This document shows, piece after piece, positions 1-64,000 of a DNA stretch of 64,000 nucleotides (positions within the stretch are counted from its first letter, which is position 1; each line of letters starts with the position of its first letter). The notes beneath the pieces are model-generated. The model was not told the origin of the DNA, ran no database searches, and saw only the letters and a program-made list of their open reading frames with translations. Origin of the DNA: an uncultured Flavobacteriaceae bacterium (lineage in GTDB: Bacteria > Bacteroidota > Bacteroidia > Flavobacteriales > Flavobacteriaceae); contig CANNCA010000004.1 in NCBI GenBank assembly GCA_947503005.1, positions 144,324-208,323 of the forward strand. Reading direction: 5' to 3'. The position numbers and the translations under genes are program-made.

Positions 1-685
1 ACTGGTACAGTACTTTAAAATGTACTTTCATTTTTTCCTTTGCCAGTTGAGGGTCCTGAGCTTTTATAGCTTCGAAAATATCTTTGTGCTCTTGAATGCC
101 TTTAAATGCCTGATCCTTGTCACAAACATGATATTTTTCGAAATTTGTTATTATTTCAGGTGTGATTATAAGCATGAACGTATCCATTGTACTGTTGCCG
201 CTTGCCTTAGCTATTGCTAAATGGAACAATAAATCTTCTTGAACCGCATCTTCTCCTCTGATTACTTTATCGCTATAAGCTTCTAATGCATACTGCATTT
301 GGTTCAGATCTTCTTTTGTTCTTCTCTGAGCTGCTAGACTTACGGTTTTTAATTCTAATAGAATCCTTGTCTCCACCAGCGATTTAAAATCAGGTTCTTC
401 CAGTCTTAGAATATCTTCAATCATACCGTTCATGGCCACTTGGCCGATGTCTGCAATGAAGGTTCCACTCTGGGGCTTTGATTTCAATATGCCATAAAAC
501 TCAAGCTTTTGGATGGCTTCCCGAACATTACTTCTACTCACTTCAAACTTTTCAGATAACATTCTTTCTGAAGGCAGTTTATCGCCAGGCTCAAGATTTT
601 TATAGTTGATTAAATCCCTAATCTTAGAGATGATACTGTTTTGAATTTCTTGATTTTCGTTTTTAGTGAGAATTTCTAATTTCAT
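1..685 (-). CDS. GntR/FadR-family transcriptional regulator (C-terminus runs off the window start; missing from the ORF track because no stop lies in the window)
   Basis: Manual translation of the minus strand from the ATG (complement of 683-685) gives MKLEILTKNENQEIQNSIISKIRDLINYKNLEPGDKLPSERMLSEKFEVSRSNVREAIQKLEFYGILKSKPQSGTFI... This is a canonical GntR winged HTH, followed by a helical FCD-like effector domain (...LLFHLAIAKASGN...). It is open for all 228 codons to position 1 and sits at the end of the alginate locus. Confidence 0.85.
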   Translation of the reverse strand, partial: MKLEILTKNENQEIQNSIISKIRDLINYKNLEPGDKLPSERMLSEKFEVSRSNVREAIQKLEFYGILKSKPQSGTFIADIGQVAMNGMIEDILRLEEPDFKSLVETRILLELKTVSLAAQRRTKEDLNQMQYALEAYSDKVIRGEDAVQEDLLFHLAIAKASGNSTMDTFMLIITPEIITNFEKYHVCDKDQAFKGIQEHKDIFEAIKAQDPQLAKEKMKVHFKVLYQ

Positions 686-715
686 AAGCTATTTAATATT
701 TTTCGCTTTAAGAAC

Positions 716-744
716 TGGTTAACCAGATTGGTTTGTTAAATTTA
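716..744 (-). promoter_or_regulatory. Putative operator (TGGTTAACCA-gat-TGGTTTGTTA) plus weak -7-like box TAAATTTA, upstream of the GntR gene
   Basis: The perfect palindrome TGGTTAACCA lies at 716-725 and a degenerate second box at 729-738. TAAATTTA lies at 737-744. The site is 30 bp upstream of the GntR ATG and has the same layout as the sites at 10088, 14307 and 19120. Confidence 0.6.
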
Positions 745-828
745 TGAAAATAACTTCTATCAAAAAATATGTTCCTTACGTAGTTCAACCTAAAAAAAAC
801 ACTATTCAACAAATACTAAGGTTGAGTG

Positions 829-860
829 GTTTTACTGGTCTCGCAAAAGACCAGTAAAAC
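829..860 (-). terminator. Perfect 13-bp stem hairpin downstream of the last PL7 gene (probable operon terminator)
   Basis: gttttactggtct (829-841), loop cgcaaa, agaccagtaaaac (848-860). The arms are exact reverse complements. It lies about 75 nt after the stop of the 934..1923 gene. There is no strong U-tract on the minus strand. Confidence 0.6.
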
Positions 861-933
861 AATGTTGAACTAACTCAAACAACCATAAAGTATACCAAGA
901 GGAAACTAACAACCTTTGGTTTACTCTAAATCT

Positions 934-1923
934 TTAATGGGTGACTTCTAGATAATAATAATTGACTATCGCTGATGAGCCTTCATCATTAGTTTGAAGG
1001 TAGTTACCTGCTTTAAAGTAATTCTCGAACACTCCCCATTTTTGCATGTTTATATCATTATAAATTTTTGATTCATTATCATTTAATACCACTTCTAATT
1101 TACCATCTGAAACTATTACCTCTAATGAAAACTTATTGTCACCTACTTCTTCATTGAATATAAAGCCATCGTCATCCTCCCAAGCATCAGTACTTAAAAT
1201 GTCGTCTCCAGATGTGTTCAAGTCCTTTAACTTTTTAGTCAGTATCCTGACTTTTCCTTTCTGCCAATAGATTTTCAGAATGGGAGGAGCGTTGTTATCA
1301 TTTTCTCCGATACGATCTCTTTGTTCATTTGTTAACCTACCGTGAATTTGCATCACAATGGTACGGTGGAATTCATTATTCGAGTCTTTTGAAATAAAAG
1401 GAACCGACAAGGTACCCTTCATTATACCTCCTTCGGCAAATGTCCAATTAGTGGAATTACTACCCGAGTCCATTTGTTCCCTTAACTCAGTTCTTGAGTA
1501 GGACGAATTAGTCGTTGTGGCCCCTGGATAACTATTAAACACCAGCGCGCCATTAATTGAATCATTGTACATGAAAGGTTTTAATATTTCATTGTTAGCA
1601 TAGTCCAGTATTTCTGGAGGCTCAACTTCAATTGGTTTTCCATTTTCCGATATGGGTAGGGTCACCTTCCAATTATTTAAATCAATCTCCGGTAGGACGT
1701 ATGAAATTTCTTCTTCTACTTCCTCCACTTCTTCTTCCTGTTCTTCCTCCTCCTCAACAGGGTCATCCGTATCAACTTGTTCCTCAGGAATTTCCTCCAC
1801 AATTATATCTTCCTTATCGTTACTACAAGAACATAATATCATTAAAAATATGAATACAAAACCTAGCTTCATATATTGAATCATCATATCTCTTCTTGCA
1901 AATTTCTTCATAGTCAAATTCAT
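934..1923 (-). CDS. PL7-family alginate lyase, lipoprotein with acidic linker
   Basis: 329 aa. It has a lipoprotein-type signal (LMILCSCSND) and a D/E-rich linker (DTDDPVEEEEEQEEEVEEVEEE). The PL7 signature blocks are present: YSRTELREQ, MQIHGRL and YFKAGNYLQ. Confidence 0.85.
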   Translation of the reverse strand: MNLTMKKFARRDMMIQYMKLGFVFIFLMILCSCSNDKEDIIVEEIPEEQVDTDDPVEEEEEQEEEVEEVEEEISYVLPEIDLNNWKVTLPISENGKPIEVEPPEILDYANNEILKPFMYNDSINGALVFNSYPGATTTNSSYSRTELREQMDSGSNSTNWTFAEGGIMKGTLSVPFISKDSNNEFHRTIVMQIHGRLTNEQRDRIGENDNNAPPILKIYWQKGKVRILTKKLKDLNTSGDDILSTDAWEDDDGFIFNEEVGDNKFSLEVIVSDGKLEVVLNDNESKIYNDINMQKWGVFENYFKAGNYLQTNDEGSSAIVNYYYLEVTH

Positions 1924-1932
1924 TCGATACCA

Positions 1933-2844
1933 TTAATGTTCTACATTGAGCTCGTAGAGTTTTACTCTAGCAAAAGCTCCCTCATCCCTTGATTGCAAAT
2001 AATTTCCCACCTTAAAGTAGTTTTCAAAAATTCCCCATCTTTTAATACTTGCGTCATCATACACAAAAAATTCACTATTGTTCAGTGACACCACCATTTT
2101 ACCATTAGTTACCTTTACTCCTAGGGTAAATTTTCTAAAGCCTACCTCTTGCTCAAAGTTTTTTCCTTCATCATCGGTCCATGCTTCTTTATGTAGAATT
2201 CCGACTTGATCGACTCCTGCATATTTTAAAACTTTGGTTTTTACACGAATTTTACCATTCTGCCAATAGATTTTTAAAACTGGCGGTGCATTGTTATCTA
2301 TTTGCCCGATACGTTCCCGTTGTTCATTAGTCAAACGACCATGTATTTGAGCTATAATCACCTTATGGTATTTTCCATCATTGGCCCTTGACACTTCACC
2401 CATTGCCATTTTAGCTCTCAATGTGCCACCTTGCTTAAAAGTCCAATTCACATTATCTTTACCAGGCTCCATTTGCTCTCTAAGCTCTGACCTGGAATAC
2501 TTCGTATTTGCGGTGGTAGCCGACGTTGGATAAGCATAAAAAACTAGCGTCCCACTAGTTGAATCATTGTACATGTAAGGTTTCAAGGTCTCATCTGTAG
2601 CGTAATTCAAAATTTCTGGCGGTTCAATACTTATTGCTCCACCTTTTCCTTCACCCGCTGGTATTGTAACCTTCCAATTACTCAAATCAATTTTAGGAAG
2701 TTTTATCCTCTTTCTTTTCTTTTTGATTTTGTCAATTCTAACCTCCGACTCTGCAACGCTACTTTTCTTATCTTGAGAAGTAGCGTTAACAGAAAGAAAC
2801 ATTAGTACCATAATGACTAATAGTTCTTTTTGGAGTTTTTTCAT
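1933..2844 (-). CDS. PL7-family alginate lyase (tandem paralog of 934..1923)
   Basis: 303 aa. It has a signal peptide and a K-rich linker (KIKKKRKRIKLPK). PL7 blocks YSRSELREQ, AQIHGRL and YFKVGNYLQ are present. It aligns with its neighbour along the whole catalytic domain. Confidence 0.85.
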   Translation of the reverse strand: MKKLQKELLVIMVLMFLSVNATSQDKKSSVAESEVRIDKIKKKRKRIKLPKIDLSNWKVTIPAGEGKGGAISIEPPEILNYATDETLKPYMYNDSTSGTLVFYAYPTSATTANTKYSRSELREQMEPGKDNVNWTFKQGGTLRAKMAMGEVSRANDGKYHKVIIAQIHGRLTNEQRERIGQIDNNAPPVLKIYWQNGKIRVKTKVLKYAGVDQVGILHKEAWTDDEGKNFEQEVGFRKFTLGVKVTNGKMVVSLNNSEFFVYDDASIKRWGIFENYFKVGNYLQSRDEGAFARVKLYELNVEH

Positions 2845-2855
2845 TAAAATCGAAA

Positions 2856-4286
2856 TTATTGAGCAATTACCTTCACATTATCAATATAGGCATCTTTAGG
2901 AGTGACTGCATAAAACATTACAGCAACTTCACCACTGCTAGGAGCGGTAAATTGTATTTGAACCAAGGTGCCAAAATCATTATCTGTATCTGAAAATTTA
3001 CCTTCAGCAACAAAGCCTTCATCGAATCCTAAATTATTACCTAGATTATCAACAGCATCGGCCCCATCATCATAATGCTGGTCCAAGATTAAGCCCACGA
3101 CTCTTCTTCCCCCAATAGGGTCTGTTCCACTATCATCTTTAATTGCATATTGATATTCTAGAACATAATTAGCGCCTGGAGTTAGAATAAGTTCTTGATA
3201 GGCATATCTAGAACTGGATGATCTAAATTCTCCTCCGGATTGACTTGCAGACCATTTAGCCCCTCTAGTTTTTCCGCCGGTGTCATTTCCATCAATGTCG
3301 AAATCAGAACCATCTGAACTTGAACCGAACGGGTTGGTTTCCCCATCTGTAAATGTTGCCCATTTCCAGAAATCTTGACCATCTTCAAAATCACCATTAA
3401 TAATAGTAGAGCCAGTCATTCTAGACATGTAAATATTATCTACTGTTATCGTTGCATGATCCTTTGCAGTTCCACTAGTTGCTAATCCAAATACGATTTC
3501 ATCGAACATAACCACCGGTGATGAGAAATCTGTAGCTAAGTTTAAATCGAAACCAGTCCATTCACCATCCGTTAAGTCCAAATTGTCAATAACGTAGTTC
3601 ACAGCATTCGCACTATCAACTAAAGTAATTTTCAATTTATCTATACCTTCAGCAAAATTAGAATGCACATCAAAGTGAATTTCAGAGGCTTCTACTCCGC
3701 TATAAAAAGCATCCGCAACGACAACTTCGTCACTCAATTTTACGAGCCCGGTATTACTATGGAGTCGAGAAAATTCAAGTAGCTCGTTGCCAGAATCTAA
3801 TGTAACTAATGTACCTCCAGTTCCTGCTGAACCAACTGCAGAACTAGCACCAGTAAAAATATTAAACAAATTATTTCTCTTTCCTTCAGGTGATGAAGGA
3901 GCAAATGAGATAGATTGCACAGCATGTTCTACCGTAATATCTTCAGTTTTGGTGACACCGCCAGCAGTCACGGTTATTGTATAATCAGTAGAAGCAACAA
4001 CGTTAGAATAATCGTGAGAAACGGTCTCGCCCTGTGCTGCGGTTACAGTACTACTGCCATCACCAAAATCTACTGTAAAGGTTTCAACACCAACCGTAAT
4101 CGGTTGGATTGTGACAATTGTACCGTCTCCACTGGTTTCCGTGGAAAAACTCGAAAAAACAGGAGATGTAACACTATTAAGACCCGATGAAACTTCAGGG
4201 GCTATGGGCGTAAACTCTTGTTCCTCGCATGATATTATAAGTCCCATCACCAACAGGGCGCTCATTGATTTTTTTAATAAATTCAT
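2856..4286 (-). CDS. PKD-domain surface lipoprotein with a C-terminal CBM-like beta-sandwich (candidate surface glycan-binding protein)
   Basis: 476 aa. It has a lipoprotein signal (LIISCEEQ) and a PKD-like repeat (TFTVDFGDGSS...SHDYS...YTITVTAGG). The C-terminal module opens with IINGDFEDGQDFWKW, typical of CBM4/9/22-type modules. It lies downstream of susD. Confidence 0.65.
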   Translation of the reverse strand: MNLLKKSMSALLVMGLIISCEEQEFTPIAPEVSSGLNSVTSPVFSSFSTETSGDGTIVTIQPITVGVETFTVDFGDGSSTVTAAQGETVSHDYSNVVASTDYTITVTAGGVTKTEDITVEHAVQSISFAPSSPEGKRNNLFNIFTGASSAVGSAGTGGTLVTLDSGNELLEFSRLHSNTGLVKLSDEVVVADAFYSGVEASEIHFDVHSNFAEGIDKLKITLVDSANAVNYVIDNLDLTDGEWTGFDLNLATDFSSPVVMFDEIVFGLATSGTAKDHATITVDNIYMSRMTGSTIINGDFEDGQDFWKWATFTDGETNPFGSSSDGSDFDIDGNDTGGKTRGAKWSASQSGGEFRSSSSRYAYQELILTPGANYVLEYQYAIKDDSGTDPIGGRRVVGLILDQHYDDGADAVDNLGNNLGFDEGFVAEGKFSDTDNDFGTLVQIQFTAPSSGEVAVMFYAVTPKDAYIDNVKVIAQ

Positions 4287-4374
4287 AATCTTATTTTATT
4301 TGTTTTTTTGTTTTTCCCATGTAAGTATGTTCAAGAACGTACTTATCTGAGACCAATTAGAATAGGAATTATGC

Positions 4375-5187
4375 CTAATCAATTCTCTCTATACTAATTT
4401 TAGAAATTCTAACTTCAGTATCCCCATATTCAATATTGAATCTCATATTTTCAGTATCAGCTCCAGTCGAAAAACTAACGGAATATTCCACGTAAGCGGA
4501 AGACTGATCTGTCCTGGGAATATCCTGACTCAGAAAGTCTTCGCCAGTATCGCCATCTTCAATTAAAAGTTGTCCAGCAGAAACCCCTGAAGAAGGGGCA
4601 CTTACGTACCAAAAGGTTATTCTATAATCTGCACCTGCCACAACTCTTATCGTTTGATCAAGAAATTGAGAAGAGCTACTAATCTTAGCACCTCCATTTC
4701 CTTCTGGTGGTGTTGGAGATCCACTACCAGAATAAGTACTGGTACCTCTACCACCGCCCCATGGCGTTCTTGGGTCGCATAAAAAGTCAGGGCATTGAAA
4801 AGCTGCAACTAACTCATCAACAACCACAACATCTAAGGTGATTGTGGATGTTTCACCATTGGCATCAGATGCAATCAAGGTGACAGGATAAGTCCCTTCA
4901 CCAGGAAATTCTATGTCCTGTGGATCTCTTTCGGTTGAGGTTACTCCCCCTCCAAAATCCCAGGAATAGGTATTTGCCTCCGTAGAGAGGTCAGTAAAAT
5001 TGATAATATAAAAAAACTCTTGATCTGCAGTATAATCAAAATTTGCTTCCGGAAATACGGTATCTTCTTTAGAACCTGTATCCGGCAAATCATCTCTAAA
5101 AAGATCGGAACCGACACAACTGGCAGCAAAAACAGCTGTCACGAGTACCAAGGTTATTTTACGGAAAAATTTCGCTTTATTTTTCAT
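4375..5187 (-). CDS. PKD-domain lipoprotein
   Basis: 270 aa. It has a lipoprotein signal (VFAASCVGSD) and a PKD motif (YSWDFGGG...GTYPVTLIASDANGE). It lies directly after susD, as in other flavobacterial alginate PULs. Confidence 0.65.
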   Translation of the reverse strand: MKNKAKFFRKITLVLVTAVFAASCVGSDLFRDDLPDTGSKEDTVFPEANFDYTADQEFFYIINFTDLSTEANTYSWDFGGGVTSTERDPQDIEFPGEGTYPVTLIASDANGETSTITLDVVVVDELVAAFQCPDFLCDPRTPWGGGRGTSTYSGSGSPTPPEGNGGAKISSSSQFLDQTIRVVAGADYRITFWYVSAPSSGVSAGQLLIEDGDTGEDFLSQDIPRTDQSSAYVEYSVSFSTGADTENMRFNIEYGDTEVRISKISIERID

Positions 5188-5205
5188 AGTTTGAATTTTT
5201 GAATA

Positions 5206-6675
5206 TTAATATCCTGGATTTTGGGTTAAAAGACCTCCGCTAAGATTGATTTCACTAGCAGGTATTGGCAATAACAATTTTCTAGAGTCATAGGCGTAGC
5301 CCAAATCAGCCGAAAATGCACTTAAAACAGACTCCGCTACACCAAATCTAACTAAATCAAAAAACCGTTGATTTTCAAAAGCTAACTCTACTCTTCTTTC
5401 CAACAAAAGCTCGTCTTGCGTTATAGAAGACACAGGTGCTGTTAAGCCTGCCCTATCTCTTACTGCTTGAAAAGAAGCTAAAGCAGCTGCATCACTTGTA
5501 GATCCCGCCCCTGCCATAATGGCTTCTACATGGAGTAATAAAACATCAGCATAGCGTAAGGCAATATAATCGTTACCAGCGTCACGACCCGCTCCGTAAG
5601 TTGGAGGTACTGCAGTGATATCTGATCCTTCGGGTAAAAATTTCGTTACTTCATTGGAAAGACCAAAGGTAGCATACGAAACTGCCGTTCTATCACCACC
5701 AGCGGCTGCAAAATCAGCGATTAGATTATCTTCGAGAATGTTTTGACCGTCTTCTGAACCTGTACGATTAGAAGCAGGAGAAGTAAATTCAGCAGAAAAA
5801 CCTTGACTTTCCAACTGATTACCAGAAATATATTGAACTGCAAATATTACCTCACTATTTGCTGATGCGTCATACTCTTCATCAGTTCCCGAATAAAATA
5901 CATCATTAAAATCAGGCTCTAATGCGTAATCTCCACTATTGATTATGTCTTCACACAACTGACGTGCACCATTGTAGTTCGGATTATCTTGAGTAAGATA
6001 GACCTTTGCCAAAATACCTTGGGCAGCTGCCTTAGAAGCTCTTACTACATTTGAATTATCTAAAACACTAATAGCTTCCTGTAAATCTGCAATAATCTGA
6101 GCATAAATCTCGGCCTCGGGTGTTCGTGTAAAAGCAGTCTCCTTATCATCTGGAGATACTACTTCAGTTACCAAAGGCACATCACTATATAGTCGAACTA
6201 GTTTGAAATATGCATATGCTCTTAAAAATTTAGCTTCTGCAGTATACCTTGCTTGATTACTATCATCAGCAATTTCAATGAAGTTCAAAATGTTATTAGC
6301 TCTAAAAATTACTTCGTACATGGATGCATAGTAATCTTGAGACTCTACATTGTTAGCATTCACCAAGTATCTGTGGAAATCTGCTTTTGAACCTTCGGTA
6401 GTACCATTTCTTGTATTATCACTTCTATGTTCTGTTAAAAGGTGCTCAAATTGAACTCCTCTATTCGTAGTAGCTTCATTTGAGTTTGTAGCATCATTTA
6501 CACCCTGGACAGCATCATAAACTCCCATCAGTCCAGAAAATACATCTGCATCCGTTTGAAAGAACGCATCTACGGTAACAACAGAGTCCGGTACAGGGTT
6601 TAAATACTCTTCAGTATCACAGGAAATCAAAACTGACCCTGTAATAACAAAAATTAAATATTTTATATGTTTCAT
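5206..6675 (-). CDS. susD: SusD/RagB-family outer-membrane glycan-binding lipoprotein
   Basis: 489 aa. It has a lipoprotein signal (SVLISCDTE) and a SusD-like helical sequence. It lies 20 nt downstream of the susC-like gene. Confidence 0.85.
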   Translation of the reverse strand: MKHIKYLIFVITGSVLISCDTEEYLNPVPDSVVTVDAFFQTDADVFSGLMGVYDAVQGVNDATNSNEATTNRGVQFEHLLTEHRSDNTRNGTTEGSKADFHRYLVNANNVESQDYYASMYEVIFRANNILNFIEIADDSNQARYTAEAKFLRAYAYFKLVRLYSDVPLVTEVVSPDDKETAFTRTPEAEIYAQIIADLQEAISVLDNSNVVRASKAAAQGILAKVYLTQDNPNYNGARQLCEDIINSGDYALEPDFNDVFYSGTDEEYDASANSEVIFAVQYISGNQLESQGFSAEFTSPASNRTGSEDGQNILEDNLIADFAAAGGDRTAVSYATFGLSNEVTKFLPEGSDITAVPPTYGAGRDAGNDYIALRYADVLLLHVEAIMAGAGSTSDAAALASFQAVRDRAGLTAPVSSITQDELLLERRVELAFENQRFFDLVRFGVAESVLSAFSADLGYAYDSRKLLLPIPASEINLSGGLLTQNPGY

Positions 6676-6695
6676 AATCGTTTTCTTTTTTAAAA

Positions 6696-9600
6696 TTAAA
6701 AGTCAATATTCATACCAATTGTAAACGTTCTAAATATTGGCGTACCTGCTCTCTGTGAACCAAAGGCTCGTACATTGCCGTTATCATCGTGCTCCGGGTT
6801 GAAACCATGATAATCATCAGCAGTTATATACACAAGGTTTTGAGCAGTAGCATATAGTCTTAACCCGTCTAAACCTATACGTGATGTTAAATCGTTTGAA
6901 AAATTATATCCAAGATTTACATTACGTAAAGAAAAATAGTCAGAACTAGCAATAACATCGCTCGTTACTACCTTTCGTTGGATAAAAGACACATCGGGTA
7001 CCAAACCAGCCGCGACAGCTTCTTCGGCACCTGTTCCTCTGGTCGTATTTCCGAACCAATTGAAGAAATATTCATCACCTATATTATTTACCTGACCACC
7101 GAGGCTTCCTTGGACCATGAAAGAGAGGTCAAAGTTTCCATATTGAAATTCATTGGTAAAACTGTAGATCAAATCAGGATAAGGATCCCCTAAAATGGTT
7201 TTGTCTTCATCTGTAATTAAACCATCGCCATTTAAATCTTTTACAATAGTTGCTCTAGATTCCCCGTTTATCCTGTTCCATGGTCTATCAACATAGGTTG
7301 TTCTAAATGAAGTTTCATCAAAAAGCTCTTCATCTACCACAAAACCCCAAAAAGATGAGATAGGCTCGCCGACCCTATTGATCCATAATGAATTTCTACC
7401 ATAAGTATCAGCTATCAAAGCATTATCTGAATCGGCAAAATCCAACAATTCGTTTTGGTTGGTAGATGCGATTAACGTAGAATTCCATCTAAAGTTCTCA
7501 TTTGCAATGTTTTTGGTGCGTAACTCAAATTCAAAACCTTTATTTTGAACTTCCCCTAAATTTACAATTCCCTGATCAAAACCAGTAACGTAAGAAACAG
7601 GGTTAGAAAGCAATAATTCATCACTAGTTCTCTTGTAATAATCAATGGAACCCGATATTCTATTACTGGCAAATCCGTAATCCAAACCTATAGTTAATTC
7701 TCTTGAAGATTCCCATTGCAAGCTAGGGTTTGCAATATTAAGCGGAGAAACACCTTGTGCGGTGCCATAGTTTGTATTTTGACTTAATGCTAGGTAAGGC
7801 CATGCATTTTCAACAATAGTACCCACATTAAAATTTTCAGTACCCGTAAAACCATAACTAGCTCTAAACTTAAGGTTACTAACGATATCACTATCTACCA
7901 AGAAATTTTCTTTAGCCACATTCCAACCCACGGATGCGGCAGGGAAGTTACCCCACTTAGTATCTGTACCAAATACAGAACTGCCGTCACGTCTAAAGGA
8001 AGCATTCACCAAATACCTATCCTTATAGGCATAATTTACACGAGCAAAATAACCTAGTTTTCTTTGGTCCGAATTAATTTCCGATACAATGGTATTTGCA
8101 GGATCAGCACCATTCATGTTTTTAAGACGATCATCAGTAAATCCACTACCATTGATTTGACTGATTTCAGTTCTTCTTTTCTGAATCGTTACACCACCCA
8201 ATAAATTCAGATCATGGTCCCCGAAATTTTTGGTATAATTTAAAGTATTATCATTAATTATTCTTGTACGGTATCTATTCTGCAAACCATACGCAGATCG
8301 GCTTGCACCGGATGCGTGGTGCTTGGTTCCATCCCATCTTGTTTGCTTTCTTTGATCAATAGTGACACCAACAGATGTTTTGGCCGTAAGACCATCTAGT
8401 ATTTCATAACTTAAATACGTTGATCCAAATAATTTTGTATTGATATCATAATGCTCTCGCTCAACATATTGTGCGTAGGGATTTGAATCGCCCGAGGTAC
8501 GAGGTCTGCTAGAACTTCCATCGCCATTGAGATCTAAGTTCACCAGATGATCTTCACGGAAGTAATCGCCCACACCAATATCTGGATAGTTTGCTCTATT
8601 AATAAACTGAAGTGATTCTTCAGTATGATAAATAGGTAACCAAGGGGATTGACGAGTAGGGTTATGAATAGATGTTGGCAAACGTCGCTGCTTGGTATAA
8701 GAAGGGGTTGCGCTAATACCAAACCTTAATTTATCACCAATTTTTGAATCTACCTTGACGTTTCCAGTGTATAATTTGAAATCATCAGTAATTACCACCC
8801 CTTCATCATGAAGATATCTCAAAGAAGAACTGAACTTCGTGTCCTCTGTTCCACCTCTTGCGGAAAGTGAGTGACTTGAAACAAAGCCTCCATCAAAGAA
8901 AACATCTTGCCAATCACGGTCAACTCCCGTAGTATTTCTTAATAGATCAATATACTGTGACTCTTCAGAAAGTGTGCCCGTGACTGATCGCTCTAAAGCA
9001 AACCACTCATCAGTATTTTTTTTGTAGTCTTCACTACCATGCGCCTGCTTGTACCCAGTATACGTTTGGTAACTGAATTTTGTTTTACCTGCCTTACCAC
9101 TCTTTGTCGTAATCAGTATAACACCATTTGCACCTTCACTACCGTAAATAGCTGCAGATGCAGCATCTTTTAATACTTCAAAAGACTCCACATCATTCAT
9201 GTCAATATTTCCAAGAAATTCAGAGCTCATAACTATACCATCAACAACTAGTGCAGGTCCTGAATCAGCAGCAACTGATCCAACACCTCTTATTGTGATA
9301 GTTGGAGCTCCCCCGGCTTCAGCGTTGGTAGCTTGTATGTTTACACCCGATACTTGACCAATAAGTGCATCATCAACTCTTGACACCGCTATTTGGTCTA
9401 AGGACTCATTGGTCACTTTGGATATAGAACCTGTAATAGTAGATTTTTTCTGAGTTCCATAACCTACCACAACCACCTCATCAAGTTGGCTAGCGTCTTC
9501 TACCAGGACAATATTTAGGGTAGTCTGCCCATTTACAGCAACTTCCTGTGTAGAGTAGCCTAGATAGCTTATTACTAAAGTAGCGGAAGCATCCACATTG

Positions 9601-9785
9601 TCAATCGTAAAATTGCCATCGAAATCGGTTTGCGTGCCGTTTGTGGTTCCTTTAACCACAACGCTTGCTCCGGGTAATGGGCCACTGGCATCAGCAACCG
9701 TTCCAGATACCGTCTGAGCCGATACCGCTGAGAAACAAAAAAATGCTCCGAACAACAACAGCCTTTTTAATAACGTAATCTTCAT
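6696..9785 (-). CDS. susC: SusC-family TonB-dependent outer-membrane transporter
   Basis: 1029 aa. It has a signal peptide and a carboxypeptidase-regulatory-like N-domain (VSGTVADASGPLPGASVVVKGTTNGTQTDFDGNFTI). A plug region (VVVGYGTQKK ... ITIRGVGS) is followed by a long beta-barrel ending ...IGMNIDF. Confidence 0.92.
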   Translation of the reverse strand: MKITLLKRLLLFGAFFCFSAVSAQTVSGTVADASGPLPGASVVVKGTTNGTQTDFDGNFTIDNVDASATLVISYLGYSTQEVAVNGQTTLNIVLVEDASQLDEVVVVGYGTQKKSTITGSISKVTNESLDQIAVSRVDDALIGQVSGVNIQATNAEAGGAPTITIRGVGSVAADSGPALVVDGIVMSSEFLGNIDMNDVESFEVLKDAASAAIYGSEGANGVILITTKSGKAGKTKFSYQTYTGYKQAHGSEDYKKNTDEWFALERSVTGTLSEESQYIDLLRNTTGVDRDWQDVFFDGGFVSSHSLSARGGTEDTKFSSSLRYLHDEGVVITDDFKLYTGNVKVDSKIGDKLRFGISATPSYTKQRRLPTSIHNPTRQSPWLPIYHTEESLQFINRANYPDIGVGDYFREDHLVNLDLNGDGSSSRPRTSGDSNPYAQYVEREHYDINTKLFGSTYLSYEILDGLTAKTSVGVTIDQRKQTRWDGTKHHASGASRSAYGLQNRYRTRIINDNTLNYTKNFGDHDLNLLGGVTIQKRRTEISQINGSGFTDDRLKNMNGADPANTIVSEINSDQRKLGYFARVNYAYKDRYLVNASFRRDGSSVFGTDTKWGNFPAASVGWNVAKENFLVDSDIVSNLKFRASYGFTGTENFNVGTIVENAWPYLALSQNTNYGTAQGVSPLNIANPSLQWESSRELTIGLDYGFASNRISGSIDYYKRTSDELLLSNPVSYVTGFDQGIVNLGEVQNKGFEFELRTKNIANENFRWNSTLIASTNQNELLDFADSDNALIADTYGRNSLWINRVGEPISSFWGFVVDEELFDETSFRTTYVDRPWNRINGESRATIVKDLNGDGLITDEDKTILGDPYPDLIYSFTNEFQYGNFDLSFMVQGSLGGQVNNIGDEYFFNWFGNTTRGTGAEEAVAAGLVPDVSFIQRKVVTSDVIASSDYFSLRNVNLGYNFSNDLTSRIGLDGLRLYATAQNLVYITADDYHGFNPEHDDNGNVRAFGSQRAGTPIFRTFTIGMNIDF

Positions 9786-9975
9786 AAATTTAAATTTTAG
9801 TTAAAATAGTTAGATAATTTGCTTTTTAACATTTAACAGGTCGCATGCATGCTAAATGGAATTTACCGAAGATCCGTATTCTAAAAATTCAATTGTTTAT
9901 CGTAATTTTAAAGAATATGATATCAATGGTATCGTATAAGTATTACTTCCCTTCAAAATGAAGTAATTGATTTTT

Positions 9976-10007
9976 AAAAGGATGGGCGTGCACCCGTCCT
10001 TTTTTTT
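9976..10007. terminator. Bidirectional intrinsic-terminator-like hairpin inside the susC 5' leader
   Basis: aaaaggatggg (9976-9986), loop cgtgca, cccgtcc (9993-9999), then T8 (10000-10007). The A-tract before and T-tract after give terminator geometry on both strands. A second perfect 8-bp hairpin (attacttc 9942-9949 / gaagtaat 9960-9967) lies adjacent. Confidence 0.5.
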
Positions 10008-10061
10008 AGGCAAGATTTTTATTTTTCCATATAGTTCGTTAGTTCTTTGAGTGATTGAAAT

Positions 10062-10116
10062 TGGTTTTCCATTTTGGTTTTCCATACTGGTTAACCAATT
10101 TGGTTTACCAAATATA
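10062..10116 (-). promoter_or_regulatory. susC promoter: -7 box TATATTTG fused to four 13-bp-phased TGGTTnnCCA boxes
   Basis: Boxes: TGGTTTTCCA 10062-10071, TGGTTTTCCA 10075-10084, TGGTTAACCA 10088-10097, TGGTTTACCA 10101-10110. CAAATATA at 10109-10116 equals TATATTTG on the minus strand and matches the Bacteroidota TAnnTTTG -7 consensus. Confidence 0.65.
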
Positions 10117-10229
10117 TGTTATTACTTTGTTAAATAAAAATTAATTTAAAATTTTATGATTTGAATTTTAGGAACCTAACAATAAAGTTGCCATTGGGTT
10201 AAGAAATTCTCATTTAGGGTGCTTTCGTA

Positions 10230-10982
10230 CTATGAAAAAACAAGTCCCCCGTTGATATCAACGTTCGCACCTGTCATAAAAGATGTTTCGGAAGAAGCCA
10301 AACAAGCGACAGTATTCGCGATTTCTTCTGCTGTGCCTTGTCTACGAAGTGGCGTCATACCTTCTACTTTTTTGCGAACTTCATCTTTGGTAAAATCATC
10401 ATGAAATTTGGTAGCTATCATTCCTGGACACAAAGAATTTACCCGAATACCTTTCGGTCCCACTTCTTTTGCTAAACCTCTGGTAAAGGTCATTACTGCG
10501 CCTTTTGAAGTTGCGTATGCCAAAGACCCGCCACCACCGCCATCTCTACCCGCTTGGGAGGCAATGTTCACTATTGAACCCCCGGACCCCATATGTGGCA
10601 AAGCCGCCTTGGATACCAAAAATGTAGAGTTCAAGTTTAAGAACATAACCTTATTGAAGAAAGACTCATCCATTTCCGCGATTGTTTTCCTAGCCACTAA
10701 ACCTCCTGCATTGTTGACTACAATATCAATAGTGTCACCGAAAGCTGCTGTTGTTTCTTTAATCAAATTGTCAACATCCGATTTTTTGGTCATATCGCCT
10801 TTGACAATAATGGCAGTTCCACCTGTAGCTTCTATTTCTTTCAAGGTTTCTTTGGCATTTTCTTCGTTGTGAAAGTAATTGGCAACTACTTTTGCACCTT
10901 CCTTTGCCAATCTCGCACTTATCGCCCTTCCTATATCTCTTGTTCCACCAGTTACAATGGCCACTTTTCCTTTCAAATCCAT
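10230..10982 (-). CDS. SDR-family oxidoreductase (candidate DEH / 2-keto-3-deoxy sugar-acid reductase)
   Basis: 250 aa. It has a Rossmann motif (VAIVTGGTRDIGRAI), NNAG, and the catalytic YATSKGA. It lies in the alginate locus next to kdgF. Confidence 0.8.
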   Translation of the reverse strand: MDLKGKVAIVTGGTRDIGRAISARLAKEGAKVVANYFHNEENAKETLKEIEATGGTAIIVKGDMTKKSDVDNLIKETTAAFGDTIDIVVNNAGGLVARKTIAEMDESFFNKVMFLNLNSTFLVSKAALPHMGSGGSIVNIASQAGRDGGGGGSLAYATSKGAVMTFTRGLAKEVGPKGIRVNSLCPGMIATKFHDDFTKDEVRKKVEGMTPLRRQGTAEEIANTVACLASSETSFMTGANVDINGGLVFS

Positions 10983-11017
10983 AGATGTTGTTTTTAATTA
11001 ATTCATTATCGTCTTAA

Positions 11018-11782
11018 CTAAATATTGTATACGCCACCATTGATATCTAACGTTGCGCCAGTAATAAAGCCGTCATACTCTGATGCCAGATATAGGACCG
11101 CTCGAGCTACGTCATCTGCATTTCCGGCTCTTTGAATTGGAATGCCTGCAATTGTATTTTCTGCAGATTCTTGGGTTGTATGGGTGTTGTGGAATGAAGT
11201 GCCAAGAATTAGTCCGGGGGCCACGGCATTCACCCTTGTGCCTTGTGGACCCAACTCGGAAGCAAGTGCTCTTGTAAATGTTAAGATTGCTCCTTTACTG
11301 GTAGAATATACTAATGATCCAGGGTGACCCCCTTTACGTCCAGCAAGAGATGCCAAATTAACAATACTGCTATTGTCATTTTTTGCTAGATAAGGAGCTG
11401 CCGCTCGCGTCACGAACATCATGGAGGTAAGGTTGATGTCCATTACTCTGTGCCAGAATTCAGCCTCCATTTCGTTCAGCATTTTACGTGCAACAAGTGA
11501 ACCTGCATTGTTGATGAGTGTGTCTAAACCACCGAAAGCTTCTACTGCTTTTTCAACCAATGCGTTTGCATCAGCTTCTTTTGTTAAATCACCACCTATA
11601 GCAATCGCCTTTTGTCCCTTTCTAATTGCGTATTCCGTCAATTGGTCCGCCGTCTCGACGCTGGAAAAATAGTGGATGGCTACATTGGCTCCGCTATCAA
11701 TAAAGTGTTTGGTTATTGCTTCGCCAATGCCTTGCGCGCCTGCGGTGATGAGTACATTTTTTCCGGTCAGTTTACTTTTCAT
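11018..11782 (-). CDS. SDR-family oxidoreductase (second copy, divergent paralog)
   Basis: 254 aa. Motifs present: VLITAGAQGIGEAI, NNAG and YSTSKGA. Confidence 0.8.
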   Translation of the reverse strand: MKSKLTGKNVLITAGAQGIGEAITKHFIDSGANVAIHYFSSVETADQLTEYAIRKGQKAIAIGGDLTKEADANALVEKAVEAFGGLDTLINNAGSLVARKMLNEMEAEFWHRVMDINLTSMMFVTRAAAPYLAKNDNSSIVNLASLAGRKGGHPGSLVYSTSKGAILTFTRALASELGPQGTRVNAVAPGLILGTSFHNTHTTQESAENTIAGIPIQRAGNADDVARAVLYLASEYDGFITGATLDINGGVYNI

Positions 11783-11804
11783 CCCTTAGTTTTATTACCT
11801 TTCT

Positions 11805-12182
11805 TTAAGACTCTTTATCTCCAAAATAAGACACCCCGCCACCTGTTAAGAAATCTTCTCTTACAGGGCTAAAGGTGTCGATTAGTATTCCCTCTTCTAA
11901 GCAAACTGCACTGTGCAATAAATTAGGTTCAATATAGACCCCATCTCCTGCTTCTACGATTTTCTTTTCTCCATCAATTTCAAATTCAAATTTGCCCGAA
12001 ACACAATAAGTAGCTTGGGTATGAAAATGCTGATGTGGAGAACCTAATGCTCCTGTTTCGAATTTCACTTTTACCATCATAATTTGGTTATCGTAACCTA
12101 AGAATTTTCTTGATACCCCTCCACCGAGTTCTTCCCATTCCAGTTCTTTTGAGATGATGTACTTCTCACTAAATCGATTCAT
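11805..12182 (-). CDS. kdgF: Cupin-family KdgF-like protein (unsaturated uronate linearisation)
   Basis: 125 aa single cupin with metal-binding His motif (GSPHQHFHTQATYCVSGKFEF ... EPNLLHS). Its size and its position between lyases and SDRs are typical of kdgF in alginate and pectin loci. Confidence 0.75.
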   Translation of the reverse strand: MNRFSEKYIISKELEWEELGGGVSRKFLGYDNQIMMVKVKFETGALGSPHQHFHTQATYCVSGKFEFEIDGEKKIVEAGDGVYIEPNLLHSAVCLEEGILIDTFSPVREDFLTGGGVSYFGDKES

Positions 12183-12230
12183 TTTTTTATAATTTTAATA
12201 TTTTTTACTCTTTTCAAATAACCAAGTCAT

Positions 12231-14282
12231 TTACTTGGATGGTGTACCGGGGCCTACCGTTGCTTCTCTAAACCATACTTCGGCATAACTACCATTTTCA
12301 TATTGTTTGGCAATATCACCACCGTATGTTTCTGCGCCGGTACTCCATACCATATTAGTTTCAGGACTTTTACCATTGGTTTGGTTATAAACGCCTTGCT
12401 TGAAATAATTCAGTTCTCCACTGTAGGCCGTGGCTCGTTCTGTCCCATCTTGTCCTATGGGCACAAATAATCTCCTTGTTTGTTCCGGGAGGTCTGACTT
12501 ATTTACGTATTCGGATGCGATGAGATTTTTAGTAAATGTTTTTGTTTCATGCTTGTCACTTTTGAAGGTGAGATACATGATGCCTTTATATACATTTATT
12601 TCATAGCTGAATTCTTCACCCAGTTCTATTCCGTCCTTAGGCTCGGCCGGATAGTCATTTTTACCTGAACCTACAACAGACAGATCATACCCCCATACGG
12701 GGGTAGAAAAATCCCATCTGCCAGCATTGTCATCTCCTGCTGTATTGATTTCATAGTTCCAAAAGACAGAGCCTTTCGTGTGACCAGGAAACTTCTTGTA
12801 AAATATTTTCAGCGGTTCATTTTCATGTCCTTCACCGCTATGTATTTGCCCGATTACGGTTGAGTAAGAGGCAGCAACCCTCGCATCACCGGAAACAGAG
12901 ACTTGCATAACCTTGCAGGTACCTGTTAGTTTGCCACCTTCTTCAGGCGTCCATTCTCTTTTTTCGTGCAACTCCGTTCTGGTATTGCTGGAATTTTTTG
13001 AAGTGACACCAGAATTTGGTGTTTTATAGACCACCCAACGTCTGGTACCATCAATCACGGTGTAGAAAAAATCCTTGTGTTCAAACTCAGTGATATCTTC
13101 TACTGTAGTTCCATCGCCCAACAATATTTTAAATTTATCCATAAAAGGAATCACTTCGTTTGGATAGACTGTTTTTGTACTCATGCCATCGTTGGCCTCG
13201 AAATATCCGGCATTGGAGATGGCATCATCACTAATGGTAATATTTGCTGATTTAAACCAGACCTCCGCGTAATTTCCATCGGCGTATTGTTTTTGAAGAT
13301 CACCCCCATGGGTTTCGGCACCAGAACACCAGACTTTATTTACTTTAGGGTCTTTACCGTTTGTTTGGTTGTACGTTCCCAATTTGAAAAAGAGCCCCTC
13401 GCCAGTATACGCTTCGGTTCGCTCGAGGCCGTCCTGACCAATGGGGACGAATAGTTTGTTGACTTGTTCTGGTATGTCCGAACGATTCACATATTCAGAG
13501 GAAATAAGATTTTTAGTAAATGTTTTGGTTTCATGGCCTTCACTCGAGAATGTTAGATGCATCATACCCTTCTTAATCTCGACTTCATAACTGAATTCTT
13601 CACCTAGAGCAATTCCATCTTCCGGTTCTGGGGGATAGGTGTTTTCATTCGTGCCGACAACAGAAAAGTCGTAACCCCATATGGGATAGGAATAATCCCA
13701 TCTTTTTGAATTATCAACACCTGCGGTATTGATTTCATAGTGCCAAAAGACAGACCCTTTTTCATGACCAGGGAATTTTTTATAGAATATTTTGAGTGGT
13801 TCGTTCTCATGCCCATCCGCACTGTGAATCTGCCCCACCACTACCGAATATGTAGAAGCAACCCGAGCATCGCCCGTAGTTGACACATTCATTACTTTAA
13901 GGGTGGCATTCATTTTGGCATCGGTCATTGGCGACCATTTTTTTAACTGGGCCAATTCGGTTCTTGTATTGTTCGAAGTACCATGGGTATTTCCCGCATT
14001 TGGGGTTTTAAATACGACCCAATCGCCATTGTCGTCACTTTCCGTATAAAAGAAATCTTTGTGTTCATAATCAGTAGCCAGACCTACGTTGGAGCCATCG
14101 CCCAAGATTAAATTCCAATGTTGAAAAAATGGTATGATGCTGTGTGGATTACTTCCTTGTGCCATTTCATCACTTTTTGTGTCGCTTTCCTTTTTCGTTT
14201 TGTCCGCACAATTCATGAACAACAGGACACCTAGCATTAATGGATAAGGGAAAAAATTCGATTTAAATATTTTGAAGCTCAT
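12231..14282 (-). CDS. Two-domain (internally duplicated) PL7-superfamily beta-jelly-roll lyase, lipoprotein
   Basis: 683 aa with lipobox LLFMNCADK. It has two roughly 310-aa repeats. Each carries NNTRTEL, GQIHS..GHENEPLKIFYKKFPGH, and FFKLGTYNQ or YFKQGVYNQ, which follows the PL7-like R-x-E-L / QIH / YFKxGxYxQ pattern. The exact CAZy family is not certain. Confidence 0.7.
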   Translation of the reverse strand: MSFKIFKSNFFPYPLMLGVLLFMNCADKTKKESDTKSDEMAQGSNPHSIIPFFQHWNLILGDGSNVGLATDYEHKDFFYTESDDNGDWVVFKTPNAGNTHGTSNNTRTELAQLKKWSPMTDAKMNATLKVMNVSTTGDARVASTYSVVVGQIHSADGHENEPLKIFYKKFPGHEKGSVFWHYEINTAGVDNSKRWDYSYPIWGYDFSVVGTNENTYPPEPEDGIALGEEFSYEVEIKKGMMHLTFSSEGHETKTFTKNLISSEYVNRSDIPEQVNKLFVPIGQDGLERTEAYTGEGLFFKLGTYNQTNGKDPKVNKVWCSGAETHGGDLQKQYADGNYAEVWFKSANITISDDAISNAGYFEANDGMSTKTVYPNEVIPFMDKFKILLGDGTTVEDITEFEHKDFFYTVIDGTRRWVVYKTPNSGVTSKNSSNTRTELHEKREWTPEEGGKLTGTCKVMQVSVSGDARVAASYSTVIGQIHSGEGHENEPLKIFYKKFPGHTKGSVFWNYEINTAGDDNAGRWDFSTPVWGYDLSVVGSGKNDYPAEPKDGIELGEEFSYEINVYKGIMYLTFKSDKHETKTFTKNLIASEYVNKSDLPEQTRRLFVPIGQDGTERATAYSGELNYFKQGVYNQTNGKSPETNMVWSTGAETYGGDIAKQYENGSYAEVWFREATVGPGTPSK

Positions 14283-14306
14283 GTGAAATGATATGTGTTG
14301 TTAAAT

Positions 14307-14335
14307 TGGTTAACCAGTTTGGTTTACCAAAAATA
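14307..14335 (-). promoter_or_regulatory. Promoter/operator: -7 box TATTTTTG fused to TGGTAAACCA-N3-TGGTTAACCA
   Basis: TGGTTAACCA lies at 14307-14316 and TGGTTTACCA at 14320-14329. CAAAAATA at 14328-14335 equals TATTTTTG on the minus strand. The site is 24 bp upstream of the ATG at 14282. Confidence 0.65.
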
Positions 14336-14502
14336 CATTTATTTGTTAGACTACCAAATATTTAACAGAAAATCGGTTTGGCCGAGCAATAAAAAATTGT
14401 CTTTAATTGAACTAAAAACATAATAAATTGAAAAAGGTCTTATCTGAAATTTTTAAGGAAAATACACATAGAAGATAAACAGTGAATTACTACTTTTAAG
14501 AG

Positions 14503-16740
14503 CTATTCGTTGCGTATTAAATTCCAGACCTCTCCCGGCTTGAGTTCCTTTTCTGTCTTCTTTCCTTTAACATCTGTAATGGTCATAATGCTTTTCTCCG
14601 TTCCAAGCGCATGAATTTGAATTTTGTTGACGCAATGTTTTATGAAAAGATCCGTCTCCAAAGAAAGTTGAATGCTCAGTTCTTCAATTTTTAGGTTCTT
14701 TACGTCAAAGAAGTAAAAGCGATTATCCTTACTGATGCTTATTGAATTGTTACCAGCAGTTTCTCGGGCCGTATTATTTACATTCCATCCATAATAAGAG
14801 AATTCATCATCTGTTTCATCAATTCTATTGTCGTATCCCCGATAGGGGTAAATAAGTGTTATGAAACTAAAATTCTTTTGATTGATTTTTGAAACGATAC
14901 TCCAATTTTTCCCTCTTGCCCCTGAATTAACCACCGTATCTAATTTTGTTAACTGTAGAATATCATGACCACTCGCGTCTGGAGCCGTTGCTCGAATAAG
15001 ATAAGGGCCATTTTCATTGGTATAATGGCCCTGCCACACTTGTTTGTATTCATGTGGAGCTTCTGACGAGAAGTTATCTTTCACGATCCAAAAGTCATCC
15101 TTTACGAATATGACCTGTCTTGTATAGCTTACACCTACATTCTCAAATCCATCATGACTACCTATGAATAAATCAAAGTCTTCATTGGTTGACCATGCAA
15201 TGACTTCTGGGTTCGGCAAACTACCAAACTTGCCAAAACCACTTCCTCCTTTATTAGACGTCCATTGTTTACCTTGTAGCTCATCGTCAACTAGGGCGAC
15301 ATTTTTGACCTTTGAGTTTTTGAACAGTTCGAAATCCTTTAGCGAATAGCGTACTTGATAATTTGGTAAAATCACATGTCCATTTGCAATGGCCTGAACC
15401 CCTAGCATATCGCCATGTTGATGGTCAGGTTTCTCGTCGTCGAGGCCAGCGCTTACAATCATCATTTTGCTGTCAGGGTTCCAACCTTCACGCATTATAT
15501 AATAATGCGTGTCAGTAAAAGCGAGAGAGCCGTAAGAAGGTTTTATTCGTTGAATATTTTCAAGTAATTCAACCTGTGACTGATTTAGAAACCAGTACAT
15601 TCTTTCATCCACCTTGTCAGAAGCGAAATAGCCGAATTCAGGATCTTCAAAAAGTACATAACCCAAAGTCATCGCTCCGGAAATGTCATTTTTTTCTGCC
15701 CATGGTATTTCCGTATCATCTTGAAGTACGGGAGCGCTTTTATCAGGATAAGCAATTTTCACAAGCGTGGAGAACAGACCTTTAAGTTTGGTCGTCCAAT
15801 CATCGGCTAGCGGAATATGATTGACTTTGGCCAGTTGGTACACATAGTAGTAGTTATTTATGTCGCTCATGTGATAATGAACGGAACGTTCAAATTGAAA
15901 ACCGTCTTCATTGATTTCTTTATTTAAATGCTCATCAAGCCGCTGTATCGCCCTATTATACCACAAGTCAGTTCCTTCAAAATCACGAAAAAGAATGGAA
16001 AGCATCGCCAAGGCAGACATTCCTCTGGTCTGATGGTTACCAGGTTGAAACTTATCATTCCTATCATAAAGATGTTGGCCATGTTGTAAAAGCGTAGCTA
16101 TGGTTGTAAGCTGATCCTGATCGGAATATTCGGGCTCATTGAGAATCATGTTATGGATCCACAACCAATTAAGAATCCTGTAGCCCGACCTAAAAACCTC
16201 ATAAACCCCGTTACCATCTTCTATTCTTTCATATTGGCCGGATTCTAGCGCAGCATTAAGCGAACGGATCTGGTTTTCGAAATAGCTGATGTATTTTGGG
16301 TCTCTTTCCTCATTGAAATAAAGTAAAATAATATCTACCATCTTATGTTGCCTTGCCAAATGGCGCAGGGCATAGGCATTCACTTTTTGACCATTGAGAT
16401 AATTAAATGGCAAGATCCATTGTGTGGAATCAGTGTATTTTCCCAAATGATCCAAAGCTCTTTTTTTATGGACTTTCTCATTCTGATAGAGACCTTTGTA
16501 ATGTGGGAGTCTTTGGTCTAAGGTGTTATAATCATAGAAGAAGCGTTCAGAAAATCTTTCCCTGAAATATTTTGCCAGTTGTGCATCGGTTAGTTCCCCG
16601 TTTACTTCAATTTGCTCTATTACTTCATTTTTCAGAAAAGCTCCTAATTCATCATTTGTCAAAACTTTATTCGCGGGGATTTGCTGAGCAAAAAGACCAA
16701 GTGAAACGACTGAAACTAGATAGAAAACGTAAACTTTCAT
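14503..16740 (-). CDS. Heparinase II/III-like polysaccharide lyase (probably a PL17-type oligoalginate lyase; PL15-like not excluded)
   Basis: 745 aa with a signal peptide. It has an (alpha/alpha)-toroid-like N-half with an N-H pair (QPGNHQTRGMSA) and ERSVHYHM, then a beta-rich C-half. Its size and its position between PL6 and PL7 genes match flavobacterial alginate PULs. Confidence 0.6.
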   Translation of the reverse strand: MKVYVFYLVSVVSLGLFAQQIPANKVLTNDELGAFLKNEVIEQIEVNGELTDAQLAKYFRERFSERFFYDYNTLDQRLPHYKGLYQNEKVHKKRALDHLGKYTDSTQWILPFNYLNGQKVNAYALRHLARQHKMVDIILLYFNEERDPKYISYFENQIRSLNAALESGQYERIEDGNGVYEVFRSGYRILNWLWIHNMILNEPEYSDQDQLTTIATLLQHGQHLYDRNDKFQPGNHQTRGMSALAMLSILFRDFEGTDLWYNRAIQRLDEHLNKEINEDGFQFERSVHYHMSDINNYYYVYQLAKVNHIPLADDWTTKLKGLFSTLVKIAYPDKSAPVLQDDTEIPWAEKNDISGAMTLGYVLFEDPEFGYFASDKVDERMYWFLNQSQVELLENIQRIKPSYGSLAFTDTHYYIMREGWNPDSKMMIVSAGLDDEKPDHQHGDMLGVQAIANGHVILPNYQVRYSLKDFELFKNSKVKNVALVDDELQGKQWTSNKGGSGFGKFGSLPNPEVIAWSTNEDFDLFIGSHDGFENVGVSYTRQVIFVKDDFWIVKDNFSSEAPHEYKQVWQGHYTNENGPYLIRATAPDASGHDILQLTKLDTVVNSGARGKNWSIVSKINQKNFSFITLIYPYRGYDNRIDETDDEFSYYGWNVNNTARETAGNNSISISKDNRFYFFDVKNLKIEELSIQLSLETDLFIKHCVNKIQIHALGTEKSIMTITDVKGKKTEKELKPGEVWNLIRNE

Positions 16741-16751
16741 TTCGATTTAAG

Positions 16752-19070
16752 TTAGTACATCAGTTTCAACGGAAGATTTTCTTGAACGACCAAATCTCCT
16801 GAATTTTTCAATGCATTATCGGCATGCGAATTGTTTTTTGCCCCCCACAAACGAGCCACCATTTTTACACGATTGTTTGCAAAAGTGTTGCCGGAAATAT
16901 CAACATTGATAATACCATAGGTATTGAGTAAAATACCGTTTTCTTCCCTAGCACCACAATTGGTAAACGTACTGTTGGTTACGATGAGATTTCCACCGAC
17001 CGTAGATTCGTCGTAACCACCTCTATAGTAGTTAATGGTATTCTTTTCAACGCCATCAAATCGACAGTTGTCGATAAATACATTTTCCGCATTGTAATCA
17101 CCGCGGTCATCATCTTCTGCGGCCAATTCAATTCCGTTTGCGCAGTTTTGAATGCGCGTAGACTTGAATTTGACATATTCCGAAAAAGAGTGTTTATACC
17201 CTTTCAACACATAGTCAAAGTTTGATATTTCAGAATTATTGACTTCTAAATTGTAAAGACTTGACATGTGCTCTTTCAAGCTGGCGAAGGCGTAATTTTC
17301 TCCGTTTCCTTCAAGTGCCAGCGATATCAAACTAAGCTCGCCCTTTGGATTCATTTCAAACGCAGGCGTTTTGGCCTCACCACTAAACGTAATGAGAGCT
17401 TTCTTTCCGTCAACAGCAGAACGTATGCTAAGTTTTTTATTAATCCTAAGTGATGATTTCAAGTCATATCGGTCGCTTGTCAAGCGTATCGTATCACCAC
17501 TGTTAGCTTCCTCAACTACCTTACGCAATTCACTTACGGAAGCTGCTGAATGCGTTTTTGCCTCGTTTTTCGTTTCACTGAAATCGTACCAATCCGGACC
17601 GTATTGTGACAGGTCCATAAGGTTTGGCTTATCGCCTTTGACACCTGAGATAGCTCCGACCTTATTATTATTCTCTCGTGAATTACCGAATAAATCTTCT
17701 GTAATCTGGTCAAACTCAAAACCGTTGTAGAGAGCAACATCCGGCAGGTCATTGGTTGGGATAAAAATGTCTTCCTCAAGTTTAGCAATTGAGAAATCCT
17801 CTTGCTTAAAGACGGAATCATGTTTGAACGAGACGCCTTGATTGTTTATCAAATTACTTTTAAACGAAATGCCATCCAATGAATCATGGGCTACAATGGG
17901 ATGCTTATCCGCCTTCACGTTGTAAATAAGATTGTTCGCAACAATAGTACGGATAGGTCTTTCAGATCGGATTTCTGAAGCAGGCAACACATCCTTTTGG
18001 TCTACGTTTGATCCCACTCCAAATTGCAAGGGGGAAGTACAATTGACCCAAAAGTTATGCGCCACTACAACATCTGTAACTTGTATATATCGATTGAGCG
18101 GCGATTTGGGAATACCGTTCATTACGGCAAGCGGACTTCTAAAAACCTTTCCTTTTAGGTTATAGAAATAGTTGTTTGTTACCCAATGACCTGTACCTAT
18201 CAACCGTACACCCCCAATTTGTTCTGAATTTGTATCTCCGATGAAATAATTCCCATCTACGATACAATAGTTTCCGTGTCTTGTTACTAAGGAACCCTCG
18301 CTCTTGTAAAAGACATTATTTCGAAACTCATTGAAATTCGTTTTGCTTGAAATAACTTCTACTTCCCCATTACATCGATCAAAAAAATTATTTGCCACTA
18401 GGGTGTAGCTGGGCGCCATTGAAGTAAAACTATTCCCGATTTGGATGGTCTCGGCACTAGGTCCTCCTTTGGGAGGCCTCGACCCAAAATAGTTATTCGT
18501 AATCTTATGGTAATTTTTGATGCTTTTATTTCCGGCTAGGTCAACCCGAATGGTGGGACCTCTATTTGATTTACCCGCTATGTAACATTGATTAAGCTCG
18601 TTATAGCGCCCTTTAAACTGTATCCATAAATCAGTCTCGTTTCTTTGTGGCTTGTTGTAGTCTAGAATTACACTGTTGGTGACCTTGGAATGGTTGGCGA
18701 CCGTATCTTGATTAATAGCAAACTCGATTACAGCTCGCGTAGGAGATGCCCCATCCGTAAAGTATAACCCGTTAACTACCAGGTATTCACCTCCAAGTTT
18801 TATATCGGATTTTCCTTTTATAATTACCTTGCCAGGAGTTTCCGCACGTAAGGTAATGGGTTGATTTTCATTTCCATACCCGACAAATCGAATTTGTACG
18901 TCATTCCAATCTCCATTGGCCATGACGATATCATCTCCAGGACTTGCTTTCTCTATCGCTTCGGATAATTCAGTGCTATCTTTTACATAGATTTCATTTG
19001 AAATGGAATTTTCAGCACAAGAAAATAGCAGGAGCACTATGCAGACTAATAATAGATGTTTTTTTATCAT
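16752..19070 (-). CDS. PL6-family alginate lyase (two-domain, right-handed beta-helix)
   Basis: 772 aa with a lipoprotein-like signal (LLFSCAEN). PL6-type blocks are present: SPGDDIVMANGDWNDVQIRF, AETIQIGNS, and NFFDRCNGEVEVISSKTNFNEFRNNVFYKSEGSLVTRHGNYCIVDGNYFIG. A second beta-helix-like C-terminal half follows. Confidence 0.8.
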   Translation of the reverse strand: MIKKHLLLVCIVLLLFSCAENSISNEIYVKDSTELSEAIEKASPGDDIVMANGDWNDVQIRFVGYGNENQPITLRAETPGKVIIKGKSDIKLGGEYLVVNGLYFTDGASPTRAVIEFAINQDTVANHSKVTNSVILDYNKPQRNETDLWIQFKGRYNELNQCYIAGKSNRGPTIRVDLAGNKSIKNYHKITNNYFGSRPPKGGPSAETIQIGNSFTSMAPSYTLVANNFFDRCNGEVEVISSKTNFNEFRNNVFYKSEGSLVTRHGNYCIVDGNYFIGDTNSEQIGGVRLIGTGHWVTNNYFYNLKGKVFRSPLAVMNGIPKSPLNRYIQVTDVVVAHNFWVNCTSPLQFGVGSNVDQKDVLPASEIRSERPIRTIVANNLIYNVKADKHPIVAHDSLDGISFKSNLINNQGVSFKHDSVFKQEDFSIAKLEEDIFIPTNDLPDVALYNGFEFDQITEDLFGNSRENNNKVGAISGVKGDKPNLMDLSQYGPDWYDFSETKNEAKTHSAASVSELRKVVEEANSGDTIRLTSDRYDLKSSLRINKKLSIRSAVDGKKALITFSGEAKTPAFEMNPKGELSLISLALEGNGENYAFASLKEHMSSLYNLEVNNSEISNFDYVLKGYKHSFSEYVKFKSTRIQNCANGIELAAEDDDRGDYNAENVFIDNCRFDGVEKNTINYYRGGYDESTVGGNLIVTNSTFTNCGAREENGILLNTYGIINVDISGNTFANNRVKMVARLWGAKNNSHADNALKNSGDLVVQENLPLKLMY

Positions 19071-19119
19071 TTTGTTTTTTATAGCGAAATAATAGAAACG
19101 GATATTTTATTCAATAAAT

Positions 19120-19158
19120 TGGTTAACCAGTTTGGTTTACCAAAAATACATATATTTG
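19120..19158. promoter_or_regulatory. Divergent promoter region: double-box operator flanked by a minus-strand -7 box (TATTTTTG) and a plus-strand -7 box (TATATTTG)
   Basis: TGGTTAACCA lies at 19120-19129 and TGGTTTACCA at 19133-19142. CAAAAATA at 19141-19148 is the minus-strand -7 box. TATATTTG at 19151-19158 is the plus-strand -7 box. A TTTG at 19131-19134 inside the operator could serve as the plus-strand -33 element. Confidence 0.6.
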
Positions 19159-19217
19159 TAAGACACACAAGTTTTTAACACAATTTCTACTGACAAAACA
19201 TAAAACCGCATTCGATT

Positions 19218-20183
19218 ATGAAAAATGAGAAAAAGAAGCTAACAAGAAGAGACTTCACAAAGTTATCGGCAGCTGCACTAGGTAGTGTTCCACTAATGGG
19301 GTTTAGCAATTCTCTTCTACAACCGATGTCACAACCGAAAGAAGGCATCCAGGTAAATCTGTTCTCTAAACATTTGCAATTCCTTGGTTATAATGAGATG
19401 TCAGAGGCGGCGGCAGAAATTGGGTTTGATGGCCTTGACCTGACCGTAAGGCCCAAGGGTCATGTTTTGCCGGAACGCGCTGTTGAAGATTTACCGAAGG
19501 CGGTTGCCGCAATGAAGAAATACGGTCTATTAACAACAATGATGACCACTAATATTATCGACGCGAACGATCCTCAAAGCAAACAGGTTCTTGAAACGGC
19601 AAGCGGATTAGGATTAACGCATTACCGTACGGGTTGGTTGACTTATCCTGAGGAAAAAACAATTCCTGAAAGTATCGAAGACCATGCCCAAAAATTAGCA
19701 GCTTTGGAAACACTGAACAAAAGACTAGGATTATACGGCGGATATCAAAATCATGCAGGAAATCATGTGGGTGCCCCAATTTGGGATATTCCACAAATTT
19801 TAAAAAACACATCTTCCCTTCACATGGGATGTCAATATGATATACGACATGCGATGGTTGAGGGAGGTGGTAGTTGGCAACTTGGTCTTCGCCTAGTTCA
19901 TTCCTATATCAACAGTATAGATATCAAAGATTTTAAGTGGGGACAAAAAGATGGAAGATGGCAACCGATAAACGTCCCGTTGGGAGAAGGTATGGTCGAT
20001 TTCGATTTATATTTTAAATTGCTTAAAAAATATAATATCAATGTGCCGGTATCACTGCACTTGGAATATGATTTGGGAGGAGCAGAACATGGTGATTCCA
20101 AAATCACGATTGATAAAAAAGAGGTTTTTGCACAAATGAAAAAGGACTTGTCCTTTTTAAGAAAAGCGTGGCAAGAAGCGTAA
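19218..20183 (+). CDS. Tat-exported xylose-isomerase-like TIM-barrel protein (annotated class: sugar phosphate isomerase/epimerase)
   Basis: 321 aa. It has a twin-arginine signal (LTRRDFTKLSAAALGS). The remainder resembles AP_endonuc_2 / xylose-isomerase-like TIM barrels (...GFDGLDLTVRP..., ...YQNHAG..., ...LHLEYD...). Confidence 0.7.
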   Translation: MKNEKKKLTRRDFTKLSAAALGSVPLMGFSNSLLQPMSQPKEGIQVNLFSKHLQFLGYNEMSEAAAEIGFDGLDLTVRPKGHVLPERAVEDLPKAVAAMKKYGLLTTMMTTNIIDANDPQSKQVLETASGLGLTHYRTGWLTYPEEKTIPESIEDHAQKLAALETLNKRLGLYGGYQNHAGNHVGAPIWDIPQILKNTSSLHMGCQYDIRHAMVEGGGSWQLGLRLVHSYINSIDIKDFKWGQKDGRWQPINVPLGEGMVDFDLYFKLLKKYNINVPVSLHLEYDLGGAEHGDSKITIDKKEVFAQMKKDLSFLRKAWQEA

Positions 20184-20211
20184 TAATTTTAATCAATATG
20201 GCAAGGATATC

Positions 20212-20931
20212 ATGACCGAATTATCAAAATCTACAAAAGAAAAATTAAAAAAAGTAAGTACGGCGACCATCGCCACCTGTCTTTTTAAACGAGGTTTGAA
20301 GCATCAATTTATACAAGATGTAAAACCCTTAAAATTAGGCAAACCAACTATGGTCGGTGAAGCCTATACCTTGCGCTATATTCCCGCACGTGAGGATTTG
20401 AATCCCATTACAGTTTTTAAAGACCCGAAACATTTACAACGAGTTGCCGTTGAGAAATGTCCCGAAGGGGCAGTCTTAGTCATCGATAGTCGGAAAGATG
20501 CAAGAGCAGCTTCAGCAGGTTCTATTTTAGCTACAAGATTAATGGTTAGAGGTGTGGCCGGAATTGTAACCGATGGTGGCTTCCGAGATTCTGCGGAAAT
20601 AGCTGATTTAAATATGCAATCATACCATAATAGGCCATCGGCTCCCACGAATTTGACTTTACATCAAGCTATCGCTATTAATGAACCAATAGGATGTGGC
20701 GATGTTGCAGTTTTTCCGGGAGATATTATTGTTGGAGATGACGATGGGATTATGGTTATTCCATCGAAAATTGCAGATGAGGTAGCAGATGAATGTTTAC
20801 AAATGACCTTGTTCGAAGAATTTGTGATGGAACAGGTTCAAGATGGACAAGAGATTATTGGGCTTTATCCGCTAACTGATGAAAAGATTCGCTTGGAGTT
20901 TGAAGATTGGACGAAAAATCGGGTAGGCTAA
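20212..20931 (+). CDS. RraA-like protein / class II 4-hydroxy-2-oxoacid aldolase family
   Basis: 239 aa with no signal peptide. It has the RraA/HMG-CHA-aldolase-type core (GSILATRLMVRGVAGIVTDGGFRD ... GDIIVGDDDGIMVIP). Confidence 0.7.
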   Translation: MTELSKSTKEKLKKVSTATIATCLFKRGLKHQFIQDVKPLKLGKPTMVGEAYTLRYIPAREDLNPITVFKDPKHLQRVAVEKCPEGAVLVIDSRKDARAASAGSILATRLMVRGVAGIVTDGGFRDSAEIADLNMQSYHNRPSAPTNLTLHQAIAINEPIGCGDVAVFPGDIIVGDDDGIMVIPSKIADEVADECLQMTLFEEFVMEQVQDGQEIIGLYPLTDEKIRLEFEDWTKNRVG

Positions 20932-21010
20932 GGTCATTTCTTGGTGGAACTCGCCAAACTCCTTAAAAAAGACTAATTTGTTGAGCGTTAAAAATGAAGA
21001 ACCGCGCTCT

Positions 21011-22816
21011 ATGTCTAAACTGGGAATACTTTACCATTTTGATTTACCTGGAGCAATAAAAGCAAAAAATCTCCCTGCCATATTATTTTGCGCTTGGCTC
21101 TTGATGATTTTTGCTAGTTGTAACTCAAAGGACGGAAAAAGTAAGGAGCACAATATCACCAAAGCTAACAAATATGATACAGCTGAACTTACTATCCAAA
21201 GGGGCATGGAACTCTTCAATCAGCATTGTGCCAGTTGCCACAATTTCAATGAGAATGCAATCGGCCCAAATCTAGCGGGGGTGACCTCACATGTTTCCAA
21301 AGATTGGCTGGTAAGTTTTATTAAAAACTCGAAACAAAGTATTGAAAGTGGAGACGAAAGGGCGGTAGCACTTTATAAGAAATATAATGTTTATATGCCC
21401 GCTTTTGAAATGCTGCGAAAGAAAGAATTAGAAGATATTTTAGGGTTTATACATAAAATCTCTGAAGCAGAAAAGCGGAGCAAAAACAATAGGCCTGGAG
21501 GGATTCTAAATCCGATACCGGACAAAATCCCCGATTCCGACTTGACGCTTGTCATTGAAGAGTTCTTGACGGTTCCTCCGAGTTCTGAGACTGCTCCTAA
21601 GGCCCGTATAAATAAACTTTCCGCAGTAAAGACACCAAATGGTGAACGTTTGTTCATAGCTGACCTGCGTGGAAAATTATACGAAGTCATCGATACTACT
21701 ACGCACACGTTTTTAGACCTTAAAGTGGAAATATCCAATTTTATTGATAACCCAGGTTGGGGTACGGGATTGGGCAGTTTTGACTTTCATCCTGAATTCG
21801 ATACAAACGGACTTCTTTATACTACCCATACGGAGCCATCAAGAACTTCGATTGCAGATTTTGAAATCCATGACAGCATTCCCACAATGTTGCAATGGGT
21901 ATTGACCGAATGGCAAATGGACGAAGCATCCTCGCTGAAATTCTCAGGACAAAAAAGGGAAATTCTTCGTGCAGACATGGTACGTGGTTCTCACGGTTTT
22001 CAAGAAGTCACTTTCAATCCAACGGCGAAAAAGGGTGATTCAGATTATGGACTTCTGTATTTATGCATAGGAGATGGTGGCGGTACCCTCAGAGGCTATT
22101 CTTTTCTTTGTGGTAGTCCTGAAAAAATATGGGGAAGTATCATTCGAATTGACCCTTCTGGCAGCAATAGTGTGAACGGTCAATATGGCATTCCTGCGGA
22201 TAACCCTTTCGTCAATGACCCGGATAAACTTGGCGAGATCTGGAGCTACGGGTTTAGAAATCCACATCGAATTTCTTGGGGTGAAAATGGTTCGAAAAAA
22301 ATGCTTGCTACAAATATTGGGCAACACAGTTTAGAAGAAGTTAATCTTGTAAAAAAGGGAGCGAATTATGGTTGGCCGAAGCGGGAGGGTACATTTTTAT
22401 ACGATGTAGATGCGAATACCGAGATTGTCTATCCTTTACCCGAAGATGATTCGGGGTTTGCCTATCCGGTTATTCAATTTGACCATGATGAAGGTAATGC
22501 CGTTTCAGGTGGATACGTATATGCAGGCAATAGAATTCCGCTACTTCAGGATAAATATATTTTTGGGGATATTCCTAGAGGAACCCTTTTCTTTTCAGAG
22601 ATATCAGAAATAGTTGATGGAAAACAAGCTCCCATTTTTAAAATAGGTTTGATGTTAAATGGAAAGTCGACGACTTTTGCCGAAATAGCAGGCGACCAGC
22701 GAGTTGACCTGCGTTTCGGGAAAAACGGATCCGGAGAACTGTTCATTTTTACTAAGAGCAACGGAAAAGTTTACAAAGTAATCGATTGTAAAAAACTGTT
22801 CAAGCCTTCTAAATAA
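21011..22816 (+). CDS. Cytochrome c domain fused to a PQQ-dependent (soluble glucose/sorbosone-type) sugar dehydrogenase, lipoprotein
   Basis: It has a lipobox (LLMIFASCNSKDG) and a haem c motif (CASCHNF). GSDH-type beta-propeller blocks are present: FHPEFDTNGLLY, LCIGDGGG, GSIIRIDPSG, IPADNPF, YGFRNPHRISW, GANYGWP. The ORF opens at a TTG at 20978. The ATG at 21011 was chosen, so the start is uncertain. Confidence 0.8.
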   Translation: MSKLGILYHFDLPGAIKAKNLPAILFCAWLLMIFASCNSKDGKSKEHNITKANKYDTAELTIQRGMELFNQHCASCHNFNENAIGPNLAGVTSHVSKDWLVSFIKNSKQSIESGDERAVALYKKYNVYMPAFEMLRKKELEDILGFIHKISEAEKRSKNNRPGGILNPIPDKIPDSDLTLVIEEFLTVPPSSETAPKARINKLSAVKTPNGERLFIADLRGKLYEVIDTTTHTFLDLKVEISNFIDNPGWGTGLGSFDFHPEFDTNGLLYTTHTEPSRTSIADFEIHDSIPTMLQWVLTEWQMDEASSLKFSGQKREILRADMVRGSHGFQEVTFNPTAKKGDSDYGLLYLCIGDGGGTLRGYSFLCGSPEKIWGSIIRIDPSGSNSVNGQYGIPADNPFVNDPDKLGEIWSYGFRNPHRISWGENGSKKMLATNIGQHSLEEVNLVKKGANYGWPKREGTFLYDVDANTEIVYPLPEDDSGFAYPVIQFDHDEGNAVSGGYVYAGNRIPLLQDKYIFGDIPRGTLFFSEISEIVDGKQAPIFKIGLMLNGKSTTFAEIAGDQRVDLRFGKNGSGELFIFTKSNGKVYKVIDCKKLFKPSK

Positions 22817-22869
22817 TTATCTCTTCTTTTACTGCAGCCCAAACCATAGCGTTTTTCTATATTTGCCAG

Positions 22870-23502
22870 ATGGTAAGAGAGGAAGTTTTGGCATTGGTGG
22901 ATAAAGGTTTGTGGCTTCCCCTTATGGAAGAATTCTACACCATTCAGGGTGAAGGTTTCCACAAAGGAACCGCCGCTTATTTTGTTCGGATCGGTGGCTG
23001 TGATGTGGGCTGCCACTGGTGTGATGTCAAAGAAAGTTGGAATGCGGATTTACACCCTCCATCGTCCATTGAACAAATTGTTACCAATGCGGCAAAATAC
23101 TCTGATACCATCGTGGTTACAGGGGGAGAGCCATTGACTTGGAACATGGCCCCACTTACGGAAGCACTGAAAGCGAAAAACCTTCAAACCCATATTGAAA
23201 CTTCAGGGGCCTACGAGTTAACAGGTACTTGGGACTGGATTTGCCTTTCCCCTAAAAAGAGCAAACTACCTTTCGGAAAAATATATGATAGGGCCCATGA
23301 GCTCAAAGTAATTGTATATAATAAACATGACCTTATTTTTGCAGAGGAGCAGGCCGCTCTGGTAAACGATGACTGCATTTTGTACCTGCAGCCCGAATGG
23401 AGCGTACGCGAAAAAGTGACACCGCTAATTGTAGATTATGTAATGAATAATCCGAAATGGAAGGTTTCTTTACAGACCCACAAGTATTTGAACATACCTT
23501 GA
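22870..23502 (+). CDS. queE: 7-carboxy-7-deazaguanine synthase (radical SAM, queuosine biosynthesis)
   Basis: 210 aa. Motifs: LPLMEEFYTIQGEG, the radical-SAM cluster motif CDVGCHWCD, and VVTGGEPL. Confidence 0.85.
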   Translation: MVREEVLALVDKGLWLPLMEEFYTIQGEGFHKGTAAYFVRIGGCDVGCHWCDVKESWNADLHPPSSIEQIVTNAAKYSDTIVVTGGEPLTWNMAPLTEALKAKNLQTHIETSGAYELTGTWDWICLSPKKSKLPFGKIYDRAHELKVIVYNKHDLIFAEEQAALVNDDCILYLQPEWSVREKVTPLIVDYVMNNPKWKVSLQTHKYLNIP

Positions 23503-23514
23503 TTACCTCAAGGT
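23496..23514. terminator. Small hairpin between convergent genes
   Basis: accttga (23496-23502, overlapping the queE stop), loop ttacc, tcaaggt (23508-23514). This is a perfect 7-bp stem. Confidence 0.35.
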
Positions 23515-23526
23515 AAACCTTTGTTG

Positions 23527-23904
23527 TTATTTGTGATATTCGACTTTGATTTTTCTCCAATAGTCCATGAACATCCATTTCATTCCGATATAAGGAATGT
23601 TGTTGAGAAGGCGATTGAAGCGTGTTCTTTTCTTTAATTTCTGACTGATTGCGTTAATCAGCCATTCTTCTTGAAAACCAGTCCAAACACCGGCGACGCT
23701 CAATAAATTTGTAAAAAGCACAGGAAATACTTCCTCTTTGTTGATTCGTTTTACCTCTTTGAAAGAGAAGGGACTTTCTTTTATTTTTGCAGCAATCGAG
23801 GCAAAGTCTTTACCCTCTAATTCCGTATCCAAATACATTTCAGAAAGGGCGATCCATATTGGTTTTTGGTGCGAAATAGTCATTGTTGTCAACTTGGAAT
23901 TCAC
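23527..23904 (-). CDS. Hypothetical protein
   Basis: 125-aa ORF in a gap with no competing ORF, co-directional with the downstream metalloprotease gene. I recognised no family motif. Confidence 0.45.
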   Translation of the reverse strand: MNSKLTTMTISHQKPIWIALSEMYLDTELEGKDFASIAAKIKESPFSFKEVKRINKEEVFPVLFTNLLSVAGVWTGFQEEWLINAISQKLKKRTRFNRLLNNIPYIGMKWMFMDYWRKIKVEYHK

Positions 23905-23916
23905 CTTTCCACACTC

Positions 23917-24789
23917 TTATCTGCCTCCGTTAGCTTGTAGGTCAAGGATACATTCTGAATCCAAATCTGGGGCAATGCTTTGACCTTTTGCCATACTAAG
24001 TTCCAGCATTTTTAAAACGCTTTGCCCATTAAGCGAACAGGCCGATTTCAATTCATTTGTTTCAACGTTTTTTGCCGTCTTTGAGGTAGGTACTCTTGAA
24101 GGGTTAAATTGCAATTCGGCCCTCATTAAGCAACCTGGTACAATGCAGTGACTTTCTGCTTCTGGATCTTCATGATCATTTACGGGTTCACTACCTAGGT
24201 TGACCAAGCCAAAAAGGTGTCCGAACTCATGATTGATCGTGGCACTCTCAATATCGGCAACAGGTACAAAATTACTTAGAACTGAAAATCTTCTTATGGT
24301 TTCTTCATAGATGATCATTGTGGTATTGCGGTAAACAGCACCTAAGGTTACTAGGTCTTCATCTTCATTATCATCGTCCGAAGGGGCATCGGCGAAGTAA
24401 ATATATACCCCCAAAGTTTCCCCATCATTGTAAACAGTTCTGTTATCCGACTCAAGTTGAGCTATTTCTTGAAGGCTAAGTGTTTCTTCCTCCGGGGAAT
24501 CTAACTCGCTGTAAATTAACTCAATGTTTTGCTTGAAAGTATGTTTTCTAAGGTATTCTACAAAATCGTTCATTGCCGCCGTAGTTGGTCTGAAACCGGT
24601 TACATAGGCAATTTCAATTTTCATTTTGGTGAAATTATCGTTCGAAAGGATATCATTGGCCGAATCGCCAGTAGCCTGTAAGTTTGCTGTTTTGTCAATG
24701 GAAGTAGGACTCTCAACCGAATTCTTAGAGCATCCTGTAAGAAAAAAAATGAAACAGCTTAAAACGAATAAAATCTTTGTTTTTCTCAT
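23917..24789 (-). CDS. Zinc metalloprotease-like lipoprotein (HExxH zincin)
   Basis: 290 aa with lipobox (FFLTGCSKN). It has the zincin motif HEFGHLFGL followed by ...HED..., and conserved Cys residues. Confidence 0.65.
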   Translation of the reverse strand: MRKTKILFVLSCFIFFLTGCSKNSVESPTSIDKTANLQATGDSANDILSNDNFTKMKIEIAYVTGFRPTTAAMNDFVEYLRKHTFKQNIELIYSELDSPEEETLSLQEIAQLESDNRTVYNDGETLGVYIYFADAPSDDDNEDEDLVTLGAVYRNTTMIIYEETIRRFSVLSNFVPVADIESATINHEFGHLFGLVNLGSEPVNDHEDPEAESHCIVPGCLMRAELQFNPSRVPTSKTAKNVETNELKSACSLNGQSVLKMLELSMAKGQSIAPDLDSECILDLQANGGR

Positions 24790-24839
24790 TTTCTGAATAA
24801 TGGCCTAACAAGATAACGCAAAAAATAGGCCATCTAGTG

Positions 24840-25559
24840 TTATTTCGATGTAATTCTTGCTAAATAGTCGTAATGATCACCTTGACTTACAAGTTCACAG
24901 TTAAAATTGTGTTCAAGGGAGACCCCTTGTAAAGTATTGTAGTCGATATATAGCCAATCAAAAGGTGCGCCTTCTATTTTTTTGTATTCCATGCGAAATT
25001 TTACTTCCCCATAATAAGAACCGTCAAAAGGAAGCCAATGACCTCCGTCTGTTTCTGCATCGAACATATAGATGATATCGCTTGAGTCAAGAATAATTTG
25101 GCCGCCCATATTTAAAAGTGATTTAAGGTGTTTAAATAAAATATTCAGGCCCTTAAGAGATCCTGCAATTCCTATTCCGTTCATTAGTAAAAGTAACGTG
25201 TCATAACGATGGTCTTTAAAATCTGTTATTTTAGAATGTACATAATTTTTCACTCCCCTAAGTTGACAGGTTCGTATCGCACCTTCGGAAGAATCAAGTG
25301 CTGTAACACGCATTCCTTTGTTTTGAAGGTAGAGGCTATGACTTCCGCCGCCACAACCAATATCAAGTACTTTTCCATGGCACAGCTTCAGTGCCTCTTT
25401 TTCCAAATAAGGCATTTTTTCGAATGTCCTGAAGAGATAGGGTAGTGGTAAAATATCTTTTTCTTCTTCCAATGAATTTTTTATGGTCAAATAGGTCTTG
25501 ATATCTTCCGTATAGTTTTCAGCCTGATAATCCAGTAAAGCTTCCCCTAAAACATCCAT
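24840..25559 (-). CDS. Class I SAM-dependent methyltransferase
   Basis: 239 aa with SAM-binding motif I (VLDIGCGGGSHSLYL) and an acidic post-I residue (ALDSS). Confidence 0.8.
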   Translation of the reverse strand: MDVLGEALLDYQAENYTEDIKTYLTIKNSLEEEKDILPLPYLFRTFEKMPYLEKEALKLCHGKVLDIGCGGGSHSLYLQNKGMRVTALDSSEGAIRTCQLRGVKNYVHSKITDFKDHRYDTLLLLMNGIGIAGSLKGLNILFKHLKSLLNMGGQIILDSSDIIYMFDAETDGGHWLPFDGSYYGEVKFRMEYKKIEGAPFDWLYIDYNTLQGVSLEHNFNCELVSQGDHYDYLARITSK

Positions 25560-25618
25560 TGTGATATAATTTGTACTTTGTGTGCAAATGTGGCACTTTT
25601 ACCCTTACTTCTAAAACT

Positions 25619-26137
25619 ATGCAACACCTGAAATTGATTTTTGTGATTTTCTTAGGTACCACTTTCGCTGCTTTTTCACAGGATAGCGATTATTCTGAAG
25701 AGGTTGCAATTTATTTAGAAAAAAATCATTCGTTGGATCAATACGGATATGCCTACGAGCAACTTTTGACAATGTTGGAAAACCAATATCCGAAATCGGA
25801 TGAAAATACCGACGCTTGGAAATATTTGGAAACTAACAAGGAAAAGACACTTGCAGAAATGAAATTATTGTTGATTCCTATTTATGTTGATAATTTTTCC
25901 CAAGAAGAGATTAAGGGTATGATATCTTTTTACGAAAGTGATACGGGGCGTCAATTAGTTATGGACCGTTCAAAAATGACCGAAGCACAGAAAACAGAGC
26001 TCAATAAATTTTATAATACCCAGCTAGGTAAAAAAATTATCGAAAAGCAACCCATATTAACACAAGAAATCGGTGCAGCTTCTGAAAGTTGGAGTAGGGA
26101 TTTATATGAGACCGCGGTAAGCCTTTTGAAAAATTGA
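25619..26137 (+). CDS. Secreted DUF2059-like protein
   Basis: The signal peptide MQHLKLIFVIFLGTTFAAFSQ starts at the ATG at 25619; the track ORF opens earlier, at 25571. It is a helical protein with a FYESDTGRQL-type motif. Confidence 0.55.
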   Translation: MQHLKLIFVIFLGTTFAAFSQDSDYSEEVAIYLEKNHSLDQYGYAYEQLLTMLENQYPKSDENTDAWKYLETNKEKTLAEMKLLLIPIYVDNFSQEEIKGMISFYESDTGRQLVMDRSKMTEAQKTELNKFYNTQLGKKIIEKQPILTQEIGAASESWSRDLYETAVSLLKN

Positions 26138-26140
26138 GGC

Positions 26141-26641
26141 ATGGACGAAATCATAAAAAATCTTCCCAAAAAAGCAAAAGACAAACACCCTGAAAATAGA
26201 AAGTTCTTCATCAAATTAAGAAAAAAGCCTCCTAAGAATCTGGACTATTTAATGCGAGAGTTGCATGAGACTGAATTTGAGCGAACTGATTGTCTTGAAT
26301 GCGCAAATTGTTGTAAGACTACAGGACCATTATTTACCAATGCCGATATAGAAAGAATCTCGAAACATTTCCGATTAAAACCCCAACAGTTCATTGACCA
26401 ATATTTACGAATTGATGAAGACAATGATTATGTACTTCAGCAGGTACCCTGTGCTTTTTTGGGCGCGGATAATTATTGTAGTGTTTACGAAGTACGCCCA
26501 AAAGCATGTCGCGAATTCCCCCATACCAATCGAAAAAAGTTTCATCAAATAAGTAATTTGACTTTAAAAAATATAGCTATTTGCCCCGCCGCTTTCAATA
26601 TTGTGGAGAAAATGAAAAAGAAATTACCCCTTTCATCTTAA
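26141..26641 (+). CDS. YkgJ-family Cys-cluster (CxxCxxCC) zinc/iron-chelating protein
   Basis: 166 aa with CLECANCCK and downstream C...C residues (CAFLGADNYCSVYEVRPKACREFP). Confidence 0.7.
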   Translation: MDEIIKNLPKKAKDKHPENRKFFIKLRKKPPKNLDYLMRELHETEFERTDCLECANCCKTTGPLFTNADIERISKHFRLKPQQFIDQYLRIDEDNDYVLQQVPCAFLGADNYCSVYEVRPKACREFPHTNRKKFHQISNLTLKNIAICPAAFNIVEKMKKKLPLSS

Positions 26642-26643
26642 AT

Positions 26644-26714
26644 GTCCGGTCGAGCGCGGTCGAGGCCTTCTTAATTTAGTGAATATTTTAGTTCTCGACT
26701 GCGATCGAACGGAC
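26644..26714. repeat. GC-rich imperfect inverted repeat (REP-like intergenic element / terminator)
   Basis: The left arm is gtccggtcgagcgcggtcgag (26644-26664). The right arm is ctcgactgcgatcgaacggac (26694-26714), whose reverse complement is gtccgttcgatcgcagtcgag. The arms match at 18 of 21 positions, with a 29-nt AT-rich spacer. Confidence 0.6.
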
Positions 26715-26809
26715 TTACCCTTGAACCAAGAGACCTTTAAAGGGTATAATATTTAATTCTTGGTGTACTTGCATTTTTGGTGCTAAGGGGCTTTCATTAT
26801 CTTTACCTT

Positions 26810-27649
26810 ATGGAAACAATAATCACGTATTTTGAAACCATACCCTCACACCATCGTTCATTGATTTTGGTCGGAGGTATTACTTTCTTTTGGTTGTTGG
26901 AGGGTGCAGTACCTCTTTTTAAATTTAATTATAATAAATGGCGACATGCGTTACCAAACCTATTTTTCACTTTTACTACAATCTTGATAAATTTTTTATT
27001 AGCGTTTTTGTTGTTAAAGACTGCCGACTGGACAGTCGCAAACGATTTTGGAATCATCAATTGGCTACCCGAAATGCCACTTTGGCTGTATGTGGTTTTA
27101 GGTGTTTTACTTTTGGATTTCATAGGGGCATATTTGGCGCATTATGTCGAACACAAAGTGAAACCCTTATGGATGATTCACTTGGTACATCATACAGATC
27201 ACAATGTGGACACAACCACGGCAAATAGGCATCATCCGCTAGAAAGCATAATTCGCTTTTCTTTTACCTTGTTTGGTACCTTGCTTATCGGCGCGCCCAT
27301 CGGAATTGTTATGCTGTATCAATCGCTCTCGCTGGTAGCGACCCAGTTTAGTCATGCCAATATAAAATTACCTAAGAAAGTCGATGAGGTGATTAGTTAC
27401 ATTTTGGTATCTCCTGATATGCATAAAGTACACCATCATTATATGTTGCCATATACGGATAGTAACTACGGAAATATTTTTTCCATTTGGGATAGGCTAT
27501 TTGGCACCTATATGAAATTTGATAGGGAGGCTATTGTATATGGAGTGGACACATTTCCCGATGAAGTAGAAAATGCAAGTATCACCGGTCTTCTAAAACA
27601 GCCTTTTCATAAGTATCGAAAACCAACATCAGTTTCGGTAGATAGATAA
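26810..27649 (+). CDS. Fatty-acid hydroxylase / sterol desaturase-family membrane protein
   Basis: Multi-TM protein with histidine boxes HYVEH, HLVHHTDH and MHKVHHH. The ATG at 26810 was chosen; the track ORF opens at 26777. Confidence 0.75.
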   Translation: METIITYFETIPSHHRSLILVGGITFFWLLEGAVPLFKFNYNKWRHALPNLFFTFTTILINFLLAFLLLKTADWTVANDFGIINWLPEMPLWLYVVLGVLLLDFIGAYLAHYVEHKVKPLWMIHLVHHTDHNVDTTTANRHHPLESIIRFSFTLFGTLLIGAPIGIVMLYQSLSLVATQFSHANIKLPKKVDEVISYILVSPDMHKVHHHYMLPYTDSNYGNIFSIWDRLFGTYMKFDREAIVYGVDTFPDEVENASITGLLKQPFHKYRKPTSVSVDR

Positions 27650-27654
27650 ACCCA

Positions 27655-28887
27655 TTATTCAGGGTACGTAAGATATTTGGCTCTTATCTTTTTGAATTCT
27701 TCTAAGTCGGTTTTCCAGGTTAGTTTGATTTCTTCCTCGGTCATTCCAGATTCAATCTGCTTTTGTAATTGTTCGGTACCGGCATGTTTTGTAAAGCCAC
27801 TGGTATTGAAAACCATATTCTTATCAAGAGTATTTTGATAAGCATCAATAAGCCATTGTAAAGAAACTTCTTCCATTTTTGGTATTTCAGCTAAGTCTTT
27901 ACCGTAACAAAGTTTGCCGTTCTCTTTTGGGTTTTTAGAACCGAAATTCGGCCGTGGGGTATAAGTGAAACTATACTGGGTACTATCCAAAAAGGAAGCA
28001 CCATAACGCTGAAACTGAAATTCGGTTCCGCGACCTGCATTGATGTTAGTGCCCTCAAAAAGCCCTAGACTGGGGTATAAATAAATAGCGACATCGTTAG
28101 GTAAGTTTGGTGAGGGCCTAATGGGTATTGAATATTCACTTTCATGTGTCCAGTTTTCTAGTGGTATTATTGCTAAAGCTGCTTTTTTTCCTCCTTCGAG
28201 CCAACCTTCCTCATTGGTCATTTGTGCGTATTCGCCTATAGTCATTCCATATACCAATGGAATTTCGGTCATCCCCAGAAAACCAGTGTGGGCCTTCTCC
28301 ATTGTTGGTCCGTCTACATAATGGGCATTTGGGTTTGGACGATCTAGGACCATAATTGGCACCTTATTTTCTGCACAGGCTTCCATGGCCAATTGAAGCG
28401 TTGCGATATAGGTATAGAATCGTACTCCAACATCTTGAATATCGAAAAGAACAATATCGACACCCGCTAGTTGTTCAGATGTTGGTTTTCTATTTTTTCC
28501 ATATAAGGAAATTAAAGGCAATCCGGTTTTCGTGTCTACCCCGTCTTTAACTTTTTCGCCAGCATCGGCCTGTCCTCGAAAACCATGCTCGGGAGCAAAC
28601 ACGTTTTTGATATCGATGCCCAATGAAAGTAAGGAATCGACCAAATGGGTATGGCCGTTTTCTTTGAAAATGACGCTAGTTTGATTTGCTATAATTGCGA
28701 CGCTTTTCCCTTTTAGTTTTGGAAGGTATTCCTCAGTCCGGTTCGCGGCTACTACGATCGGTTTTTCAATTCTGGCTTCTTCAGTAACCTCTGCTTTTAC
28801 GGTTTCTCCTTTCTCTGACTTAGGTTGGTTTCCACAGGCGACCAAGGTCAAAAACCAAATGAAAACTGTACTTTTGAAGTAGAACAT
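27655..28887 (-). CDS. DUF1343 / NamZ-like exo-beta-N-acetylmuramidase family lipoprotein
   Basis: DUF1343-type blocks are present: LFDIQDVGVRFYTYIATL, VLDRPNP, and the GxTxGE region. The lipobox (FLTLVACGNQ) follows the Met at 28887; the track ORF extends to 28929. Confidence 0.7.
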   Translation of the reverse strand: MFYFKSTVFIWFLTLVACGNQPKSEKGETVKAEVTEEARIEKPIVVAANRTEEYLPKLKGKSVAIIANQTSVIFKENGHTHLVDSLLSLGIDIKNVFAPEHGFRGQADAGEKVKDGVDTKTGLPLISLYGKNRKPTSEQLAGVDIVLFDIQDVGVRFYTYIATLQLAMEACAENKVPIMVLDRPNPNAHYVDGPTMEKAHTGFLGMTEIPLVYGMTIGEYAQMTNEEGWLEGGKKAALAIIPLENWTHESEYSIPIRPSPNLPNDVAIYLYPSLGLFEGTNINAGRGTEFQFQRYGASFLDSTQYSFTYTPRPNFGSKNPKENGKLCYGKDLAEIPKMEEVSLQWLIDAYQNTLDKNMVFNTSGFTKHAGTEQLQKQIESGMTEEEIKLTWKTDLEEFKKIRAKYLTYPE

Positions 28888-29060
28888 GTTCAGAATTTTT
28901 CTTTTACCTGCAAATATCACATTTTGCACCCTTACTTTGCTATTTTTTTATATCATATCGCTGCTATGATAGAAAAAAATAGCTGCGTAACGGCTCAAAA
29001 GCCGATATTTTCGGTTCCAAACAAAAGTTCTGAACAGGTTCAATATAAAAATGACATAGA

Positions 29061-30302
29061 TTGAATTTTGAATATTTTATAGCCAAGCGACTTATCAAAG
29101 GTGCGGAACATAAAATTAGTATTTCCGCTCCGATAATAAAAATAGCGATTGCTGCAATTGCCTTGGGTATTATAATGATGTTGATTGCTATTGCAACGGC
29201 AGCAGGCTTACAAAACAAAATTCGGGAAAAAATCACAGCTTTTAATGGTCACATCCAAATCTATAATTACGACAATAATAATTCAGAGGTTTCGGTAGTT
29301 CCGGTTTCAACAAAACAGGACTTTTATCCCGATTTCAATATAGTTGATGGTATAGCGCATGTACAGGCCGTTGCAATGAAGGGCGGGGTAATACGAACTG
29401 AAGAAACCTTTGAGGGAATCATTGCCAAGGGAGTTGGAACGGACTTCAATTGGGAAGTTTTCAAAGAATACCTAGTTGAGGGCAAATTGCCAAACTATGG
29501 TGGAGAACTGAATAACGAGGTTCTCATGTCAAGAAGAATGGCGGGTCGATTGAAGTTGAATACGGGTGATTCGTTTTCTTCTATTTTCTTTAAGGATGAA
29601 AATCCGGATCAGATTCCGAACCAACGTAAGTTTACTATCATCGGAATCTACGATAGTGGTTATGAAGATTTTGATGAACTTTATTTGTTTACTGATATTC
29701 GACACATTCAACGTATGAACAAATGGGAGGCGAATGAAGTAGGTAATTTCGAAGTGTTCTTAGACGATTTTGATGATATTGACCAAAAAAGCAATGCCAT
29801 TTACGGAAAGACCCTATCAACTTTGGATACTCAGAATATCAAAAATAAATATGGTAAAATATTTGAATGGATTCATCTTTTTGATTTCAACGTTGCCGGT
29901 ATAATCGTCATTATGGTCATTGTAGGTGGTATCAACATGATTACGGCGTTGCTGGTATTGATTCTGGAGCGCACTCAAATGATAGGTGTGCTAAAAGCTT
30001 TAGGTTCAGCTAATTGGAGTATACGAAAAGTTTTTTTGTACAATGCGGCTTATTTAATCAGTATTGGACTTTTATGGGGAAATGCAATCGGTTTAGGAAT
30101 CATTTGGCTACAGCACAAGTTTCGATTTTTTAAGTTCCCTAATTCCGAGGAGTACTACATTGATTACATACCAGTTGAGATCAGTCCGGTTTCGGTGGTT
30201 ATCCTAAATATAGGTGTGTTGCTGCTCTGTTTATTGATGTTGTTGCTTCCTTCTTATATCATTACTAAAATCACTCCTGTAAAAGCGATTAAATTTGAAT
30301 AG
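29061..30302 (+). CDS. FtsX/LolC/LolE-family ABC transporter permease
   Basis: 413 aa with a TTG start. It has an N-terminal TM, a large periplasmic domain, and a C-terminal FtsX-type 3-TM bundle (…ILERTQMIGVLKALG…). Confidence 0.75.
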   Translation: MNFEYFIAKRLIKGAEHKISISAPIIKIAIAAIALGIIMMLIAIATAAGLQNKIREKITAFNGHIQIYNYDNNNSEVSVVPVSTKQDFYPDFNIVDGIAHVQAVAMKGGVIRTEETFEGIIAKGVGTDFNWEVFKEYLVEGKLPNYGGELNNEVLMSRRMAGRLKLNTGDSFSSIFFKDENPDQIPNQRKFTIIGIYDSGYEDFDELYLFTDIRHIQRMNKWEANEVGNFEVFLDDFDDIDQKSNAIYGKTLSTLDTQNIKNKYGKIFEWIHLFDFNVAGIIVIMVIVGGINMITALLVLILERTQMIGVLKALGSANWSIRKVFLYNAAYLISIGLLWGNAIGLGIIWLQHKFRFFKFPNSEEYYIDYIPVEISPVSVVILNIGVLLLCLLMLLLPSYIITKITPVKAIKFE

Positions 30303-30342
30303 ATTAAGTAGTGGTAGTTCTTCTTCTTACCTTTGTTCAACT

Positions 30343-31704
30343 ATGAAATACGCAGAGAACATATTGGAAACCATAGGGAACACCCCTTTGGTAAAAATGA
30401 ATAGATTGACTGCCGAACTGCCTTGTTTGGTACTCGCAAAATATGAGACTTTCAACCCGGGTAACTCTGTTAAAGATCGTATGGCCTTGCAGATGGTGGA
30501 AGATGCAGAGGAGGCAGGTATTTTAAAACCAGGAGGTACGATTATAGAAGGCACTTCTGGAAATACAGGCATGGGATTGGCCCTAGTTGCCGTGATAAGG
30601 GGGTACAAAATGATATGTGTTATCAGCGATAAACAGTCTAAAGAAAAAGTAGATATACTAAAAGCTGTAGGAAGCGAAGTATATGTCTGCCCTACCGACG
30701 TTGCTCCCGATGACCCACGAAGTTATTATTCTACTGCGAGGAGGTTGTCTGAGGAAATCCCAAATTCTTGGTACGTAAATCAATACGATAATCCTTCAAA
30801 TTGTAAAGCACATTTCAAAAGCACTGGACCTGAAATTTGGGAACAAACTGAAGGGAAAGTGACCCATTTTGTGGTTGGTGTAGGAACAGGGGGCACCATT
30901 TCAGGTGTTGGTTCTTATCTGAAAATGAAAAACCCTAATGTAAAAGTGTGGGGAATTGACACCTATGGCTCTGTTTTCAAAAAATATCACGAAACCGGAA
31001 TTTTTGATGAAAATGAAATATATCCATATATCACTGAAGGAATCGGAGAAGATATTTTGCCAAAAAATGTCAATTTCGGCATCATAGATGGTTTTACTAA
31101 AGTGACCGATAAAGATGCTGCGGTTTATACCCAACTTTTGGCGAAGGAAGAAGGTATGTTTTTGGGGAATTCGGCTGGGGCAGCTATCAAAGGATTATTG
31201 CAACTAAAAGAACATTTTACCAAAGATGACGTGGTGGTGGTATTATTTCATGATCATGGTAGTAGATATGTGGGTAAAATGTTCAATGATGATTGGATGC
31301 GTGATCGTGGGTTTTTGGAAAACAAGGTGACTAGAGCTTTCGATTTAATTAAAAATCGTGTGGACGAACCCTTGGTCACTATAAAGACAGAAGAGCTTGT
31401 GATGCACGCCATAGAACGTATGAAGAAAAATAATATCTCACAAATGCCAGTAGAAGATGTTAATGGTTTTGTGGGTTCGGTCGATGACACTGCTTTATTT
31501 CGAGCGATTGTAGATGATACTTCTATAACCTCAAGGCCAATAAAAGAACTTATGCAAAAACCTTTTCCTATTGTCGATAAAAACACCTCTATCGATGAGG
31601 TGGCCAAATTGATAAAGAAAGATGTTCAAGCTGTGTTAGTTGAATTGGATGATGGAAAGCATCATATTATTACCAAATATGATATTATAGAAGGTATACG
31701 TTAA
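30343..31704 (+). CDS. PLP-dependent cysteine synthase / cystathionine beta-synthase-like enzyme with a C-terminal CBS pair
   Basis: It starts MKYAENILETIGNTPLV at the ATG at 30343. It has the PLP-lysine motif (NPGNSVKDRMAL) and a glycine loop (GVGTGGTISG). Two CBS-like repeats lie at the C-terminus. Confidence 0.8.
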   Translation: MKYAENILETIGNTPLVKMNRLTAELPCLVLAKYETFNPGNSVKDRMALQMVEDAEEAGILKPGGTIIEGTSGNTGMGLALVAVIRGYKMICVISDKQSKEKVDILKAVGSEVYVCPTDVAPDDPRSYYSTARRLSEEIPNSWYVNQYDNPSNCKAHFKSTGPEIWEQTEGKVTHFVVGVGTGGTISGVGSYLKMKNPNVKVWGIDTYGSVFKKYHETGIFDENEIYPYITEGIGEDILPKNVNFGIIDGFTKVTDKDAAVYTQLLAKEEGMFLGNSAGAAIKGLLQLKEHFTKDDVVVVLFHDHGSRYVGKMFNDDWMRDRGFLENKVTRAFDLIKNRVDEPLVTIKTEELVMHAIERMKKNNISQMPVEDVNGFVGSVDDTALFRAIVDDTSITSRPIKELMQKPFPIVDKNTSIDEVAKLIKKDVQAVLVELDDGKHHIITKYDIIEGIR

Positions 31705-31751
31705 AAACCCTTTTGCAATAGTTTCTTATCTTAGAAAAAAAATGCGCTATT

Positions 31752-33149
31752 TTGAAAAAGAATTTCTGGCCCTTAAATCATGGCTTTACAAGCCTTTTTT
31801 TTATAGGACTACTACTCGTTTCGGCATGTAGTAGTGATAACGGTTCTGTTGAGATGCCGGAAGAGGAAGGTCAAATTGATAATCCCAAGCGTACTGCTGA
31901 AAACCCATTGCCGCTTTTCTCGGTGAACACCAACGGTGCTCAAATAGTAGATGAACCCAAAATAGCGGCAGATTTCACAATTACCGATGGTCAACAAAAC
32001 TTATATGCGGGTAAAATGGGTATTGAGATAAGAGGGTCTACATCTCAATTCTTTCCAAAAAAATCATATGGATTCGAAACATGGGACGCTCAGGGGAATG
32101 ATATGGATGCGTCACTTTTGGGAATGCCTGAGGAGGAGGATTGGATTCTCTATGCTCCATATAGCGATAAATCCTTGGTTAGAAATGTATTAATCTATGA
32201 TCTAGCAAGGGATATGGATCATTATGCAACCCGAACACAGTTTGTAGAGCTGAATATCAATGGACAATATAATGGCGTCTATGTTTTAATGGAGAAATTG
32301 AAACGAGATAAGGGTAGAATAGATATAAGTAAACTGGAGATAGATGAAAATACAGGGGAAGACCTTACGGGAGGTTATATAATCAAAATCGATAAAAGTG
32401 AAAAGGAGGGTTATACCGATATGAATTCTTTTGACTCGGATTATGGCGTCGCAGGAAGTACAGCAGGAAGTCCAATAAACTTTCTATATGAATATCCGGA
32501 TGCCGATGATATCACCCAAGAACAAAGAACCTACATCTCAACCTATATTTCCGATTTTGAAGATGCATTGGCCTCGGATACTTTCACCGATCCGGATACA
32601 GGCTATGCATCTTATATTGACCTAGACAGTTTTGTTGACTTTTTTATCCTCAATGAAATCTCTAACAATGTAGACGCATATCGCATCAGTACCTTTATGC
32701 ACAAGGATAAGAACGAAAAGCTTAAAATGGGTCCCATTTGGGATTTTAATCTCGCTTGGGGTAATGCGGATTATTGTAGTGGTGGCGAAACCAACGTATG
32801 GGCCTATAAATTCAATGAAAGATGTCCAGGAGATTTGTGGTTCGTACCGTTTTGGTGGGACAGACTTTTGGAAGATCCGGCATTTGTTAGTCGTTTGAAA
32901 GAACGTTGGACTGAACTTCGTGGAAACCTACTTTCTGATGCCACTATTTCTGGTAAGGTAGATGGCTATATGAAAATCTTGAATGACGGGGAGGTGATAA
33001 GGTCGAACTTTGCCAAATGGCCAGTTTTAGGCACGTATGTATGGCCGAACAATTTTGTAGGCAATAATTATGACGAAGAAATCGAATACCTTAAACAATG
33101 GGTTTTGGACCGCACCAGTTGGTTAGATGGAGCCATTGGCGCACTTTAA
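31752..33149 (+). CDS. CotH-family protein, lipoprotein
   Basis: 465 aa with a TTG start and lipobox (LLVSACSSDNG). It has CotH-like blocks (IEIRGSTSQFFPKKSYGFETWD, YVLMEKLKRDKGRIDI, GPIWDFNLAWGN). Confidence 0.7.
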   Translation: MKKNFWPLNHGFTSLFFIGLLLVSACSSDNGSVEMPEEEGQIDNPKRTAENPLPLFSVNTNGAQIVDEPKIAADFTITDGQQNLYAGKMGIEIRGSTSQFFPKKSYGFETWDAQGNDMDASLLGMPEEEDWILYAPYSDKSLVRNVLIYDLARDMDHYATRTQFVELNINGQYNGVYVLMEKLKRDKGRIDISKLEIDENTGEDLTGGYIIKIDKSEKEGYTDMNSFDSDYGVAGSTAGSPINFLYEYPDADDITQEQRTYISTYISDFEDALASDTFTDPDTGYASYIDLDSFVDFFILNEISNNVDAYRISTFMHKDKNEKLKMGPIWDFNLAWGNADYCSGGETNVWAYKFNERCPGDLWFVPFWWDRLLEDPAFVSRLKERWTELRGNLLSDATISGKVDGYMKILNDGEVIRSNFAKWPVLGTYVWPNNFVGNNYDEEIEYLKQWVLDRTSWLDGAIGAL

Positions 33150-33158
33150 GACTTTTAC

Positions 33159-33935
33159 ATGACAATAGAATTAGGCGGACAAATAGTCAATATCGATGCT
33201 GGCGAACTTGTAGGATATCAAGTGGATGGTCATCAATATATTCATCAAAAGGGGAGTCCTGGGTGGCGGAATTCGGATACGGAAATGTTTCCAATTATAG
33301 GCCCGACTTCCGAAGCAGGTTTTCAAGTAGAGACACCAAAAGATGTTGCCATTCAAGACCAACACGGTTTGTTACGTGAACTTGACTACAGATTGATTTC
33401 TGAAACTGAAACAGAAGCAATTTTTAAAAAAACATATAAGGCGAATACACCGGTTCAGAATTCAAAACATCCTGAGAAATCGAATAAAAAATTCTTATTT
33501 TGGACTTATGATTTCGAGTTTGAAAAGAAATTTACCTTGTCTGAAAACGGACTCGAAATCGCATTTACAATTTCAGCGGAACGCGACTCGCCATTTATGT
33601 TGGGCTACCACCCGGCATTTAATTTGGTAACTGCCAATCCCGTAGTGATAGCTGAGGAAAATGCAATTACCCTTCCTCAAGTTTTGGCTGTAGGTAATCG
33701 GGCGTTTAAAGTAATCGGTTATGAAGAAGTGATTTTGAAAGACAAGAACGAACTACGAATTAAGACGGAAGGTTTTGGAAATTTTATGTTGTGGACGGAA
33801 GTGCCGAATATGATCTGTATTGAGCCCATTACATTTTATCCCTACGATGTGGACCAGAGAAATTTGCATGACGGGTTTCAATATTTATCCGAAGAAAAAA
33901 AGACTTTCAAAGTAAACATCACGGTAATTAATTGA
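33159..33935 (+). CDS. Aldose 1-epimerase-family (mutarotase-like) protein
   Basis: 258 aa, beta-rich, with a GYHPAFNL motif typical of mutarotase-fold proteins. Confidence 0.55.
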   Translation: MTIELGGQIVNIDAGELVGYQVDGHQYIHQKGSPGWRNSDTEMFPIIGPTSEAGFQVETPKDVAIQDQHGLLRELDYRLISETETEAIFKKTYKANTPVQNSKHPEKSNKKFLFWTYDFEFEKKFTLSENGLEIAFTISAERDSPFMLGYHPAFNLVTANPVVIAEENAITLPQVLAVGNRAFKVIGYEEVILKDKNELRIKTEGFGNFMLWTEVPNMICIEPITFYPYDVDQRNLHDGFQYLSEEKKTFKVNITVIN

Positions 33936-33945
33936 CCTAAAATTT

Positions 33946-34578
33946 ATGCAAGAAGCATTACAACACCATTACGGCTATCTTTTCGAGGATGCTCTTTTAA
34001 AAGAAATAGCAGGCTGTAGCGTTCATAAAACAATTCAACAGGGTAAAGTGATTATGGATATTGGTGATTCTATCACTCATATGCCTTTGCTACTGGAGGG
34101 AGCGATAAAAATCTTGCGAGAAGACAACGAGGGAGATGAATTGTTGCTTTACTTTTTGGAAAAGGGAGATACTTGCGCTATGACTTTTTCATGCTGCATG
34201 GGTAAGAGCAAAAGCGAAATTCGGGCCGTAACCGAGAGCGATACGCAGCTGTTGATGATTCCGGTGGAAAAAATGGAAGCTTGGATGGCAAAATATACTT
34301 CGTGGCGTGAGTTCATTTTAGATAGTTACCATGCCAGAATGATGGAACTACTTGAAACGGTCGACACGCTTGCATTTATGCGTATGGACGAACGTTTACT
34401 AAAACATTTACAAGATAAGGCCATGGTTACCCATGATGACAGTATTTACAATACGCACCAAGATATTGCCCATGACCTGCACACCTCGCGGGTGGTTATC
34501 TCTAGACTGTTGAAGAAGTTGGAAAAAGAGGGTAAAATCGAGATGCATCGTAATCATATCAAGGTATTACACTTATAG
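33946..34578 (+). CDS. Crp/Fnr-family transcriptional regulator
   Basis: 210 aa. It has an N-terminal cNMP-binding-like beta-roll and a C-terminal HTH (QDIAHDLHTSRVVISRLLKKLEKEGKI). Confidence 0.8.
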   Translation: MQEALQHHYGYLFEDALLKEIAGCSVHKTIQQGKVIMDIGDSITHMPLLLEGAIKILREDNEGDELLLYFLEKGDTCAMTFSCCMGKSKSEIRAVTESDTQLLMIPVEKMEAWMAKYTSWREFILDSYHARMMELLETVDTLAFMRMDERLLKHLQDKAMVTHDDSIYNTHQDIAHDLHTSRVVISRLLKKLEKEGKIEMHRNHIKVLHL

Positions 34579-34647
34579 GTCTGAATAGAAGGTTTAATAG
34601 AAAATTCTTGATAAAAAGTTCAGAACTTTAATACTTAAATTTGACAA

Positions 34648-35238
34648 ATGAAAACTCTTATCACACTATTGATACTTTGTTCAATGATTACCGGCCGATC
34701 ACAAATTATAGAAAAAGAAACTTTGCCATACGCCGAAATACCCGAAGCTCCTGAATATTATACAGCGGGCGCAGTTGTTGCCCGAATGGTAGACGGCCTA
34801 GGTTTTCGTTACTATTGGGCATCAGAAGGTTTGACCGATGCCGAACTGGATTATGCCCCAGGGAATGAGGGGCGTACCATTCGCCAGACGTTAGAACATT
34901 TATACGGACTTTCAGAGGTGATTCTGAATTCTGCCAAAAAACAAGCTACGGATCGTACGGAGAAACTTCCTGAACTTCCTTTTGAAGAACAAAGGAAAGC
35001 GACATTGGAGAATCTAAGATCGGCCAGTACGCTTTTTGTCGGCGCCCTAGATTTGGGAGCACATTCAGTAATTTTCAAAAGAGCGAATGGTGAAAGTGAA
35101 TTCCCTTTTTGGAATAATATCAACGGTCCGATTGAAGATGCCGTATGGCATGCCGGGCAGGTTGTGGTCTTAAGGCGTTCAGCAGGTAACCCCATAAACC
35201 CTAAGGTCAACGTTTTTTTGGGGAAGTTGAACGATTGA
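34648..35238 (+). CDS. Secreted hypothetical protein (possibly DinB-like four-helix bundle)
   Basis: 196 aa with a signal peptide. It is helical with spaced His residues (TLEHLYG ... AVWHAGQ). The family call is tentative. Confidence 0.4.
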   Translation: MKTLITLLILCSMITGRSQIIEKETLPYAEIPEAPEYYTAGAVVARMVDGLGFRYYWASEGLTDAELDYAPGNEGRTIRQTLEHLYGLSEVILNSAKKQATDRTEKLPELPFEEQRKATLENLRSASTLFVGALDLGAHSVIFKRANGESEFPFWNNINGPIEDAVWHAGQVVVLRRSAGNPINPKVNVFLGKLND

Positions 35239-35301
35239 AAACCTGACAAATCTCATATAACTCCTCGCTTTTCTAACTTATTTTTGAATCTTTAGCGTTC
35301 T

Positions 35302-36492
35302 ATGTTTATGAAAAACAGCCATTTGTTGAAATTGCTGCTACTGCTCGTACTCCTAATTTGGGGTAGTTGTGGCGATAGCGTGTCTCAAAAAGTGGCTTTG
35401 AACGATTTGCCTCGGGTTTCCACGGCAATTACGGCACTTCCTAAAACCGTAAAAGCTCCACAGAACAATCTTCCATCCAAAGAAAAAGAACTTTTGGGCA
35501 AATTCCTCTTTTTCGACCCTATTTTATCAGGTGGTAAGGATGTGGCCTGTGCAACCTGTCATCATCCTCAGAATGGGTATTCCGAATTTCGCGACCTTTC
35601 TATAGGTCCGAATGCGAAAGGATTGGGTAGCAAACGTACATTCAACCGAGGAAATGATATTCCTTTTGTCAAACGCAATTCACAAACCATCGTCAATTCT
35701 GCCTTCAATGGTATCGATACTTATAATAGGTATGACCCGGAAAATGCTCCCATGTTTTGGGATGACCGTTCAAAAAGTTTGGAAAAACAGGCATTGGAAC
35801 CTATCAAAGCTTTTGAAGAGATGCGCGGACATGGTTTTGCGGAGAGCGAGATTCTTGAAGTTGTCGTGCAAAGATTAAAGAACATTCCCGAATACAAAGT
35901 GCTTTTCGAACGGGCTTTTCAGGAAGAAGATGCCATTACCATCGAAAATTTAGGTAAGGCCATTGCCACTTTTGAGCGGACGTTGGTGACAAACAATTCT
36001 CGATTCGATAGGTATATGCGTGGGGAAAACGATGCAATTTTATTATCTGAAAAAGAGGGTTTTGAATTGTTTAAGTCGGTCGGCTGTGTCAATTGTCACA
36101 ATGGCCCCATGTTTTCCGATTACAAACCCCACGTCTTGGGTGTGCCTCAAAATAAGAAGCTGTTGGTTCCCGATGCAGGTATACAAGATAGTTTTCTATT
36201 CCGTACTCCGACCTTGCGTAATCTGCGTTTTACGGCTCCTTATATGCATAATGGAAGCCTGCCAACCTTGAGACAAGTATTGGAATTTTACGAAGATATT
36301 TCAAACGGAAAGGAGCGAAACCCTTTGATCGCTAAAGAAAATTATGATCCCTTCGTAAGGGAGTTGAATTTGAGCGTAAAAGAGATGTCCCTTATCATAT
36401 CTTTTCTCAATACCTTGAATGACGATGGGTTTTCTAAAGATATTCCGGATGCCGTGCCAAGTGGGCTGCCAGTAGGTGGGAATATTCAATAA
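35302..36492 (+). CDS. Di-haem cytochrome c peroxidase (CCP/MauG family)
   Basis: 396 aa with lipobox (LIWGSCGDS). It has two haem c motifs (CATCHHP and CVNCHNGP) and a PTLRNL-type conserved block. Confidence 0.85.
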   Translation: MFMKNSHLLKLLLLLVLLIWGSCGDSVSQKVALNDLPRVSTAITALPKTVKAPQNNLPSKEKELLGKFLFFDPILSGGKDVACATCHHPQNGYSEFRDLSIGPNAKGLGSKRTFNRGNDIPFVKRNSQTIVNSAFNGIDTYNRYDPENAPMFWDDRSKSLEKQALEPIKAFEEMRGHGFAESEILEVVVQRLKNIPEYKVLFERAFQEEDAITIENLGKAIATFERTLVTNNSRFDRYMRGENDAILLSEKEGFELFKSVGCVNCHNGPMFSDYKPHVLGVPQNKKLLVPDAGIQDSFLFRTPTLRNLRFTAPYMHNGSLPTLRQVLEFYEDISNGKERNPLIAKENYDPFVRELNLSVKEMSLIISFLNTLNDDGFSKDIPDAVPSGLPVGGNIQ

Positions 36493-36561
36493 GTTCGATA
36501 GGCGAAGTTCGAAAGCTAACTATGCTACATTCATTTCCACTTTTAAGCGTAAATTTGGAGG

Positions 36562-38289
36562 ATGCAAAAATTTCTTCCATTTCTGCAATGGTTGCCCAAC
36601 TATAAAAAAACTGATTTTTCAAAAGATTTGATATCAGGTCTGACGGTTGGGGTCATATTGATTCCGCAGGCTATGGCCTATGCGATGATTGCTGGCTTAC
36701 CACCCGTGTACGGTTTGTACGCTGCTATTTTTCCACTTTTGGTGTATCTATTTTTAGGTACTTCTAAAAATTTGGCCATTGGCCCAGTTGCCATGGATTC
36801 TCTTTTGGTAGCAGCAGGATTAGGTACTTTAGCGATTTCCGGAATTGAAAATTACATTGCGCTGGCAATATTTTTGGCCTTCCTTGTGGGGGTCATCCAA
36901 TTGACGTTGGGCGTTTTTCGAATGGGCTTCCTAGTTAATTTTTTGTCTAAACCTGTGATTAGCGGTTTCACCTCAGCGGCAGCGCTGATTATAATTTTTA
37001 GTCAATTAAAGCATTTGTTGGGCGCTAACATTGCACGAAGTAATCGATTTCATGATTTGTTATTAAATGTATGGAAGAAAATCTCCGATACGAATATGTA
37101 CGATTTCGCTATTGGAATTGCTGGTATTCTGATCATAGTGCTTTTGAAACGATGGAACAAAAAGATACCATCCATATTATTGGTCGTGGTGTTGGGTATT
37201 ATTGCCGTTCATTTTTTGAAATTAGAACGGTTTGGAGTTAAAATAGTGGGAGATATACCCATGGGATTACCTTCCTTTCAACAACCTTTAGTTAGTTGGG
37301 ATTCTATATTGAGTATTTGGCCCATAGCCCTTACCTTGGCCTTGGTCGGCTATCTCGAAGCCATTTCTATTGGGAAGGCACTACAAGAAAAGGAAGGGAA
37401 AGATTCCATTGATGCCAATCAAGAATTGATAGCCTTGGGTAGCTCTAATATTGTCGGATCTTTCTTTCAGGCTTATCCAGTGACCGCTAGTTTTTCGCGT
37501 TCCGCCATTAAAGGGGAAACGGGGGTAAAAACCAATTTGGCAGCTTTGTTTTCAGTAATGCTAGTGGTATTGACCTTACTTTTTTTAACACCCTTATTTT
37601 ACAACTTGCCGAATGCCATTTTAGCCAGCATCATAATGGTATCGGTATTCGGATTGATAGATTTTAGGTATCCTAGAAAACTATGGCAAAATAACAAAGA
37701 TGAATTCTTTGTACTGCTGATCACCTTTTTAATCACCTTATTTATCGGTATACCCCAAGGGGTTTTGGTAGGTGTGCTGCTCTCATTATTGATTATGGTT
37801 TATCGAACTAGTAATCCGCATTTTGTGGTTTTAGGAAATATTAAGGATTCCGATTATTATAAAAACATAAATCGGTTTGGTGATGAAATAGTAGAACGCG
37901 ATGATTTGTTGATAGTTCGCTTTGACTCGCAACTTTATTTTGGAAATGCAGGATACTTCAAGAAACAATTGTTTAAAGAGATTCAAAAGAAAGGAAATAC
38001 GCTAAAAGGTATTATTTTGAACGCAGAGGCAATCAATTATATTGATTCCAGCGCAGCAGCCATATTGACGAAAGTTATACAAGAAATACATGAAAAAAAT
38101 ATCCAATTTTATATCGCAGGTGCGATTGGTCCCACACGAGATATTATTTTTAGTAGCGGAATAATCAATGAATTACATAAGGAATGCCTTTTTGTGAAGA
38201 CTAAGGAAGCGGTGGCTTATTTTGATAACCCTGAATCGGTTTTATGTACCAATGCCAAGATTGCCCATCAGAATAAAAAGGGATTGTAA
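36562..38289 (+). CDS. SulP-family anion (sulfate) permease with a C-terminal STAS domain
   Basis: 575 aa. It has a SulP N-terminal motif (DLISGLTVGVILIPQAMAYAMIAGLPPVYGLY) and a multi-TM core. The STAS-like tail reads (LLIVRFDSQLYFGNA ... INYIDSSA). Confidence 0.88.
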   Translation: MQKFLPFLQWLPNYKKTDFSKDLISGLTVGVILIPQAMAYAMIAGLPPVYGLYAAIFPLLVYLFLGTSKNLAIGPVAMDSLLVAAGLGTLAISGIENYIALAIFLAFLVGVIQLTLGVFRMGFLVNFLSKPVISGFTSAAALIIIFSQLKHLLGANIARSNRFHDLLLNVWKKISDTNMYDFAIGIAGILIIVLLKRWNKKIPSILLVVVLGIIAVHFLKLERFGVKIVGDIPMGLPSFQQPLVSWDSILSIWPIALTLALVGYLEAISIGKALQEKEGKDSIDANQELIALGSSNIVGSFFQAYPVTASFSRSAIKGETGVKTNLAALFSVMLVVLTLLFLTPLFYNLPNAILASIIMVSVFGLIDFRYPRKLWQNNKDEFFVLLITFLITLFIGIPQGVLVGVLLSLLIMVYRTSNPHFVVLGNIKDSDYYKNINRFGDEIVERDDLLIVRFDSQLYFGNAGYFKKQLFKEIQKKGNTLKGIILNAEAINYIDSSAAAILTKVIQEIHEKNIQFYIAGAIGPTRDIIFSSGIINELHKECLFVKTKEAVAYFDNPESVLCTNAKIAHQNKKGL

Positions 38290-38351
38290 CCTAGGTTACC
38301 CTAAGAATGTTTGAATTATTATAATTTTGATTGAATTAAAGAAGATTGTAG

Positions 38352-39761
38352 ATGAATATTGAACAGATTTATACCGGTTGTTTAGCGCAAGGTGCCTACT
38401 ATATTGAAAGTAATGGTGAAGTAGCGATAATAGATCCCCTACGTGAGGTACAACCTTATTTAGATAGGGTCAGTCGTGACAACGCTAAAATAAAGTACAT
38501 TTTTGAAACCCATTTTCATGCGGATTTCGTTAGTGGTCACGTTACCTTGTCCAAAGAATCAGGAGCTCCTATAGTTTATGGTCCTAATGCGAATCCATCC
38601 TTTGATGCCATTATAGCGACCGATGGTCAGGAATTTCAAATTGGAGAATTAACCTTGAAAGCACTGCATACCCCTGGTCACACCATGGAGAGTACCACCT
38701 ATTTGCTAAAGGATGCCAACGGAAAAGATTATGCAATTTTCTCTGGTGATACCTTATTTCTAGGGGATGTCGGCCGACCTGACCTCGCGCAAAAAGCGGT
38801 AGATATGACCATGGAAGATTTAGCAGGTTTATTATTTGATAGTTTGAGGGAAAAGATAATGCCACTGGCAGATGATGTCATTGTTTATCCTGCACACGGT
38901 GCTGGTTCGGCCTGTGGAAAAAATATGATGAAAGAAACCGTGGACACCTTAGGAAATCAGAAGAAGATGAACTACGCGCTACGCGCCGATATGACCAAAG
39001 ATGAGTTTGTAAAGGAAGTGACAGATGGTTTATTGCCTCCCCCCAAATATTTTCCGTTGAATGTTAAAATGAACAAAGAAGGGTACGATGATATTTCAGA
39101 TGTATTAGATCGTGGTACTACAGCTTTAGCACCTAAAGCCTTTGAAACTGTGGCTAACGAAACTGGAGCTTTGGTTCTTGACGTGAGACATCAAAACGAA
39201 TATGTGACCGGGCATATACCAAGATCGATTTTCATTGGCTTGAACGGAGATTTTGCCCCATGGGTAGGAGCTTTAGTGGCTGACACAAAACAGCCTATAT
39301 TGTTGGTGACACCAGAAGGCCAAGAAGAAGAGGCAATAACTCGATTGTCACGAGTCGGATTTGATGGAACTATTGGCTATTTGGAAGGAGGTTTTGATGC
39401 TTGGAAAAAGGCGGGAATGGATTATGACACTATAAATTCCCTGCCTGCCGAAAAGGTATTGAAAGCTATTAATGATAAAAAAGTTCCTGTTTTTGATGTC
39501 CGAAAAGTTGGGGAATACCAATCTGAACATATTGTAGATGCCAATCATACTCCACTCAGTATGTTGAATGATCATTTGGCTGAGTTTCCGAAGGAAGAAA
39601 CTTTTTACGTGCATTGTGCAGGGGGTTATCGTTCTGTCATTGCAGCATCAATATTGAAAAGTAGAGGCTTTCATAATTTGGTCGATTTGGCCGGCGGATA
39701 CACAGCACTAAAAAATGCAGGTGTTGAGGTGACCGATTATGTCTGTCCTTCCACCTTATAG
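38352..39761 (+). CDS. Metallo-beta-lactamase-fold (persulfide dioxygenase-like) protein fused to two rhodanese domains
   Basis: 469 aa. It has the MBL motif (THFHADFVSGH, HTPGHT), then two rhodanese-like modules. The last has an active-site loop (HCAGGYRS). Confidence 0.8.
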   Translation: MNIEQIYTGCLAQGAYYIESNGEVAIIDPLREVQPYLDRVSRDNAKIKYIFETHFHADFVSGHVTLSKESGAPIVYGPNANPSFDAIIATDGQEFQIGELTLKALHTPGHTMESTTYLLKDANGKDYAIFSGDTLFLGDVGRPDLAQKAVDMTMEDLAGLLFDSLREKIMPLADDVIVYPAHGAGSACGKNMMKETVDTLGNQKKMNYALRADMTKDEFVKEVTDGLLPPPKYFPLNVKMNKEGYDDISDVLDRGTTALAPKAFETVANETGALVLDVRHQNEYVTGHIPRSIFIGLNGDFAPWVGALVADTKQPILLVTPEGQEEEAITRLSRVGFDGTIGYLEGGFDAWKKAGMDYDTINSLPAEKVLKAINDKKVPVFDVRKVGEYQSEHIVDANHTPLSMLNDHLAEFPKEETFYVHCAGGYRSVIAASILKSRGFHNLVDLAGGYTALKNAGVEVTDYVCPSTL

Positions 39762-39879
39762 TGTGTATAGGATGAAGATGAACAAAGCTTTGAAGTTCGT
39801 TTTTTTATGTTTGGTTTGCCTTGGTCTTATTTCGATAGTGGCAGTATTAGTTGAATTTTTAACCTATAAATAAGGAATC

Positions 39880-40086
39880 ATGAAAAAAAATATGGGAAGT
39901 ACCGATAAGCTGATACGCATTCTAGTAGCTGTGGCGGCAGCACTTTTAGTTTATTTCGAGGTTGTTTCAGGTACCTTGGCCTACATACTTATTGCAATAG
40001 CAGCTATTTTTGTTTTAACCAGTTTGGTGAGTTTTTGTCCGATTTATAAGTTGTTCGGTATGAATACCTGCAAGGTTAAAAACTAA
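39880..40086 (+). CDS. DUF2892 (YgaP C-terminal-like) small membrane protein
   Basis: 68 aa. It has a DKLIRILVAV... 2-TM hairpin and the conserved FCPIYKLFGMNTC end. Confidence 0.7.
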   Translation: MKKNMGSTDKLIRILVAVAAALLVYFEVVSGTLAYILIAIAAIFVLTSLVSFCPIYKLFGMNTCKVKN

Positions 40087-40382
40087 GGATTGAATAATAA
40101 GGATATCTGATAAATATCATATTTTTCCTTTTGGGCCTTTTATAATTTTACGTTTTTAAATCAAACTTTTTACCATATGAAACAGTTAATGCTTCCCTTA
40201 GTAGATTGGAGTAATGGTATTATCATGATCGGAGTTTTTGCTTTGGTCGTAGTAGTTCTTGTTGCCGTGCTAGTTTCTTTAATGAACAGCGGAAAGAAGG
40301 ATAATGCCTAATGCTAGTTACTAATATGATTTCGTAAGCACTTGAACTTGTTTCTTTATTAGTGTTGCAATCTATACCATAT

Positions 40383-40428
40383 GAGGCCATATTTTCTTTG
40401 AAAAGAATAAAATAGGCCTCTTTTTTTT
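40383..40428 (+). terminator. Rho-independent terminator closing the sulfur cluster
   Basis: gaggcc (40383-40388) pairs with ggcctc (40415-40420), with partial internal pairing. It is followed by T8 (40421-40428). Confidence 0.7.
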
Positions 40429-40518
40429 GCGAACTTTGTAAAATGTTAAGTATTTCTTAAAAAAATATAAAGGGTAGGCGAATTATTACTTATCTTTAAT
40501 AAGAATCACTGTACAAGA

Positions 40519-40701
40519 ATGATTAAAAATTTTATTGAACGCGTGGGAGTAATGAATTGTATCATGCTCTTGGTAGTATTTTCGATAATTGTTTTTTCGG
40601 AATATCTCTTTTTAAGCGGCAAAAAGTTAGACGCCATTTTTGTGGCTTTTTGGGCCCCCACCATACTTGGTTTTATGAATTACCTTAAATACAAGAAGTA
40701 A
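40519..40701 (+). CDS. Small hydrophobic membrane protein (hypothetical)
   Basis: 60 aa with two predicted TM stretches. Its stop overlaps (TAATG) the start of a further 31-aa hydrophobic ORF. Confidence 0.35.
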   Translation: MIKNFIERVGVMNCIMLLVVFSIIVFSEYLFLSGKKLDAIFVAFWAPTILGFMNYLKYKK

Positions 40702-40796
40702 TGGACTTTATCCTTGGCTATTCCATTTTTGTGGGCATCGTTTTTATGATGTGGCTGCTTTTTGTCATCCGTATGTATAAAAAACTGAACGATTGA
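40701..40796 (+). CDS. Very small hydrophobic ORF (MDFILGYSIFVGIVFMMWLLFVIRMYKKLND), possibly translationally coupled
   Basis: This manually found 31-aa ORF has one TM-like stretch followed by a basic tail. Its ATG shares a base with the upstream stop. Confidence 0.25.
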   Translation: MDFILGYSIFVGIVFMMWLLFVIRMYKKLND

Positions 40797-40801
40797 ATCC
40801 A

Positions 40802-42184
40802 TTATAGTAACTGTTCCGTAAACTTCACAATCACTTTTTCAGAATTCTTAATCAAATAAGATTGAACGATTCGTTGTGTCTCCAAGGTATTTTTCTGTCG
40901 AATCAAATAAGCCTCCATATCGTCGAATGTAGCAATGGTGTTTTCTTTTTCAATAAATCCATAACCGACGTATTTTCCATTTTCTATGTACACAAAAGCA
41001 TCTTCTGAAATGTCTCTTCCTTTTTCTTTGAAGGCAAAAGTCTCATCTCTAGTAGTCATCTGTGTAATAGCTTTTTCAACCTTGCCGTTATAATCAATTA
41101 CAGCCTCATCACCACGGCAAATTCCGTCACAAGTTTTAATACTATAATGAGAACAGTGTTCAACTCCTTCCTGCAAGTGACAATACTTTGGGCAAAGTCC
41201 GAAAGTTTTACAAAGTTCTTCTAGATAAATACGACAATCACTAGGTCGATATAACGTCATCAATGGCTGCGGAACCAGTTGCAGTTTGTTGTATGCCAGA
41301 TGAACAATTCCTTTTCTGTCTTGGTATGAGAATATGGCGTATTGCTGTATGTTACGTTTTTGAGCTCGGTTAAACTCGGGGTAGTGAAGCTTAATAGCAT
41401 CGGATTCCATCAAAAGTGCCAATAGGTCACTTCCAGAAAGTTCGAAATCGATATCTGCCGTTTCCTTGCACAGCGCAATTTCTTTGGCGGCTTTGTCATA
41501 AAAATGACTTAAAACCCGTTTCTTTATATTGATTGCCTTTCCAACGTAAATTATTTTTCCCACGGTATTCTTGAAATAATAAACTCCCGGCTTATTGGGT
41601 AATTTATCATATACCTCTTTTTGAAGTGCGGGTGGTAAAGTTGCTTCTTGAGATCGAGCGTTCAAAAACTTTTTGAACACTTCTGCAGATCCTTCAGCTC
41701 TTAAAAGTCTTTGGAAAAGTAAGGTAGTTGCATGTGCATCACCTCTTGCCCGGTGCCTATCCGTTAAGGGAATATCCAAAGCGGAGCATAGTTTTCCCAA
41801 ACTGTAGGAGTAGTACCCAGGTATTAATTGCCGTGAGAGCCTTACCGTACATAACTTTTTTCTAACAAATTCCCGATTGATGTTCTTGAACTCCTCTTTA
41901 ATGACATTGTAATCAAAATTCACACTGTGCGCCACAAAAATGGCATCTTTGGTAAATTCTAGAATCATATCCGCAATTTCATCAATTGTCGGGGCATTGC
42001 GCACCATATGGTTGTCAATACCAGTCAATCCTGTGATAAAATAGGGAATCTCACATTCAGGATTGACCAAGGAAGTATATTCATCGACAATCTCATAACC
42101 ATCGTACTTAAATATGGCTATTTCGGTAATCCGATTCCCTTTTACGCCGTTACCGGTTGTTTCTATGTCGACGATGCAATACAA
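40802..42184 (-). CDS. DnaQ-like 3'-5' exonuclease fused to a GIY-YIG (UvrC/Cho N-terminal-like) nuclease domain
   Basis: 460 aa. It has Exo I (YCIVDIETTG), Exo II (FVAHSVNFDYN) and Exo III (HRARGDAHAT) motifs. The GIY-YIG block follows (PGVYYFKNTVGKIIYVGKAINIKKRV). Confidence 0.8.
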   Translation of the reverse strand: MYCIVDIETTGNGVKGNRITEIAIFKYDGYEIVDEYTSLVNPECEIPYFITGLTGIDNHMVRNAPTIDEIADMILEFTKDAIFVAHSVNFDYNVIKEEFKNINREFVRKKLCTVRLSRQLIPGYYSYSLGKLCSALDIPLTDRHRARGDAHATTLLFQRLLRAEGSAEVFKKFLNARSQEATLPPALQKEVYDKLPNKPGVYYFKNTVGKIIYVGKAINIKKRVLSHFYDKAAKEIALCKETADIDFELSGSDLLALLMESDAIKLHYPEFNRAQKRNIQQYAIFSYQDRKGIVHLAYNKLQLVPQPLMTLYRPSDCRIYLEELCKTFGLCPKYCHLQEGVEHCSHYSIKTCDGICRGDEAVIDYNGKVEKAITQMTTRDETFAFKEKGRDISEDAFVYIENGKYVGYGFIEKENTIATFDDMEAYLIRQKNTLETQRIVQSYLIKNSEKVIVKFTEQLL

Positions 42185-42315
42185 TAATTAATTTTTCAAG
42201 TGACTGTAAAGTTACGTAAAATGGGGTTTTATATTCTGCGTAATAGTTTGTGAGCAATTTTGATATGGATGTAAAAGTTTCTGTATTTTTAATAGATTCA
42301 ACTAACGAGCTATTC

Positions 42316-43911
42316 ATGCGATTTTCATTCAGTTTATTTTTCTGCCTTCTGTTTTTCCTTTTAAGTGCGTGTCTAGAAAAACAGACCACGAATGATAATG
42401 TGAAGAGGCTACCCAATGTGATTTATATTTTGGCCGACGATTTGGGCTATGGGGATATTGGAGCTTTTAATCCTGAGGGGAAAATAAACACTCCACATAT
42501 AGACCAACTGACAAAGGAGGGTATGAAATTTACTGATGCACATAGCCCATCTGCCGTTTGTACACCTACTAGATACGGAATTATGACAGGTAGGTACAGC
42601 TGGCGAAGTCCTCTAAAACAGGGTGTTCTTACTGGAAAGTCAAAGGCGTTGATTCCAGAAACGAGAACTACAATTGCCTCCTTAATGAAAAAAGCTGGTT
42701 ATGAAACTGCATTTATCGGCAAATGGCATTTGGGTTGGGACTGGGCAGAAAAAGACTCCATGGACTGGGGCGGAGAAGGCTGGAACCCCGATGAGTTTGA
42801 AAATTTAGACTTTACAAAGCAAGTCACAAATACACCCAACGATTTGGGCTTTGACTATGCCTATGGACATTCGGGTTCTTTGGATATGGCACCTTATGTC
42901 TATGTGGAAAATGGAAAAGTCACCTCTGAAGTAAATCGTATTACGGAGGACAAAGGAAAATACACTTGGTGGCGGAAAGGACCGACCGCTAGTGATTTTG
43001 AACATGATAAGGTCACCCCTAATTTTTTCAGGAAGTCAATTGACTATGTAAAGGAGAAATCAAAAAGTGAGATGCCTTTTTTTATGTATTTGGCCCTGCC
43101 ATCACCCCATACCCCTATCTTACCTACTGAAGAATGGTTAGGGAAAAGCAATTTAAACCCCTATGCGGATTTTGTAGTGATGATAGATAATTATGTAGGA
43201 ATGCTTCTTAAAGAAGTTGAAAACCAAGGTTTGGCTGAAAACACTATCGTGATTTTTACCAGTGACAATGGGTGCTCGCCAGAGGCTGATTTTGAAATTT
43301 TGGCCGAAAACGGGCATCACCCAAGTGCTCTGTTTCGGGGTCATAAAGCTGACATTTATGAAGGAGGCCACCGAGTGCCCTTTGTGATGAAATGGCCCGG
43401 TGAGATACAGGCCAATTCAGTTTCTAATGAGACTATTTGCCATACAGACCTTCTCGCGACTTTGGCAGATATGGTTGATATAAGCTTAATGGAAAATGAA
43501 GGAGAGGATAGCTTTTCGTTGCTACCGATTGTCTTGAAGTCAAGTGGAACATTTAGCCGTAAGGCTACGGTACACCATTCTATAAACGGAAGTTTTGCAA
43601 TAAGAAAAGGCAATTATAAGTTGATTTTTTGTCCTGATTCCGGGGGATGGAGCTTTCCAAAACCAGGAACAGATGATATGTTAGAACTACCAAAATTCCA
43701 ATTGTACGATATAGTGAAAGATCCTTCTGAAAAAGAGAACCTTTACGAAGAATTGCCGGAAAAAGTAAATGAGCTAGTTGCGTTGATGACTTCCTATATT
43801 GAAAATGGCCGTAGCACACCAGGGGTCGCACAATCCAACACACCTTTTCATTTAAATGGAAAGGCATGGAGCCAAATAAAACCAATTTTATCCCATAAAA
43901 CCGACAAATGA
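42316..43911 (+). CDS. S1-family sulfatase (formylglycine-dependent), lipoprotein
   Basis: The lipobox (FFLLSACLEKQ) follows the ATG at 42316. Motifs: DDLGYGDIG, the sulfatase signature CTPTRYGIMTGR, and GKWHLG. Confidence 0.88.
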   Translation: MRFSFSLFFCLLFFLLSACLEKQTTNDNVKRLPNVIYILADDLGYGDIGAFNPEGKINTPHIDQLTKEGMKFTDAHSPSAVCTPTRYGIMTGRYSWRSPLKQGVLTGKSKALIPETRTTIASLMKKAGYETAFIGKWHLGWDWAEKDSMDWGGEGWNPDEFENLDFTKQVTNTPNDLGFDYAYGHSGSLDMAPYVYVENGKVTSEVNRITEDKGKYTWWRKGPTASDFEHDKVTPNFFRKSIDYVKEKSKSEMPFFMYLALPSPHTPILPTEEWLGKSNLNPYADFVVMIDNYVGMLLKEVENQGLAENTIVIFTSDNGCSPEADFEILAENGHHPSALFRGHKADIYEGGHRVPFVMKWPGEIQANSVSNETICHTDLLATLADMVDISLMENEGEDSFSLLPIVLKSSGTFSRKATVHHSINGSFAIRKGNYKLIFCPDSGGWSFPKPGTDDMLELPKFQLYDIVKDPSEKENLYEELPEKVNELVALMTSYIENGRSTPGVAQSNTPFHLNGKAWSQIKPILSHKTDK

Positions 43912-45458
43912 AGAAGATGAAAAATTGGAGTTTGATTTTTATTGCAATGGCCTTGCCGTTTTCTTCTTGCCAACCCGAAGAGCTACCGGAAACACCCCCT
44001 AACATTGTAGTGTTCTTAGTAGATGATATGGGATGGCAGGATACGTCTGTTCCATTTTGGACTTCACGTACCCCTTTCAATGACCTTTATAAAACTCCGA
44101 ATATGGAGCGTTTGGCGAAGGAAGGAATGAAATTCACCCAAGCCTACGCCACACCCGTCTGTTCTCCAACACGGGTAAGTTTAATGACGGGTATGAACGC
44201 TGCTAGGCACAGGGTCACGAACTGGACATTGCATAAGGACTCCATTAAGACAATGGAAAAAAGTCATCCTGAACTAGAATTTCCACTCTGGAATGTGAAT
44301 GGATTGAGTCCAGTTGGAGGAGATTCTCTGTCCGTGCATGCGATGCCGCTACCCCAAGTATTGCATGATGCCGGATATTTTACAATCCATTCGGGTAAGG
44401 CCCATCTAGGTGCTATTGGAACGCCAGGAGAAAATCCGGTGAACTTGGGTTTTGACATTAATATAGCCGGTCATGCGGCTGGAGCTCCGGAAAGTTATCT
44501 GGGCACGGAAAACTTCGGAAATGGTAAAGATGGTAAAGAAGTTTGGGCTGTACCCGGTCTGAAAAAATTCCATGGTAAGGATATTTTTCTGACCGAGGCA
44601 ATCACCCAAGAAGCCTTAAAAGCTGTTGACTCGGTTGTGACCACCGAACAGCCTTTTTTCCTTTATATGTCTCATTATGCCATACATACACCTATAATGG
44701 GAGATTCACGTTTCCTTGAAAAATATCTGGAAAAGGGGTTGGATTCCACCGAAGCCAAATATGCTAGTATGATCGAAGGAATGGATAAAAGTCTTGGCGA
44801 TATCATGAATTATTTGGAAAAAAAGAATATCGTTGAGAATACCGTTATTTTGTTTATGTCAGATAACGGGGGGTTAAGCGCACACGCTAGGGGTGGAGAA
44901 CCTCATACCCATAATGCTCCACTTTCAAGTGGTAAGGGGTCAATGCACGAAGGTGGAATCCGAGAACCGATGTTGGTCAAATGGCCCGGTAAAATTGAGC
45001 CTGAATCTGTTTCTGATTATCAGCTGATTATCGAAGATTTTTACCCATCCATTTTGGAAATAGCGGGAATCGATAGTTTACAAACCATTCAAAAGGTGGA
45101 TGGCGAGAGTTTTGTGCCCATACTAAAAGGTGAAAAAGAATACAATGGTATTCGGCCTTTGTTTTGGCATTATCCAAATGAATGGGGGCCTACAGGCCCA
45201 GGAATTGGGGCCTCGAGTGCGGTTCGTAAAGGCGATTTCAAGTTTATTTATTACCATGTAGATCAACGAATGGAATTGTTCAATATCGCACAAGATATTG
45301 GTGAGACCGAAAACTTGATGCAGCAAAATCCTGAAAAAGCTAAAGAGATGGCAGCTGTTTTAAGTGAATATTTAAAAGGTGTGAACGCCCAGATGCCAAT
45401 TGACAAGGAAACCAAAACTTTGGTGCCTTATCCCGTGGAAATACTTAACGGAAATTGA
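43908..45458 (+). CDS. S1-family sulfatase (formylglycine-dependent), lipoprotein
   Basis: 516 aa with lipobox (LPFSSCQPEE). It has VDDMGWQD and the signature CSPTRVSLMTGM. Its start overlaps the upstream stop (ATGA). Confidence 0.88.
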   Translation: MKKMKNWSLIFIAMALPFSSCQPEELPETPPNIVVFLVDDMGWQDTSVPFWTSRTPFNDLYKTPNMERLAKEGMKFTQAYATPVCSPTRVSLMTGMNAARHRVTNWTLHKDSIKTMEKSHPELEFPLWNVNGLSPVGGDSLSVHAMPLPQVLHDAGYFTIHSGKAHLGAIGTPGENPVNLGFDINIAGHAAGAPESYLGTENFGNGKDGKEVWAVPGLKKFHGKDIFLTEAITQEALKAVDSVVTTEQPFFLYMSHYAIHTPIMGDSRFLEKYLEKGLDSTEAKYASMIEGMDKSLGDIMNYLEKKNIVENTVILFMSDNGGLSAHARGGEPHTHNAPLSSGKGSMHEGGIREPMLVKWPGKIEPESVSDYQLIIEDFYPSILEIAGIDSLQTIQKVDGESFVPILKGEKEYNGIRPLFWHYPNEWGPTGPGIGASSAVRKGDFKFIYYHVDQRMELFNIAQDIGETENLMQQNPEKAKEMAAVLSEYLKGVNAQMPIDKETKTLVPYPVEILNGN

Positions 45459-45918
45459 AAATAAGTAATCAATACTTTTTTATAAGAAAAAGCCCTAGTT
45501 ATTTCAGATTTGAATAACTGAATATCGTAGCTGCAATTTAAAAATTTACTTCAACTATTTATTGTTTATGAACTTTGATGCGTAGGAGGAAAGGTTAAGT
45601 ACGGGGGTTGAAATTCAGAATACCGTTTATCGATAACACCTTTTAAATAGGACGATATGTTAGTTGTCGATAAACCTTGCAGAACGTCGATATATATTTT
45701 TTCAACCAAGGAGTCAACCTAATTTTACAATTACAACCATTAATATTTTTAAATATTTCCCCTGAATTTTTCCGGTGTGTAGATTAAAATGATAATAAGG
45801 AAAATTATACCCTATTTGTTGATAAATTAATACAGTAAACGAGAGAAACTATTTAAAAATTTTGGAAGTTTAAACTAGTTTTCCAAAATAGTCCAAACCA
45901 ATACCAATTGAACCTCAA

Positions 45919-47328
45919 ATGATCATTTTAAAGGAGTTGTTTTCCGATTTACGTTTTATTGGGCTTTTTGCTGCGATTACTGCTTTTCTGGTATCTACAA
46001 GATTCTATCTATACCCTAATATCATTAACATTTCAAAGACAAAAGGGCTTATGGATACCCCTGGTGAACGTAAAATGCATAAGACTCAAATACCAACCTT
46101 AGGTGGATTAGGAGTGTTCATTGCTTTTTCATTGTCCCTGATTGTTTTCGGATTATTAACTGATTTAATGCAACCAGACCTTGTCAAACTATTGGCACTT
46201 TTAGGTTCGACAATAATCTTGTTGTTTCTTGGTATCAAAGATGACCTAATATCAATGTCGCCCAAGAAAAAGTTTGTTGGGCAACTTTTTGCAGTATTGA
46301 ATGTAGTAGTGTTGACCGATATTCGGATATTGAGTTTGGAGGGACTATTAGGAGTTGGCGAATTACCTTATTTGATTTCCGTTTTGTTTACGGTTTTCGT
46401 ATTTGTTTTGGTCATTAATGCACTTAATCTAATTGACGGCATAGATGGTTTAGCGGGATCAATTGCGGTGATATCAAGTGTTTCGTTCGGCATTTTGTTT
46501 CTATTGAACGGCCACTATATGATGACGCTTATATCTTCAATTCTTGTTGGAGCATTGATCGGGTTTCTCAGATATAATTTATCGAGCAAACAGAAAATAT
46601 TTATGGGCGATTGTGGCTCTATGCTTACTGGATTTCTATTGTCATATCAAGGTGTTAGTTTTCTAGCTCTTAATGGCTCCGAAACGGCCTCGAATACAAT
46701 TTCCAATGCGCCAATTGTTCTTCTTGCGGTGTTGTCGTACCCGTTGTTCGACCTTTTAAGAGTTTTTGCCATTCGAATTAAACAAAAGAGAAGCCCTTTC
46801 AGTGCAGATTCAAATCACATACACCATCGTTTATTGCGTTTAGGACTGAATCATAAAAAAGCTACACTTCTATTATGCATCTGTAATGCTTTCGTGATCG
46901 GATTTACTTTTTTGCTAACTGATTTAGAAATTCACGTTCAGCTGTTAATTGCTGTGTTTACTGGCGCTTCTCTATATTTATTGCCGTTTTTAAAGGTATT
47001 CGAAACAAATATTAACTTGAATGTTACCAGTAAGGAGGTAGAATCTACTTCTGGTACTGCTCAAAAATTTGTAACGAACGACACCTTTGAGTTTGATTTT
47101 AAGCCTATCAATTTCTTTGAGAAAGATAAAAAAGGAGAGAAAGGTAAGGGCATTACTTTGCCGGTAGACTATATCATGAATATGGAGGTGATACTCGACG
47201 CTGAAGATAATTTGTCTTTAAGTACTGAGGACAAGAAACAAAAAGCTCAAAAGACCGAAGCCGTAATTAAGAAGCGAATGATGGCCAAAAGAGCTTCCGA
47301 AATTGAAAAGTTGGTTGAAAAAGAGTGA
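45919..47328 (+). CDS. MraY/WecA-family polyprenyl-phosphate HexNAc-1-phosphate transferase with a long charged C-terminal extension
   Basis: 469 aa. It has a multi-TM core with NALNLIDGIDGLAG and an IFMGDCGS-type motif. The last roughly 110 aa are soluble and K/E-rich. Confidence 0.8.
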   Translation: MIILKELFSDLRFIGLFAAITAFLVSTRFYLYPNIINISKTKGLMDTPGERKMHKTQIPTLGGLGVFIAFSLSLIVFGLLTDLMQPDLVKLLALLGSTIILLFLGIKDDLISMSPKKKFVGQLFAVLNVVVLTDIRILSLEGLLGVGELPYLISVLFTVFVFVLVINALNLIDGIDGLAGSIAVISSVSFGILFLLNGHYMMTLISSILVGALIGFLRYNLSSKQKIFMGDCGSMLTGFLLSYQGVSFLALNGSETASNTISNAPIVLLAVLSYPLFDLLRVFAIRIKQKRSPFSADSNHIHHRLLRLGLNHKKATLLLCICNAFVIGFTFLLTDLEIHVQLLIAVFTGASLYLLPFLKVFETNINLNVTSKEVESTSGTAQKFVTNDTFEFDFKPINFFEKDKKGEKGKGITLPVDYIMNMEVILDAEDNLSLSTEDKKQKAQKTEAVIKKRMMAKRASEIEKLVEKE

Positions 47329-47515
47329 CGTGTAATGTCTTAGTCTGTCGGGAAAACATACGAGTTCTATAAAGCGTATATTTCTTTAGAAATGAGAAAG
47401 TTTTTATGCGAAACTACAGAGAGAACTTGATTTATCATACCCATATCCGAATTGCCTTTCCAATATCTGAACCCAACAATGTCGAGCAAGATGTTGAAGC
47501 CTTAACTACGCAGTT

Positions 47516-49012
47516 GTGACCTCCAAAGAAAAAAATAAAAATAGCGGTAGTTACAGGCAAATAATGAAAGCCACCTCCATTTTCGGAGGTGTTCAGGTGT
47601 TTAATATTATCATTTCGATATTAAGATCAAAAATTATGGCTGTGCTACTTGGACCTGCGGGTATCGGTATTTTAGGGCTATTTAATTCAACTATTTTATT
47701 AATAAGTTCATTAACAAATTTTGGTTTGGGAATAAGCGGTGTAAAAGATATTGCCGCAGCCAATGAAACCCAGGACGAGCTGAGAATTGCCAAAGTTATT
47801 CGAGTAGTTAACCGTTTAGTTTGGTTTACTGGATTTTTTGGCGCATTCGTCACCTTAGCTCTTTCCTCGTGGTTAAGTGAGATTGCTTTTGGGAGCGATG
47901 AATATACCATTGCCTTTGTTTGGCTATCTACCACCGTTTTATTAAAGCAATTGGCGAGTGGGCAATTTGTCATTTTGCAAGGTTTACGGCGGCTTAAAGA
48001 ATTGGCAAAGGCGAATGTGGTAGGTTCAGCTTTGGGCTTGTTGTTTTCCGTCCCGTTGTATTACTACTTAAGAATTGATGGTATTGTACCTGGTTTGATC
48101 ATAACTGCTGTTTTCACCTATATGGTGGCAATCTATTTTGGTAAAAAGGTTAAAACGGAGAAAGTACCACTTACTTCCAAAGAACTGAAACTGGAAGGTA
48201 AGGGAATGATGGTGATGGGTTTTATGTTGAGTTTGAGTGGTATCATGGTACTAGGTGAATCATATGCGATACGGATATTCATTAACAACGTTGGTGGAGT
48301 AGAACAAGTAGGGCTTTACAATGCAGGTATTGCGCTCATATCGACCTATGTGGGCCTTCTTTTTACGGCCATGGAGACGGATTATTATCCTAGACTTTCG
48401 GCGGTCGCCGATGACAACACCAAAGCCAATCTATTGGTAAATCAACAAACCGAAATCGCTCTTTTGATTTTGGCACCCGTATTGGCCGGATTTCTGGTAT
48501 TTATCGATTGGGTCATTATCATCTTGTATTCAAGTGAGTTCATTGCCGTGAACGTTATGATTTTTTGGGCATTTTTGGGCATGTTCTTCAAGGTGCCAGC
48601 TTGGGTGGTAGGGTTTATTTTCATTGCTAAAGGAAAAAGCAAGCTCTTCTTTTGGAGCGAATTGGTATCCAACCTATACCTTTTGGGGCTGAATCTAGTT
48701 GGATATTATTATTGGGGTTTGACGGGCCTTGGTATTTCATTCTTGGTTTCCTACATATTATATCTTATTCAGGTATATGTCATCGCTAGAGTGAAGTATG
48801 GGTTTACATTTCATGGCGATTTTGTAAGAATATTTTCAATTCAGTTTGCATTGGCCTTGATTTGTTTCGGTGCTATCAAATATGTTGATGCTCCATGGAT
48901 TTATATTATCGGAGTTCCAATTATACTTATTTCCGCTTGGTATTCGTTTAAAGAACTGGATAAGCGTATGCACTTAAAGGAGCTATTGAAAAATTATAAA
49001 AAGAAAAAGTAG
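47516..49012 (+). CDS. wzx: Wzx-like oligosaccharide flippase (MOP superfamily)
   Basis: 498 aa with roughly 12-14 TM segments and a typical polysaccharide-biosynthesis-protein N-terminus. The start is GTG at 47516, with an alternative ATG at 47564. Confidence 0.75.
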   Translation: MTSKEKNKNSGSYRQIMKATSIFGGVQVFNIIISILRSKIMAVLLGPAGIGILGLFNSTILLISSLTNFGLGISGVKDIAAANETQDELRIAKVIRVVNRLVWFTGFFGAFVTLALSSWLSEIAFGSDEYTIAFVWLSTTVLLKQLASGQFVILQGLRRLKELAKANVVGSALGLLFSVPLYYYLRIDGIVPGLIITAVFTYMVAIYFGKKVKTEKVPLTSKELKLEGKGMMVMGFMLSLSGIMVLGESYAIRIFINNVGGVEQVGLYNAGIALISTYVGLLFTAMETDYYPRLSAVADDNTKANLLVNQQTEIALLILAPVLAGFLVFIDWVIIILYSSEFIAVNVMIFWAFLGMFFKVPAWVVGFIFIAKGKSKLFFWSELVSNLYLLGLNLVGYYYWGLTGLGISFLVSYILYLIQVYVIARVKYGFTFHGDFVRIFSIQFALALICFGAIKYVDAPWIYIIGVPIILISAWYSFKELDKRMHLKELLKNYKKKK

Positions 49013-49040
49013 TACAGGAATCGATTTGATATACTAATTG

Positions 49041-50279
49041 ATGAAAATAGTCAAAACTGTTTTAGCTTATAGCATTATTTTCTTCCTCATTTATTTGGGG
49101 CCAGAAGAGGTCGGTCCTATCACATTTTCGCAAGTTTGGAAGATACCTTTATTTGTCTTCTTGATTTGGCAGGTTCTTATTATCAGAAATATTCAAAAAC
49201 CGGCTTTTATAAAATGGTCATACGCTCGAGCGGGAAAAAACTTGATTACTAGCGGATTTTCCGTAAGCTACTTTGCAGGCATCATTGATTTTTTAAGGTA
49301 TATGATGTTTCCTTTGATGTATGAATATGCCTCGATCAAGATAAGGAGTACAAAACATCTAGATAAAATACTGCTTGGTTTTGCACAGTTTGTCATCTTG
49401 TCAGGAGTGCCATTTGTTTTAGGTATCATTCAGAGCAAGGCCAAAGATACCCTAGCGTTTCAAGAATTCAATAGCTTCTCAGGGATGTTTCAAAACTCTC
49501 ATGGTGCAGCAATTACAACAACAACCGCGGTTTTGATTTTATTGGCCTTCCTAAAAATGAAATCGAGCATCATTCGGTATAAAAAATTGAATTATGTATT
49601 GTTGACATTCGGTATTTATTTGATTTATCTGACCTACATTCGAACCGGTTATGCGATGTTCTTTGTCGGGCTAGTATTCCTTTTTATGCCGAAGAAACTT
49701 TCGGTTAAGCAAATTGTAACTGCTAGTTTGGCCGTTTCGGTTTTGATTTTCGCCTTCTTTTATTTGCTGGAAACGAGTGAAGACTTTTACAACCGTATTT
49801 TCGATATACGAAATGGTAGGCAAACCGCTGCGGGTTCTGGTAGGCTGTTGTTTTGGGAGGCCTCGGTTGAGCTATGGTTCAATGGCAATCTTTTTGAAAT
49901 GCTTTTCGGTTTTGGCTTTGATGGTCTTTTAGACGCAATTTATAAAGCAGTGGGTTTAAGGGTATACGCGCATAATGAATTCTTTACACAGTTGGGTCAG
50001 AACGGACTTCTTGGCATCGTATTTTTCATAGGATATCTTGTTTCCTTGTTTAAATTTATTTGGAAAAGACGAAAACGACACTCGTACAGATTAGCAATGG
50101 CTACCTACTTTTTATACGTTTCGCTGATGATTACCCAAGGGGGTATGTGGTTTGAACTCGATGTTTTTATGGTTCTGGTATTTGTAAAATTGGAATTTGA
50201 AGAGAAGTTATATAGAAGAAGCATAGGGGTTCAACAGCAGAATGATCCTCCTTCGCAGCCAACTCTAATGACCAGTTGA
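49041..50279 (+). CDS. wzy: O-antigen polymerase/ligase-family membrane protein (Wzy-like)
   Basis: Multi-TM protein with a Wzy_C-type loop (RVYAHNEFFTQLGQNGLLG). Confidence 0.7.
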   Translation: MKIVKTVLAYSIIFFLIYLGPEEVGPITFSQVWKIPLFVFLIWQVLIIRNIQKPAFIKWSYARAGKNLITSGFSVSYFAGIIDFLRYMMFPLMYEYASIKIRSTKHLDKILLGFAQFVILSGVPFVLGIIQSKAKDTLAFQEFNSFSGMFQNSHGAAITTTTAVLILLAFLKMKSSIIRYKKLNYVLLTFGIYLIYLTYIRTGYAMFFVGLVFLFMPKKLSVKQIVTASLAVSVLIFAFFYLLETSEDFYNRIFDIRNGRQTAAGSGRLLFWEASVELWFNGNLFEMLFGFGFDGLLDAIYKAVGLRVYAHNEFFTQLGQNGLLGIVFFIGYLVSLFKFIWKRRKRHSYRLAMATYFLYVSLMITQGGMWFELDVFMVLVFVKLEFEEKLYRRSIGVQQQNDPPSQPTLMTS

Positions 50280-50335
50280 AAAGATTAAAATACATTAGGT
50301 ATAGCGCTTTACGCCAATTATCTTATTTAGCAAGT

Positions 50336-51433
50336 ATGAAAAAGAATATCATCATTACTGTTCCCCAGTTATCATCTGCAGGAGGAGTAAGTTCTTTTTG
50401 GAACGCACTGTTGCCTGAAATGTCCGAATGGGAAGATGTGCAACTCGAAACACTTGAAATAGGGGGTCATGGCAAGAATATACTTGGACCTTTAATGGAT
50501 CAGAGGAATTTTAAAAAGACCATTAGTTCAGGCGTGGATTTAGTGATCTTGAACCCTTCCCTTGGTTATCGAAGTTTTTTTAGAGACGCACTTTTTGCAA
50601 AACAGTTGTTTAATAAGAACATTAAATTTGCCGTATTTTTCCATGGATGGGATTTAGAATTTGAAGAAAAAGTAGCTAATAAGTATACCAAGATCTTTCG
50701 TTCCTCTTTTGGAAAGGCTACGTGTATATTCGTGCTGTCACCTGAGTTTAAAGAAAAACTGAAGGAATGGGGATTTGAAGGAAAAGTTTTTGTAGAGACC
50801 ACCACTGTTGATGCAAAATTGCTCGCCAATTTCTCTGCCGAACAAAGATTTGCGGATTCAAAAATACCTTCAAAAATAAAAATCTTGTTCTTATCAAGGC
50901 TCATACGCGAAAAAGGAATTTATGAAACTATAGACGCTTTTAAAAACCTCAGACGTAAGTATTCCAATCTTGAGTTGATTGTTGCTGGAGACGGAAAAGA
51001 ATTTGATGATGTAGCTGCCTATGTGGAAAAGGAAAGCGGTATTACCGTGACAGGTCACGTTGAGGGAGAAAAGAAAATAGATCTTTTTAAGAGAAGTCAT
51101 ATTTATTGTTTGCCAAGTTATAGTGAAGGTTTGCCAACTTCTGTGTTAGAGGCAATGGCATTTGGCCTACCTATTATCACCACAGCAGTAGGTGGCTTGA
51201 AAGATTTTTTTCAGGATGGAAAAATGGGATATTTCGTCGATTTGAATAGAGAGGGAGAGTTAGAACAAAAATTGGAATTGTTATTGTCCGAAAAAGAGCT
51301 GATTAAGGAGATTGGTAAATACAATTATGACTATGCCATGGAAAACCTCATTGCTACGGTAGTAGCTAAAAAACTATATAAGTACTTTCAAACGATAATG
51401 GTTGATACTATTAATTCTAAAAGCCATGAGTAG
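50336..51433 (+). CDS. GT4-family glycosyltransferase
   Basis: It starts MKKNIIITVP. It has a GT-B C-terminal E-x7-E region (LPSYSEGLPTSVLEAMAFGLPIITTAVGG). Confidence 0.8.
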   Translation: MKKNIIITVPQLSSAGGVSSFWNALLPEMSEWEDVQLETLEIGGHGKNILGPLMDQRNFKKTISSGVDLVILNPSLGYRSFFRDALFAKQLFNKNIKFAVFFHGWDLEFEEKVANKYTKIFRSSFGKATCIFVLSPEFKEKLKEWGFEGKVFVETTTVDAKLLANFSAEQRFADSKIPSKIKILFLSRLIREKGIYETIDAFKNLRRKYSNLELIVAGDGKEFDDVAAYVEKESGITVTGHVEGEKKIDLFKRSHIYCLPSYSEGLPTSVLEAMAFGLPIITTAVGGLKDFFQDGKMGYFVDLNREGELEQKLELLLSEKELIKEIGKYNYDYAMENLIATVVAKKLYKYFQTIMVDTINSKSHE

Positions 51434-52607
51434 TAAGGAATTAATAGAAAAATTCTGTTTGAAGGATAATCTTGAGAGTTTTGACCCTTATGATGTTTGG
51501 ATGACCGATTTCGGAATTCGTGTAAAGCAATTATATAATACGAACAAGATGCTAGGCATTCTACCAGCTGCGGTAGTCACTATTTGGGATTATTTCTTGA
51601 ATAATACCAGGAGGTTCGGATATAAAAAACAAGAATATCCAACGGCTAGGGCGATGGCGGCTTTGACCTTGCTCAATTTGTATTCTGATTCTCGTGAAGA
51701 AGAACATCTTGTTTTTGCCAAAAAGCACATTGACTGGTTGATTGCCCATAGCTGTAGGGGATATTCAGGTTTATGCTGGGGCCTAGGCTTTAAGTGGGCG
51801 GCCGGCGATGGATTGGATTATAATGAAAACACTCCCTTTAGTACGCATACCCCCTATGTATTGGAAGCCTTACATAAGTATATTAAAGTTACTGGTGACT
51901 TGGAATATTTGCCGTATATGAAGAGCATATACAATTTTTATGAAAATGATATACAAATCATGTATGAAGATGAAATAGCATTGGCAACATCCTATGGCCC
52001 AGAGAAGGATCGTCTAATAACTAACGCAGTTTCATATACATTATTCGCCTACACAATCTTTTTGGGCTACTTTCCTGAGAAAGGGGACATGATAAAGGGT
52101 AAAATTCGAAAACTTTTTAATTTTATTCAAAGAAAACAACTTTCCAATGGTTCCTGGTTATATGAACCTGATAATCCCAATTCTTTTATCGATTGTTTTC
52201 ACTCATGCTTTATTATAAAGAATGTCTATAAAGCCAATCAGCTTGTTCCGCTCTCAGGTAGTGAAGAGATCATAACTTCAGGTTATCGCTATCTCAAAGA
52301 AAATTTTTATAATCCAGATTACGAACTCTTCAAACGATTTACCCTAAGTAACAAACCTTCGATTGTCAAATTTGATTTATATGATAATGCAGAGGTGTTG
52401 AACCTAGCGATTCTACTTAGCGATAAAGAGTTGATTTTCAACTTGAATACGTCCATTAAGGAGCATTTTATTTCAGAGAATAATATTTATTCCGCGATTG
52501 ATTTTTTAGATTTAAGACGAAATAAAAATACGCTCAGATGGGCAGCCATGCCTTATTTACATGCACTTTCCAATATCAAAAAAAATGATTTGAAACCAGT
52601 TGAATAA
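51426..52607 (+). CDS. Hypothetical protein in the EPS locus (helical, possibly alpha/alpha-toroid-like)
   Basis: It starts MSSKELIEKF at the ATG at 51426, which overlaps the GT4 stop. It has no signal peptide and no motif I can name. Confidence 0.5.
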   Translation: MSSKELIEKFCLKDNLESFDPYDVWMTDFGIRVKQLYNTNKMLGILPAAVVTIWDYFLNNTRRFGYKKQEYPTARAMAALTLLNLYSDSREEEHLVFAKKHIDWLIAHSCRGYSGLCWGLGFKWAAGDGLDYNENTPFSTHTPYVLEALHKYIKVTGDLEYLPYMKSIYNFYENDIQIMYEDEIALATSYGPEKDRLITNAVSYTLFAYTIFLGYFPEKGDMIKGKIRKLFNFIQRKQLSNGSWLYEPDNPNSFIDCFHSCFIIKNVYKANQLVPLSGSEEIITSGYRYLKENFYNPDYELFKRFTLSNKPSIVKFDLYDNAEVLNLAILLSDKELIFNLNTSIKEHFISENNIYSAIDFLDLRRNKNTLRWAAMPYLHALSNIKKNDLKPVE

Positions 52608-53066
52608 GGAAGTGTTTGTAGATATAAATTCTTAATTTTTAAATAGTTAGTGCGCTTTATATAAAATGAGATGATAAGCTTAAATCTAAGTCCAGATACA
52701 CAAATAATTGGTATTAGCCTTTTGTAGGGATTTCATTATATTCGTCTTTCAAATGTAGTTTTGTAAAAGATTCAAATTAGTGGATAGATGAAAAGGTAAT
52801 TTATGAATGAATTTTTTAGGAAGGATTAATTTATTTTGATGCATCGATTAAAACTTATCCCTTCGATAATAAATTACCAAACACGGCATATATGCTCAAT
52901 GTAGTCAGTAGTTAGAAAAAGGGCACGTATAATTAAGTCTATGCCGATGGAATTGAATCTGATTTAGTTTTTTTCTAGTAACCCCCCCCAAATAAATAGA
53001 ATTAAGTAAAATAGTGTTTAACCCCTTGTTGTTATGAATTTTCAACAGGAATTTAAATAATTTTTG

Positions 53067-53792
53067 ATGTTAAAATTTTTACAAAAAGATTTAACCGTTG
53101 AAGTAGCAAAAAAGCTATTATTAAGATTATTGTTTATCGATTTAATCTTTATTATTATTCATATTACGGTCTGCCTTGTTTATTATCTTGGTTACATAGA
53201 AGATTTTGGAGAATATAATTTTCTAGTTTTAACTCAAGATGAAAGCTATGCAGAAGTGTTTCAATATTTGAAGTATATAGCATTCATTGTGATGACCATT
53301 TATTTGATTTCAATTGAAAAAGCATATGCTTATATTTCTTGGGTAATCCTTTTTTTGTTTTTCCTTTTAGACGATTCTTTATCTCTTCACGAATTAGCAG
53401 GGGAATTTCTAGCTGAAAAATATCATTTTGAACCCAAGTTTGGGCTTAGAGCAGTGGATTTTGGGGAATTAAGCTTTGTCGCGGTGATGGGTTTGATAAT
53501 CTTATCTGCTTTGGGGATAGCATACTTTAAAGGTGGTGATGTATTTAAAAAAAGAACTCATGTGCTGTTATTTTTACTAGGTTTCTTGGTGGTATTTGGT
53601 GTCGGTTTTGACATGTTACACGAAATCCTTGGTGAAAATTTAAAAGTTGGTTTTGTGATAGGGTTGATTGAGGATGGGGGTGAAATGATAATTGTAACCC
53701 TTATGGTTTGCTATATATATCAACTTATCAAACCAGTAGAAACCTATCGAATAAATATTTTGACAATATTTTCTCCTAATAAAAATAAATAA
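53067..53792 (+). CDS. Hypothetical polytopic membrane protein
   Basis: About 241 aa with around 6 hydrophobic segments, very AT-rich. It is flanked by two long AT-rich non-coding stretches inside the EPS locus. Confidence 0.5.
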   Translation: MLKFLQKDLTVEVAKKLLLRLLFIDLIFIIIHITVCLVYYLGYIEDFGEYNFLVLTQDESYAEVFQYLKYIAFIVMTIYLISIEKAYAYISWVILFLFFLLDDSLSLHELAGEFLAEKYHFEPKFGLRAVDFGELSFVAVMGLIILSALGIAYFKGGDVFKKRTHVLLFLLGFLVVFGVGFDMLHEILGENLKVGFVIGLIEDGGEMIIVTLMVCYIYQLIKPVETYRINILTIFSPNKNK

Positions 53793-54176
53793 TGAGGACA
53801 GCTAATGAATTCTATCTCCGGTATTTAAAACCCGTTAGCACGGTTTAACTCGTTACTTATTTTTGTTTTACGTCGATTAGTTGCTTTTCATTGTATGCTA
53901 TAATTTAAGAATATCGCATCGAACTAATTGGCTTGGTTGCTGTGTAATGAGTATTCAACTTGGTAATATATTTTGAGTTGGACGCAATTTTTAAGTATCC
54001 AGAACAAATCAAGAATGATTTGTTGGAAATAAGTTTGATACTGTACGTACGTAAGCCGATAGATACGGTGTTTTGTCGGTATTTTGCGACTTGGGTTGAC
54101 TCAAACATTTACTTTTGAATACGATTTGCGCCAAAGGAAAATTCTAAGCGGCAAAAATCAAAACCAAGAATTGTTT

Positions 54177-56024
54177 ATGTGTGGTATTCTAGGGTCGATT
54201 AATCGGTATTTTGACGAGAAGACGCTTGATTTAATTAAGCATCGAGGCCCTGATGATTTTGGTGTTGATTCATTTGAGGTCAATGGCCACGACGTTCTTT
54301 TTGGACAAAGAAGATTATCGATTATTGATTTATCTCCTGCGGGTCACCAACCGATGATTTCCTCTTGCAAAAACTTTGCCCTGATTTTCAATGGAGAAAT
54401 TTATAACCATTTAAAGCTGCGAGAAAAACTTCCTGACGGTGTTATTTTTAAAGGTCATTCCGACACTGAAACTATTCTACAATATTTAATCCATTACGGA
54501 ACGGAGCGAATTGTTGATTTTAATGGAATATTCGCTATCGCCTTTCTAGATATTAAGAAGAATGAGTTGACTTTGGCTCGAGACCCATTCGGTGTGAAGC
54601 CTTTATATTATTTTCAAAATGAAACGGAATTAATTTTTTCATCTGAAATTCGGCCTATCAAATCAATGATAAAGTCTGCCAAGTTAAATGAAGATGCATT
54701 AGCAAGTCTACTTAGATTGCGCTATAATTCGTCTCCAAATACATTATACGATACCATACAAAAAATTGCTCCAGGGCATTTTAATAAAATTAACCTAGGC
54801 GCTAATACACTAAAATCTGAATCAAAATATTTTGCAAGTCCGCTTCCAGAAGTTGTAAACGATAAAAAAGAAGTGCTTGTTAAAGCTTATGGCGTTGAAC
54901 TAGAGAAAGCAGTAAAGCGACAGCTTTTAGCAGATGTTGAAGTAGGAATTCTGCTAAGTGGCGGAATTGATTCTGCAGTAATCGCATCATTAGCAAAAAA
55001 ACACTACGGTGGAAAATTAAAAGCCTTTACAATTGGTTTTGAAGGTGAATTTGAGGAGGATGAAATAGCAGATGCCAAAGAAACTGCTAAAATTCTAGGC
55101 TTAGAGCATCACATAAAAAAAATATCATTTACTGATTTCTTAGGCCTTATAAAAGAATGTTCACGAATTGTGGAAGAACCACTAGCGACAACCTCAATGA
55201 TACCTATGTACTATTTAGCAGAATTAGCTGCTAAAAAAGTAAAGGTTGTCTTGACTGGCCAAGGCGCTGATGAACCTTTAGGAGGTTACACCAGATACAA
55301 ATCAGAGATTATAAGAAAGAAGATTCCTGCTCCATTTAGAAAAGTAGTTCAGCCGGTCGCACAACTTGTCGGAAGTAAGAACGAACAATTATTAAGAGGA
55401 GCAAAATCTATCGGGATATCAGACGAAATTGAACGTTTTTTATCGGTTTACGAAATGTTTTCTGTAGAAGAGATAAAGAAATTAATTTCAGTTGAGGATA
55501 CCTTGAGTGCAAAAGAGGTCAATAACTTTCATAAGTTACTTGACTGTAATTCAAGAGTGCATGCTGCTGAAAAGATGATGGCGATTGATACAAGAATGAA
55601 TTTATCAGATGATCTTCTCACGTATACGGATAAGATTACCATGAATTTTTCTTTAGAATGTCGAGTACCAATGCTTGATGTGGAGTTGGTATGTTTTATG
55701 GAAGCACTTCCATTAGACCTGAAACTAAACACCAGACTGGGAAAAATAATTCATAAAGAATACGCCAAAAGTATATTGCCTGACCGCATTATAAATCGAC
55801 CTAAAAAAGGATTTCAATCACCTACCAATAAGTGGTTTCGTGAAGAAATGGAAACTTTGAAGGAAATTTTATTAACCAAAGATTCAGAATTTTCTAAAGT
55901 ATTCAATCAAGACTATCTATCAGAAATTCTAGAACAACATAGCAATGGTTACAATAAGGAAAAACAAATTTTTCTTTTGCTGAGTATTTACTATTGGTTT
56001 GAATCTAATAAAGAAAACGCCTAA
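54177..56024 (+). CDS. Asparagine synthase (glutamine-hydrolysing)-family amidotransferase
   Basis: The N-terminal nucleophile motif MCGILG starts at the ATG at 54177. It has a PP-loop (GILLSGGIDSAVIASL). The track ORF opens earlier, at 54084. Confidence 0.85.
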   Translation: MCGILGSINRYFDEKTLDLIKHRGPDDFGVDSFEVNGHDVLFGQRRLSIIDLSPAGHQPMISSCKNFALIFNGEIYNHLKLREKLPDGVIFKGHSDTETILQYLIHYGTERIVDFNGIFAIAFLDIKKNELTLARDPFGVKPLYYFQNETELIFSSEIRPIKSMIKSAKLNEDALASLLRLRYNSSPNTLYDTIQKIAPGHFNKINLGANTLKSESKYFASPLPEVVNDKKEVLVKAYGVELEKAVKRQLLADVEVGILLSGGIDSAVIASLAKKHYGGKLKAFTIGFEGEFEEDEIADAKETAKILGLEHHIKKISFTDFLGLIKECSRIVEEPLATTSMIPMYYLAELAAKKVKVVLTGQGADEPLGGYTRYKSEIIRKKIPAPFRKVVQPVAQLVGSKNEQLLRGAKSIGISDEIERFLSVYEMFSVEEIKKLISVEDTLSAKEVNNFHKLLDCNSRVHAAEKMMAIDTRMNLSDDLLTYTDKITMNFSLECRVPMLDVELVCFMEALPLDLKLNTRLGKIIHKEYAKSILPDRIINRPKKGFQSPTNKWFREEMETLKEILLTKDSEFSKVFNQDYLSEILEQHSNGYNKEKQIFLLLSIYYWFESNKENA

Positions 56025-56725
56025 TGGTTTCAGAAATATTTAACGGTGTCAAAACGTATGTTCCAAAAACGCGAAAAGAGTTGATGGAATATGTGTTTCA
56101 ACATAAAAGCATTTTGATAGCTGTAAATGCCGAAAAAATCCATCATGCGACAGATGCCACTCGAAGTATTATAAATCGAAATGTTGGTTATCCCGATGGA
56201 ATGGGGGCCGTTTGGGCGATACAAAAAAGAGGACACAAAGATATCGATAGAATTCCCGGTTGTGAATTGTGGCTTGATATTATTGCGGAATTTGAAAATA
56301 CCAAGTCATTTTATTTAGTCGGTGGAAAGGATGAAATCATAGAAAAAACGATTTCAAACTTAAAATCAGAGTTTCCTAAGATTAACATTCTAGGCTATCG
56401 CAACGGCTATTTGAAAGAAGATAGTGAGCGTTTAGCTTTAATCGAAGATATAGCACAGAAGAAACCAGATGTTGTTTTTGTGGCTATGGGGTCTCCGAAA
56501 CAAGAATTAATAATGGAAGAAATGCATCAAAAACACCCCGCAGTGTACCAAGGTCTAGGCGGTAGTTTTGATGTATATACAGGTATAGTAAATCGCGCGT
56601 CTAAATGGTGGCTTGATAATAAATTAGAGGGTGTTTACCGAACAATGATGGAGCCTAGAAAGCGCATTATGCGTGACATTCGCCTAATTCCTTATTTTAT
56701 AAAATTGCTTTTCAATAAACTATGA
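56024..56725 (+). CDS. WecB/TagA/CpsF-family (GT26) glycosyltransferase
   Basis: 233 aa with VFVAMGSPKQE and GVGGSFD-like (GLGGSFDVYTG) motifs. Its start overlaps the upstream stop (TAATG). Confidence 0.8.
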   Translation: MVSEIFNGVKTYVPKTRKELMEYVFQHKSILIAVNAEKIHHATDATRSIINRNVGYPDGMGAVWAIQKRGHKDIDRIPGCELWLDIIAEFENTKSFYLVGGKDEIIEKTISNLKSEFPKINILGYRNGYLKEDSERLALIEDIAQKKPDVVFVAMGSPKQELIMEEMHQKHPAVYQGLGGSFDVYTGIVNRASKWWLDNKLEGVYRTMMEPRKRIMRDIRLIPYFIKLLFNKL

Positions 56726-57699
56726 TACAATTTTTAACATGCGATGATAACAACGCATGGAACGAATTTTTGGAAAAAGAAAAAGACAATCAAATAATCA
56801 CGATTGCCCATAACCCTTGCCTTGGTTCGATTCTTACAAAAACTTTTGGCTATAAAAGCCACAACAAATTGATAGTAAAAGGAGCAAAACTGGTAGGGGT
56901 CATGCCTTCAGTACTATTTCGAAATAGAGTAGTTTCAATGCCGCATTTCTCATATGGCGGGCCAATAATAGATAGCAGTGAAGATATTGAGGTGGATTTG
57001 CATGCCCTTACTGATGGAAAAAAATATGAAATAAGAAGTTTTTCGAAATTATCAGAACATGTATATGATAAAAAAATTAGTTGTGTTTTAAATGTACATG
57101 AATCTGTAGATGTGCAGATGATGAGTTTAAAATCTAAGTTACGTCAGAAAATCAGGAAGGCTGAAAAATTAGGGTATACTACTAAAATTGGTGGGCAAGA
57201 ATTGCTTGATGAATTTTATTGGGGATATTCTCGTAAAATGTTAGAATTTGGCTCTCCACCTCTAGGAAAAATATTTTTTAAGAATCTGTTAGCAGATTAC
57301 AAGTATGGAGAAGTACAAATAGCCGTTATATATGATGGTGATAAAATAATTGCTTCAGGTATGGCATTGTCTTATTTAAACTTTAATGAAGTGTGTTGGT
57401 CCTCAACTGATAGCGCGTATAATAGATTTAACATTCACGCTTTGATATGCTGGGAATTGTTAAAGTCTTCTGTGGAAAAAAGGCATAAATATTTTTCTTT
57501 TGGCAGATCTACAATTGATAGTAATAATCACCGATTTAAAAAACAATGGAATCCGTTAGAACTACCCATTTCTTATAATTATTCCGAACCCATTGGAAAA
57601 TCAATTAGGGAACTTAGTTTCTTAACAAAAATTTGGAAACGCCAGCCGTTAATAACCTCGGTTTATTTTGGGCACATAGTTTCAAAATATATTTACTAA
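56722..57699 (+). CDS. FemAB-like / GNAT-fold acyl(aminoacyl)transferase, copy 1
   Basis: 325 aa. It resembles the FemAB-related proteins found beside AsnB-like and DUF3473 deacetylase genes in EPS loci (...GSPPLGKIFFKNLL..., ...FGRSTIDSNNHRFKKQW...). It has an ATGA overlap with the upstream gene. Confidence 0.6.
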   Translation: MIQFLTCDDNNAWNEFLEKEKDNQIITIAHNPCLGSILTKTFGYKSHNKLIVKGAKLVGVMPSVLFRNRVVSMPHFSYGGPIIDSSEDIEVDLHALTDGKKYEIRSFSKLSEHVYDKKISCVLNVHESVDVQMMSLKSKLRQKIRKAEKLGYTTKIGGQELLDEFYWGYSRKMLEFGSPPLGKIFFKNLLADYKYGEVQIAVIYDGDKIIASGMALSYLNFNEVCWSSTDSAYNRFNIHALICWELLKSSVEKRHKYFSFGRSTIDSNNHRFKKQWNPLELPISYNYSEPIGKSIRELSFLTKIWKRQPLITSVYFGHIVSKYIY

Positions 57700-57756
57700 A
57701 ATTAGTACTCAGTTTTAAATTAAGCCACTGATAGCAGAGCACTACAAAATAATAAT

Positions 57757-58734
57757 ATGATTGAATTTACGTCAAGTAGCGATAATAATACTTGGAACGA
57801 ATTTTTAGAAAAGGAAAAGGACAATCAAATGATTACGATAGCCCATAATCCTTGCCTTGGTTCGATTCTATCAAAAACTTTTGGCTATAAAAGCCAGAAT
57901 AAATTGATGGTGAAAGACGGAAAGATTATAGGCGTTATGCCAGTGGTACTGTTTGGAAACAAAATAATTTCGATGCCTCATTTTTCTTATGGTGGCCCGA
58001 TAATAAGTACCAGTGAAGATATTGAGGTGGATTTAAATGCCCTTACTGAAGGAAAAAAATTTGAAATCAGAAGTTTTTCTAAATGGTCGAATTATTTCGA
58101 GGACGAAAAAATGACTTTTGTTGTGGAATTGGATAAATCTGTCGATGAACATTTTCAAAGCTTCGTATCTAAATTTCGAAATAAGATTAGAAAGGCAATT
58201 AAAATGGGATTTAAGGTGAAACAGGGTGGAGAAGAATTGTTGAATGATTTTTATCTTCTTTATTCTCGAAGAATGTTACAAAAAGGATCTCCCCCTCTAG
58301 GGAAGCTTTTTTTTCAAAATATACTTAGTAATTATGAATATGGAGAGTTTGAAATTACGATTGTGTACGATGATAAAAAACCAATTGCGGCCGGTTTTTC
58401 ATTGTCATATCTTGATTTTAATGAGATTTGTTGGGCAAGCACTGATCATAATTATAATAGGTACAATGTGAATTCATTTCTATATTGGAATGTGGTTGTG
58501 TCTTCGATAACTAAGAATTTTCGATACTTTTCAATGGGCAGATCAACAGTGAACAGTAATAATCATCTCTACAAAAAACAATGGAACCCGATAGAGCTAC
58601 CTATTTATTATAATTATTCAGAACCCATAGGGAAATCAATTAAAAAATTCACATTTCTAACTAAGATTTGGAAACTGCAACCGCTCAGGACGTCGGTCTA
58701 TTTCGGTCATTTAGTTTCTAAACATGTCTATTAA
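57757..58734 (+). CDS. FemAB-like / GNAT-fold acyl(aminoacyl)transferase, copy 2 (tandem paralog)
   Basis: 325 aa, the same length as copy 1 and colinear with it. The N- and C-terminal thirds are nearly identical and the centre is divergent. Confidence 0.6.
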   Translation: MIEFTSSSDNNTWNEFLEKEKDNQMITIAHNPCLGSILSKTFGYKSQNKLMVKDGKIIGVMPVVLFGNKIISMPHFSYGGPIISTSEDIEVDLNALTEGKKFEIRSFSKWSNYFEDEKMTFVVELDKSVDEHFQSFVSKFRNKIRKAIKMGFKVKQGGEELLNDFYLLYSRRMLQKGSPPLGKLFFQNILSNYEYGEFEITIVYDDKKPIAAGFSLSYLDFNEICWASTDHNYNRYNVNSFLYWNVVVSSITKNFRYFSMGRSTVNSNNHLYKKQWNPIELPIYYNYSEPIGKSIKKFTFLTKIWKLQPLRTSVYFGHLVSKHVY

Positions 58735-58756
58735 GACATGAATAAATGGTAATAAA

Positions 58757-59608
58757 ATGAATATACTAACATTTGATATTGAAGAATGGTTTCATATTCT
58801 AGACAATGAGTCTACGAAAACGGAGAAAGAGTGGTCAAATCTTGAACCACGAATTCATCAGAATATGGAAAGCATATATGAGATTCTGGATGACTCCAAG
58901 GTAAGCGCTACTTTTTTTGTGGTGGGTTGGATGGCAGAGCGCTTTCCTTATGTCATTCAGGAGATTGCCGATAGAGGTTATGAAATTGGAAGTCACACAC
59001 ATTTGCATCAGTTGGTGTACGAACAAGATCGAATTACCTTTTTTAAGGATGTTGAAAAATCGATTAAGACCATTGAAGATTGTACTTCTAAGAAGGTAAG
59101 GTCGTTTAGGGCTCCCGGTTTTTCGATTACGGAGCAAAATAAATGGGCATTCGAGGTATTGTATGAATTGGGTATCACAGTTGATTCTTCAGTGTTTCCA
59201 GCAAGTCGCGCTCATGGGGGACTGCCAGCTTACGAGACCGATAAACCGTCTATCTTGAAGTATAACGGGGTTATATTAAAAGAATTCCCCATAAATACCA
59301 GGTCTGTTTTTGGTAAACCGGTAATTTTTTCTGGTGGAGGCTATTTTCGATTGTTCCCTTATCCTTTTATTAAAAATTGCACAAAAAATTCGGACTACAT
59401 CATGACCTATTTTCATCCAAGGGATTTTGATCATGAGCAACCGATGATAGAGGGTCTATCACCTTCGAGAAAGTTCAAGTCATACGTAGGCTTGAAGTCG
59501 TGCAAACCAAAATTGAAGAAATGGATAAACGATTTTGATTTTATTGATTTGAACCAAGCCATCGCCCAAGTCGACTGGGAAAATGCCGATACCGTAGTTT
59601 TAGATTAG
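58757..59608 (+). CDS. Polysaccharide deacetylase (CE4-like, DUF3473-type)
   Basis: 283 aa. Motifs: LTFDIEEWFH, ATFFVVGW and EIGSHTHLHQ. The C-terminal region is typical of the EPS-locus deacetylase subfamily. Confidence 0.75.
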   Translation: MNILTFDIEEWFHILDNESTKTEKEWSNLEPRIHQNMESIYEILDDSKVSATFFVVGWMAERFPYVIQEIADRGYEIGSHTHLHQLVYEQDRITFFKDVEKSIKTIEDCTSKKVRSFRAPGFSITEQNKWAFEVLYELGITVDSSVFPASRAHGGLPAYETDKPSILKYNGVILKEFPINTRSVFGKPVIFSGGGYFRLFPYPFIKNCTKNSDYIMTYFHPRDFDHEQPMIEGLSPSRKFKSYVGLKSCKPKLKKWINDFDFIDLNQAIAQVDWENADTVVLD

Positions 59609-59675
59609 TTGATAGCACAAAAGAAAGAATCAGAGGTTGTTGAATACCTCTGGTAGCAAAAATAATTTTCAAAAA

Positions 59676-60773
59676 ATGAAAAAAATAACATTAATAGCGG
59701 GTGCACGGCCGAATTTTATGAAAATCGCACCTATCATACATGCCATCAAGGCCGCCCAACAAGAAGGAAAAGAGCTATCATATCGATTGGTTCACACGGG
59801 GCAGCATTATGACAAGAAAATGTCCGGAGACTTTTTTGAACAGTTGGAAATTCCAGAGCCAGATACTAATTTAGAAGCTGGTGGTGGCACCCAAGCAGAG
59901 CAAACGGCTGCGATTATGATCGGGTTCGAAGAAGAGCTTTTAAATAATCCAGCCGACCTTGTGCTCGTCGTAGGGGATGTGACTTCAACGATGGCCTGTG
60001 CCATTGTAGCACAAAAACTACATACAAAGGTGGCTCATGTTGAGGGGGGTATTCGGTCTAATGATTGGACAATGCCCGAGGAAATCAACCGTTTGGTGAC
60101 CGATGCGATTACAAATTATTTCTTCACCACTTCAGAAGTGGCCAATACCAATTTGAGAAATAGTGGTGTTAAAGACGAGCAGATATTTTACGTGGGCAAT
60201 ACCATGATCGATACGCTAATAAAACAGCGACCACGTTTTCGCAAGCCTCAAGTATGGGATAAGTTGAAATTGAAGCATAAAAATTTTCTGGTCATGACCT
60301 TACATCGTCCTGCAAACGTTGATGAAGAAAGTCAATTAAAGGCTTTGATAGACGAATTGATCTTACATTCTAGTGACTTACCGTTGATTTTTCCAGTTCA
60401 TCCGCGAACGGCGAAAATTCTTGAAAAACTCAAAATTGGGCATCCAAGGTTGCATATGATCGATCCTCTGGGATATTTGGAGTTCAATTATCTGGTCGAA
60501 AATTCAATGGCCGTCATTACCGATTCAGGTGGTATAACCGAGGAGACTACCGTCATGGGCATACCGTGTATGACCCTGAGGGACAATACAGAACGCCCAG
60601 AGACCATAACGGAGGGTACCAACGAACTCTTGGGCACGGACCCTCATTCCATAGAACCAGCAATGGAAAAATTACTTTCCGGAAACTGGAAAACAGGGGG
60701 AATTCCCCATTTATGGGATGGTAAAACGGCTCCACGTATTATCGATAAAATATTAGGATTCAACGATTTATAA
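59676..60773 (+). CDS. wecB: UDP-N-acetylglucosamine 2-epimerase (non-hydrolysing)
   Basis: It starts MKKITLIAGARPNFMKIAP at the ATG at 59676. Motifs: HTGQHYD, HVEGGIRS and DSGGITEE. Confidence 0.88.
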   Translation: MKKITLIAGARPNFMKIAPIIHAIKAAQQEGKELSYRLVHTGQHYDKKMSGDFFEQLEIPEPDTNLEAGGGTQAEQTAAIMIGFEEELLNNPADLVLVVGDVTSTMACAIVAQKLHTKVAHVEGGIRSNDWTMPEEINRLVTDAITNYFFTTSEVANTNLRNSGVKDEQIFYVGNTMIDTLIKQRPRFRKPQVWDKLKLKHKNFLVMTLHRPANVDEESQLKALIDELILHSSDLPLIFPVHPRTAKILEKLKIGHPRLHMIDPLGYLEFNYLVENSMAVITDSGGITEETTVMGIPCMTLRDNTERPETITEGTNELLGTDPHSIEPAMEKLLSGNWKTGGIPHLWDGKTAPRIIDKILGFNDL

Positions 60774-60952
60774 TTTTCTTCGCCTTAGTTATACCTAATT
60801 TTACAGATTGGGGCTAACAATGTTCTTTTGATAAGAACGTTAAGTAATGATATTAAGCCGAAAGATGACGGCCAATTTTTGTTTTGTAAGCAAATTTTGA
60901 GCCTTACTAGCAAAACAAATTATTCAAAAAAGAAATAGTGTACCGGTAGATA

Positions 60953-63343
60953 ATGAGAGAAACTCCCAACATGTTGGATTTTAAAGAAGAGGATAAACCC
61001 ATCGCTTTCATGGACATACTTTTGAAATATCTCCGTTATTGGCCTTGGTTTTTGATTAGCTGTGCCTTGTTTCTGGCACTTGGTTATTATTATGAAAAGT
61101 ATGCTCCAAAAACCTATAGCACGGTTGCCAAGGTTAAAATACTAGACGCTGACAAGCAATCGAAGATAATTCCTAATGAAGTCGCCATGACCAATCAAAA
61201 CATGCGACTTAATTTACAAAATCATGTTGAAGTCTTGAAATCGTATCGACTCCTGAACGATGTAGCTCGAGAATTAAAATTGGATATCGAATATTACGAA
61301 TTAGATGAATTATTTTTTACCCAGGTTTACGATGTACCTTTTGAAGTGACGAAAGATATTTCTGAAGAAGCATTGATAAAGCCTTTGAAATATGAGGTAA
61401 TGTTAAGCACCTCGGGTTTTAATATTACCGATGAAGCAGGAAAAAAGTTTATTCTCCCCTATGATAAAACAAACTCATCGGTAGGTGACAATCTTCCCTT
61501 TGCACTTAATTTGATTGAAATAGCGAATATAAGGGATTATAAAAACAGTAGATATAAAATTGTAATCAGGCAAGAGAAGCAGGCCACTTTGTTACTTGCG
61601 AAAGAATTGAAAATCTCAACATCGAAAAAGGAAAGTGACATTATTACTTTATCGTTAAAGGGGCAAAGTCAAGATTTGTCGGAAGCAATATTGAATTCGA
61701 TAGTAAAGAATTTTGATGAAGATGGCGTTTCGGATCGGCAGTTGGTTGCCAAACGAACATTGGAAGTTATCGACAAGCGTTTTATTTATTTAACTCGTGA
61801 ATTAGACTCTATCGAAGCGGGTAAGGAAAGTTTTAAGAAAACAGAAAACTTATCTTTTATACAAGCCGATGCCGATGTAAGCTTACGTAGAAAGTCTGCT
61901 GCCAATTCAAGGATGGCACAGTTACAAACTCAAATTTCGCTTTCAAAACTTTTAAAAAGGACTGTTTCTGAAGAAATCGAGTACAATTTGTTGCCCGGTA
62001 ATATTGGTTTGGATAACCAAGGATTGAACGAGTTGGTGAGCAAGTACAATGAAATGGCCAGAGAAAGACAGAAACTGCTTGTCACCGTGGGTGCGAATCA
62101 TCCACGATTAAAAGCTTTGTCAGAGCAGATGGAGCTTGGCAAACTGAATATTTTGAATTCCGTGAATGTTTACGAATCACAAATAGATGTTTCATTACAA
62201 CGATTGAACCGTGAACAGCAAAATGCGGGATTTTCTTTTTCAAGGCTACCTGAAAAGGAGCGAATGTTAAGGGCTATCGAACGACAGCAAAGTATCAAAG
62301 AAAATTTATACCTATTACTCTTGAGAAAGCGTGAAGAAGCCGCTATAGATTATGCAGCGACAACTCCTACAGTCAAGGTTGTGGATTATGGGTTAACCGC
62401 CATAAAACCAATGTGGCCCAAGAAAACAATAGTGTATCCTTTATCGCTAATATTGGGTATGTTAATGCCTTTTATGTTCGTTTATATTCGTTCGGCTCTT
62501 GATACTAAAGTACACGACCGTTTGGATATTGAAAAAATCAATCCTGAGATACCTATTTTAATAGAAATTCCTTTTTTTACTAAGGAGAAAAGTTTTGCCG
62601 ATGTCAATGATCGATCAGCTTTGGCCGAATCTTTTAGAATTTTAAGCACAAATACTGATTACTTGTTGTCTTCTAAAGATTTAGATGACGGTAAAGTGAT
62701 TTTTATGACCTCCTCCATAAAAGCAGAGGGTAAAACATTACTAGCTATGAACCTCTCACTGGCCTATGCTAGTATGGGCAAAAAGGTACTGTTAGTTGGT
62801 GCAGACCTAAGAAATCCGCAATTGCACACGTATTTTGACCTGGATAAGAATATACCTGGCTTGGCAGATTATTTAATCAATCCTCGGGTAGCAATGAATG
62901 ATGTCCTACATGACGGATTTTCAGATAATCCGAACCATAAATTATGCTTAAGCGGAGGTATACCCAGAAATGCGCCTATTCTTTTATCGAGCATAAGGTT
63001 TGGCGAATTCATTCGTAAGGCGAAGAAGGAATTTGATTATGTTATTGTTGACACGGCTCCTACAATGCTAGTAACCGATACATTATTGATTTCCAAATAT
63101 GCTGATATTACTTTGTTCACAGTTTGTTCTGGTTATACTGATAAGAAGTTATTACAGTTTTCTAAGGACCTGAACAGAACTAAAAAGTTGAAAAATATGG
63201 CTTATGTACTGAATGCCGTCGGACATACGAAGGGCTCCGAGTACAATTATGGTTACAATTATGGATACGATAATAAGACAGAAGCAAGACCTTGGTATCG
63301 AAAAAAATCAAAAAAGAATAAGCCCCTGAAAAAATCAGCTTAA
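60953..63343 (+). CDS. Wzc/GumC-like polysaccharide co-polymerase with a C-terminal BY-kinase domain
   Basis: 796 aa. It has an N-terminal TM, a Wzz-type coiled-coil periplasmic domain and a second TM. It has Walker A (SSIKAEGKT) and a Walker A'/B-type motif (VIVDTAP). The tail is tyrosine-rich (SEYNYGYNYGYDNK). Confidence 0.85.
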   Translation: MRETPNMLDFKEEDKPIAFMDILLKYLRYWPWFLISCALFLALGYYYEKYAPKTYSTVAKVKILDADKQSKIIPNEVAMTNQNMRLNLQNHVEVLKSYRLLNDVARELKLDIEYYELDELFFTQVYDVPFEVTKDISEEALIKPLKYEVMLSTSGFNITDEAGKKFILPYDKTNSSVGDNLPFALNLIEIANIRDYKNSRYKIVIRQEKQATLLLAKELKISTSKKESDIITLSLKGQSQDLSEAILNSIVKNFDEDGVSDRQLVAKRTLEVIDKRFIYLTRELDSIEAGKESFKKTENLSFIQADADVSLRRKSAANSRMAQLQTQISLSKLLKRTVSEEIEYNLLPGNIGLDNQGLNELVSKYNEMARERQKLLVTVGANHPRLKALSEQMELGKLNILNSVNVYESQIDVSLQRLNREQQNAGFSFSRLPEKERMLRAIERQQSIKENLYLLLLRKREEAAIDYAATTPTVKVVDYGLTAIKPMWPKKTIVYPLSLILGMLMPFMFVYIRSALDTKVHDRLDIEKINPEIPILIEIPFFTKEKSFADVNDRSALAESFRILSTNTDYLLSSKDLDDGKVIFMTSSIKAEGKTLLAMNLSLAYASMGKKVLLVGADLRNPQLHTYFDLDKNIPGLADYLINPRVAMNDVLHDGFSDNPNHKLCLSGGIPRNAPILLSSIRFGEFIRKAKKEFDYVIVDTAPTMLVTDTLLISKYADITLFTVCSGYTDKKLLQFSKDLNRTKKLKNMAYVLNAVGHTKGSEYNYGYNYGYDNKTEARPWYRKKSKKNKPLKKSA

Positions 63344-63498
63344 ATGTTGACGCCACAAACGGATAGTGTACCAATATTATGCCTCTTATTAAAATCTTTT
63401 CAGAATTTCTTCAATTACAAAATCGGATGAACCAGATTTAGGGTAAATTAGTTCTACTGTGGTACCTATTTTAATCACGCTACTAATACCAATTTCAC

Positions 63499-64000
63499 AT
63501 TGAAAATAGGAATCTTAATTAATGAATTTAAAGGTCTCTCCAATTGGCAAATGCGGATAATCAAGGCCATTTTGGATGACCCATCGCTTGAATTGGCATT
63601 GGTTATCAAAAAGGGCGGAAATTATAAAAATGTAACGAACGATTCGTCCCTTCCATTTTTTTCAAAATTTGGATTGAGTTGGGTATTGCTAGCACTGCAG
63701 ATTTTCATAGAAAAAAAAGTCTTTTTCAAAGAGGTGTTTTGTGTTGACAAAGTTTTTTTACATAATGCTTTGGTAAAACTTCCAAGCATTACGATAGGGC
63801 AACGAAATTCAGTGGAAGAGAATGTCTATGAAACGACTAAGCAGGTAACAGAAAAAAACCTTGACCTTCTTATTAACCTTGGGTTTCGCAACGTTCCTCT
63901 TAATCTTATAAACACTGCAAAGCATGGTATTTGGGATTTCTTACACGCAGATTTTTCCTCAACCGTAACAGTACCTGCAGGCTTTTCTGAAGTACTTCAA
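63499..64000 (+). CDS. Partial ORF running off the window end, formyltransferase-like N-terminal domain (tentative)
   Basis: Manual translation gives MKIGILINEFKGLSNWQMRIIKAILDDPSLELALVIKK...NTAKHGIWDFLHADFSSTVTVPAGFSEVLQ. It is open from 63475 to the window end. The start (TTG 63499 or ATG 63550) is uncertain, and the family call rests on weak resemblance. Confidence 0.4.

Follow-up and report, generated by a model that had tools for sequence, protein, structure and literature searches.

The alginate locus within the analysed window, a stretch of 64,000 nucleotides from an uncultured Flavobacteriaceae bacterium, contains four promoters in which palindromic boxes are fused to the −7 element, and comparison with related sequences makes it very probable that these four sites are the operators of an AusR-type GntR/FadR repressor encoded at positions 1–685 (minus strand). 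The double-box layout has been on record since 2020, when Dudek et al. (NAR 48:7786; PMC7641319) described it for AusR in Zobellia galactanivorans DsijT and 12 related flavobacteria, and its finding in the window is a rediscovery. The more novel item, compared with the operator itself, is a putative RNA element located in the leader of susC.

The four 23-bp sites were found exactly where the preliminary description had placed them, at 716–738 (site a, regulator gene), 10088–10110 (site b, susC), 14307–14329 (site c) and 19120–19142 (site d), and the four −7 boxes that it had assigned to the minus strand were present as well (TAAATTTA at 744–737, TATATTTG at 10116–10109, and TATTTTTG at both 14335–14328 and 19148–19141). 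The distances to the start codons agreed too, amounting to 30 bp for site a, 24 bp for site c and 49 bp for site d, with site b lying 302 bp upstream of susC, and a scan of the window confirmed that the other 45 kb hold no further full copy. The proposal that the boxes share TTTG with the −7 element is valid for the longer palindrome TTTGGTnnACCAAA but not for the 10-bp box, with which only TG is shared. Recurrence of the four sites exceeds chance by far and the double palindrome is real: 100 dinucleotide-preserving shuffles of the window gave an expectation of 0.00 matches to the 23-mer with three or fewer mismatches, and exact TGGTNNACCA occurred eight times (0.72 expected), with seven of these copies inside the four sites. 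Exact matches to TANNTTTGGTNNACCA were restricted within the window to sites b, c and d. The boxes TGGTTAACCA and TGGTAAACCA, occurring at all four sites, fit the published AusR box TKGTN2-3ACMA, and the starts of consecutive boxes are separated by 13 bp at b, c and d, as also at site a with its degraded partner. The operator-fused −7 box is, in three cases, the sole perfect minus-strand TAnnTTTG of its intergenic region. A scan for sigma-70 promoters returned 57 matches against 56.4 expected and was set aside as uninformative for Bacteroidota.

When the window was set against the published AusR operators, as the preliminary description had proposed, every sequence-level feature was matched. 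The MEME motif of AusR contains the TAnnTTTG −7 box together with FadR-type boxes TKGTN2-3ACMA; at lyase and TBDT promoters, pairs of boxes with a 3-base spacer overlap the −7 box, the TBDT promoter carrying a third box, and upstream of ausR there is a single canonical box, the palindrome of its partner having been lost via two G-to-A changes (PMC7641319). Both systems have a FadR-type GntR repressor gene within the alginate locus, 3-base-spaced pairs of TKGTN2-3ACMA boxes overlapping TAnnTTTG at lyase and susC promoters, additional boxes at the susC promoter, and a regulator gene preceded by one canonical and one G-to-A-degraded box. The differences concern the susC promoter, with four boxes here and three in Zobellia, and the regulator promoter, which here appears fused with TAnnTTTA, whereas the Zobellia −7 box was placed 125 bases from the operator (PMC7641319). 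In addition, the regulator described here is closest to Maribacter (97% at the amino acid level), and the best locus match among the matches listed is about 84% at the nucleotide level.

The regulator gene, whose last five codons are cut off by the start of the window, adjoins the PL7 and susCD genes of the alginate locus. Its product contains the Pfam domains GntR (residues 16–77) and FCD (103–223), and 6AZ6 is its best relative in the PDB, as has also been reported for AusR. Relatives 79–97% identical, with a length of 233 aa, adjoin alginate loci in at least 79 genomes; Zobellia is absent among the 80 genome matches listed for the regulator, all at least 79% identical. Synteny, domain coordinates and operator layout suggest that the protein is orthologous to AusR (ZGAL_2617). 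A GntR helix-turn-helix plus FCD architecture and palindromic TGGT...ACCA-type half-sites are shared with FadR, PdhR and LldR of E. coli and LutR of B. subtilis. However, the nearest NCBIfam models, those of the FadR-subfamily members LldR, NanR and PdhR, all scored far below the equivalog cut-off, the ligand would belong to the alginate oligosaccharides, and the promoter is of the Bacteroidota −7/−33 kind. Closely spaced repeats occupied by several dimers, resulting in cooperative tight repression, are also known from E. coli NanR on (GGTATA)3 (PMC8012715) and from the double operators of B. subtilis AraR (cited in PMC7641319), but sequence and spacing of the repeats differ, and the likeness is one of mechanism only and not of family membership.

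Site a (716–744, minus strand) is composed of the −7-like box TAAATTTA, a degraded box TAACAAACCA at 738–729 and a canonical box TGGTTAACCA at 725–716, with a predicted transcription start at about 732. No other TAnnTTT[G/A] occurs in the 686–933 intergenic region beside the −7 box of site a, which carries A where the consensus has G. The preliminary description had considered it the weaker of the four, and it is backed by positional conservation, since TAnnTTT[A/G] stands at that register in 61 of the 79 related loci compared; the site a composite is kept in these 61, the degraded box being identical in 32. The change from canonical TGGTAAACCA to TAACAAACCA matches the published G-to-A loss of the palindrome. 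One full and one half-degraded box, together with the weaker −7 element, might allow a leaky, weakly autoregulated expression of the regulator.

The susC promoter (site b, 10062–10116, minus strand) is more elaborate than the preliminary description had recognised, two boxes beside the 23-bp site (10075–10084 and 10062–10071) having been overlooked. The promoter consists of TATATTTG, the only perfect minus-strand −7 box of its intergenic region, and four boxes (10110–10101, 10097–10088, 10084–10075 and 10071–10062). Boxes 3 and 4, both TGGAAAACCA when read in gene orientation, stay in the 13-bp register and deviate from consensus in having TGGA, not TGGT. Among 67 related susC leaders, three boxes were present in 62 and four in five, including that of the window. 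Transcription is predicted to start at about 10104, which would give a 5' leader of about 319 nt (9786–10104, minus strand); in nearly all of the 67 related leaders the −7 box lies about 250–365 nt from the susC ATG, and a second sense-strand TAnnTTTG is absent from 66. The target operon (934–9785, minus strand) encodes SusC (6696–9785), SusD (5206–6675), a PKD/CBM protein (4375–5187), a protein of unknown function (2856–4286) and two PL7 lyases (1933–2844 and 934–1923), a gene order that is the same in the closest relative (locus L025).

The remaining two sites precede lyase operons, likewise on the minus strand. Site c (14307–14335; boxes at 14329–14320 and 14316–14307; predicted start about 14323) lies upstream of an operon (10230–14282) encoding a double-domain PL7 lyase (12231–14282), a KdgF-like cupin (11805–12182) and two SDR reductases (11018–11782 and 10230–10982), and its orthologues in related loci are found upstream of PL7-type genes of 674–698 aa. 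Site d (19120–19148; boxes at 19142–19133 and 19129–19120; predicted start about 19136) serves an operon (14503–19070) in which a PL6-type (16752–19070) and a PL17-type lyase gene (14503–16740) are separated by 11 bp, with the Pfam domains Chondroitinas_B and Hepar_II_III N and C; in other loci, composites of this type stand upstream of PL6 and PL17 genes. The promoter cassettes of c and d are alike over about 65–75 bp, and these two sites are therefore non-independent samples.

Conservation of the arrangement was followed across 79 related loci from genomes, 1.42 Mb in all, drawn from the best 80 regulator matches listed. These loci contain 88 double-box clusters, 87 of which are fused in register to TAnnTTTG, compared with a background of 0.0006 per position; Markov resamples yielded 0 hits. 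The genes downstream of the clusters are susC (58 sites), double PL7, PL6, PL17 and the regulator gene itself, and the enrichment at alginate genes predicted by the preliminary description was seen in these loci. The composite is kept across many genera, while the adjacent leader sequence cannot be aligned and the flanks have diverged. In a metagenome set of 120 loci chosen via an unrelated nearby element, 113 had enough flanking DNA; the double box appeared in 108 of them, and in 107 of these 108 it was fused to the −7 box.

It is very unlikely that the boxes are bound by some other factor, for example one encoded outside the window, with the GntR protein acting on a different target. The window shows no more than 64 kb of the genome, and in Zobellia alyA7 is under another, unknown control mechanism (PMC7641319), yet the regulator gene has its own copy of the motif, regulator and motif were found together in 72 of the 79 loci, and its presumed orthologue in Zobellia was seen to bind sites of this kind in EMSA (PMC7641319). 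We consider it highly improbable that the sequence downstream of the −7 box represents a promoter or initial-transcribed element for RNA polymerase or an alternative sigma factor, a reading with which the near-universal fusion to the −7 box agrees, since position cannot separate promoter from operator. The boxes, however, are dyad-symmetric and form 13-bp repeats, up to four in number and reaching +43, which is unexpected for polymerase contact; the window contains 61 matches to TAnnTTTG but exact fused boxes at b, c and d only; and deletion of ausR derepresses the alginate genes in Zobellia (PMC7641319). That the recurrence is a mere by-product of duplicated promoter cassettes, without regulatory meaning, is hardly credible despite the resemblance of c and d past the boxes, since outside the composite sites a and b have nothing in common with them and the composite is invariant over many genera whose flanks have diverged.

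Taking the four sites as operators of the GntR repressor, each 10-bp box TGGTnnACCA would be the type of site bound by a FadR-family dimer, with a 3-bp spacer between boxes and the first box overlapping the last two bases of the Bacteroidota sigma-A element TAnnTTTG. Transcription starts were predicted by placing the −7 box at −12 to −5, a rule mapped in Flavobacterium psychrophilum, and in this register the operators would cover −6 to +4 and +8 to +17, and at susC also +21 to +30 and +34 to +43. Bound repressor would keep RNA polymerase off the −7/+1 region at the PL6-PL17, PL7-KdgF-SDR-SDR and susCD-PL7 promoters, and unsaturated alginate oligosaccharides might release it by analogy with AusR, for which binding in EMSA, and its reversal with unsaturated alginate trisaccharides, were reported on PausR and PalyA3 of Zobellia only (PMC7641319). 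For the window organism, we infer binding, effector and transcription start sites alike. The operator function, −7/+1 occlusion and autoregulation put forward in the preliminary description appear supported by the match to the AusR layout, the domains of the regulator and the conservation of the composite.

The susC leader contains, on the opposite strand, a candidate cis-antisense small RNA (9903–10007, plus strand) with three hairpins and a terminator end. A −7-like box TAATTTTA, one base off consensus, lies at 9903–9910 and predicts a start at about 9915; it is followed by a 5' hairpin (9915–9937), a second hairpin (9942–9967) and a terminator stem (9980–9999) with eight T residues (10000–10007). 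The transcript would have about 93 nt (9915–10007), and its strong terminator stops just short of the operator array, to which the leader element was tightly linked in the 120 metagenome loci. On the sense strand, a mini-ORF of three codons (ATG GAA AAA TAA; 10019–10030, minus strand) is located at +75 of the predicted leader, about 12–17 nt upstream of the terminator hairpin.

Pairing in the leader alignment was compatible with the antisense strand only in 62 cells and with the sense strand only in 2, and the median T-run was longer on the antisense strand (7) than on the sense strand (4), which supports a strand-specific RNA structure as read from sequence. With these values, a sense-strand attenuator or a terminator of the upstream SDR operon was rejected as the main reading of the hairpin. 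An antisense small protein over hairpin 2 was also discarded: of 61 sequences, 28 had the ORF in one frame, 15 had it in other frames and 18 lacked it, an inconsistency that makes coding unlikely as a conserved feature. No Rfam family reached its gathering score anywhere in the window. Below threshold, the susC leader gave matches such as BTnc231 (24 bits; cut-off 80), all of which rest on the terminator and were rejected as evidence of membership.

It is possible, and we propose it tentatively, that in marine Flavobacteriaceae the conserved susC leader of about 320 nt, transcribed from the promoter under AusR control, contains a second, RNA-level control module formed by the predicted antisense RNA and the mini-ORF, a module unmentioned in the AusR paper (PMC7641319). 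The antisense RNA might damp susCD expression, either in the manner of DonS or via transcriptional interference, and sense transcripts might get past the bidirectional hairpin more easily when the mini-ORF is translated. As in the DonS-type RNAs of Bacteroides, a short RNA gene would lie on the strand opposite the 5' region of a susC homologue, and the predicted length of about 93 nt compares with 78–128 nt in that group (PMC7366714). In contrast to the DonS-type RNAs, to which it has no sequence or Rfam relationship, the candidate is a prediction from sequence, occurs in marine Flavobacteriaceae and is associated with a GntR-repressed PUL.

Overall, these data indicate that the AusR model as published applies unchanged to another Maribacter-like flavobacterium, and that it also holds for genomes of at least 79 species and for about 100 contigs from marine metagenomes, with the composite TAnnTTTGGTnnACCAnnnTGGTnnACCA as a reliable marker for the annotation of alginate regulons. 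They also suggest two refinements to the AusR picture, namely the presence of up to four boxes at susC and a conserved fused TAnnTTTA at the regulator promoter. If the antisense RNA and the mini-ORF are real, alginate uptake in marine flavobacteria would gain a post-initiation control comparable to that exerted by the antisense RNAs of PULs in gut Bacteroides.

AusR has been characterized as the GntR/FadR repressor of the alginate system of Zobellia galactanivorans (Dudek et al. 2020, PMC7641319). In that study, MEME analysis of the Z. galactanivorans genome and 12 further flavobacteria yielded a motif in which the −7 box TAnnTTTG is combined with boxes of the type TKGTN2-3ACMA; the latter come in pairs with a three-base gap, and at PalyA3, Ptbdt, PalyA4 and PalyA6 these pairs overlap with the −7 box, a third box being present at Ptbdt (PMC7641319). 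The ausR promoter itself retains one canonical box, the palindrome of its partner having been lost via two G-to-A changes. EMSA analyses showed cooperative binding of AusR to PausR and PalyA3; binding was operator-dependent and AusR was released by unsaturated alginate trisaccharides, and an ausR homologue occurs in 69 of the 70 alginolytic PULs of PULDB (PMC7641319). The window reproduces every sequence-level feature of the AusR operators published for Zobellia and its relatives, among them the degraded partner of the box that precedes the regulator gene (TAACAAACCA versus TGGTAAACCA), and is therefore an orthologous instance of this already known system, with minor variations. The preliminary description, which had taken the four sites as operators of the GntR/FadR regulator, thus correctly rediscovered a published system; both the published layout and the conservation of the sites support its assignment, and we infer binding, effector and start sites in the window's organism.

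The genes concerned all lie on the minus strand and encode a PL6-type lyase (16752–19070), a PL17-type lyase (14503–16740), a double-domain PL7 lyase (12231–14282), a KdgF-like cupin (11805–12182), two SDR reductases (11018–11782 and 10230–10982), SusC (6696–9785), SusD (5206–6675), a PKD/CBM protein (4375–5187), a protein of unknown function (2856–4286), two PL7 lyases (1933–2844 and 934–1923) and the GntR+FCD regulator (1–685), of which only the last five codons are missing. The best solved relative of the regulator is 6AZ6, and its nearest NCBIfam models are LldR, NanR and PdhR (FadR-subfamily), every one of them below cut-off. The stretch separating the last PL7 gene from the regulator promoter contains an inverted repeat with perfect 13-bp arms (GTTTTACTGGTCT, 6-nt loop, AGACCAGTAAAAC; 829–860), with no T-run after it on the minus strand; it may be a terminator or, alternatively, a hairpin involved in RNA processing.

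The four 23-bp sites are present exactly where they had been placed, at the promoters of the regulator gene (716–738), susC (10088–10110), the double-PL7 operon (14307–14329) and the PL6 operon (19120–19142), and the reported distances to the start codons proved correct (30, 302, 24 and 49 bp, respectively). A search of the window for the complete double box, tolerating three mismatches at most, returned only these sites and one adjoining degenerate pair, with an expectation of 0.00 from 100 dinucleotide-preserving shuffles. The exact box TGGTNNACCA occurs eight times versus 0.72 expected, seven of the copies falling inside the four sites, and the composite TANNTTTGGTNNACCA, in which the double box is fused to the −7 box, has exact matches only at the susC, PL7 and PL6 promoters. 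The eighth exact box (TGGTTGACCA, 15186–15195) is isolated within the PL17 coding region, with neither partner box nor −7 box, and is probably a chance match. At susC, the double box stands as originally described, but two further boxes had been overlooked (10084–10075 and 10071–10062, both TGGAAAACCA in gene orientation), which keep the 13-bp register and bring this promoter to four boxes, one more than the published maximum of three.

To assess conservation, the regulator protein was used as query against GTDB genomes, one per species, which gave 79 loci (1.42 Mb) from Maribacter, Aquimarina, Arenibacter, Kriegella, Flagellimonas, Tenacibaculum, Polaribacter and others, their regulators being 79–97% identical. 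Among these species representatives, Maribacter halichondriae has the most similar regulator (97% at the amino acid level), and the best locus at the DNA level is only ~84% identical. Genes downstream of the M. halichondriae regulator (locus L001, 16236–20153) are homologous to window genes at 22853–27615, which lie past the opposite end of the alginate locus, indicating a rearrangement between the two genomes. Allowing no more than one mismatch, we found 88 clusters of double boxes in the related loci; 87 of these have an in-register fusion to TAnnTTTG, a motif with a background of 0.0006 per position. No double-box match came from Markov-resampled loci. Within the available sequence, the motif is not equally frequent at unrelated intergenic regions. 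Downstream of 58 sites lies susC, and the other sites precede genes for double PL7 lyases of 674–698 aa, PL6, PL17, a lamin-tail-domain protein or the regulator itself. The composite is invariant and the leader sequence directly after it cannot be aligned, a pattern that speaks for selection and not just for common descent. At susC, four boxes are found in the window and four other loci, and the remaining 62 loci have three.

The minus strand of each catabolic intergenic region (three in all) contains a single perfect TAnnTTTG, namely the operator-fused −7 box. In Flavobacterium psychrophilum this box lies at −12 to −5 (PMC9723704), a rule which, applied here, predicts start sites near 14323, 19136 and 10104. 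Relative to these positions, the operator boxes would span −6 to +4 and +8 to +17, and at susC additionally +21 to +30 and +34 to +43, so that a repressor bound at the composite would cover the −7/+1 region, as had been proposed. At the PL7 and PL6 promoters, TTTG or TTG precedes the −7 box by 19 nt. The resemblance of these two promoters over ~65–75 bp (14303–14376 and 19116–19180) is not confined to the operator and takes in the −33 region. A single L001 stretch matches both, and they look like near-duplicate promoter cassettes, apparently arisen by duplication. On the plus strand, 8 bp from the PL6 operator, a perfect −7 box (TATATTTG, 19151–19158) faces the divergent gene 19218–20183, whose product is a xylose-isomerase-like TIM-barrel protein that carries an RRDFTK motif close to the N-terminus. 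Since the operator would lie at about −43 to −21 of this divergent promoter, the predicted repressor might also affect that gene.

The promoter of the regulator gene departs from the Zobellia assignment. The 248-bp region upstream of it has no perfect −7 box, and the sole candidate, TAAATTTA, is fused to the degraded box, the two together spanning 729–744, unlike Zobellia ausR, where the −7 box was placed 125 bases from the operator (PMC7641319). In the same register, related loci show TAnnTTTA in 44 cases and TAnnTTTG in 17, and 32 loci share an identical degraded box TAACAAACCA, so that the ‘decayed’ state is itself conserved. The fused layout has probably been kept in the window's lineage with a weaker −7 box, and this recurrence suggests a selected weak, fused promoter rather than random decay.

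The distance between the fused −7 box and the susC start codon is ~250–365 nt in nearly all of the 67 related leaders, and 66 of these have no second −7 box on the sense strand; hence the ~300-bp gap, which in the window corresponds to a predicted leader at 9786–10104, appears to be a real, conserved leader. F. psychrophilum has a median 5′ UTR length of 24 nt (PMC9723704). Most loci also contain, on the sense strand and 20–30 nt upstream of the terminator hairpin element described below, a mini-ORF consisting of an ATG and an in-frame stop, with three codons in 27 loci, six in 13, and variable inner codons. In the window it reads ATGGAAAAATAA (ATG-GAA-AAA-TAA; 10030–10019, minus strand), at about +75 of the predicted leader.

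Three conserved elements of this leader, when read on the plus strand, antisense to susC, resemble a small-RNA gene. The candidate cis-antisense RNA (9903–10007) comprises a −7-like box (TAATTTTA, 9903–9910), three hairpins and a strong T8 terminator. Across the loci, the antisense −7 box lies 70–86 nt upstream of the terminator and is perfect in 46 of 62; it is followed by a clade-specific 5′ hairpin, a nearly invariant hairpin (AUUACUUC-N10-GAAGUAAU) and the terminator, a GC-rich hairpin with 5–8 T. The predicted structure of 9912–10008 consists of three hairpins, with a folding energy of −28.8 kcal/mol (z-score −4.76), and RNAalifold found many G-U wobbles and a single covarying pair, which is G-C in 36 sequences and A-U in 23. 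Strand-specific standard pairing was restricted to the antisense strand in 62 alignment cells versus 2 for the sense strand, folding was more stable on the antisense strand in 56 of 61 sequences, and the median T-run past the terminator was 7 versus 4. The element occurs once per locus, always in the same place, in about 60 genome loci. Among 120 metagenome loci drawn by the terminator hairpin alone, the antisense −7 box was present in 104 of the 117 with sufficient upstream DNA and an operator double box lay within 220 nt in 108 of the 113 with sufficient downstream DNA, 107 of these double boxes being fused to a −7 box. No Rfam family matched the element, our literature search found no paper linking antisense RNA with flavobacterial alginate loci, and the words leader, UTR and hairpin are absent from the AusR paper (PMC7641319). 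The closest known analogy comes from Bacteroides PULs, with their DonS-type antisense RNAs. The module formed in the susC leader by the candidate antisense RNA and the mini-ORF is the part that may be new.

What the first reader, a model, noticed from the sequence alone, without database searches (positions are those of the whole stretch)
10062..10116. Four operator boxes in exact 13-bp phase in front of susC
At the transporter promoter the two-box motif is extended to four. The boxes are TGGTTTTCCA (10062), TGGTTTTCCA (10075), TGGTTAACCA (10088) and TGGTTTACCA (10101). Start-to-start spacing is exactly 13, 13 and 13 bp, directly downstream of the TATATTTG -7 box.

Thirteen bp is about 1.25 helical turns, so successive boxes rotate about 90 degrees around the helix. 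This geometry suggests a spiralling or higher-order repressor array rather than a simple dimer site. The extra boxes are less palindromic (TTTTCC core) and could be low-affinity cooperative sites. They might give the SusC/D operon a different induction threshold from the lyase promoters.
Basis: seen in the sequence. Interest (0 to 1): 0.6.

Follow-up and report, generated by a model that had tools for sequence, protein, structure and literature searches.

The report
Four-box alginate repressor operator at susC
Four evenly spaced repressor-binding boxes sit on the promoter of the alginate-uptake gene susC; this is the published AusR operator design of marine flavobacteria (one, two or three copies) with one extra, weaker copy, so it is a small variation and not a new mechanism.

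Summary
Four 10-nt boxes lie at 10062, 10075, 10088 and 10101, exactly 13 nt apart, far beyond chance. The genes run on the minus strand. Box 1 (10110..10101) overlaps the -7 promoter box TATATTTG (10116..10109) by 2 nt. Boxes 2-4 follow downstream, 277-325 nt upstream of the susC ATG.

The locus is an alginate PUL. It has two-box copies at two lyase promoters and one good box plus a degenerate one upstream of its GntR/FCD regulator. This matches the AusR system of Zobellia galactanivorans (Dudek 2020), which has single, double and triple operators, 3-nt spacers, fusion to the -7 box, and the triple at the susC-like promoter.

The 13-nt phase and the third box are conserved across genera: 78 of 401 Flavobacteriaceae genomes hold a -7-fused triple. 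The fourth box is a 13-nt unit gain. It is shared with the closest relative and with four congeners at paralogous susC promoters, and is absent from the next orthologues. Four-box arrays occur in 5 of 401 family genomes.

Boxes 3-4 (TGGA...) score about 5-6 bits below boxes 1-2. Binding, cooperativity and a shifted induction threshold remain untested.

In passing: two conserved hairpins in the susC leader fit the antisense strand, suggesting a DonS-like sRNA.

The parts
10109..10116 (-). -7 promoter box TATATTTG (Bacteroidota consensus TAnnTTTG). It overlaps box 1 by 2 nt.
   Evidence: The same fusion is seen in every orthologous susC promoter.
10101..10110 (-). Box 1, TGGTAAACCA. It fits the canonical FadR-subfamily operator consensus TKGTN2-3ACMA. 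It probably covers the transcription start (inferred).
10088..10097 (-). Box 2, TGGTTAACCA, a perfect 10-nt palindrome.
10075..10084 (-). Box 3, TGGAAAACCA. One half-site is imperfect (TGGA). Its position and phase are conserved across genera.
10062..10071 (-). Box 4, TGGAAAACCA, an extra 13-nt unit (box plus spacer). It is shared with the closest relative G017 and absent from the next orthologues.
9786..10061 (-). Long susC leader between the array and the ATG. No other consensus -7 box was seen in it by eye.
9976..10007 (+). Hairpin GGATGGG-CGTGCA-CCCGTCC followed by T8, terminator-like on the + strand (antisense to susC).
9942..9967 (+). Second conserved 8-bp hairpin (ATTACTTC/GAAGTAAT) just upstream of the terminator on the + strand.
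6696..9785 (-). susC-type TonB-dependent transporter (1029 aa), first gene downstream of the array.
14307..14329 (-). Two-box operator fused to a -7 box upstream of the two-domain PL7 lyase.
19120..19142 (-). Two-box operator fused to a -7 box upstream of the PL6 lyase, in the divergent intergenic region.
716..738 (-). One canonical box (TGGTTAACCA) plus a degenerate second box (TAACAAACCA) upstream of the regulator gene.
   Evidence: compare PausR
2..685 (-). GntR/FCD (FadR-subfamily) regulator, 233 aa in full. Its C-terminus lies just outside the window.

Best explanation
The four boxes are a tandem array of operators for the locus-encoded GntR/FadR-subfamily repressor, the counterpart of AusR of Zobellia galactanivorans. 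They sit on the promoter that drives susC-susD and the downstream genes of an alginate utilisation locus in a Maribacter-like flavobacterium.

Shown here:
- The box sequence, the 13-nt phase and the fusion of box 1 to the -7 box.
- The same motif at two lyase promoters (two boxes) and at the regulator's own promoter (one good box plus a degenerate one).
- Restriction of the motif to this locus in the genome.
- Conservation of a three-box array at orthologous susC promoters across genera.
- A fourth box gained as one 13-nt unit and kept in some lineages.

Taken from the Zobellia work: AusR binds such boxes cooperatively, represses transcription, and is released by unsaturated alginate oligosaccharides.

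Inferred:
- Strong boxes 1-2 occlude the -7 box and the transcription start.
- The weaker boxes 3-4 are filled cooperatively once 1-2 are occupied. This lengthens the repressor-covered stretch to 49 bp in the early transcribed region.
- The longer array tightens repression of the most costly, highly expressed unit and may block read-through from the upstream lyase-kdgF-SDR operon, which has no terminator before this promoter.
- Copy number changes by slippage or unequal exchange of the 13-nt unit.
For: Box anatomy and statistics.

Gene content: PL6, PL17, PL7, kdgF, two SDRs, susC/D and a GntR/FCD regulator, followed outside the window by an MFS transporter, an SDR, a KDG kinase and a KDPG aldolase.

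Published AusR architecture (PMC7641319): consensus TKGTN2-3ACMA, pairs separated by three bases, overlap with the -7 box, a third operator at Ptbdt, a single operator at PausR whose second copy was lost by G-to-A changes, EMSA with Hill coefficients above 1, and release by alginate trisaccharides. The window reproduces each sequence feature, including the degenerate PausR copy TAACAAACCA.

The regulator's best solved relative is 6AZ6, the same entry reported for AusR.

Comparative data:
- All 14 orthologous susC loci carry boxes in 13-nt phase fused to TATATTTG. Most have three; L012's third is degenerate.
- In the genus, every array of 3 or more boxes lies upstream of a SusC-type gene, and two-box arrays lie upstream of lyase or TIM-barrel genes, with one two-box exception at a susC (L095).
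- The -7-fused triple occurs in 78 of 401 family genomes, 0 in the control.
- Four-box arrays occur in 5 of 401, 0 in the control. Three of the four foreign ones are upstream of susC.
- Box 4 is present in G017 (SusC N-terminus 97.8% identical). It is absent in G005 (92.8%), G014 (89%) and G011 (86.6%).
- Among the six four-box arrays of the genus, box 4 is TGG[AG][AT]AACCA plus 'att', and conservation stops abruptly after that.

PWM scores: boxes 1-2 about 17.5 bits, boxes 3-4 about 12-13 bits, still within the top 13 of about 64,000 window positions.

No terminator was found between the upstream SDR stop and the array.
Against: The regulator was not compared directly with the Zobellia AusR sequence.

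Boxes 3-4 break the GT..AC core on one half-site (TGGA). In the window box 4 is an exact copy of box 3, as expected for a recent and possibly neutral duplication. The nearest three-box orthologues evidently manage without it.

The array is about 280 nt from the susC ATG. A hairpin with a short U-run lies in between, so some transcripts from this promoter might stop early.

The PWM comparison is partly circular because it was trained on boxes 1-2.
Confidence: 0.8

Rival explanations
1. Box 4 is a neutral by-product of replication slippage in a 13-nt tandem repeat. The functional operator is the conserved two- or three-box core, and the fourth copy changes nothing measurable.
For: In the window box 4 is identical to box 3. 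Copy number differs between close relatives: 4 in the window and G017, 3 in G005, G014 and G011. G011's last box resembles box 4 of other genomes, as if a unit had been lost. Four-box arrays are rare in the family, 5 of 401 against 78 of 401 with a triple.
Against: Box 4 has persisted since the split of the window genome and G017. In six congeners it keeps TGG..AACCA+att, while the sequence immediately after it is unalignable. Four-box arrays arose in at least three further genera, again at susC promoters. Phase is never broken.
Confidence: 0.3
2. The box-bearing promoter mainly produces a short leader transcript that ends at the hairpin at 9976-10007. The susC operon would then be controlled chiefly by attenuation or antisense RNA in the leader, so the array gates a riboregulatory unit and not susC directly.
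For: A conserved hairpin flanked by an A-run and a T-run lies 54 nt downstream of box 4. In the sense direction it is followed by TTTT. The leader is long, about 310 nt, and conserved.
Against: In 15 of 19 orthologues the sense-strand hairpin carries a C-A mismatch that becomes a G.U pair on the other strand. The long U-run (6-9) is also on the other strand, so the terminator is built for antisense transcription. No other consensus -7 box was seen by eye between the hairpin and the ATG. In Zobellia a 9.5-kb transcript is attributed to Ptbdt.
Confidence: 0.1
3. The distal TGGA-type boxes are recognised by something other than the GntR repressor, either a second DNA-binding protein or, being transcribed, an RNA-binding factor.
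For: Position 4 is A or G instead of T in box 3 of most susC arrays across genera. This systematic departure could mark a different specificity. Boxes 2-4 probably lie in the 5' UTR.
Against: The boxes keep the exact 13-nt register, the TGG/CCA ends and the A/T spacers of the canonical boxes. No second regulator gene is present in the locus. In some genera TGGAAAACCA occupies the box-1 position fused to the -7 box, so it functions as an ordinary operator variant there.
Confidence: 0.05

Closest known systems
AusR operators of the alginate utilisation system of Zobellia galactanivorans DsijT (Dudek et al. 2020, Nucleic Acids Res 48:7786, PMC7641319)
   Same: A GntR/FadR-subfamily regulator encoded in the PUL. 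Ten-nt boxes fit TKGTN2-3ACMA, have 3-nt spacers and are fused to the -7 box TAnnTTTG. There are two boxes at lyase promoters, the largest array at the susC-like (tbdt) promoter, and one good plus one G-to-A degenerated box at the regulator's own promoter. The overall gene order is the same (susC/D ... regulator - MFS - SDR - kdgK - kdgA).
   Different: There are four boxes here, whereas the maximum reported there is three. The organism is different (Maribacter-like). No biochemical or genetic data exist for this locus. Sequence identity of the two regulators was not measured.
NanR of Escherichia coli on the (GGTATA)3 operator (Horne et al. 2021, Nat Commun 12:1988, PMC8012715)
   Same: A FadR-subfamily GntR repressor whose dimers assemble side by side and cooperatively on a short tandem array over a promoter and are released by the pathway's sugar. 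It is the best structural precedent for more than two dimers packed on adjacent repeats.
   Different: NanR uses 6-nt direct repeats and contacts between N-terminal extensions. Here the units are 10-nt palindromes at 13-nt spacing. The regulator has only about 15 residues before its HTH domain.
AraR/ara and GanR/gan operator pairs of Bacillus subtilis (as discussed in PMC7641319)
   Same: A modular number of operators: two at catabolic promoters for tight, cooperative repression and one at the regulator gene for mild autoregulation.
   Different: The regulator families and operator spacing differ, and some of those cases involve DNA looping. No three- or four-unit contiguous arrays are known there.
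DonS-type cis-antisense sRNAs of Bacteroides PULs (summarised in Ryan et al. 2020, PMC7366714)
   Same: This applies only to the side observation: a small terminator-ended transcription unit encoded divergently in the leader of a susC gene.
   Different: No expression data exist here. The Rfam hit to a Bacteroides sRNA is far below threshold (24 bits against 80). The PUL is regulated by a GntR repressor, not a sigma/anti-sigma pair.

Membership tests
AusR-type operator arrays of flavobacterial alginate utilisation systems | The box fits the FadR-subfamily operator consensus TKGTN2-3ACMA. | tested here: met
   Boxes 1 and 2 (TGGTAAACCA, TGGTTAACCA) fit exactly. The consensus is quoted.
AusR-type operator arrays of flavobacterial alginate utilisation systems | The extra boxes also fit the consensus. 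| tested here: inconclusive
   Boxes 3 and 4 (TGGAAAACCA) have one perfect half-site (ACCA) and one with A in place of the core T. Their PWM score is about 12 bits against about 18. The same variant recurs at this position in many genera.
AusR-type operator arrays of flavobacterial alginate utilisation systems | Adjacent operators are separated by three bases (13-nt register). | tested here: met
   Start-to-start spacing is 13, 13 and 13 nt. The register is conserved in all relatives examined.
AusR-type operator arrays of flavobacterial alginate utilisation systems | The operator overlaps the -7 box TAnnTTTG at strongly repressed promoters. | tested here: met
   TATATTTG (10116..10109) overlaps box 1 by 2 nt. 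TATTTTTG does the same at 14330 and 19143.
AusR-type operator arrays of flavobacterial alginate utilisation systems | Graded copy number: pairs at lyase promoters, the largest array at the susC-like promoter, and a single canonical box with a G-to-A degenerated partner at the regulator promoter. | tested here: met
   Two boxes at 14307 and 19120, four at 10062, and TGGTTAACCA plus TAACAAACCA at 716-738. Genus-wide pattern, with one two-box susC promoter (L095).
AusR-type operator arrays of flavobacterial alginate utilisation systems | A GntR/FadR-subfamily regulator is encoded in the same alginate locus. | tested here: met
   GntR + FCD domains. The protein is 233 aa, its best PDB relative is 6AZ6, as reported for AusR. 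It falls below every NCBIfam equivalog cut-off.
AusR-type operator arrays of flavobacterial alginate utilisation systems | The regulator is the sequence orthologue of Zobellia AusR. | not tested
   No Zobellia AusR sequence or locus was retrieved.
AusR-type operator arrays of flavobacterial alginate utilisation systems | The repressor binds the boxes and is released by unsaturated alginate oligosaccharides. | not testable with these tools
   This needs EMSA or footprinting. It has been shown only for Zobellia PausR and PalyA3.
NanR-type multi-dimer arrays | Tandem direct hexamer repeats (GGTATA)n. | tested here: not met
   The units are 10-nt inverted repeats at 13-nt spacing.
NanR-type multi-dimer arrays | An N-terminal extension mediates dimer-dimer contacts. 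| tested here: not met
   The GntR domain starts at residue 16. In the alignment to NanR, query residue 16 matches chain residue 34.
DonS-like PUL cis-antisense sRNA (side observation) | A small transcription unit divergent from susC, lying in its leader and ending in an intrinsic terminator. | tested here: inconclusive
   Two hairpins plus a U6-9 run are conserved on the antisense strand, with G.U pairs that would be C-A mismatches on the sense strand. No promoter was identified and there are no expression data. Rfam is below threshold.

The most novel reading that the evidence does not exclude
Operator copy number at susC promoters is a selectable dial. Gain or loss of one 13-nt unit (3 <-> 4 boxes) by slippage retunes basal leakiness and inducer threshold of alginate uptake between closely related strains. 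Four dimers at about 86 degrees per step close almost exactly one turn around the helix (about 343 degrees), forming a defined repressor collar over the early transcribed region. That collar would work together with a conserved antisense sRNA that terminates just short of it.
Probability: 0.2. Interest if true: 0.5.

Novelty: new member of a known kind. Interest (0 to 1): 0.25.

Why it matters
It shows that the published AusR design generalises well beyond Zobellia. That design has graded operator number, 13-nt register and fusion to the -7 box. A -7-fused triple array is present in about one fifth of sampled Flavobacteriaceae genomes. The array can also grow to four units, nearly always at susC promoters. 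This gives natural 2-, 3- and 4-box promoters, some of them differing between close relatives, for testing how operator number sets repression strength and induction threshold of polysaccharide uptake in marine bacteria. It does not reveal a new regulatory principle.

Tried and rejected
- The supplementary figures of Dudek et al. (S4, with the aligned promoters of 13 flavobacteria) are not held. I could not check whether a four-box case was already drawn there.
- The Zobellia orthologous susC promoter was not retrieved. The genome-contig scan returned only paralogous Zobellia susC loci.
- A literature search for AusR after 2020 gave nothing beyond citing reviews.
- A 3-mismatch two-box hit at C4:101019 lies in a stretch that reads as open frame by eye (not checked with ORF or family tools) and was dismissed as chance.
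- Rfam gave only sub-threshold hits in 9600-10400.
- A 66-codon sense ORF starting at the ATG inside box 3 was read by eye from the minus strand. It is cut to 16 codons in G005, so it was rejected as a leader peptide.
- The first alignment (A1) mixed orientations and was replaced by A2.
- Reading the array as ACCA-N3-TGGT palindromes centred on the spacers was considered and rejected. That orientation is the inverse of the GntR GT..AC core.

Full report
**1. Observation**

The plus strand at 10062-10110 reads TGGTTTTCCA ttt TGGTTTTCCA tac TGGTTAACCA att TGGTTTACCA. Start-to-start distances are exactly 13, 13 and 13 nt. Tandem Repeats Finder reports a 13-nt period with 3.8 copies.

This is not chance:
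- TGGTNNNCCA occurs 26 times in the window against 6.7 +/- 2.6 in dinucleotide shuffles.
- A two-box pattern with up to 2 mismatches occurs 10 times against 0.04 expected.
- In the whole 4.58-Mb genome (39% G+C), two-box matches with up to 2 mismatches are found only in this locus.

All genes here are on the minus strand. In the direction of transcription the order is:
- the -7 box TATATTTG (10116..10109), which overlaps box 1 by two bases;
- box 1, TGGTAAACCA (10110..10101);
- box 2, TGGTTAACCA;
- box 3, TGGAAAACCA;
- box 4, TGGAAAACCA.

The susC ATG is at 9785, so the array lies 277-325 nt upstream of the gene, ahead of a long leader.

**2. Context**

On the minus strand the locus encodes:
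- a PL6 lyase (16752-19070) and a PL17-like lyase (14503-16740);
- a two-domain PL7 lyase (12231-14282);
- a KdgF-like cupin and two SDRs (10230-12182);
- the array, followed by susC (6696-9785) and susD;
- a PKD/CBM protein, an unassigned 476-aa protein and two PL7 lyases;
- a GntR+FCD regulator (2-685).

The regulator is 233 aa in full. Just outside the window it is followed by an MFS transporter, an SDR, a KDG kinase and a KDPG aldolase. This is a complete alginate utilisation locus.

The same motif occurs at three more promoters:
- Two boxes fused to a -7 box upstream of PL6 (19120-19142).
- Two boxes fused to a -7 box upstream of the PL7 lyase (14307-14329).
- One perfect box plus a degenerate one (TAACAAACCA) upstream of the regulator gene (716-738).

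**3. What is already known**

Dudek et al. 2020 (PMC7641319) described exactly this design for AusR, the GntR/FadR-subfamily repressor of the alginate utilisation system of Zobellia galactanivorans:
- Operators fit TKGTN2-3ACMA.
- Pairs are separated by three bases.
- Operators overlap the -7 box TAnnTTTG at strongly repressed promoters.
- A third operator is present at Ptbdt, upstream of the susC-like gene.
- PausR has a single canonical operator, whose second copy lost its palindrome through two G-to-A changes.

They also showed the following:
- AusR shifts PausR and PalyA3 cooperatively, with Hill coefficients of 2.7 and 1.7.
- Binding depends on the operator.
- Unsaturated alginate trisaccharides release it.
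- Deleting ausR derepresses the locus.

The window reproduces every sequence feature, down to the G-to-A degenerate copy at the regulator promoter. Its regulator has the same best solved relative, 6AZ6, as reported for AusR. I could not compare the two regulator sequences directly. [quoted passage not shown]

**4.

A scan of one genome per species returned 14 loci with a SusC 37-88% identical to the window's. They come from Maribacter, Cellulophaga, Croceitalea, Allomuricauda and Flagellimonas. The closest named one is Maribacter sp. 2307UL18-2.

All carry boxes about 300-400 nt upstream of the susC ATG, in 13-nt register and fused to TATATTTG. Most have three boxes; in one (L012) the third is degenerate.

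Within the window's own genus (22 genomes), tblastn of the flanking genes shows a clear pattern. Every array of three or more boxes is upstream of a SusC-type gene. Two-box arrays are upstream of lyase or TIM-barrel genes, with one two-box exception at a susC (L095).

Four-box arrays occur in six genomes of the genus:
- the window;
- G017, whose SusC N-terminus is 97.8% identical;
- G006, G008, G001 and G010, where they precede paralogous susC genes (38-57% identity).

For the window's own susC orthologue, the next relatives have three boxes: G005 (92.8%), G014 (89%) and G011 (86.6%). The simplest reading is a gain of one 13-nt unit in the common ancestor of the window genome and G017, with separate gains or promoter exchange at the paralogues.

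Among the six four-box arrays, box 4 is TGG[AG][AT]AACCA followed by 'att'. The next ten bases are unalignable. That sharp edge argues for constraint on box 4 where it exists.

Across the family:
- A -7-fused three-box pattern (up to 1 mismatch) is present in 78 of 401 genomes and 64 of 302 genera, with no hit for the reversed control.
- A four-box pattern is present in 5 of 401 genomes, again with no control hit.
- Three of the four foreign four-box arrays lie upstream of SusC-type genes. The fourth lies upstream of a T9SS-secreted protein next to a PL6 gene.

The triple is therefore a widespread standard. The quadruple is a rare, recurrent extension, almost always at susC.

**5. Strength of the boxes**

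I trained a position weight matrix on boxes 1-2 of 34 arrays. It scores boxes 1-2 at about 17.5 bits and boxes 3-4 at about 12-13 bits. TGGAAAACCA scores 12.1 bits and is still among the best 13 of about 64,000 window positions.

The weakness comes from A or G replacing the core T of one half-site. This recurs at box 3 in many genera.

**6. Mechanism**

*Shown:* the anatomy and its conservation.

*Borrowed from Zobellia:* repressor binding, cooperativity and release by alginate oligosaccharides.

*Inferred:*
- Boxes 1-2 occlude the -7 box and the probable start site.
- Boxes 3-4, in the early transcribed region, are filled cooperatively and extend the covered stretch to 49 bp. This would tighten repression of the transporter unit.
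- They may also hinder read-through from the upstream lyase-kdgF-SDR operon. No terminator was found between that operon and the array, and read-through into the Ptbdt unit was proposed in Zobellia.

The geometric remark is correct arithmetic: 13 bp is about 1.24 turns, or about 86 degrees per step. It is not evidence for a particular assembly. E. coli NanR, with three FadR-type dimers packed on (GGTATA)3 (PMC8012715), shows that such arrays are feasible in this subfamily. Its repeat type and N-terminal extension are not shared. A different induction threshold for susC/D is plausible but untested.

**7. Rivals**

- The main rival is that box 4 is a neutral slippage product. It is identical to box 3 in the window and is missing in near relatives. 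Its retention, with a sharp conservation edge, and its recurrence at susC promoters in other genera argue against that but do not exclude it.
- A second rival is that the promoter feeds a short leader RNA ending at the hairpin at 9976-10007. This is weakened by the strand analysis in section 8.

**8. Seen in passing**

The leader holds two conserved hairpins (9942-9967 and 9980-9999).

In 15 of 19 orthologues the GC-rich stem has a C-A mismatch on the susC-sense strand that becomes a G.U pair on the opposite strand. Four different sequence variants show this. The long T-run (6-9) is also on that opposite strand.

RNAalifold on the antisense strand finds both stems. The U.G variants in the second stem would likewise be mismatches in the sense direction.

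This looks like the 3' end of a small RNA transcribed antisense to the susC leader, stopping about 54 nt short of the operator array. It resembles the DonS-type PUL antisense RNAs of Bacteroides (PMC7366714). No promoter or expression evidence is available, and Rfam gave only a sub-threshold sRNA hit.

**9. Verdict**

This is a real feature and a correctly recognised operator array, but it follows an already published design. The window adds a new member with one more, weaker copy. The survey adds evidence that the triple array is widespread and the quadruple recurrent. Interest is modest.

Noticed in passing
window 9942-10007 (+ strand): Two conserved hairpins plus a T8 run in the susC leader fit the strand antisense to susC. 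In 15 of 19 orthologues the sense strand has a C-A mismatch where the antisense strand has a G.U pair, and the long U-run is only on the antisense side. This is a candidate DonS-like cis-antisense sRNA that ends about 54 nt before the operator array. No promoter or expression evidence was found.
   Followed up: partly
L080, L083, L085, L087 (promoter regions around locus position 1550-1800): Nearly the same promoter-plus-four-box cassette (TGGTCAACCA aat TGGTTAACCA gta TGGAAAACCA aaa TGGATAACCA att) precedes three different susC paralogues in congeners (98%, about 57% and 45% identity to the window's SusC N-terminus). This suggests the promoter/operator module is copied or homogenised between PULs.
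   Followed up: partly
L110 1501-1549 (genome G046): An array of TGGTTAACCA followed by three identical TGGAAAACCA boxes lies upstream of a T9SS-secreted Lamin-tail-domain protein next to a PL6-like gene. It is the only four-box array found that is not upstream of susC.
   Followed up: partly
other genera, e.g. G189:C1:3978955-3978998, G259:C3:34286-34329, G400:C23:82456-82499, G351:C3:265036-265079: Some three-box arrays are flanked by a perfect -7-box match on both strands. One triple operator may therefore be shared by two divergent promoters.
   Followed up: no
genome contig C4:140149-144050, just upstream of window position 1: The regulator gene is followed by an MFS transporter, an SDR, a KDG kinase and a KDPG aldolase (the aldolase above the NCBIfam cut-off). 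The cytoplasmic steps and the inner-membrane transporter are thus part of the same locus, only cut off by the window edge.
   Followed up: yes
window 9885-10085 (- strand): A 66-codon ORF starts at the ATG inside box 3 and runs through the leader (read by eye). It is truncated to 16 codons in the close relative G005, so it is probably not a gene.
   Followed up: partly

Follow-up and report, generated by a model that had tools for sequence, protein, structure and literature searches.

In this flavobacterial DNA (the window, 64,000 nucleotides from an uncultured Flavobacteriaceae bacterium), a Tat-signal TIM barrel gene and an RraA-like gene that diverge from a PL6 alginate lyase gene form a conserved two-gene unit, which is predicted to be co-transcribed under the control of an AusR-type repressor. 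The RraA-like protein is an orthologue of FlDet and probably shares its enzyme activity. Judged from gene neighbourhoods, the cytochrome c-GSDH gene that follows is widespread in Bacteroidota, has conserved neighbours of its own and is unrelated to the alginate unit; a Maribacter-like clade is the only one in which it adjoins an alginate island. Taken as a whole, a mechanism in which AusR-controlled divergent promoters would serve PL6 and TIM-FlDet, with GSDH standing apart, is in our judgement likely to be correct. The preliminary description had presented the three plus-strand genes as a trio sharing the alginate operator and as a candidate uncharacterised oxidative branch. Pfam searches and direct reading confirm the gene contents that it listed (PL6, the Tat TIM barrel with its TRRDFTK motif, RraA-like and cytochrome c-GSDH), and a DEH branch via a keto-deoxy-glucarate diacid does exist, but this branch has already been published (PMC8563752). 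What appears to be new is the AusR-type control of fldet and the conserved periplasmic TIM barrel, no description of which was found in the searchable literature.

Table 1. Features of the window discussed in the text, with positions counted from its first nucleotide.
Feature	Position	Strand	Basis or remark
Repressor gene of AusR-like GntR/FadR type, truncated at the window start	2-685	-	Translation, NCBIfam
AusR-type operator pair upstream of SusC	10088-10110	.	
Tandem pair of SDR genes, candidate FlRed-type DEH reductases/oxidases that would supply KDGR	10230-11782	-	Pfam adh_short_C2
AusR-type operator pair upstream of the double PL7 gene	14307-14329	.	
PL6 alginate lyase, divergent from TIM-FlDet with a common control region	16752-19070	-	Pfam Chondroitinase_B, E = 4e-207
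AusR-type operator pair TGGTTAACCA-gtt-TGGTTTACCA	19120-19142	.	Direct reading
PL6 promoter -7 box TATTTTTG (minus-strand reading)	19141-19148	-	Overlaps the second operator
TIM-FlDet promoter -7 box TATATTTG	19151-19158	+	Fixed offset of +31 from module start
PL6 promoter -33 element (TTG), probable	19168-19171	-	19 nt upstream of its -7 box
Tat-signal xylose-isomerase-like TIM barrel, first gene of the conserved pair	19218-20183	+	Pfam PF01261 (AP_endonuc_2)
FlDet orthologue, RraA-family 2-keto-3-deoxyglucarate dehydratase/decarboxylase (predicted)	20212-20931	+	Pfam PF03737, NCBIfam NF006093, peptide matches
Cytochrome c + GSDH beta-propeller lipoprotein, adjacent backbone gene	21011-22816	+	Pfam PF07995, PF00034

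Conservation of the gene pair and the context of GSDH

Of the 54 flavobacterial loci whose upstream flank spans 5 kb or more, 51 have alginate genes (lyase or KdgF) next to the RraA-like gene, and in 36 loci the gene immediately preceding the FlDet-like one encodes a Tat-signal TIM barrel. Moreover, the operator module stays with the RraA-like gene even when it faces non-lyase genes, these being a GntR-MFS-SDR-PfkB operon in M. thermophilus and a gluconokinase-like gene in Zobellia. Downstream of the RraA-like gene, no gene is conserved beyond genus level. Of the three genes said to share the alginate operator, only the TIM barrel and RraA-like genes accompany alginate loci and the operator in other genomes.

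An alternative, which we regard as unlikely, is a three-gene alginate-induced oxidative operon in which GSDH would be the periplasmic oxidant of DEH or reducing-end uronates, with electrons passing to the respiratory chain, or, in an updated form, would provide FlDet with KDGR. Read-through from the RraA-like gene into GSDH is possible, since no terminator is detectable between them, and the diacid expected from such an oxidation is the FlDet substrate. In addition, L036, L076 and L077 share the three-gene order, and in L077 the right flank of GSDH differs, as though GSDH had been transferred along with the alginate unit. Among the sampled species genomes, however, GSDH is next to FlDet in one only, and in all of the others none lies within 10 kb of the FlDet gene. 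The GSDH gene keeps its right-hand neighbours in M. algarum (Maribacter algarum) and M. cobaltidurans with alginate genes absent nearby, an alginate context is also absent around the Tunicatimonas orthologue, and TIM, RraA and lyase genes are present in none of 69 metagenome GSDH loci. A motif search found no AusR operator in 20932-21010, and a promoter-like TAATTTG box (20974-20980) is present upstream of GSDH whatever the upstream gene, being kept in M. algarum despite a different one. Finally, DEH oxidation in the characterised UMI-01 system is already explained by FlRed, an NAD+-dependent SDR (PMC8563752), which, together with the lack of conservation of GSDH with alginate loci, argues against the earlier proposal of the PQQ enzyme as DEH oxidant.

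The GSDH protein itself (PF07995, E = 7e-28; PF00034, Cytochrom_C, E = 2e-10; haem site CASCH, of the CxxCH type) probably starts at ATG 21011 rather than at the listed TTG 20978. It resembles soluble PQQ aldose/sorbosone dehydrogenases (YliI/Asd, sGDH) with cytochrome c in its GSDH propeller, CxxCH domain and lipoprotein-type signal, and cytochrome c-GSDH fusions are common in Bacteroidota (57-76% identity). Unlike those enzymes, however, its best PDB sequence matches include HHIP, a non-PQQ propeller. Its score against TIGR03606 is only 40.6 (cut-off 434).

The divergent control region

Four AusR-type (GntR/FadR) operators with a common promoter layout are present in the window. Operators of the AusR regulon in Zobellia galactanivorans are FadR-type TKGTN2-3ACMA sites, paired with a 3-base gap and overlapping the -7 box TAnnTTTG (Dudek et al. 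2020, NAR 48:7786), and the window contains pairs with this motif and spacing over such a box. As in that regulon, a FadR-subfamily GntR regulator is encoded in the PUL with its own single upstream site (716-725, followed by a degenerate second half). NCBIfam matches of the regulator gene are of FadR-subfamily type (e.g. LldR, NanR, PdhR), and orthologues at 65-88% identity are found in other alginate loci. Moreover, TGGTNNACCA occurs in eight copies in the window against 0.72 expected, and none of 100 shuffles reached eight. These operators are predicted, on this basis, to be AusR-type repressor sites.

The operator in the 147-bp intergenic region between the PL6 and TIM barrel genes has the same pair, spacing and orientation as those upstream of SusC and of the double PL7 gene, and all three overlap a minus-strand -7 box, an arrangement that is seen in 114 modules across loci. 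It is followed immediately by plus-strand CAAAAATA, the SusC and PL7 promoters being laid out likewise. Direct reading confirms that both this operator and the plus-strand -7 box are present, and the overlap of the operator with the plus-strand -33 region, which had also been proposed, proves to be part of a conserved promoter in which the -33 region falls inside the operator. In other genomes, a TAnnTTTG plus-strand box occurs in 49 of the 56 modules that face TIM/RraA and in 4 of 55 others (Fisher p = 5e-19, uncorrected for shared ancestry), and its columns are near-invariant among 47 distinct module sequences. In 54 of 62 loci the (TIM)-FlDet unit has an operator pair no more than 350 nt upstream of it, and 48 of these loci have the box at +31. 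On the PL6 side, a conserved CAAa at module +48 to +51, seen too in modules without a divergent gene, is probably the -33 element of the PL6 promoter. We read the region as two overlapping divergent promoters fused to a single operator.

It might be argued that the operator serves the PL6 promoter alone, TATATTTG being a part of the spacer and TIM-FlDet being expressed independently of AusR. Its orientation and its overlap with the minus-strand -7 box are indeed the same as at promoters without a divergent gene, and upstream of PL7 the equivalent position has TTTATTTG with no plus-strand gene after it. We give this possibility little credence, however, given that the exact TAnnTTTG is nearly confined to TIM/RraA-facing modules and is missing from PL6-facing modules without TIM/RraA, that the module accompanies the RraA-like gene into non-lyase contexts, and that UMI-01 FlDet is detected on alginate only (PMC8563752). 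AusR-type control of fldet may explain this alginate-only expression. The one extra genomic AusR site in Z. galactanivorans was assigned to gntK1 (zgal_2637) (Dudek et al. 2020), whereas the window module faces the PL6 gene; the region corresponding to the gntK1 site in Z. laminariae and Z. barbeyronii also faces TIM-FlDet.

The RraA-like protein as an orthologue of FlDet

FlDet of Flavobacterium sp. UMI-01, which was purified by Nishiyama et al. (2021, Commun Biol 4:1254; PMC8563752), dehydrates and decarboxylates KDGR to give alpha-ketoglutarate semialdehyde and is inactive on KDG, KDPG, DEHU and 4-hydroxy-2-oxoglutarate; Zobellia and Maribacter homologues are listed in the same paper. The window protein belongs to the same RraA family, is of similar length (239 residues, against 237 for FlDet), and consists of an RraA-like domain (PF03737, E = 3e-31) with a long C-terminal extension, scoring 341 bits against NF006093 (cut-off 208). 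Comparison with the published fragments of FlDet, namely the N-terminal 19 residues and one 14-residue peptide rather than the full length, shows identity at 15 of 19 N-terminal residues and at 12 of the 14 residues of the antibody peptide LVMDSRKDPRAASA. Moreover, the protein is 71% identical to its counterpart in a Flavobacterium locus (L060), in which the order PL6 / RraA-like / ALDH is that described for flalex-fldet-fldeg and the gene diverges, as in the window, from that of a PL6-type lyase. At positions 104 and 129 the window protein and most non-Flavobacterium orthologues have Ser and Glu, whereas the two Flavobacterium sequences have Asp and Ser or Asn, so that an activity identical to that of FlDet is only assumed.

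Three features set the window apart from the published UMI-01 system. The orthologue is preceded by the TIM barrel gene, as in the 36 other loci, a gene of which the main text of the UMI-01 paper makes no mention; it has an AusR-type operator and conserved promoter where that paper left regulation open; and it has no adjacent alpha-KGSA dehydrogenase gene. An ALDH gene is adjacent to the RraA-like gene only in L060 and L034, and an FlDeg-type gene may be present elsewhere in the genome. The window contains no alpha-KGSA dehydrogenase (FlDeg)/ALDH, KdgK, KdgA or MFS genes, so that the complete pathway is not visible there.

That the RraA-like protein is instead a class II pyruvate aldolase (HMG/CHA type) or an RNase E regulator is extremely improbable: it has the RraA-like fold and the conserved Arg-Asp pair of HMG/CHA aldolase (LigK/ProA, PDB 3noj) and RraA, with Arg125 and Asp126 aligning with catalytic Arg123 and Asp124 of 3noj, but it falls below the family cut-offs (LigK: NF006731, 92.6 versus 179, and TIGR02798, 74.3 versus 304.5; RraA: NF006875, 50 versus 136), one second-shell acidic residue is changed (Ser104 at the position of 3noj Asp102), and the characterised orthologue FlDet has a different reaction and substrate. 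Its best PDB sequence match, which would also favour these assignments, is 5x15, a 270-residue 'putative transferase' that is presumably S. coelicolor RraAS2. Since FlDet is inactive on aldolase-type substrates, the characterised orthologue is not the aldolase that had been suggested; the suggestion that the RraA-like protein splits the diacid in this way survives in that the diacid is probably consumed, by a dehydratase/decarboxylase as in FlDet.

Proposed mechanism and the TIM barrel

We propose that one pair of AusR-type sites is common to the PL6 and TIM-FlDet promoters. Bound repressor would overlap the PL6 -7 box and cover the plus-strand -33 region, so that a single repressor should silence both directions. 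By analogy with Zobellia AusR, which unsaturated alginate oligosaccharides release (Dudek et al. 2020), these oligosaccharides should free the repressor, and the plus-strand transcript would then carry two genes, the TIM barrel and the FlDet orthologue. The TIM barrel, Tat-exported and probably metal-dependent, would act on a PL6 lyase product in the periplasm. An NAD+-dependent SDR would convert DEH to 2-keto-3-deoxyglucarate, which the cytoplasmic FlDet orthologue would convert to alpha-ketoglutarate semialdehyde; in the oxidative alginate pathway already published, this reaction is the committed step on the way to alpha-ketoglutarate. Neither of the two tandem SDRs that are candidates for the preceding step clearly matches the FlRed peptide that has been published.

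The TIM barrel (PF01261, E = 4e-19, 69.6 bits versus a cut-off of 31.1) has a TRRDFTK motif of which R10, R11 and F13 are invariant among 29 homologues. Its AlphaFold model, a (beta/alpha)8 fold (pLDDT 80.8), gives generic Foldseek matches to ketose 3-epimerase, UlaE and SCO6571 (TM 0.6-0.7), with probability 1.0 for the first two. No match was found among PDB sequences, nothing below E = 1e-4 in NCBIfam (best 21 bits versus a cut-off of 272), and by these searches the protein fits no characterised subfamily (epimerase, isomerase, dehydratase or keto-glycoside lyase). A non-systematic look at the loci examined revealed no consistent oxidoreductase partner, and the idea of a keto-glycoside dehydrogenase paired with the TIM barrel gains no support because the two genes are not conserved together, GSDH following in one sampled species locus. 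Tentatively, and at somewhat less than an even chance, the TIM barrel may be a missing periplasmic, AusR-controlled enzyme of flavobacterial alginate catabolism, which would act on the PL6 lyase product (the unsaturated monouronate or DEH) before uptake, with the further possibility that the Maribacter-like clade in which all three genes are adjacent has recruited the cytochrome c-GSDH for periplasmic KDGR synthesis. Elsewhere the TIM barrel gene usually neighbours the PL6 lyase gene, beside which it lies in five loci even when apart from FlDet.

Divergent control region of the TIM-barrel/RraA-like unit

An alginate utilisation locus, encoded on the minus strand, takes up the left 19 kb of the window, and the plus-strand genes under study stand beside its PL6 lyase gene (see table). 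The operator at 19120-19142 reads TGGTTAACCA-gtt-TGGTTTACCA in the window sequence, and TATATTTG is read on the plus strand at 19151-19158. Eight copies of TGGTNNACCA are found in the window, where 0.72 would be expected, and none of 100 shuffles gave so many. SusC (10088) and the double PL7 gene (14307) are likewise preceded by operator pairs, the regulator gene has a single operator copy upstream (716), and all of these sites share one orientation. CAAAnnTA, a TAnnTTTG -7 box when read on the minus strand, directly adjoins the operator in each of the three paired modules, whereas the single site has an imperfect box. AusR, the GntR/FadR-type repressor of alginate genes in Zobellia galactanivorans, has operator pairs placed 3 bases apart that overlap the -7 box, and a single site at its own promoter (PMC7641319). 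Because the layout in the window matches these published sites, the operator is an element of a known kind, and that at 19120 is laid out like the other minus-strand promoters of the locus. The site upstream of the GntR regulator gene (716-738) consists of the intact operator TGGTTAACCA and, 3 bases further on, a degenerate repeat of it, TGGTTTGTTA. This is comparable with PausR of Zobellia, for which a decayed second site has been reported. A lone operator-like palindrome, TGGTTGACCA, is present at 15186-15195 within the PL17-like coding sequence.

A genome scan with the RraA-like protein gave 70 homologous loci, about 60 of them from Flavobacteriaceae at 69-87% identity. Of the 62 loci with enough sequence, 54 have an operator pair no more than 350 nt before the first gene of the unit, and in 48 of those 54 TAnnTTTG is found exactly 31 nt past the start of the module (operator pair plus promoter boxes). 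When all operator modules in the loci are considered, the box is present in 49/56 modules facing a TIM-barrel or RraA-like gene versus 4/55 facing nothing (Fisher p 5e-19, a value that ignores kinship among loci), and it is absent from PL6 promoters that have no divergent gene of this kind (L019, L022, L041). Moreover, the whole module is kept at the RraA-like gene even where the divergent partner is not a lyase, this partner being a GntR-MFS-SDR-PfkB operon in Maribacter thermophilus and a 166-aa gluconokinase-like gene in Zobellia laminariae and Z. barbeyronii. In a column-wise profile, the stretch reaching from the operator to the end of TATATTTGT is near-invariant, as is a CAAA that fits a minus-strand -33 element. 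Module conservation, the box statistics and this profile therefore indicate that the two divergent promoters overlap. The plus-strand -33 region falls within the operator, and at 19141-19158 the divergent -7 boxes, only 2 bp apart, make up the near-palindrome CAAAAATA-ca-TATATTTG, so that RNA polymerase at one promoter may exclude it from the other.

The 166-aa SKI-type gene is divergent to the TIM barrel and RraA-like pair in Zobellia and in two other loci. Dudek et al. described the 'gntK1' site as the sole extra AusR site in the Zobellia genome. The module seen in the two Zobellia species probably corresponds to that site, which would then probably also control the TIM-barrel/RraA-like unit.

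Features of the window and of related loci (L-numbers denote homologous loci in other genomes)
Feature	Position	Strand	Source
Alginate locus, gene 1: FadR-type GntR regulator, cut by window start		minus	
Alginate locus, next: two PL7 lyases, unknown protein		minus	
Alginate locus, next: PKD/CBM protein, SusD, SusC		minus	
Alginate locus, next: two SDRs, KdgF cupin		minus	
Alginate locus, last: double PL7, PL17-like lyase, PL6 lyase		minus	
PL6 lyase	16752-19070	minus	Pfam
AP_endonuc_2 TIM barrel	19218-20183	plus	Pfam
RraA-like protein	20212-20931	plus	Pfam
Cytochrom_C + GSDH protein	21011-22816	plus	Pfam
Right of GSDH in window, M. algarum and M. cobaltidurans: QueE-like radical SAM, methyltransferase, CxxCxxCC, FA hydroxylase, NamZ, FtsX			
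Gluconokinase-like (SKI-type) gene	L024 8408-9010		
Gluconokinase-like (SKI-type) gene	L075 7404-7904		
Gluconokinase-like (SKI-type) gene	L077 3596-4096		

The RraA-like protein and the oxidative route

An oxidative route for DEH was reported by Nishiyama et al. 2021 (PMC8563752) in Flavobacterium sp. UMI-01, the only organism in which conversion of alginate to alpha-ketoglutarate by this route has been shown enzymatically. The SDR FlRed turns DEH into 2-keto-3-deoxyglucarate (KDGR) by NAD+-dependent oxidation, the 237-residue RraA-family protein FlDet yields alpha-ketoglutarate semialdehyde from KDGR by dehydration and decarboxylation, and the aldehyde dehydrogenase FlDeg forms alpha-ketoglutarate (PMC8563752). 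Comparison of the window RraA-like protein with FlDet, which rests on the published peptides of the latter, gives 15/19 identical positions at the sequenced N-terminus and 12/14 at the antibody peptide. In addition, the window protein has 71% identity to the protein of a Flavobacterium locus ordered PL6/RraA-like/ALDH, the gene order described for flalex-fldet-fldeg. It belongs to NCBIfam NF006093 and, judged from sequence, is the FlDet orthologue. Residue 104 is Ser in 131 of 135 aligned sequences, including the window protein, and residue 129 is Glu in 133; in two Flavobacterium sequences (L060, L065), however, Asp104 is paired with Ser129 or Asn129. The aligned counterpart of residue 104 in HMG/CHA aldolase is the second-shell Asp102, and the Ser104/Glu129 combination of most Flavobacteriaceae calls for caution in equating these orthologues with FlDet.

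The preliminary description had each sequence feature right (window sequence, Pfam), and its proposal of an oxidative alginate branch was correct in outline, although such a branch is already published and its oxidant is the NAD+-dependent FlRed (PMC8563752). The aldolase role suggested for the RraA-like protein gives way to a predicted KDGR reaction like that of FlDet; the protein scores below the LigK aldolase cut-off, and FlDet is inactive on KDG, KDPG and 4-hydroxy-2-oxoglutarate, as well as on DEHU (PMC8563752). A role as RNase regulator is dismissed by a score below the RraA cut-off.

FlDet was seen in alginate-grown cells only, its gene adjoins the exo-lyase gene flalex, and its regulation was left unclear by its authors (PMC8563752). 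The predicted AusR-type control offers a concrete explanation for this expression pattern. Among the 54 loci whose upstream flank extends for 5 kb or more, 51 have lyase or KdgF genes next to the RraA-like gene, and downstream of this gene nothing is conserved beyond genus level. Because a conserved AusR-type operator and promoter, adjoining alginate lyase genes, precede the FlDet gene in about 50 species of Flavobacteriaceae, the oxidative branch would appear to belong regularly to alginate use in flavobacteria and to be induced by the substrate. The searchable literature gave nothing beyond Nishiyama 2021 on the RraA-like protein or on TIM barrels in alginate PULs; we found there no report of fldet orthologues behind a conserved, putatively AusR-type bidirectional control region, or of a Tat-signal TIM barrel as their usual partner.

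Homologues from other loci detected no KdgK, MFS, PFK, gluconokinase or ALDH gene in the 64-kb window, which also lacks an alpha-ketoglutarate semialdehyde dehydrogenase homologue, and no KdgA/Eda-type aldolase was seen among those window ORFs that were compared with Pfam. The genes for monomer catabolism must lie elsewhere in the genome. The alginate locus contains a tandem SDR gene pair at 10230-11782, one member of which might preferentially reduce DEH and the other oxidise it; the published FlRed peptide did not single out either as orthologue.

The TIM barrel and the cytochrome c-GSDH gene

The TIM-barrel gene lies directly upstream of the RraA-like gene in 36 loci, and two more genomes, reached via TIM homologues, have the pair adjoining alginate genes. 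The protein carries TRRDFTK, with both Arg and the Phe invariant in 29 homologues, and its predicted structure combines a (beta/alpha)8 barrel with a signal region that is disordered (model pLDDT 80.8). Foldseek returned generic relatives only (TM 0.6-0.7: SCO6571, ketose 3-epimerases, UlaE, YcjR, AtHYD), a PDB sequence search gave no match that identifies function, and NCBIfam at a permissive threshold gave generic superfamily matches without an identifying family. In L015, L040, L042, L044 and L045 the TIM barrel does not immediately precede the FlDet gene, but a PL6 gene, divergent or co-directional, still adjoins the TIM barrel. PL6 may be its closest functional partner, and we infer that it works in the periplasm in connection with the PL6 product. 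As a conserved, predicted exported enzyme of the FlDet unit, the TIM barrel is a target for biochemistry.

The shared-operator unit of the preliminary description holds for the operator, the promoter and the first two genes, which keep alginate neighbours across Flavobacteriaceae, but not for GSDH, which among the scan loci follows the RraA-like gene only in L036. The cytochrome c-GSDH fusion is a common one among Bacteroidota. The genes after GSDH in M. algarum and M. cobaltidurans are as in the window (DUF7079 and DUF2059 are likewise present in M. algarum), whereas a HerA-type block, not alginate genes, precedes it there; in M. algarum the TIM-FlDet-PL6 genes are on a different contig. TIM, RraA and lyase genes are all absent near GSDH in Tunicatimonas and in all 69 metagenome GSDH loci. 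A pairing of the dehydrogenase with the TIM barrel for keto-glycoside cleavage is rejected, since GSDH is not conserved with the TIM barrel, and for most lineages the cytochrome c-PQQ-type dehydrogenase drops off the candidate list.

The third ORF is listed from TTG 20978, but ATG 21011 is favoured as the GSDH start because homologues have 580-600 aa and a promoter-like box overlaps the TTG. This TAATTTG box is kept despite a different upstream gene. As a scan and RNA folding revealed no significant terminator between the RraA-like gene and GSDH (z -0.28), the conserved promoter-like box is the sole basis for proposing independent GSDH transcription. The three-gene order recurs in L036, L076 and L077, and in L077 the right flank of GSDH differs, which hints that GSDH moved jointly with the alginate unit. 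A functional link to that unit in this clade is possible but unlikely. Just downstream of GSDH in L077, before the HerA block, a fragment (7969-8313) has 36% identity to the RraA-like protein and may have been left behind by the rearrangement that altered this flank.

tRNA and Rfam scans of the window gave no RNA genes. The region 42250-63343 contains two neighbouring sulfatase genes and, after them, a polysaccharide-biosynthesis cluster with GT4, flippase, Wzy-like and GT1 genes (ORFs annotated up to 52607).
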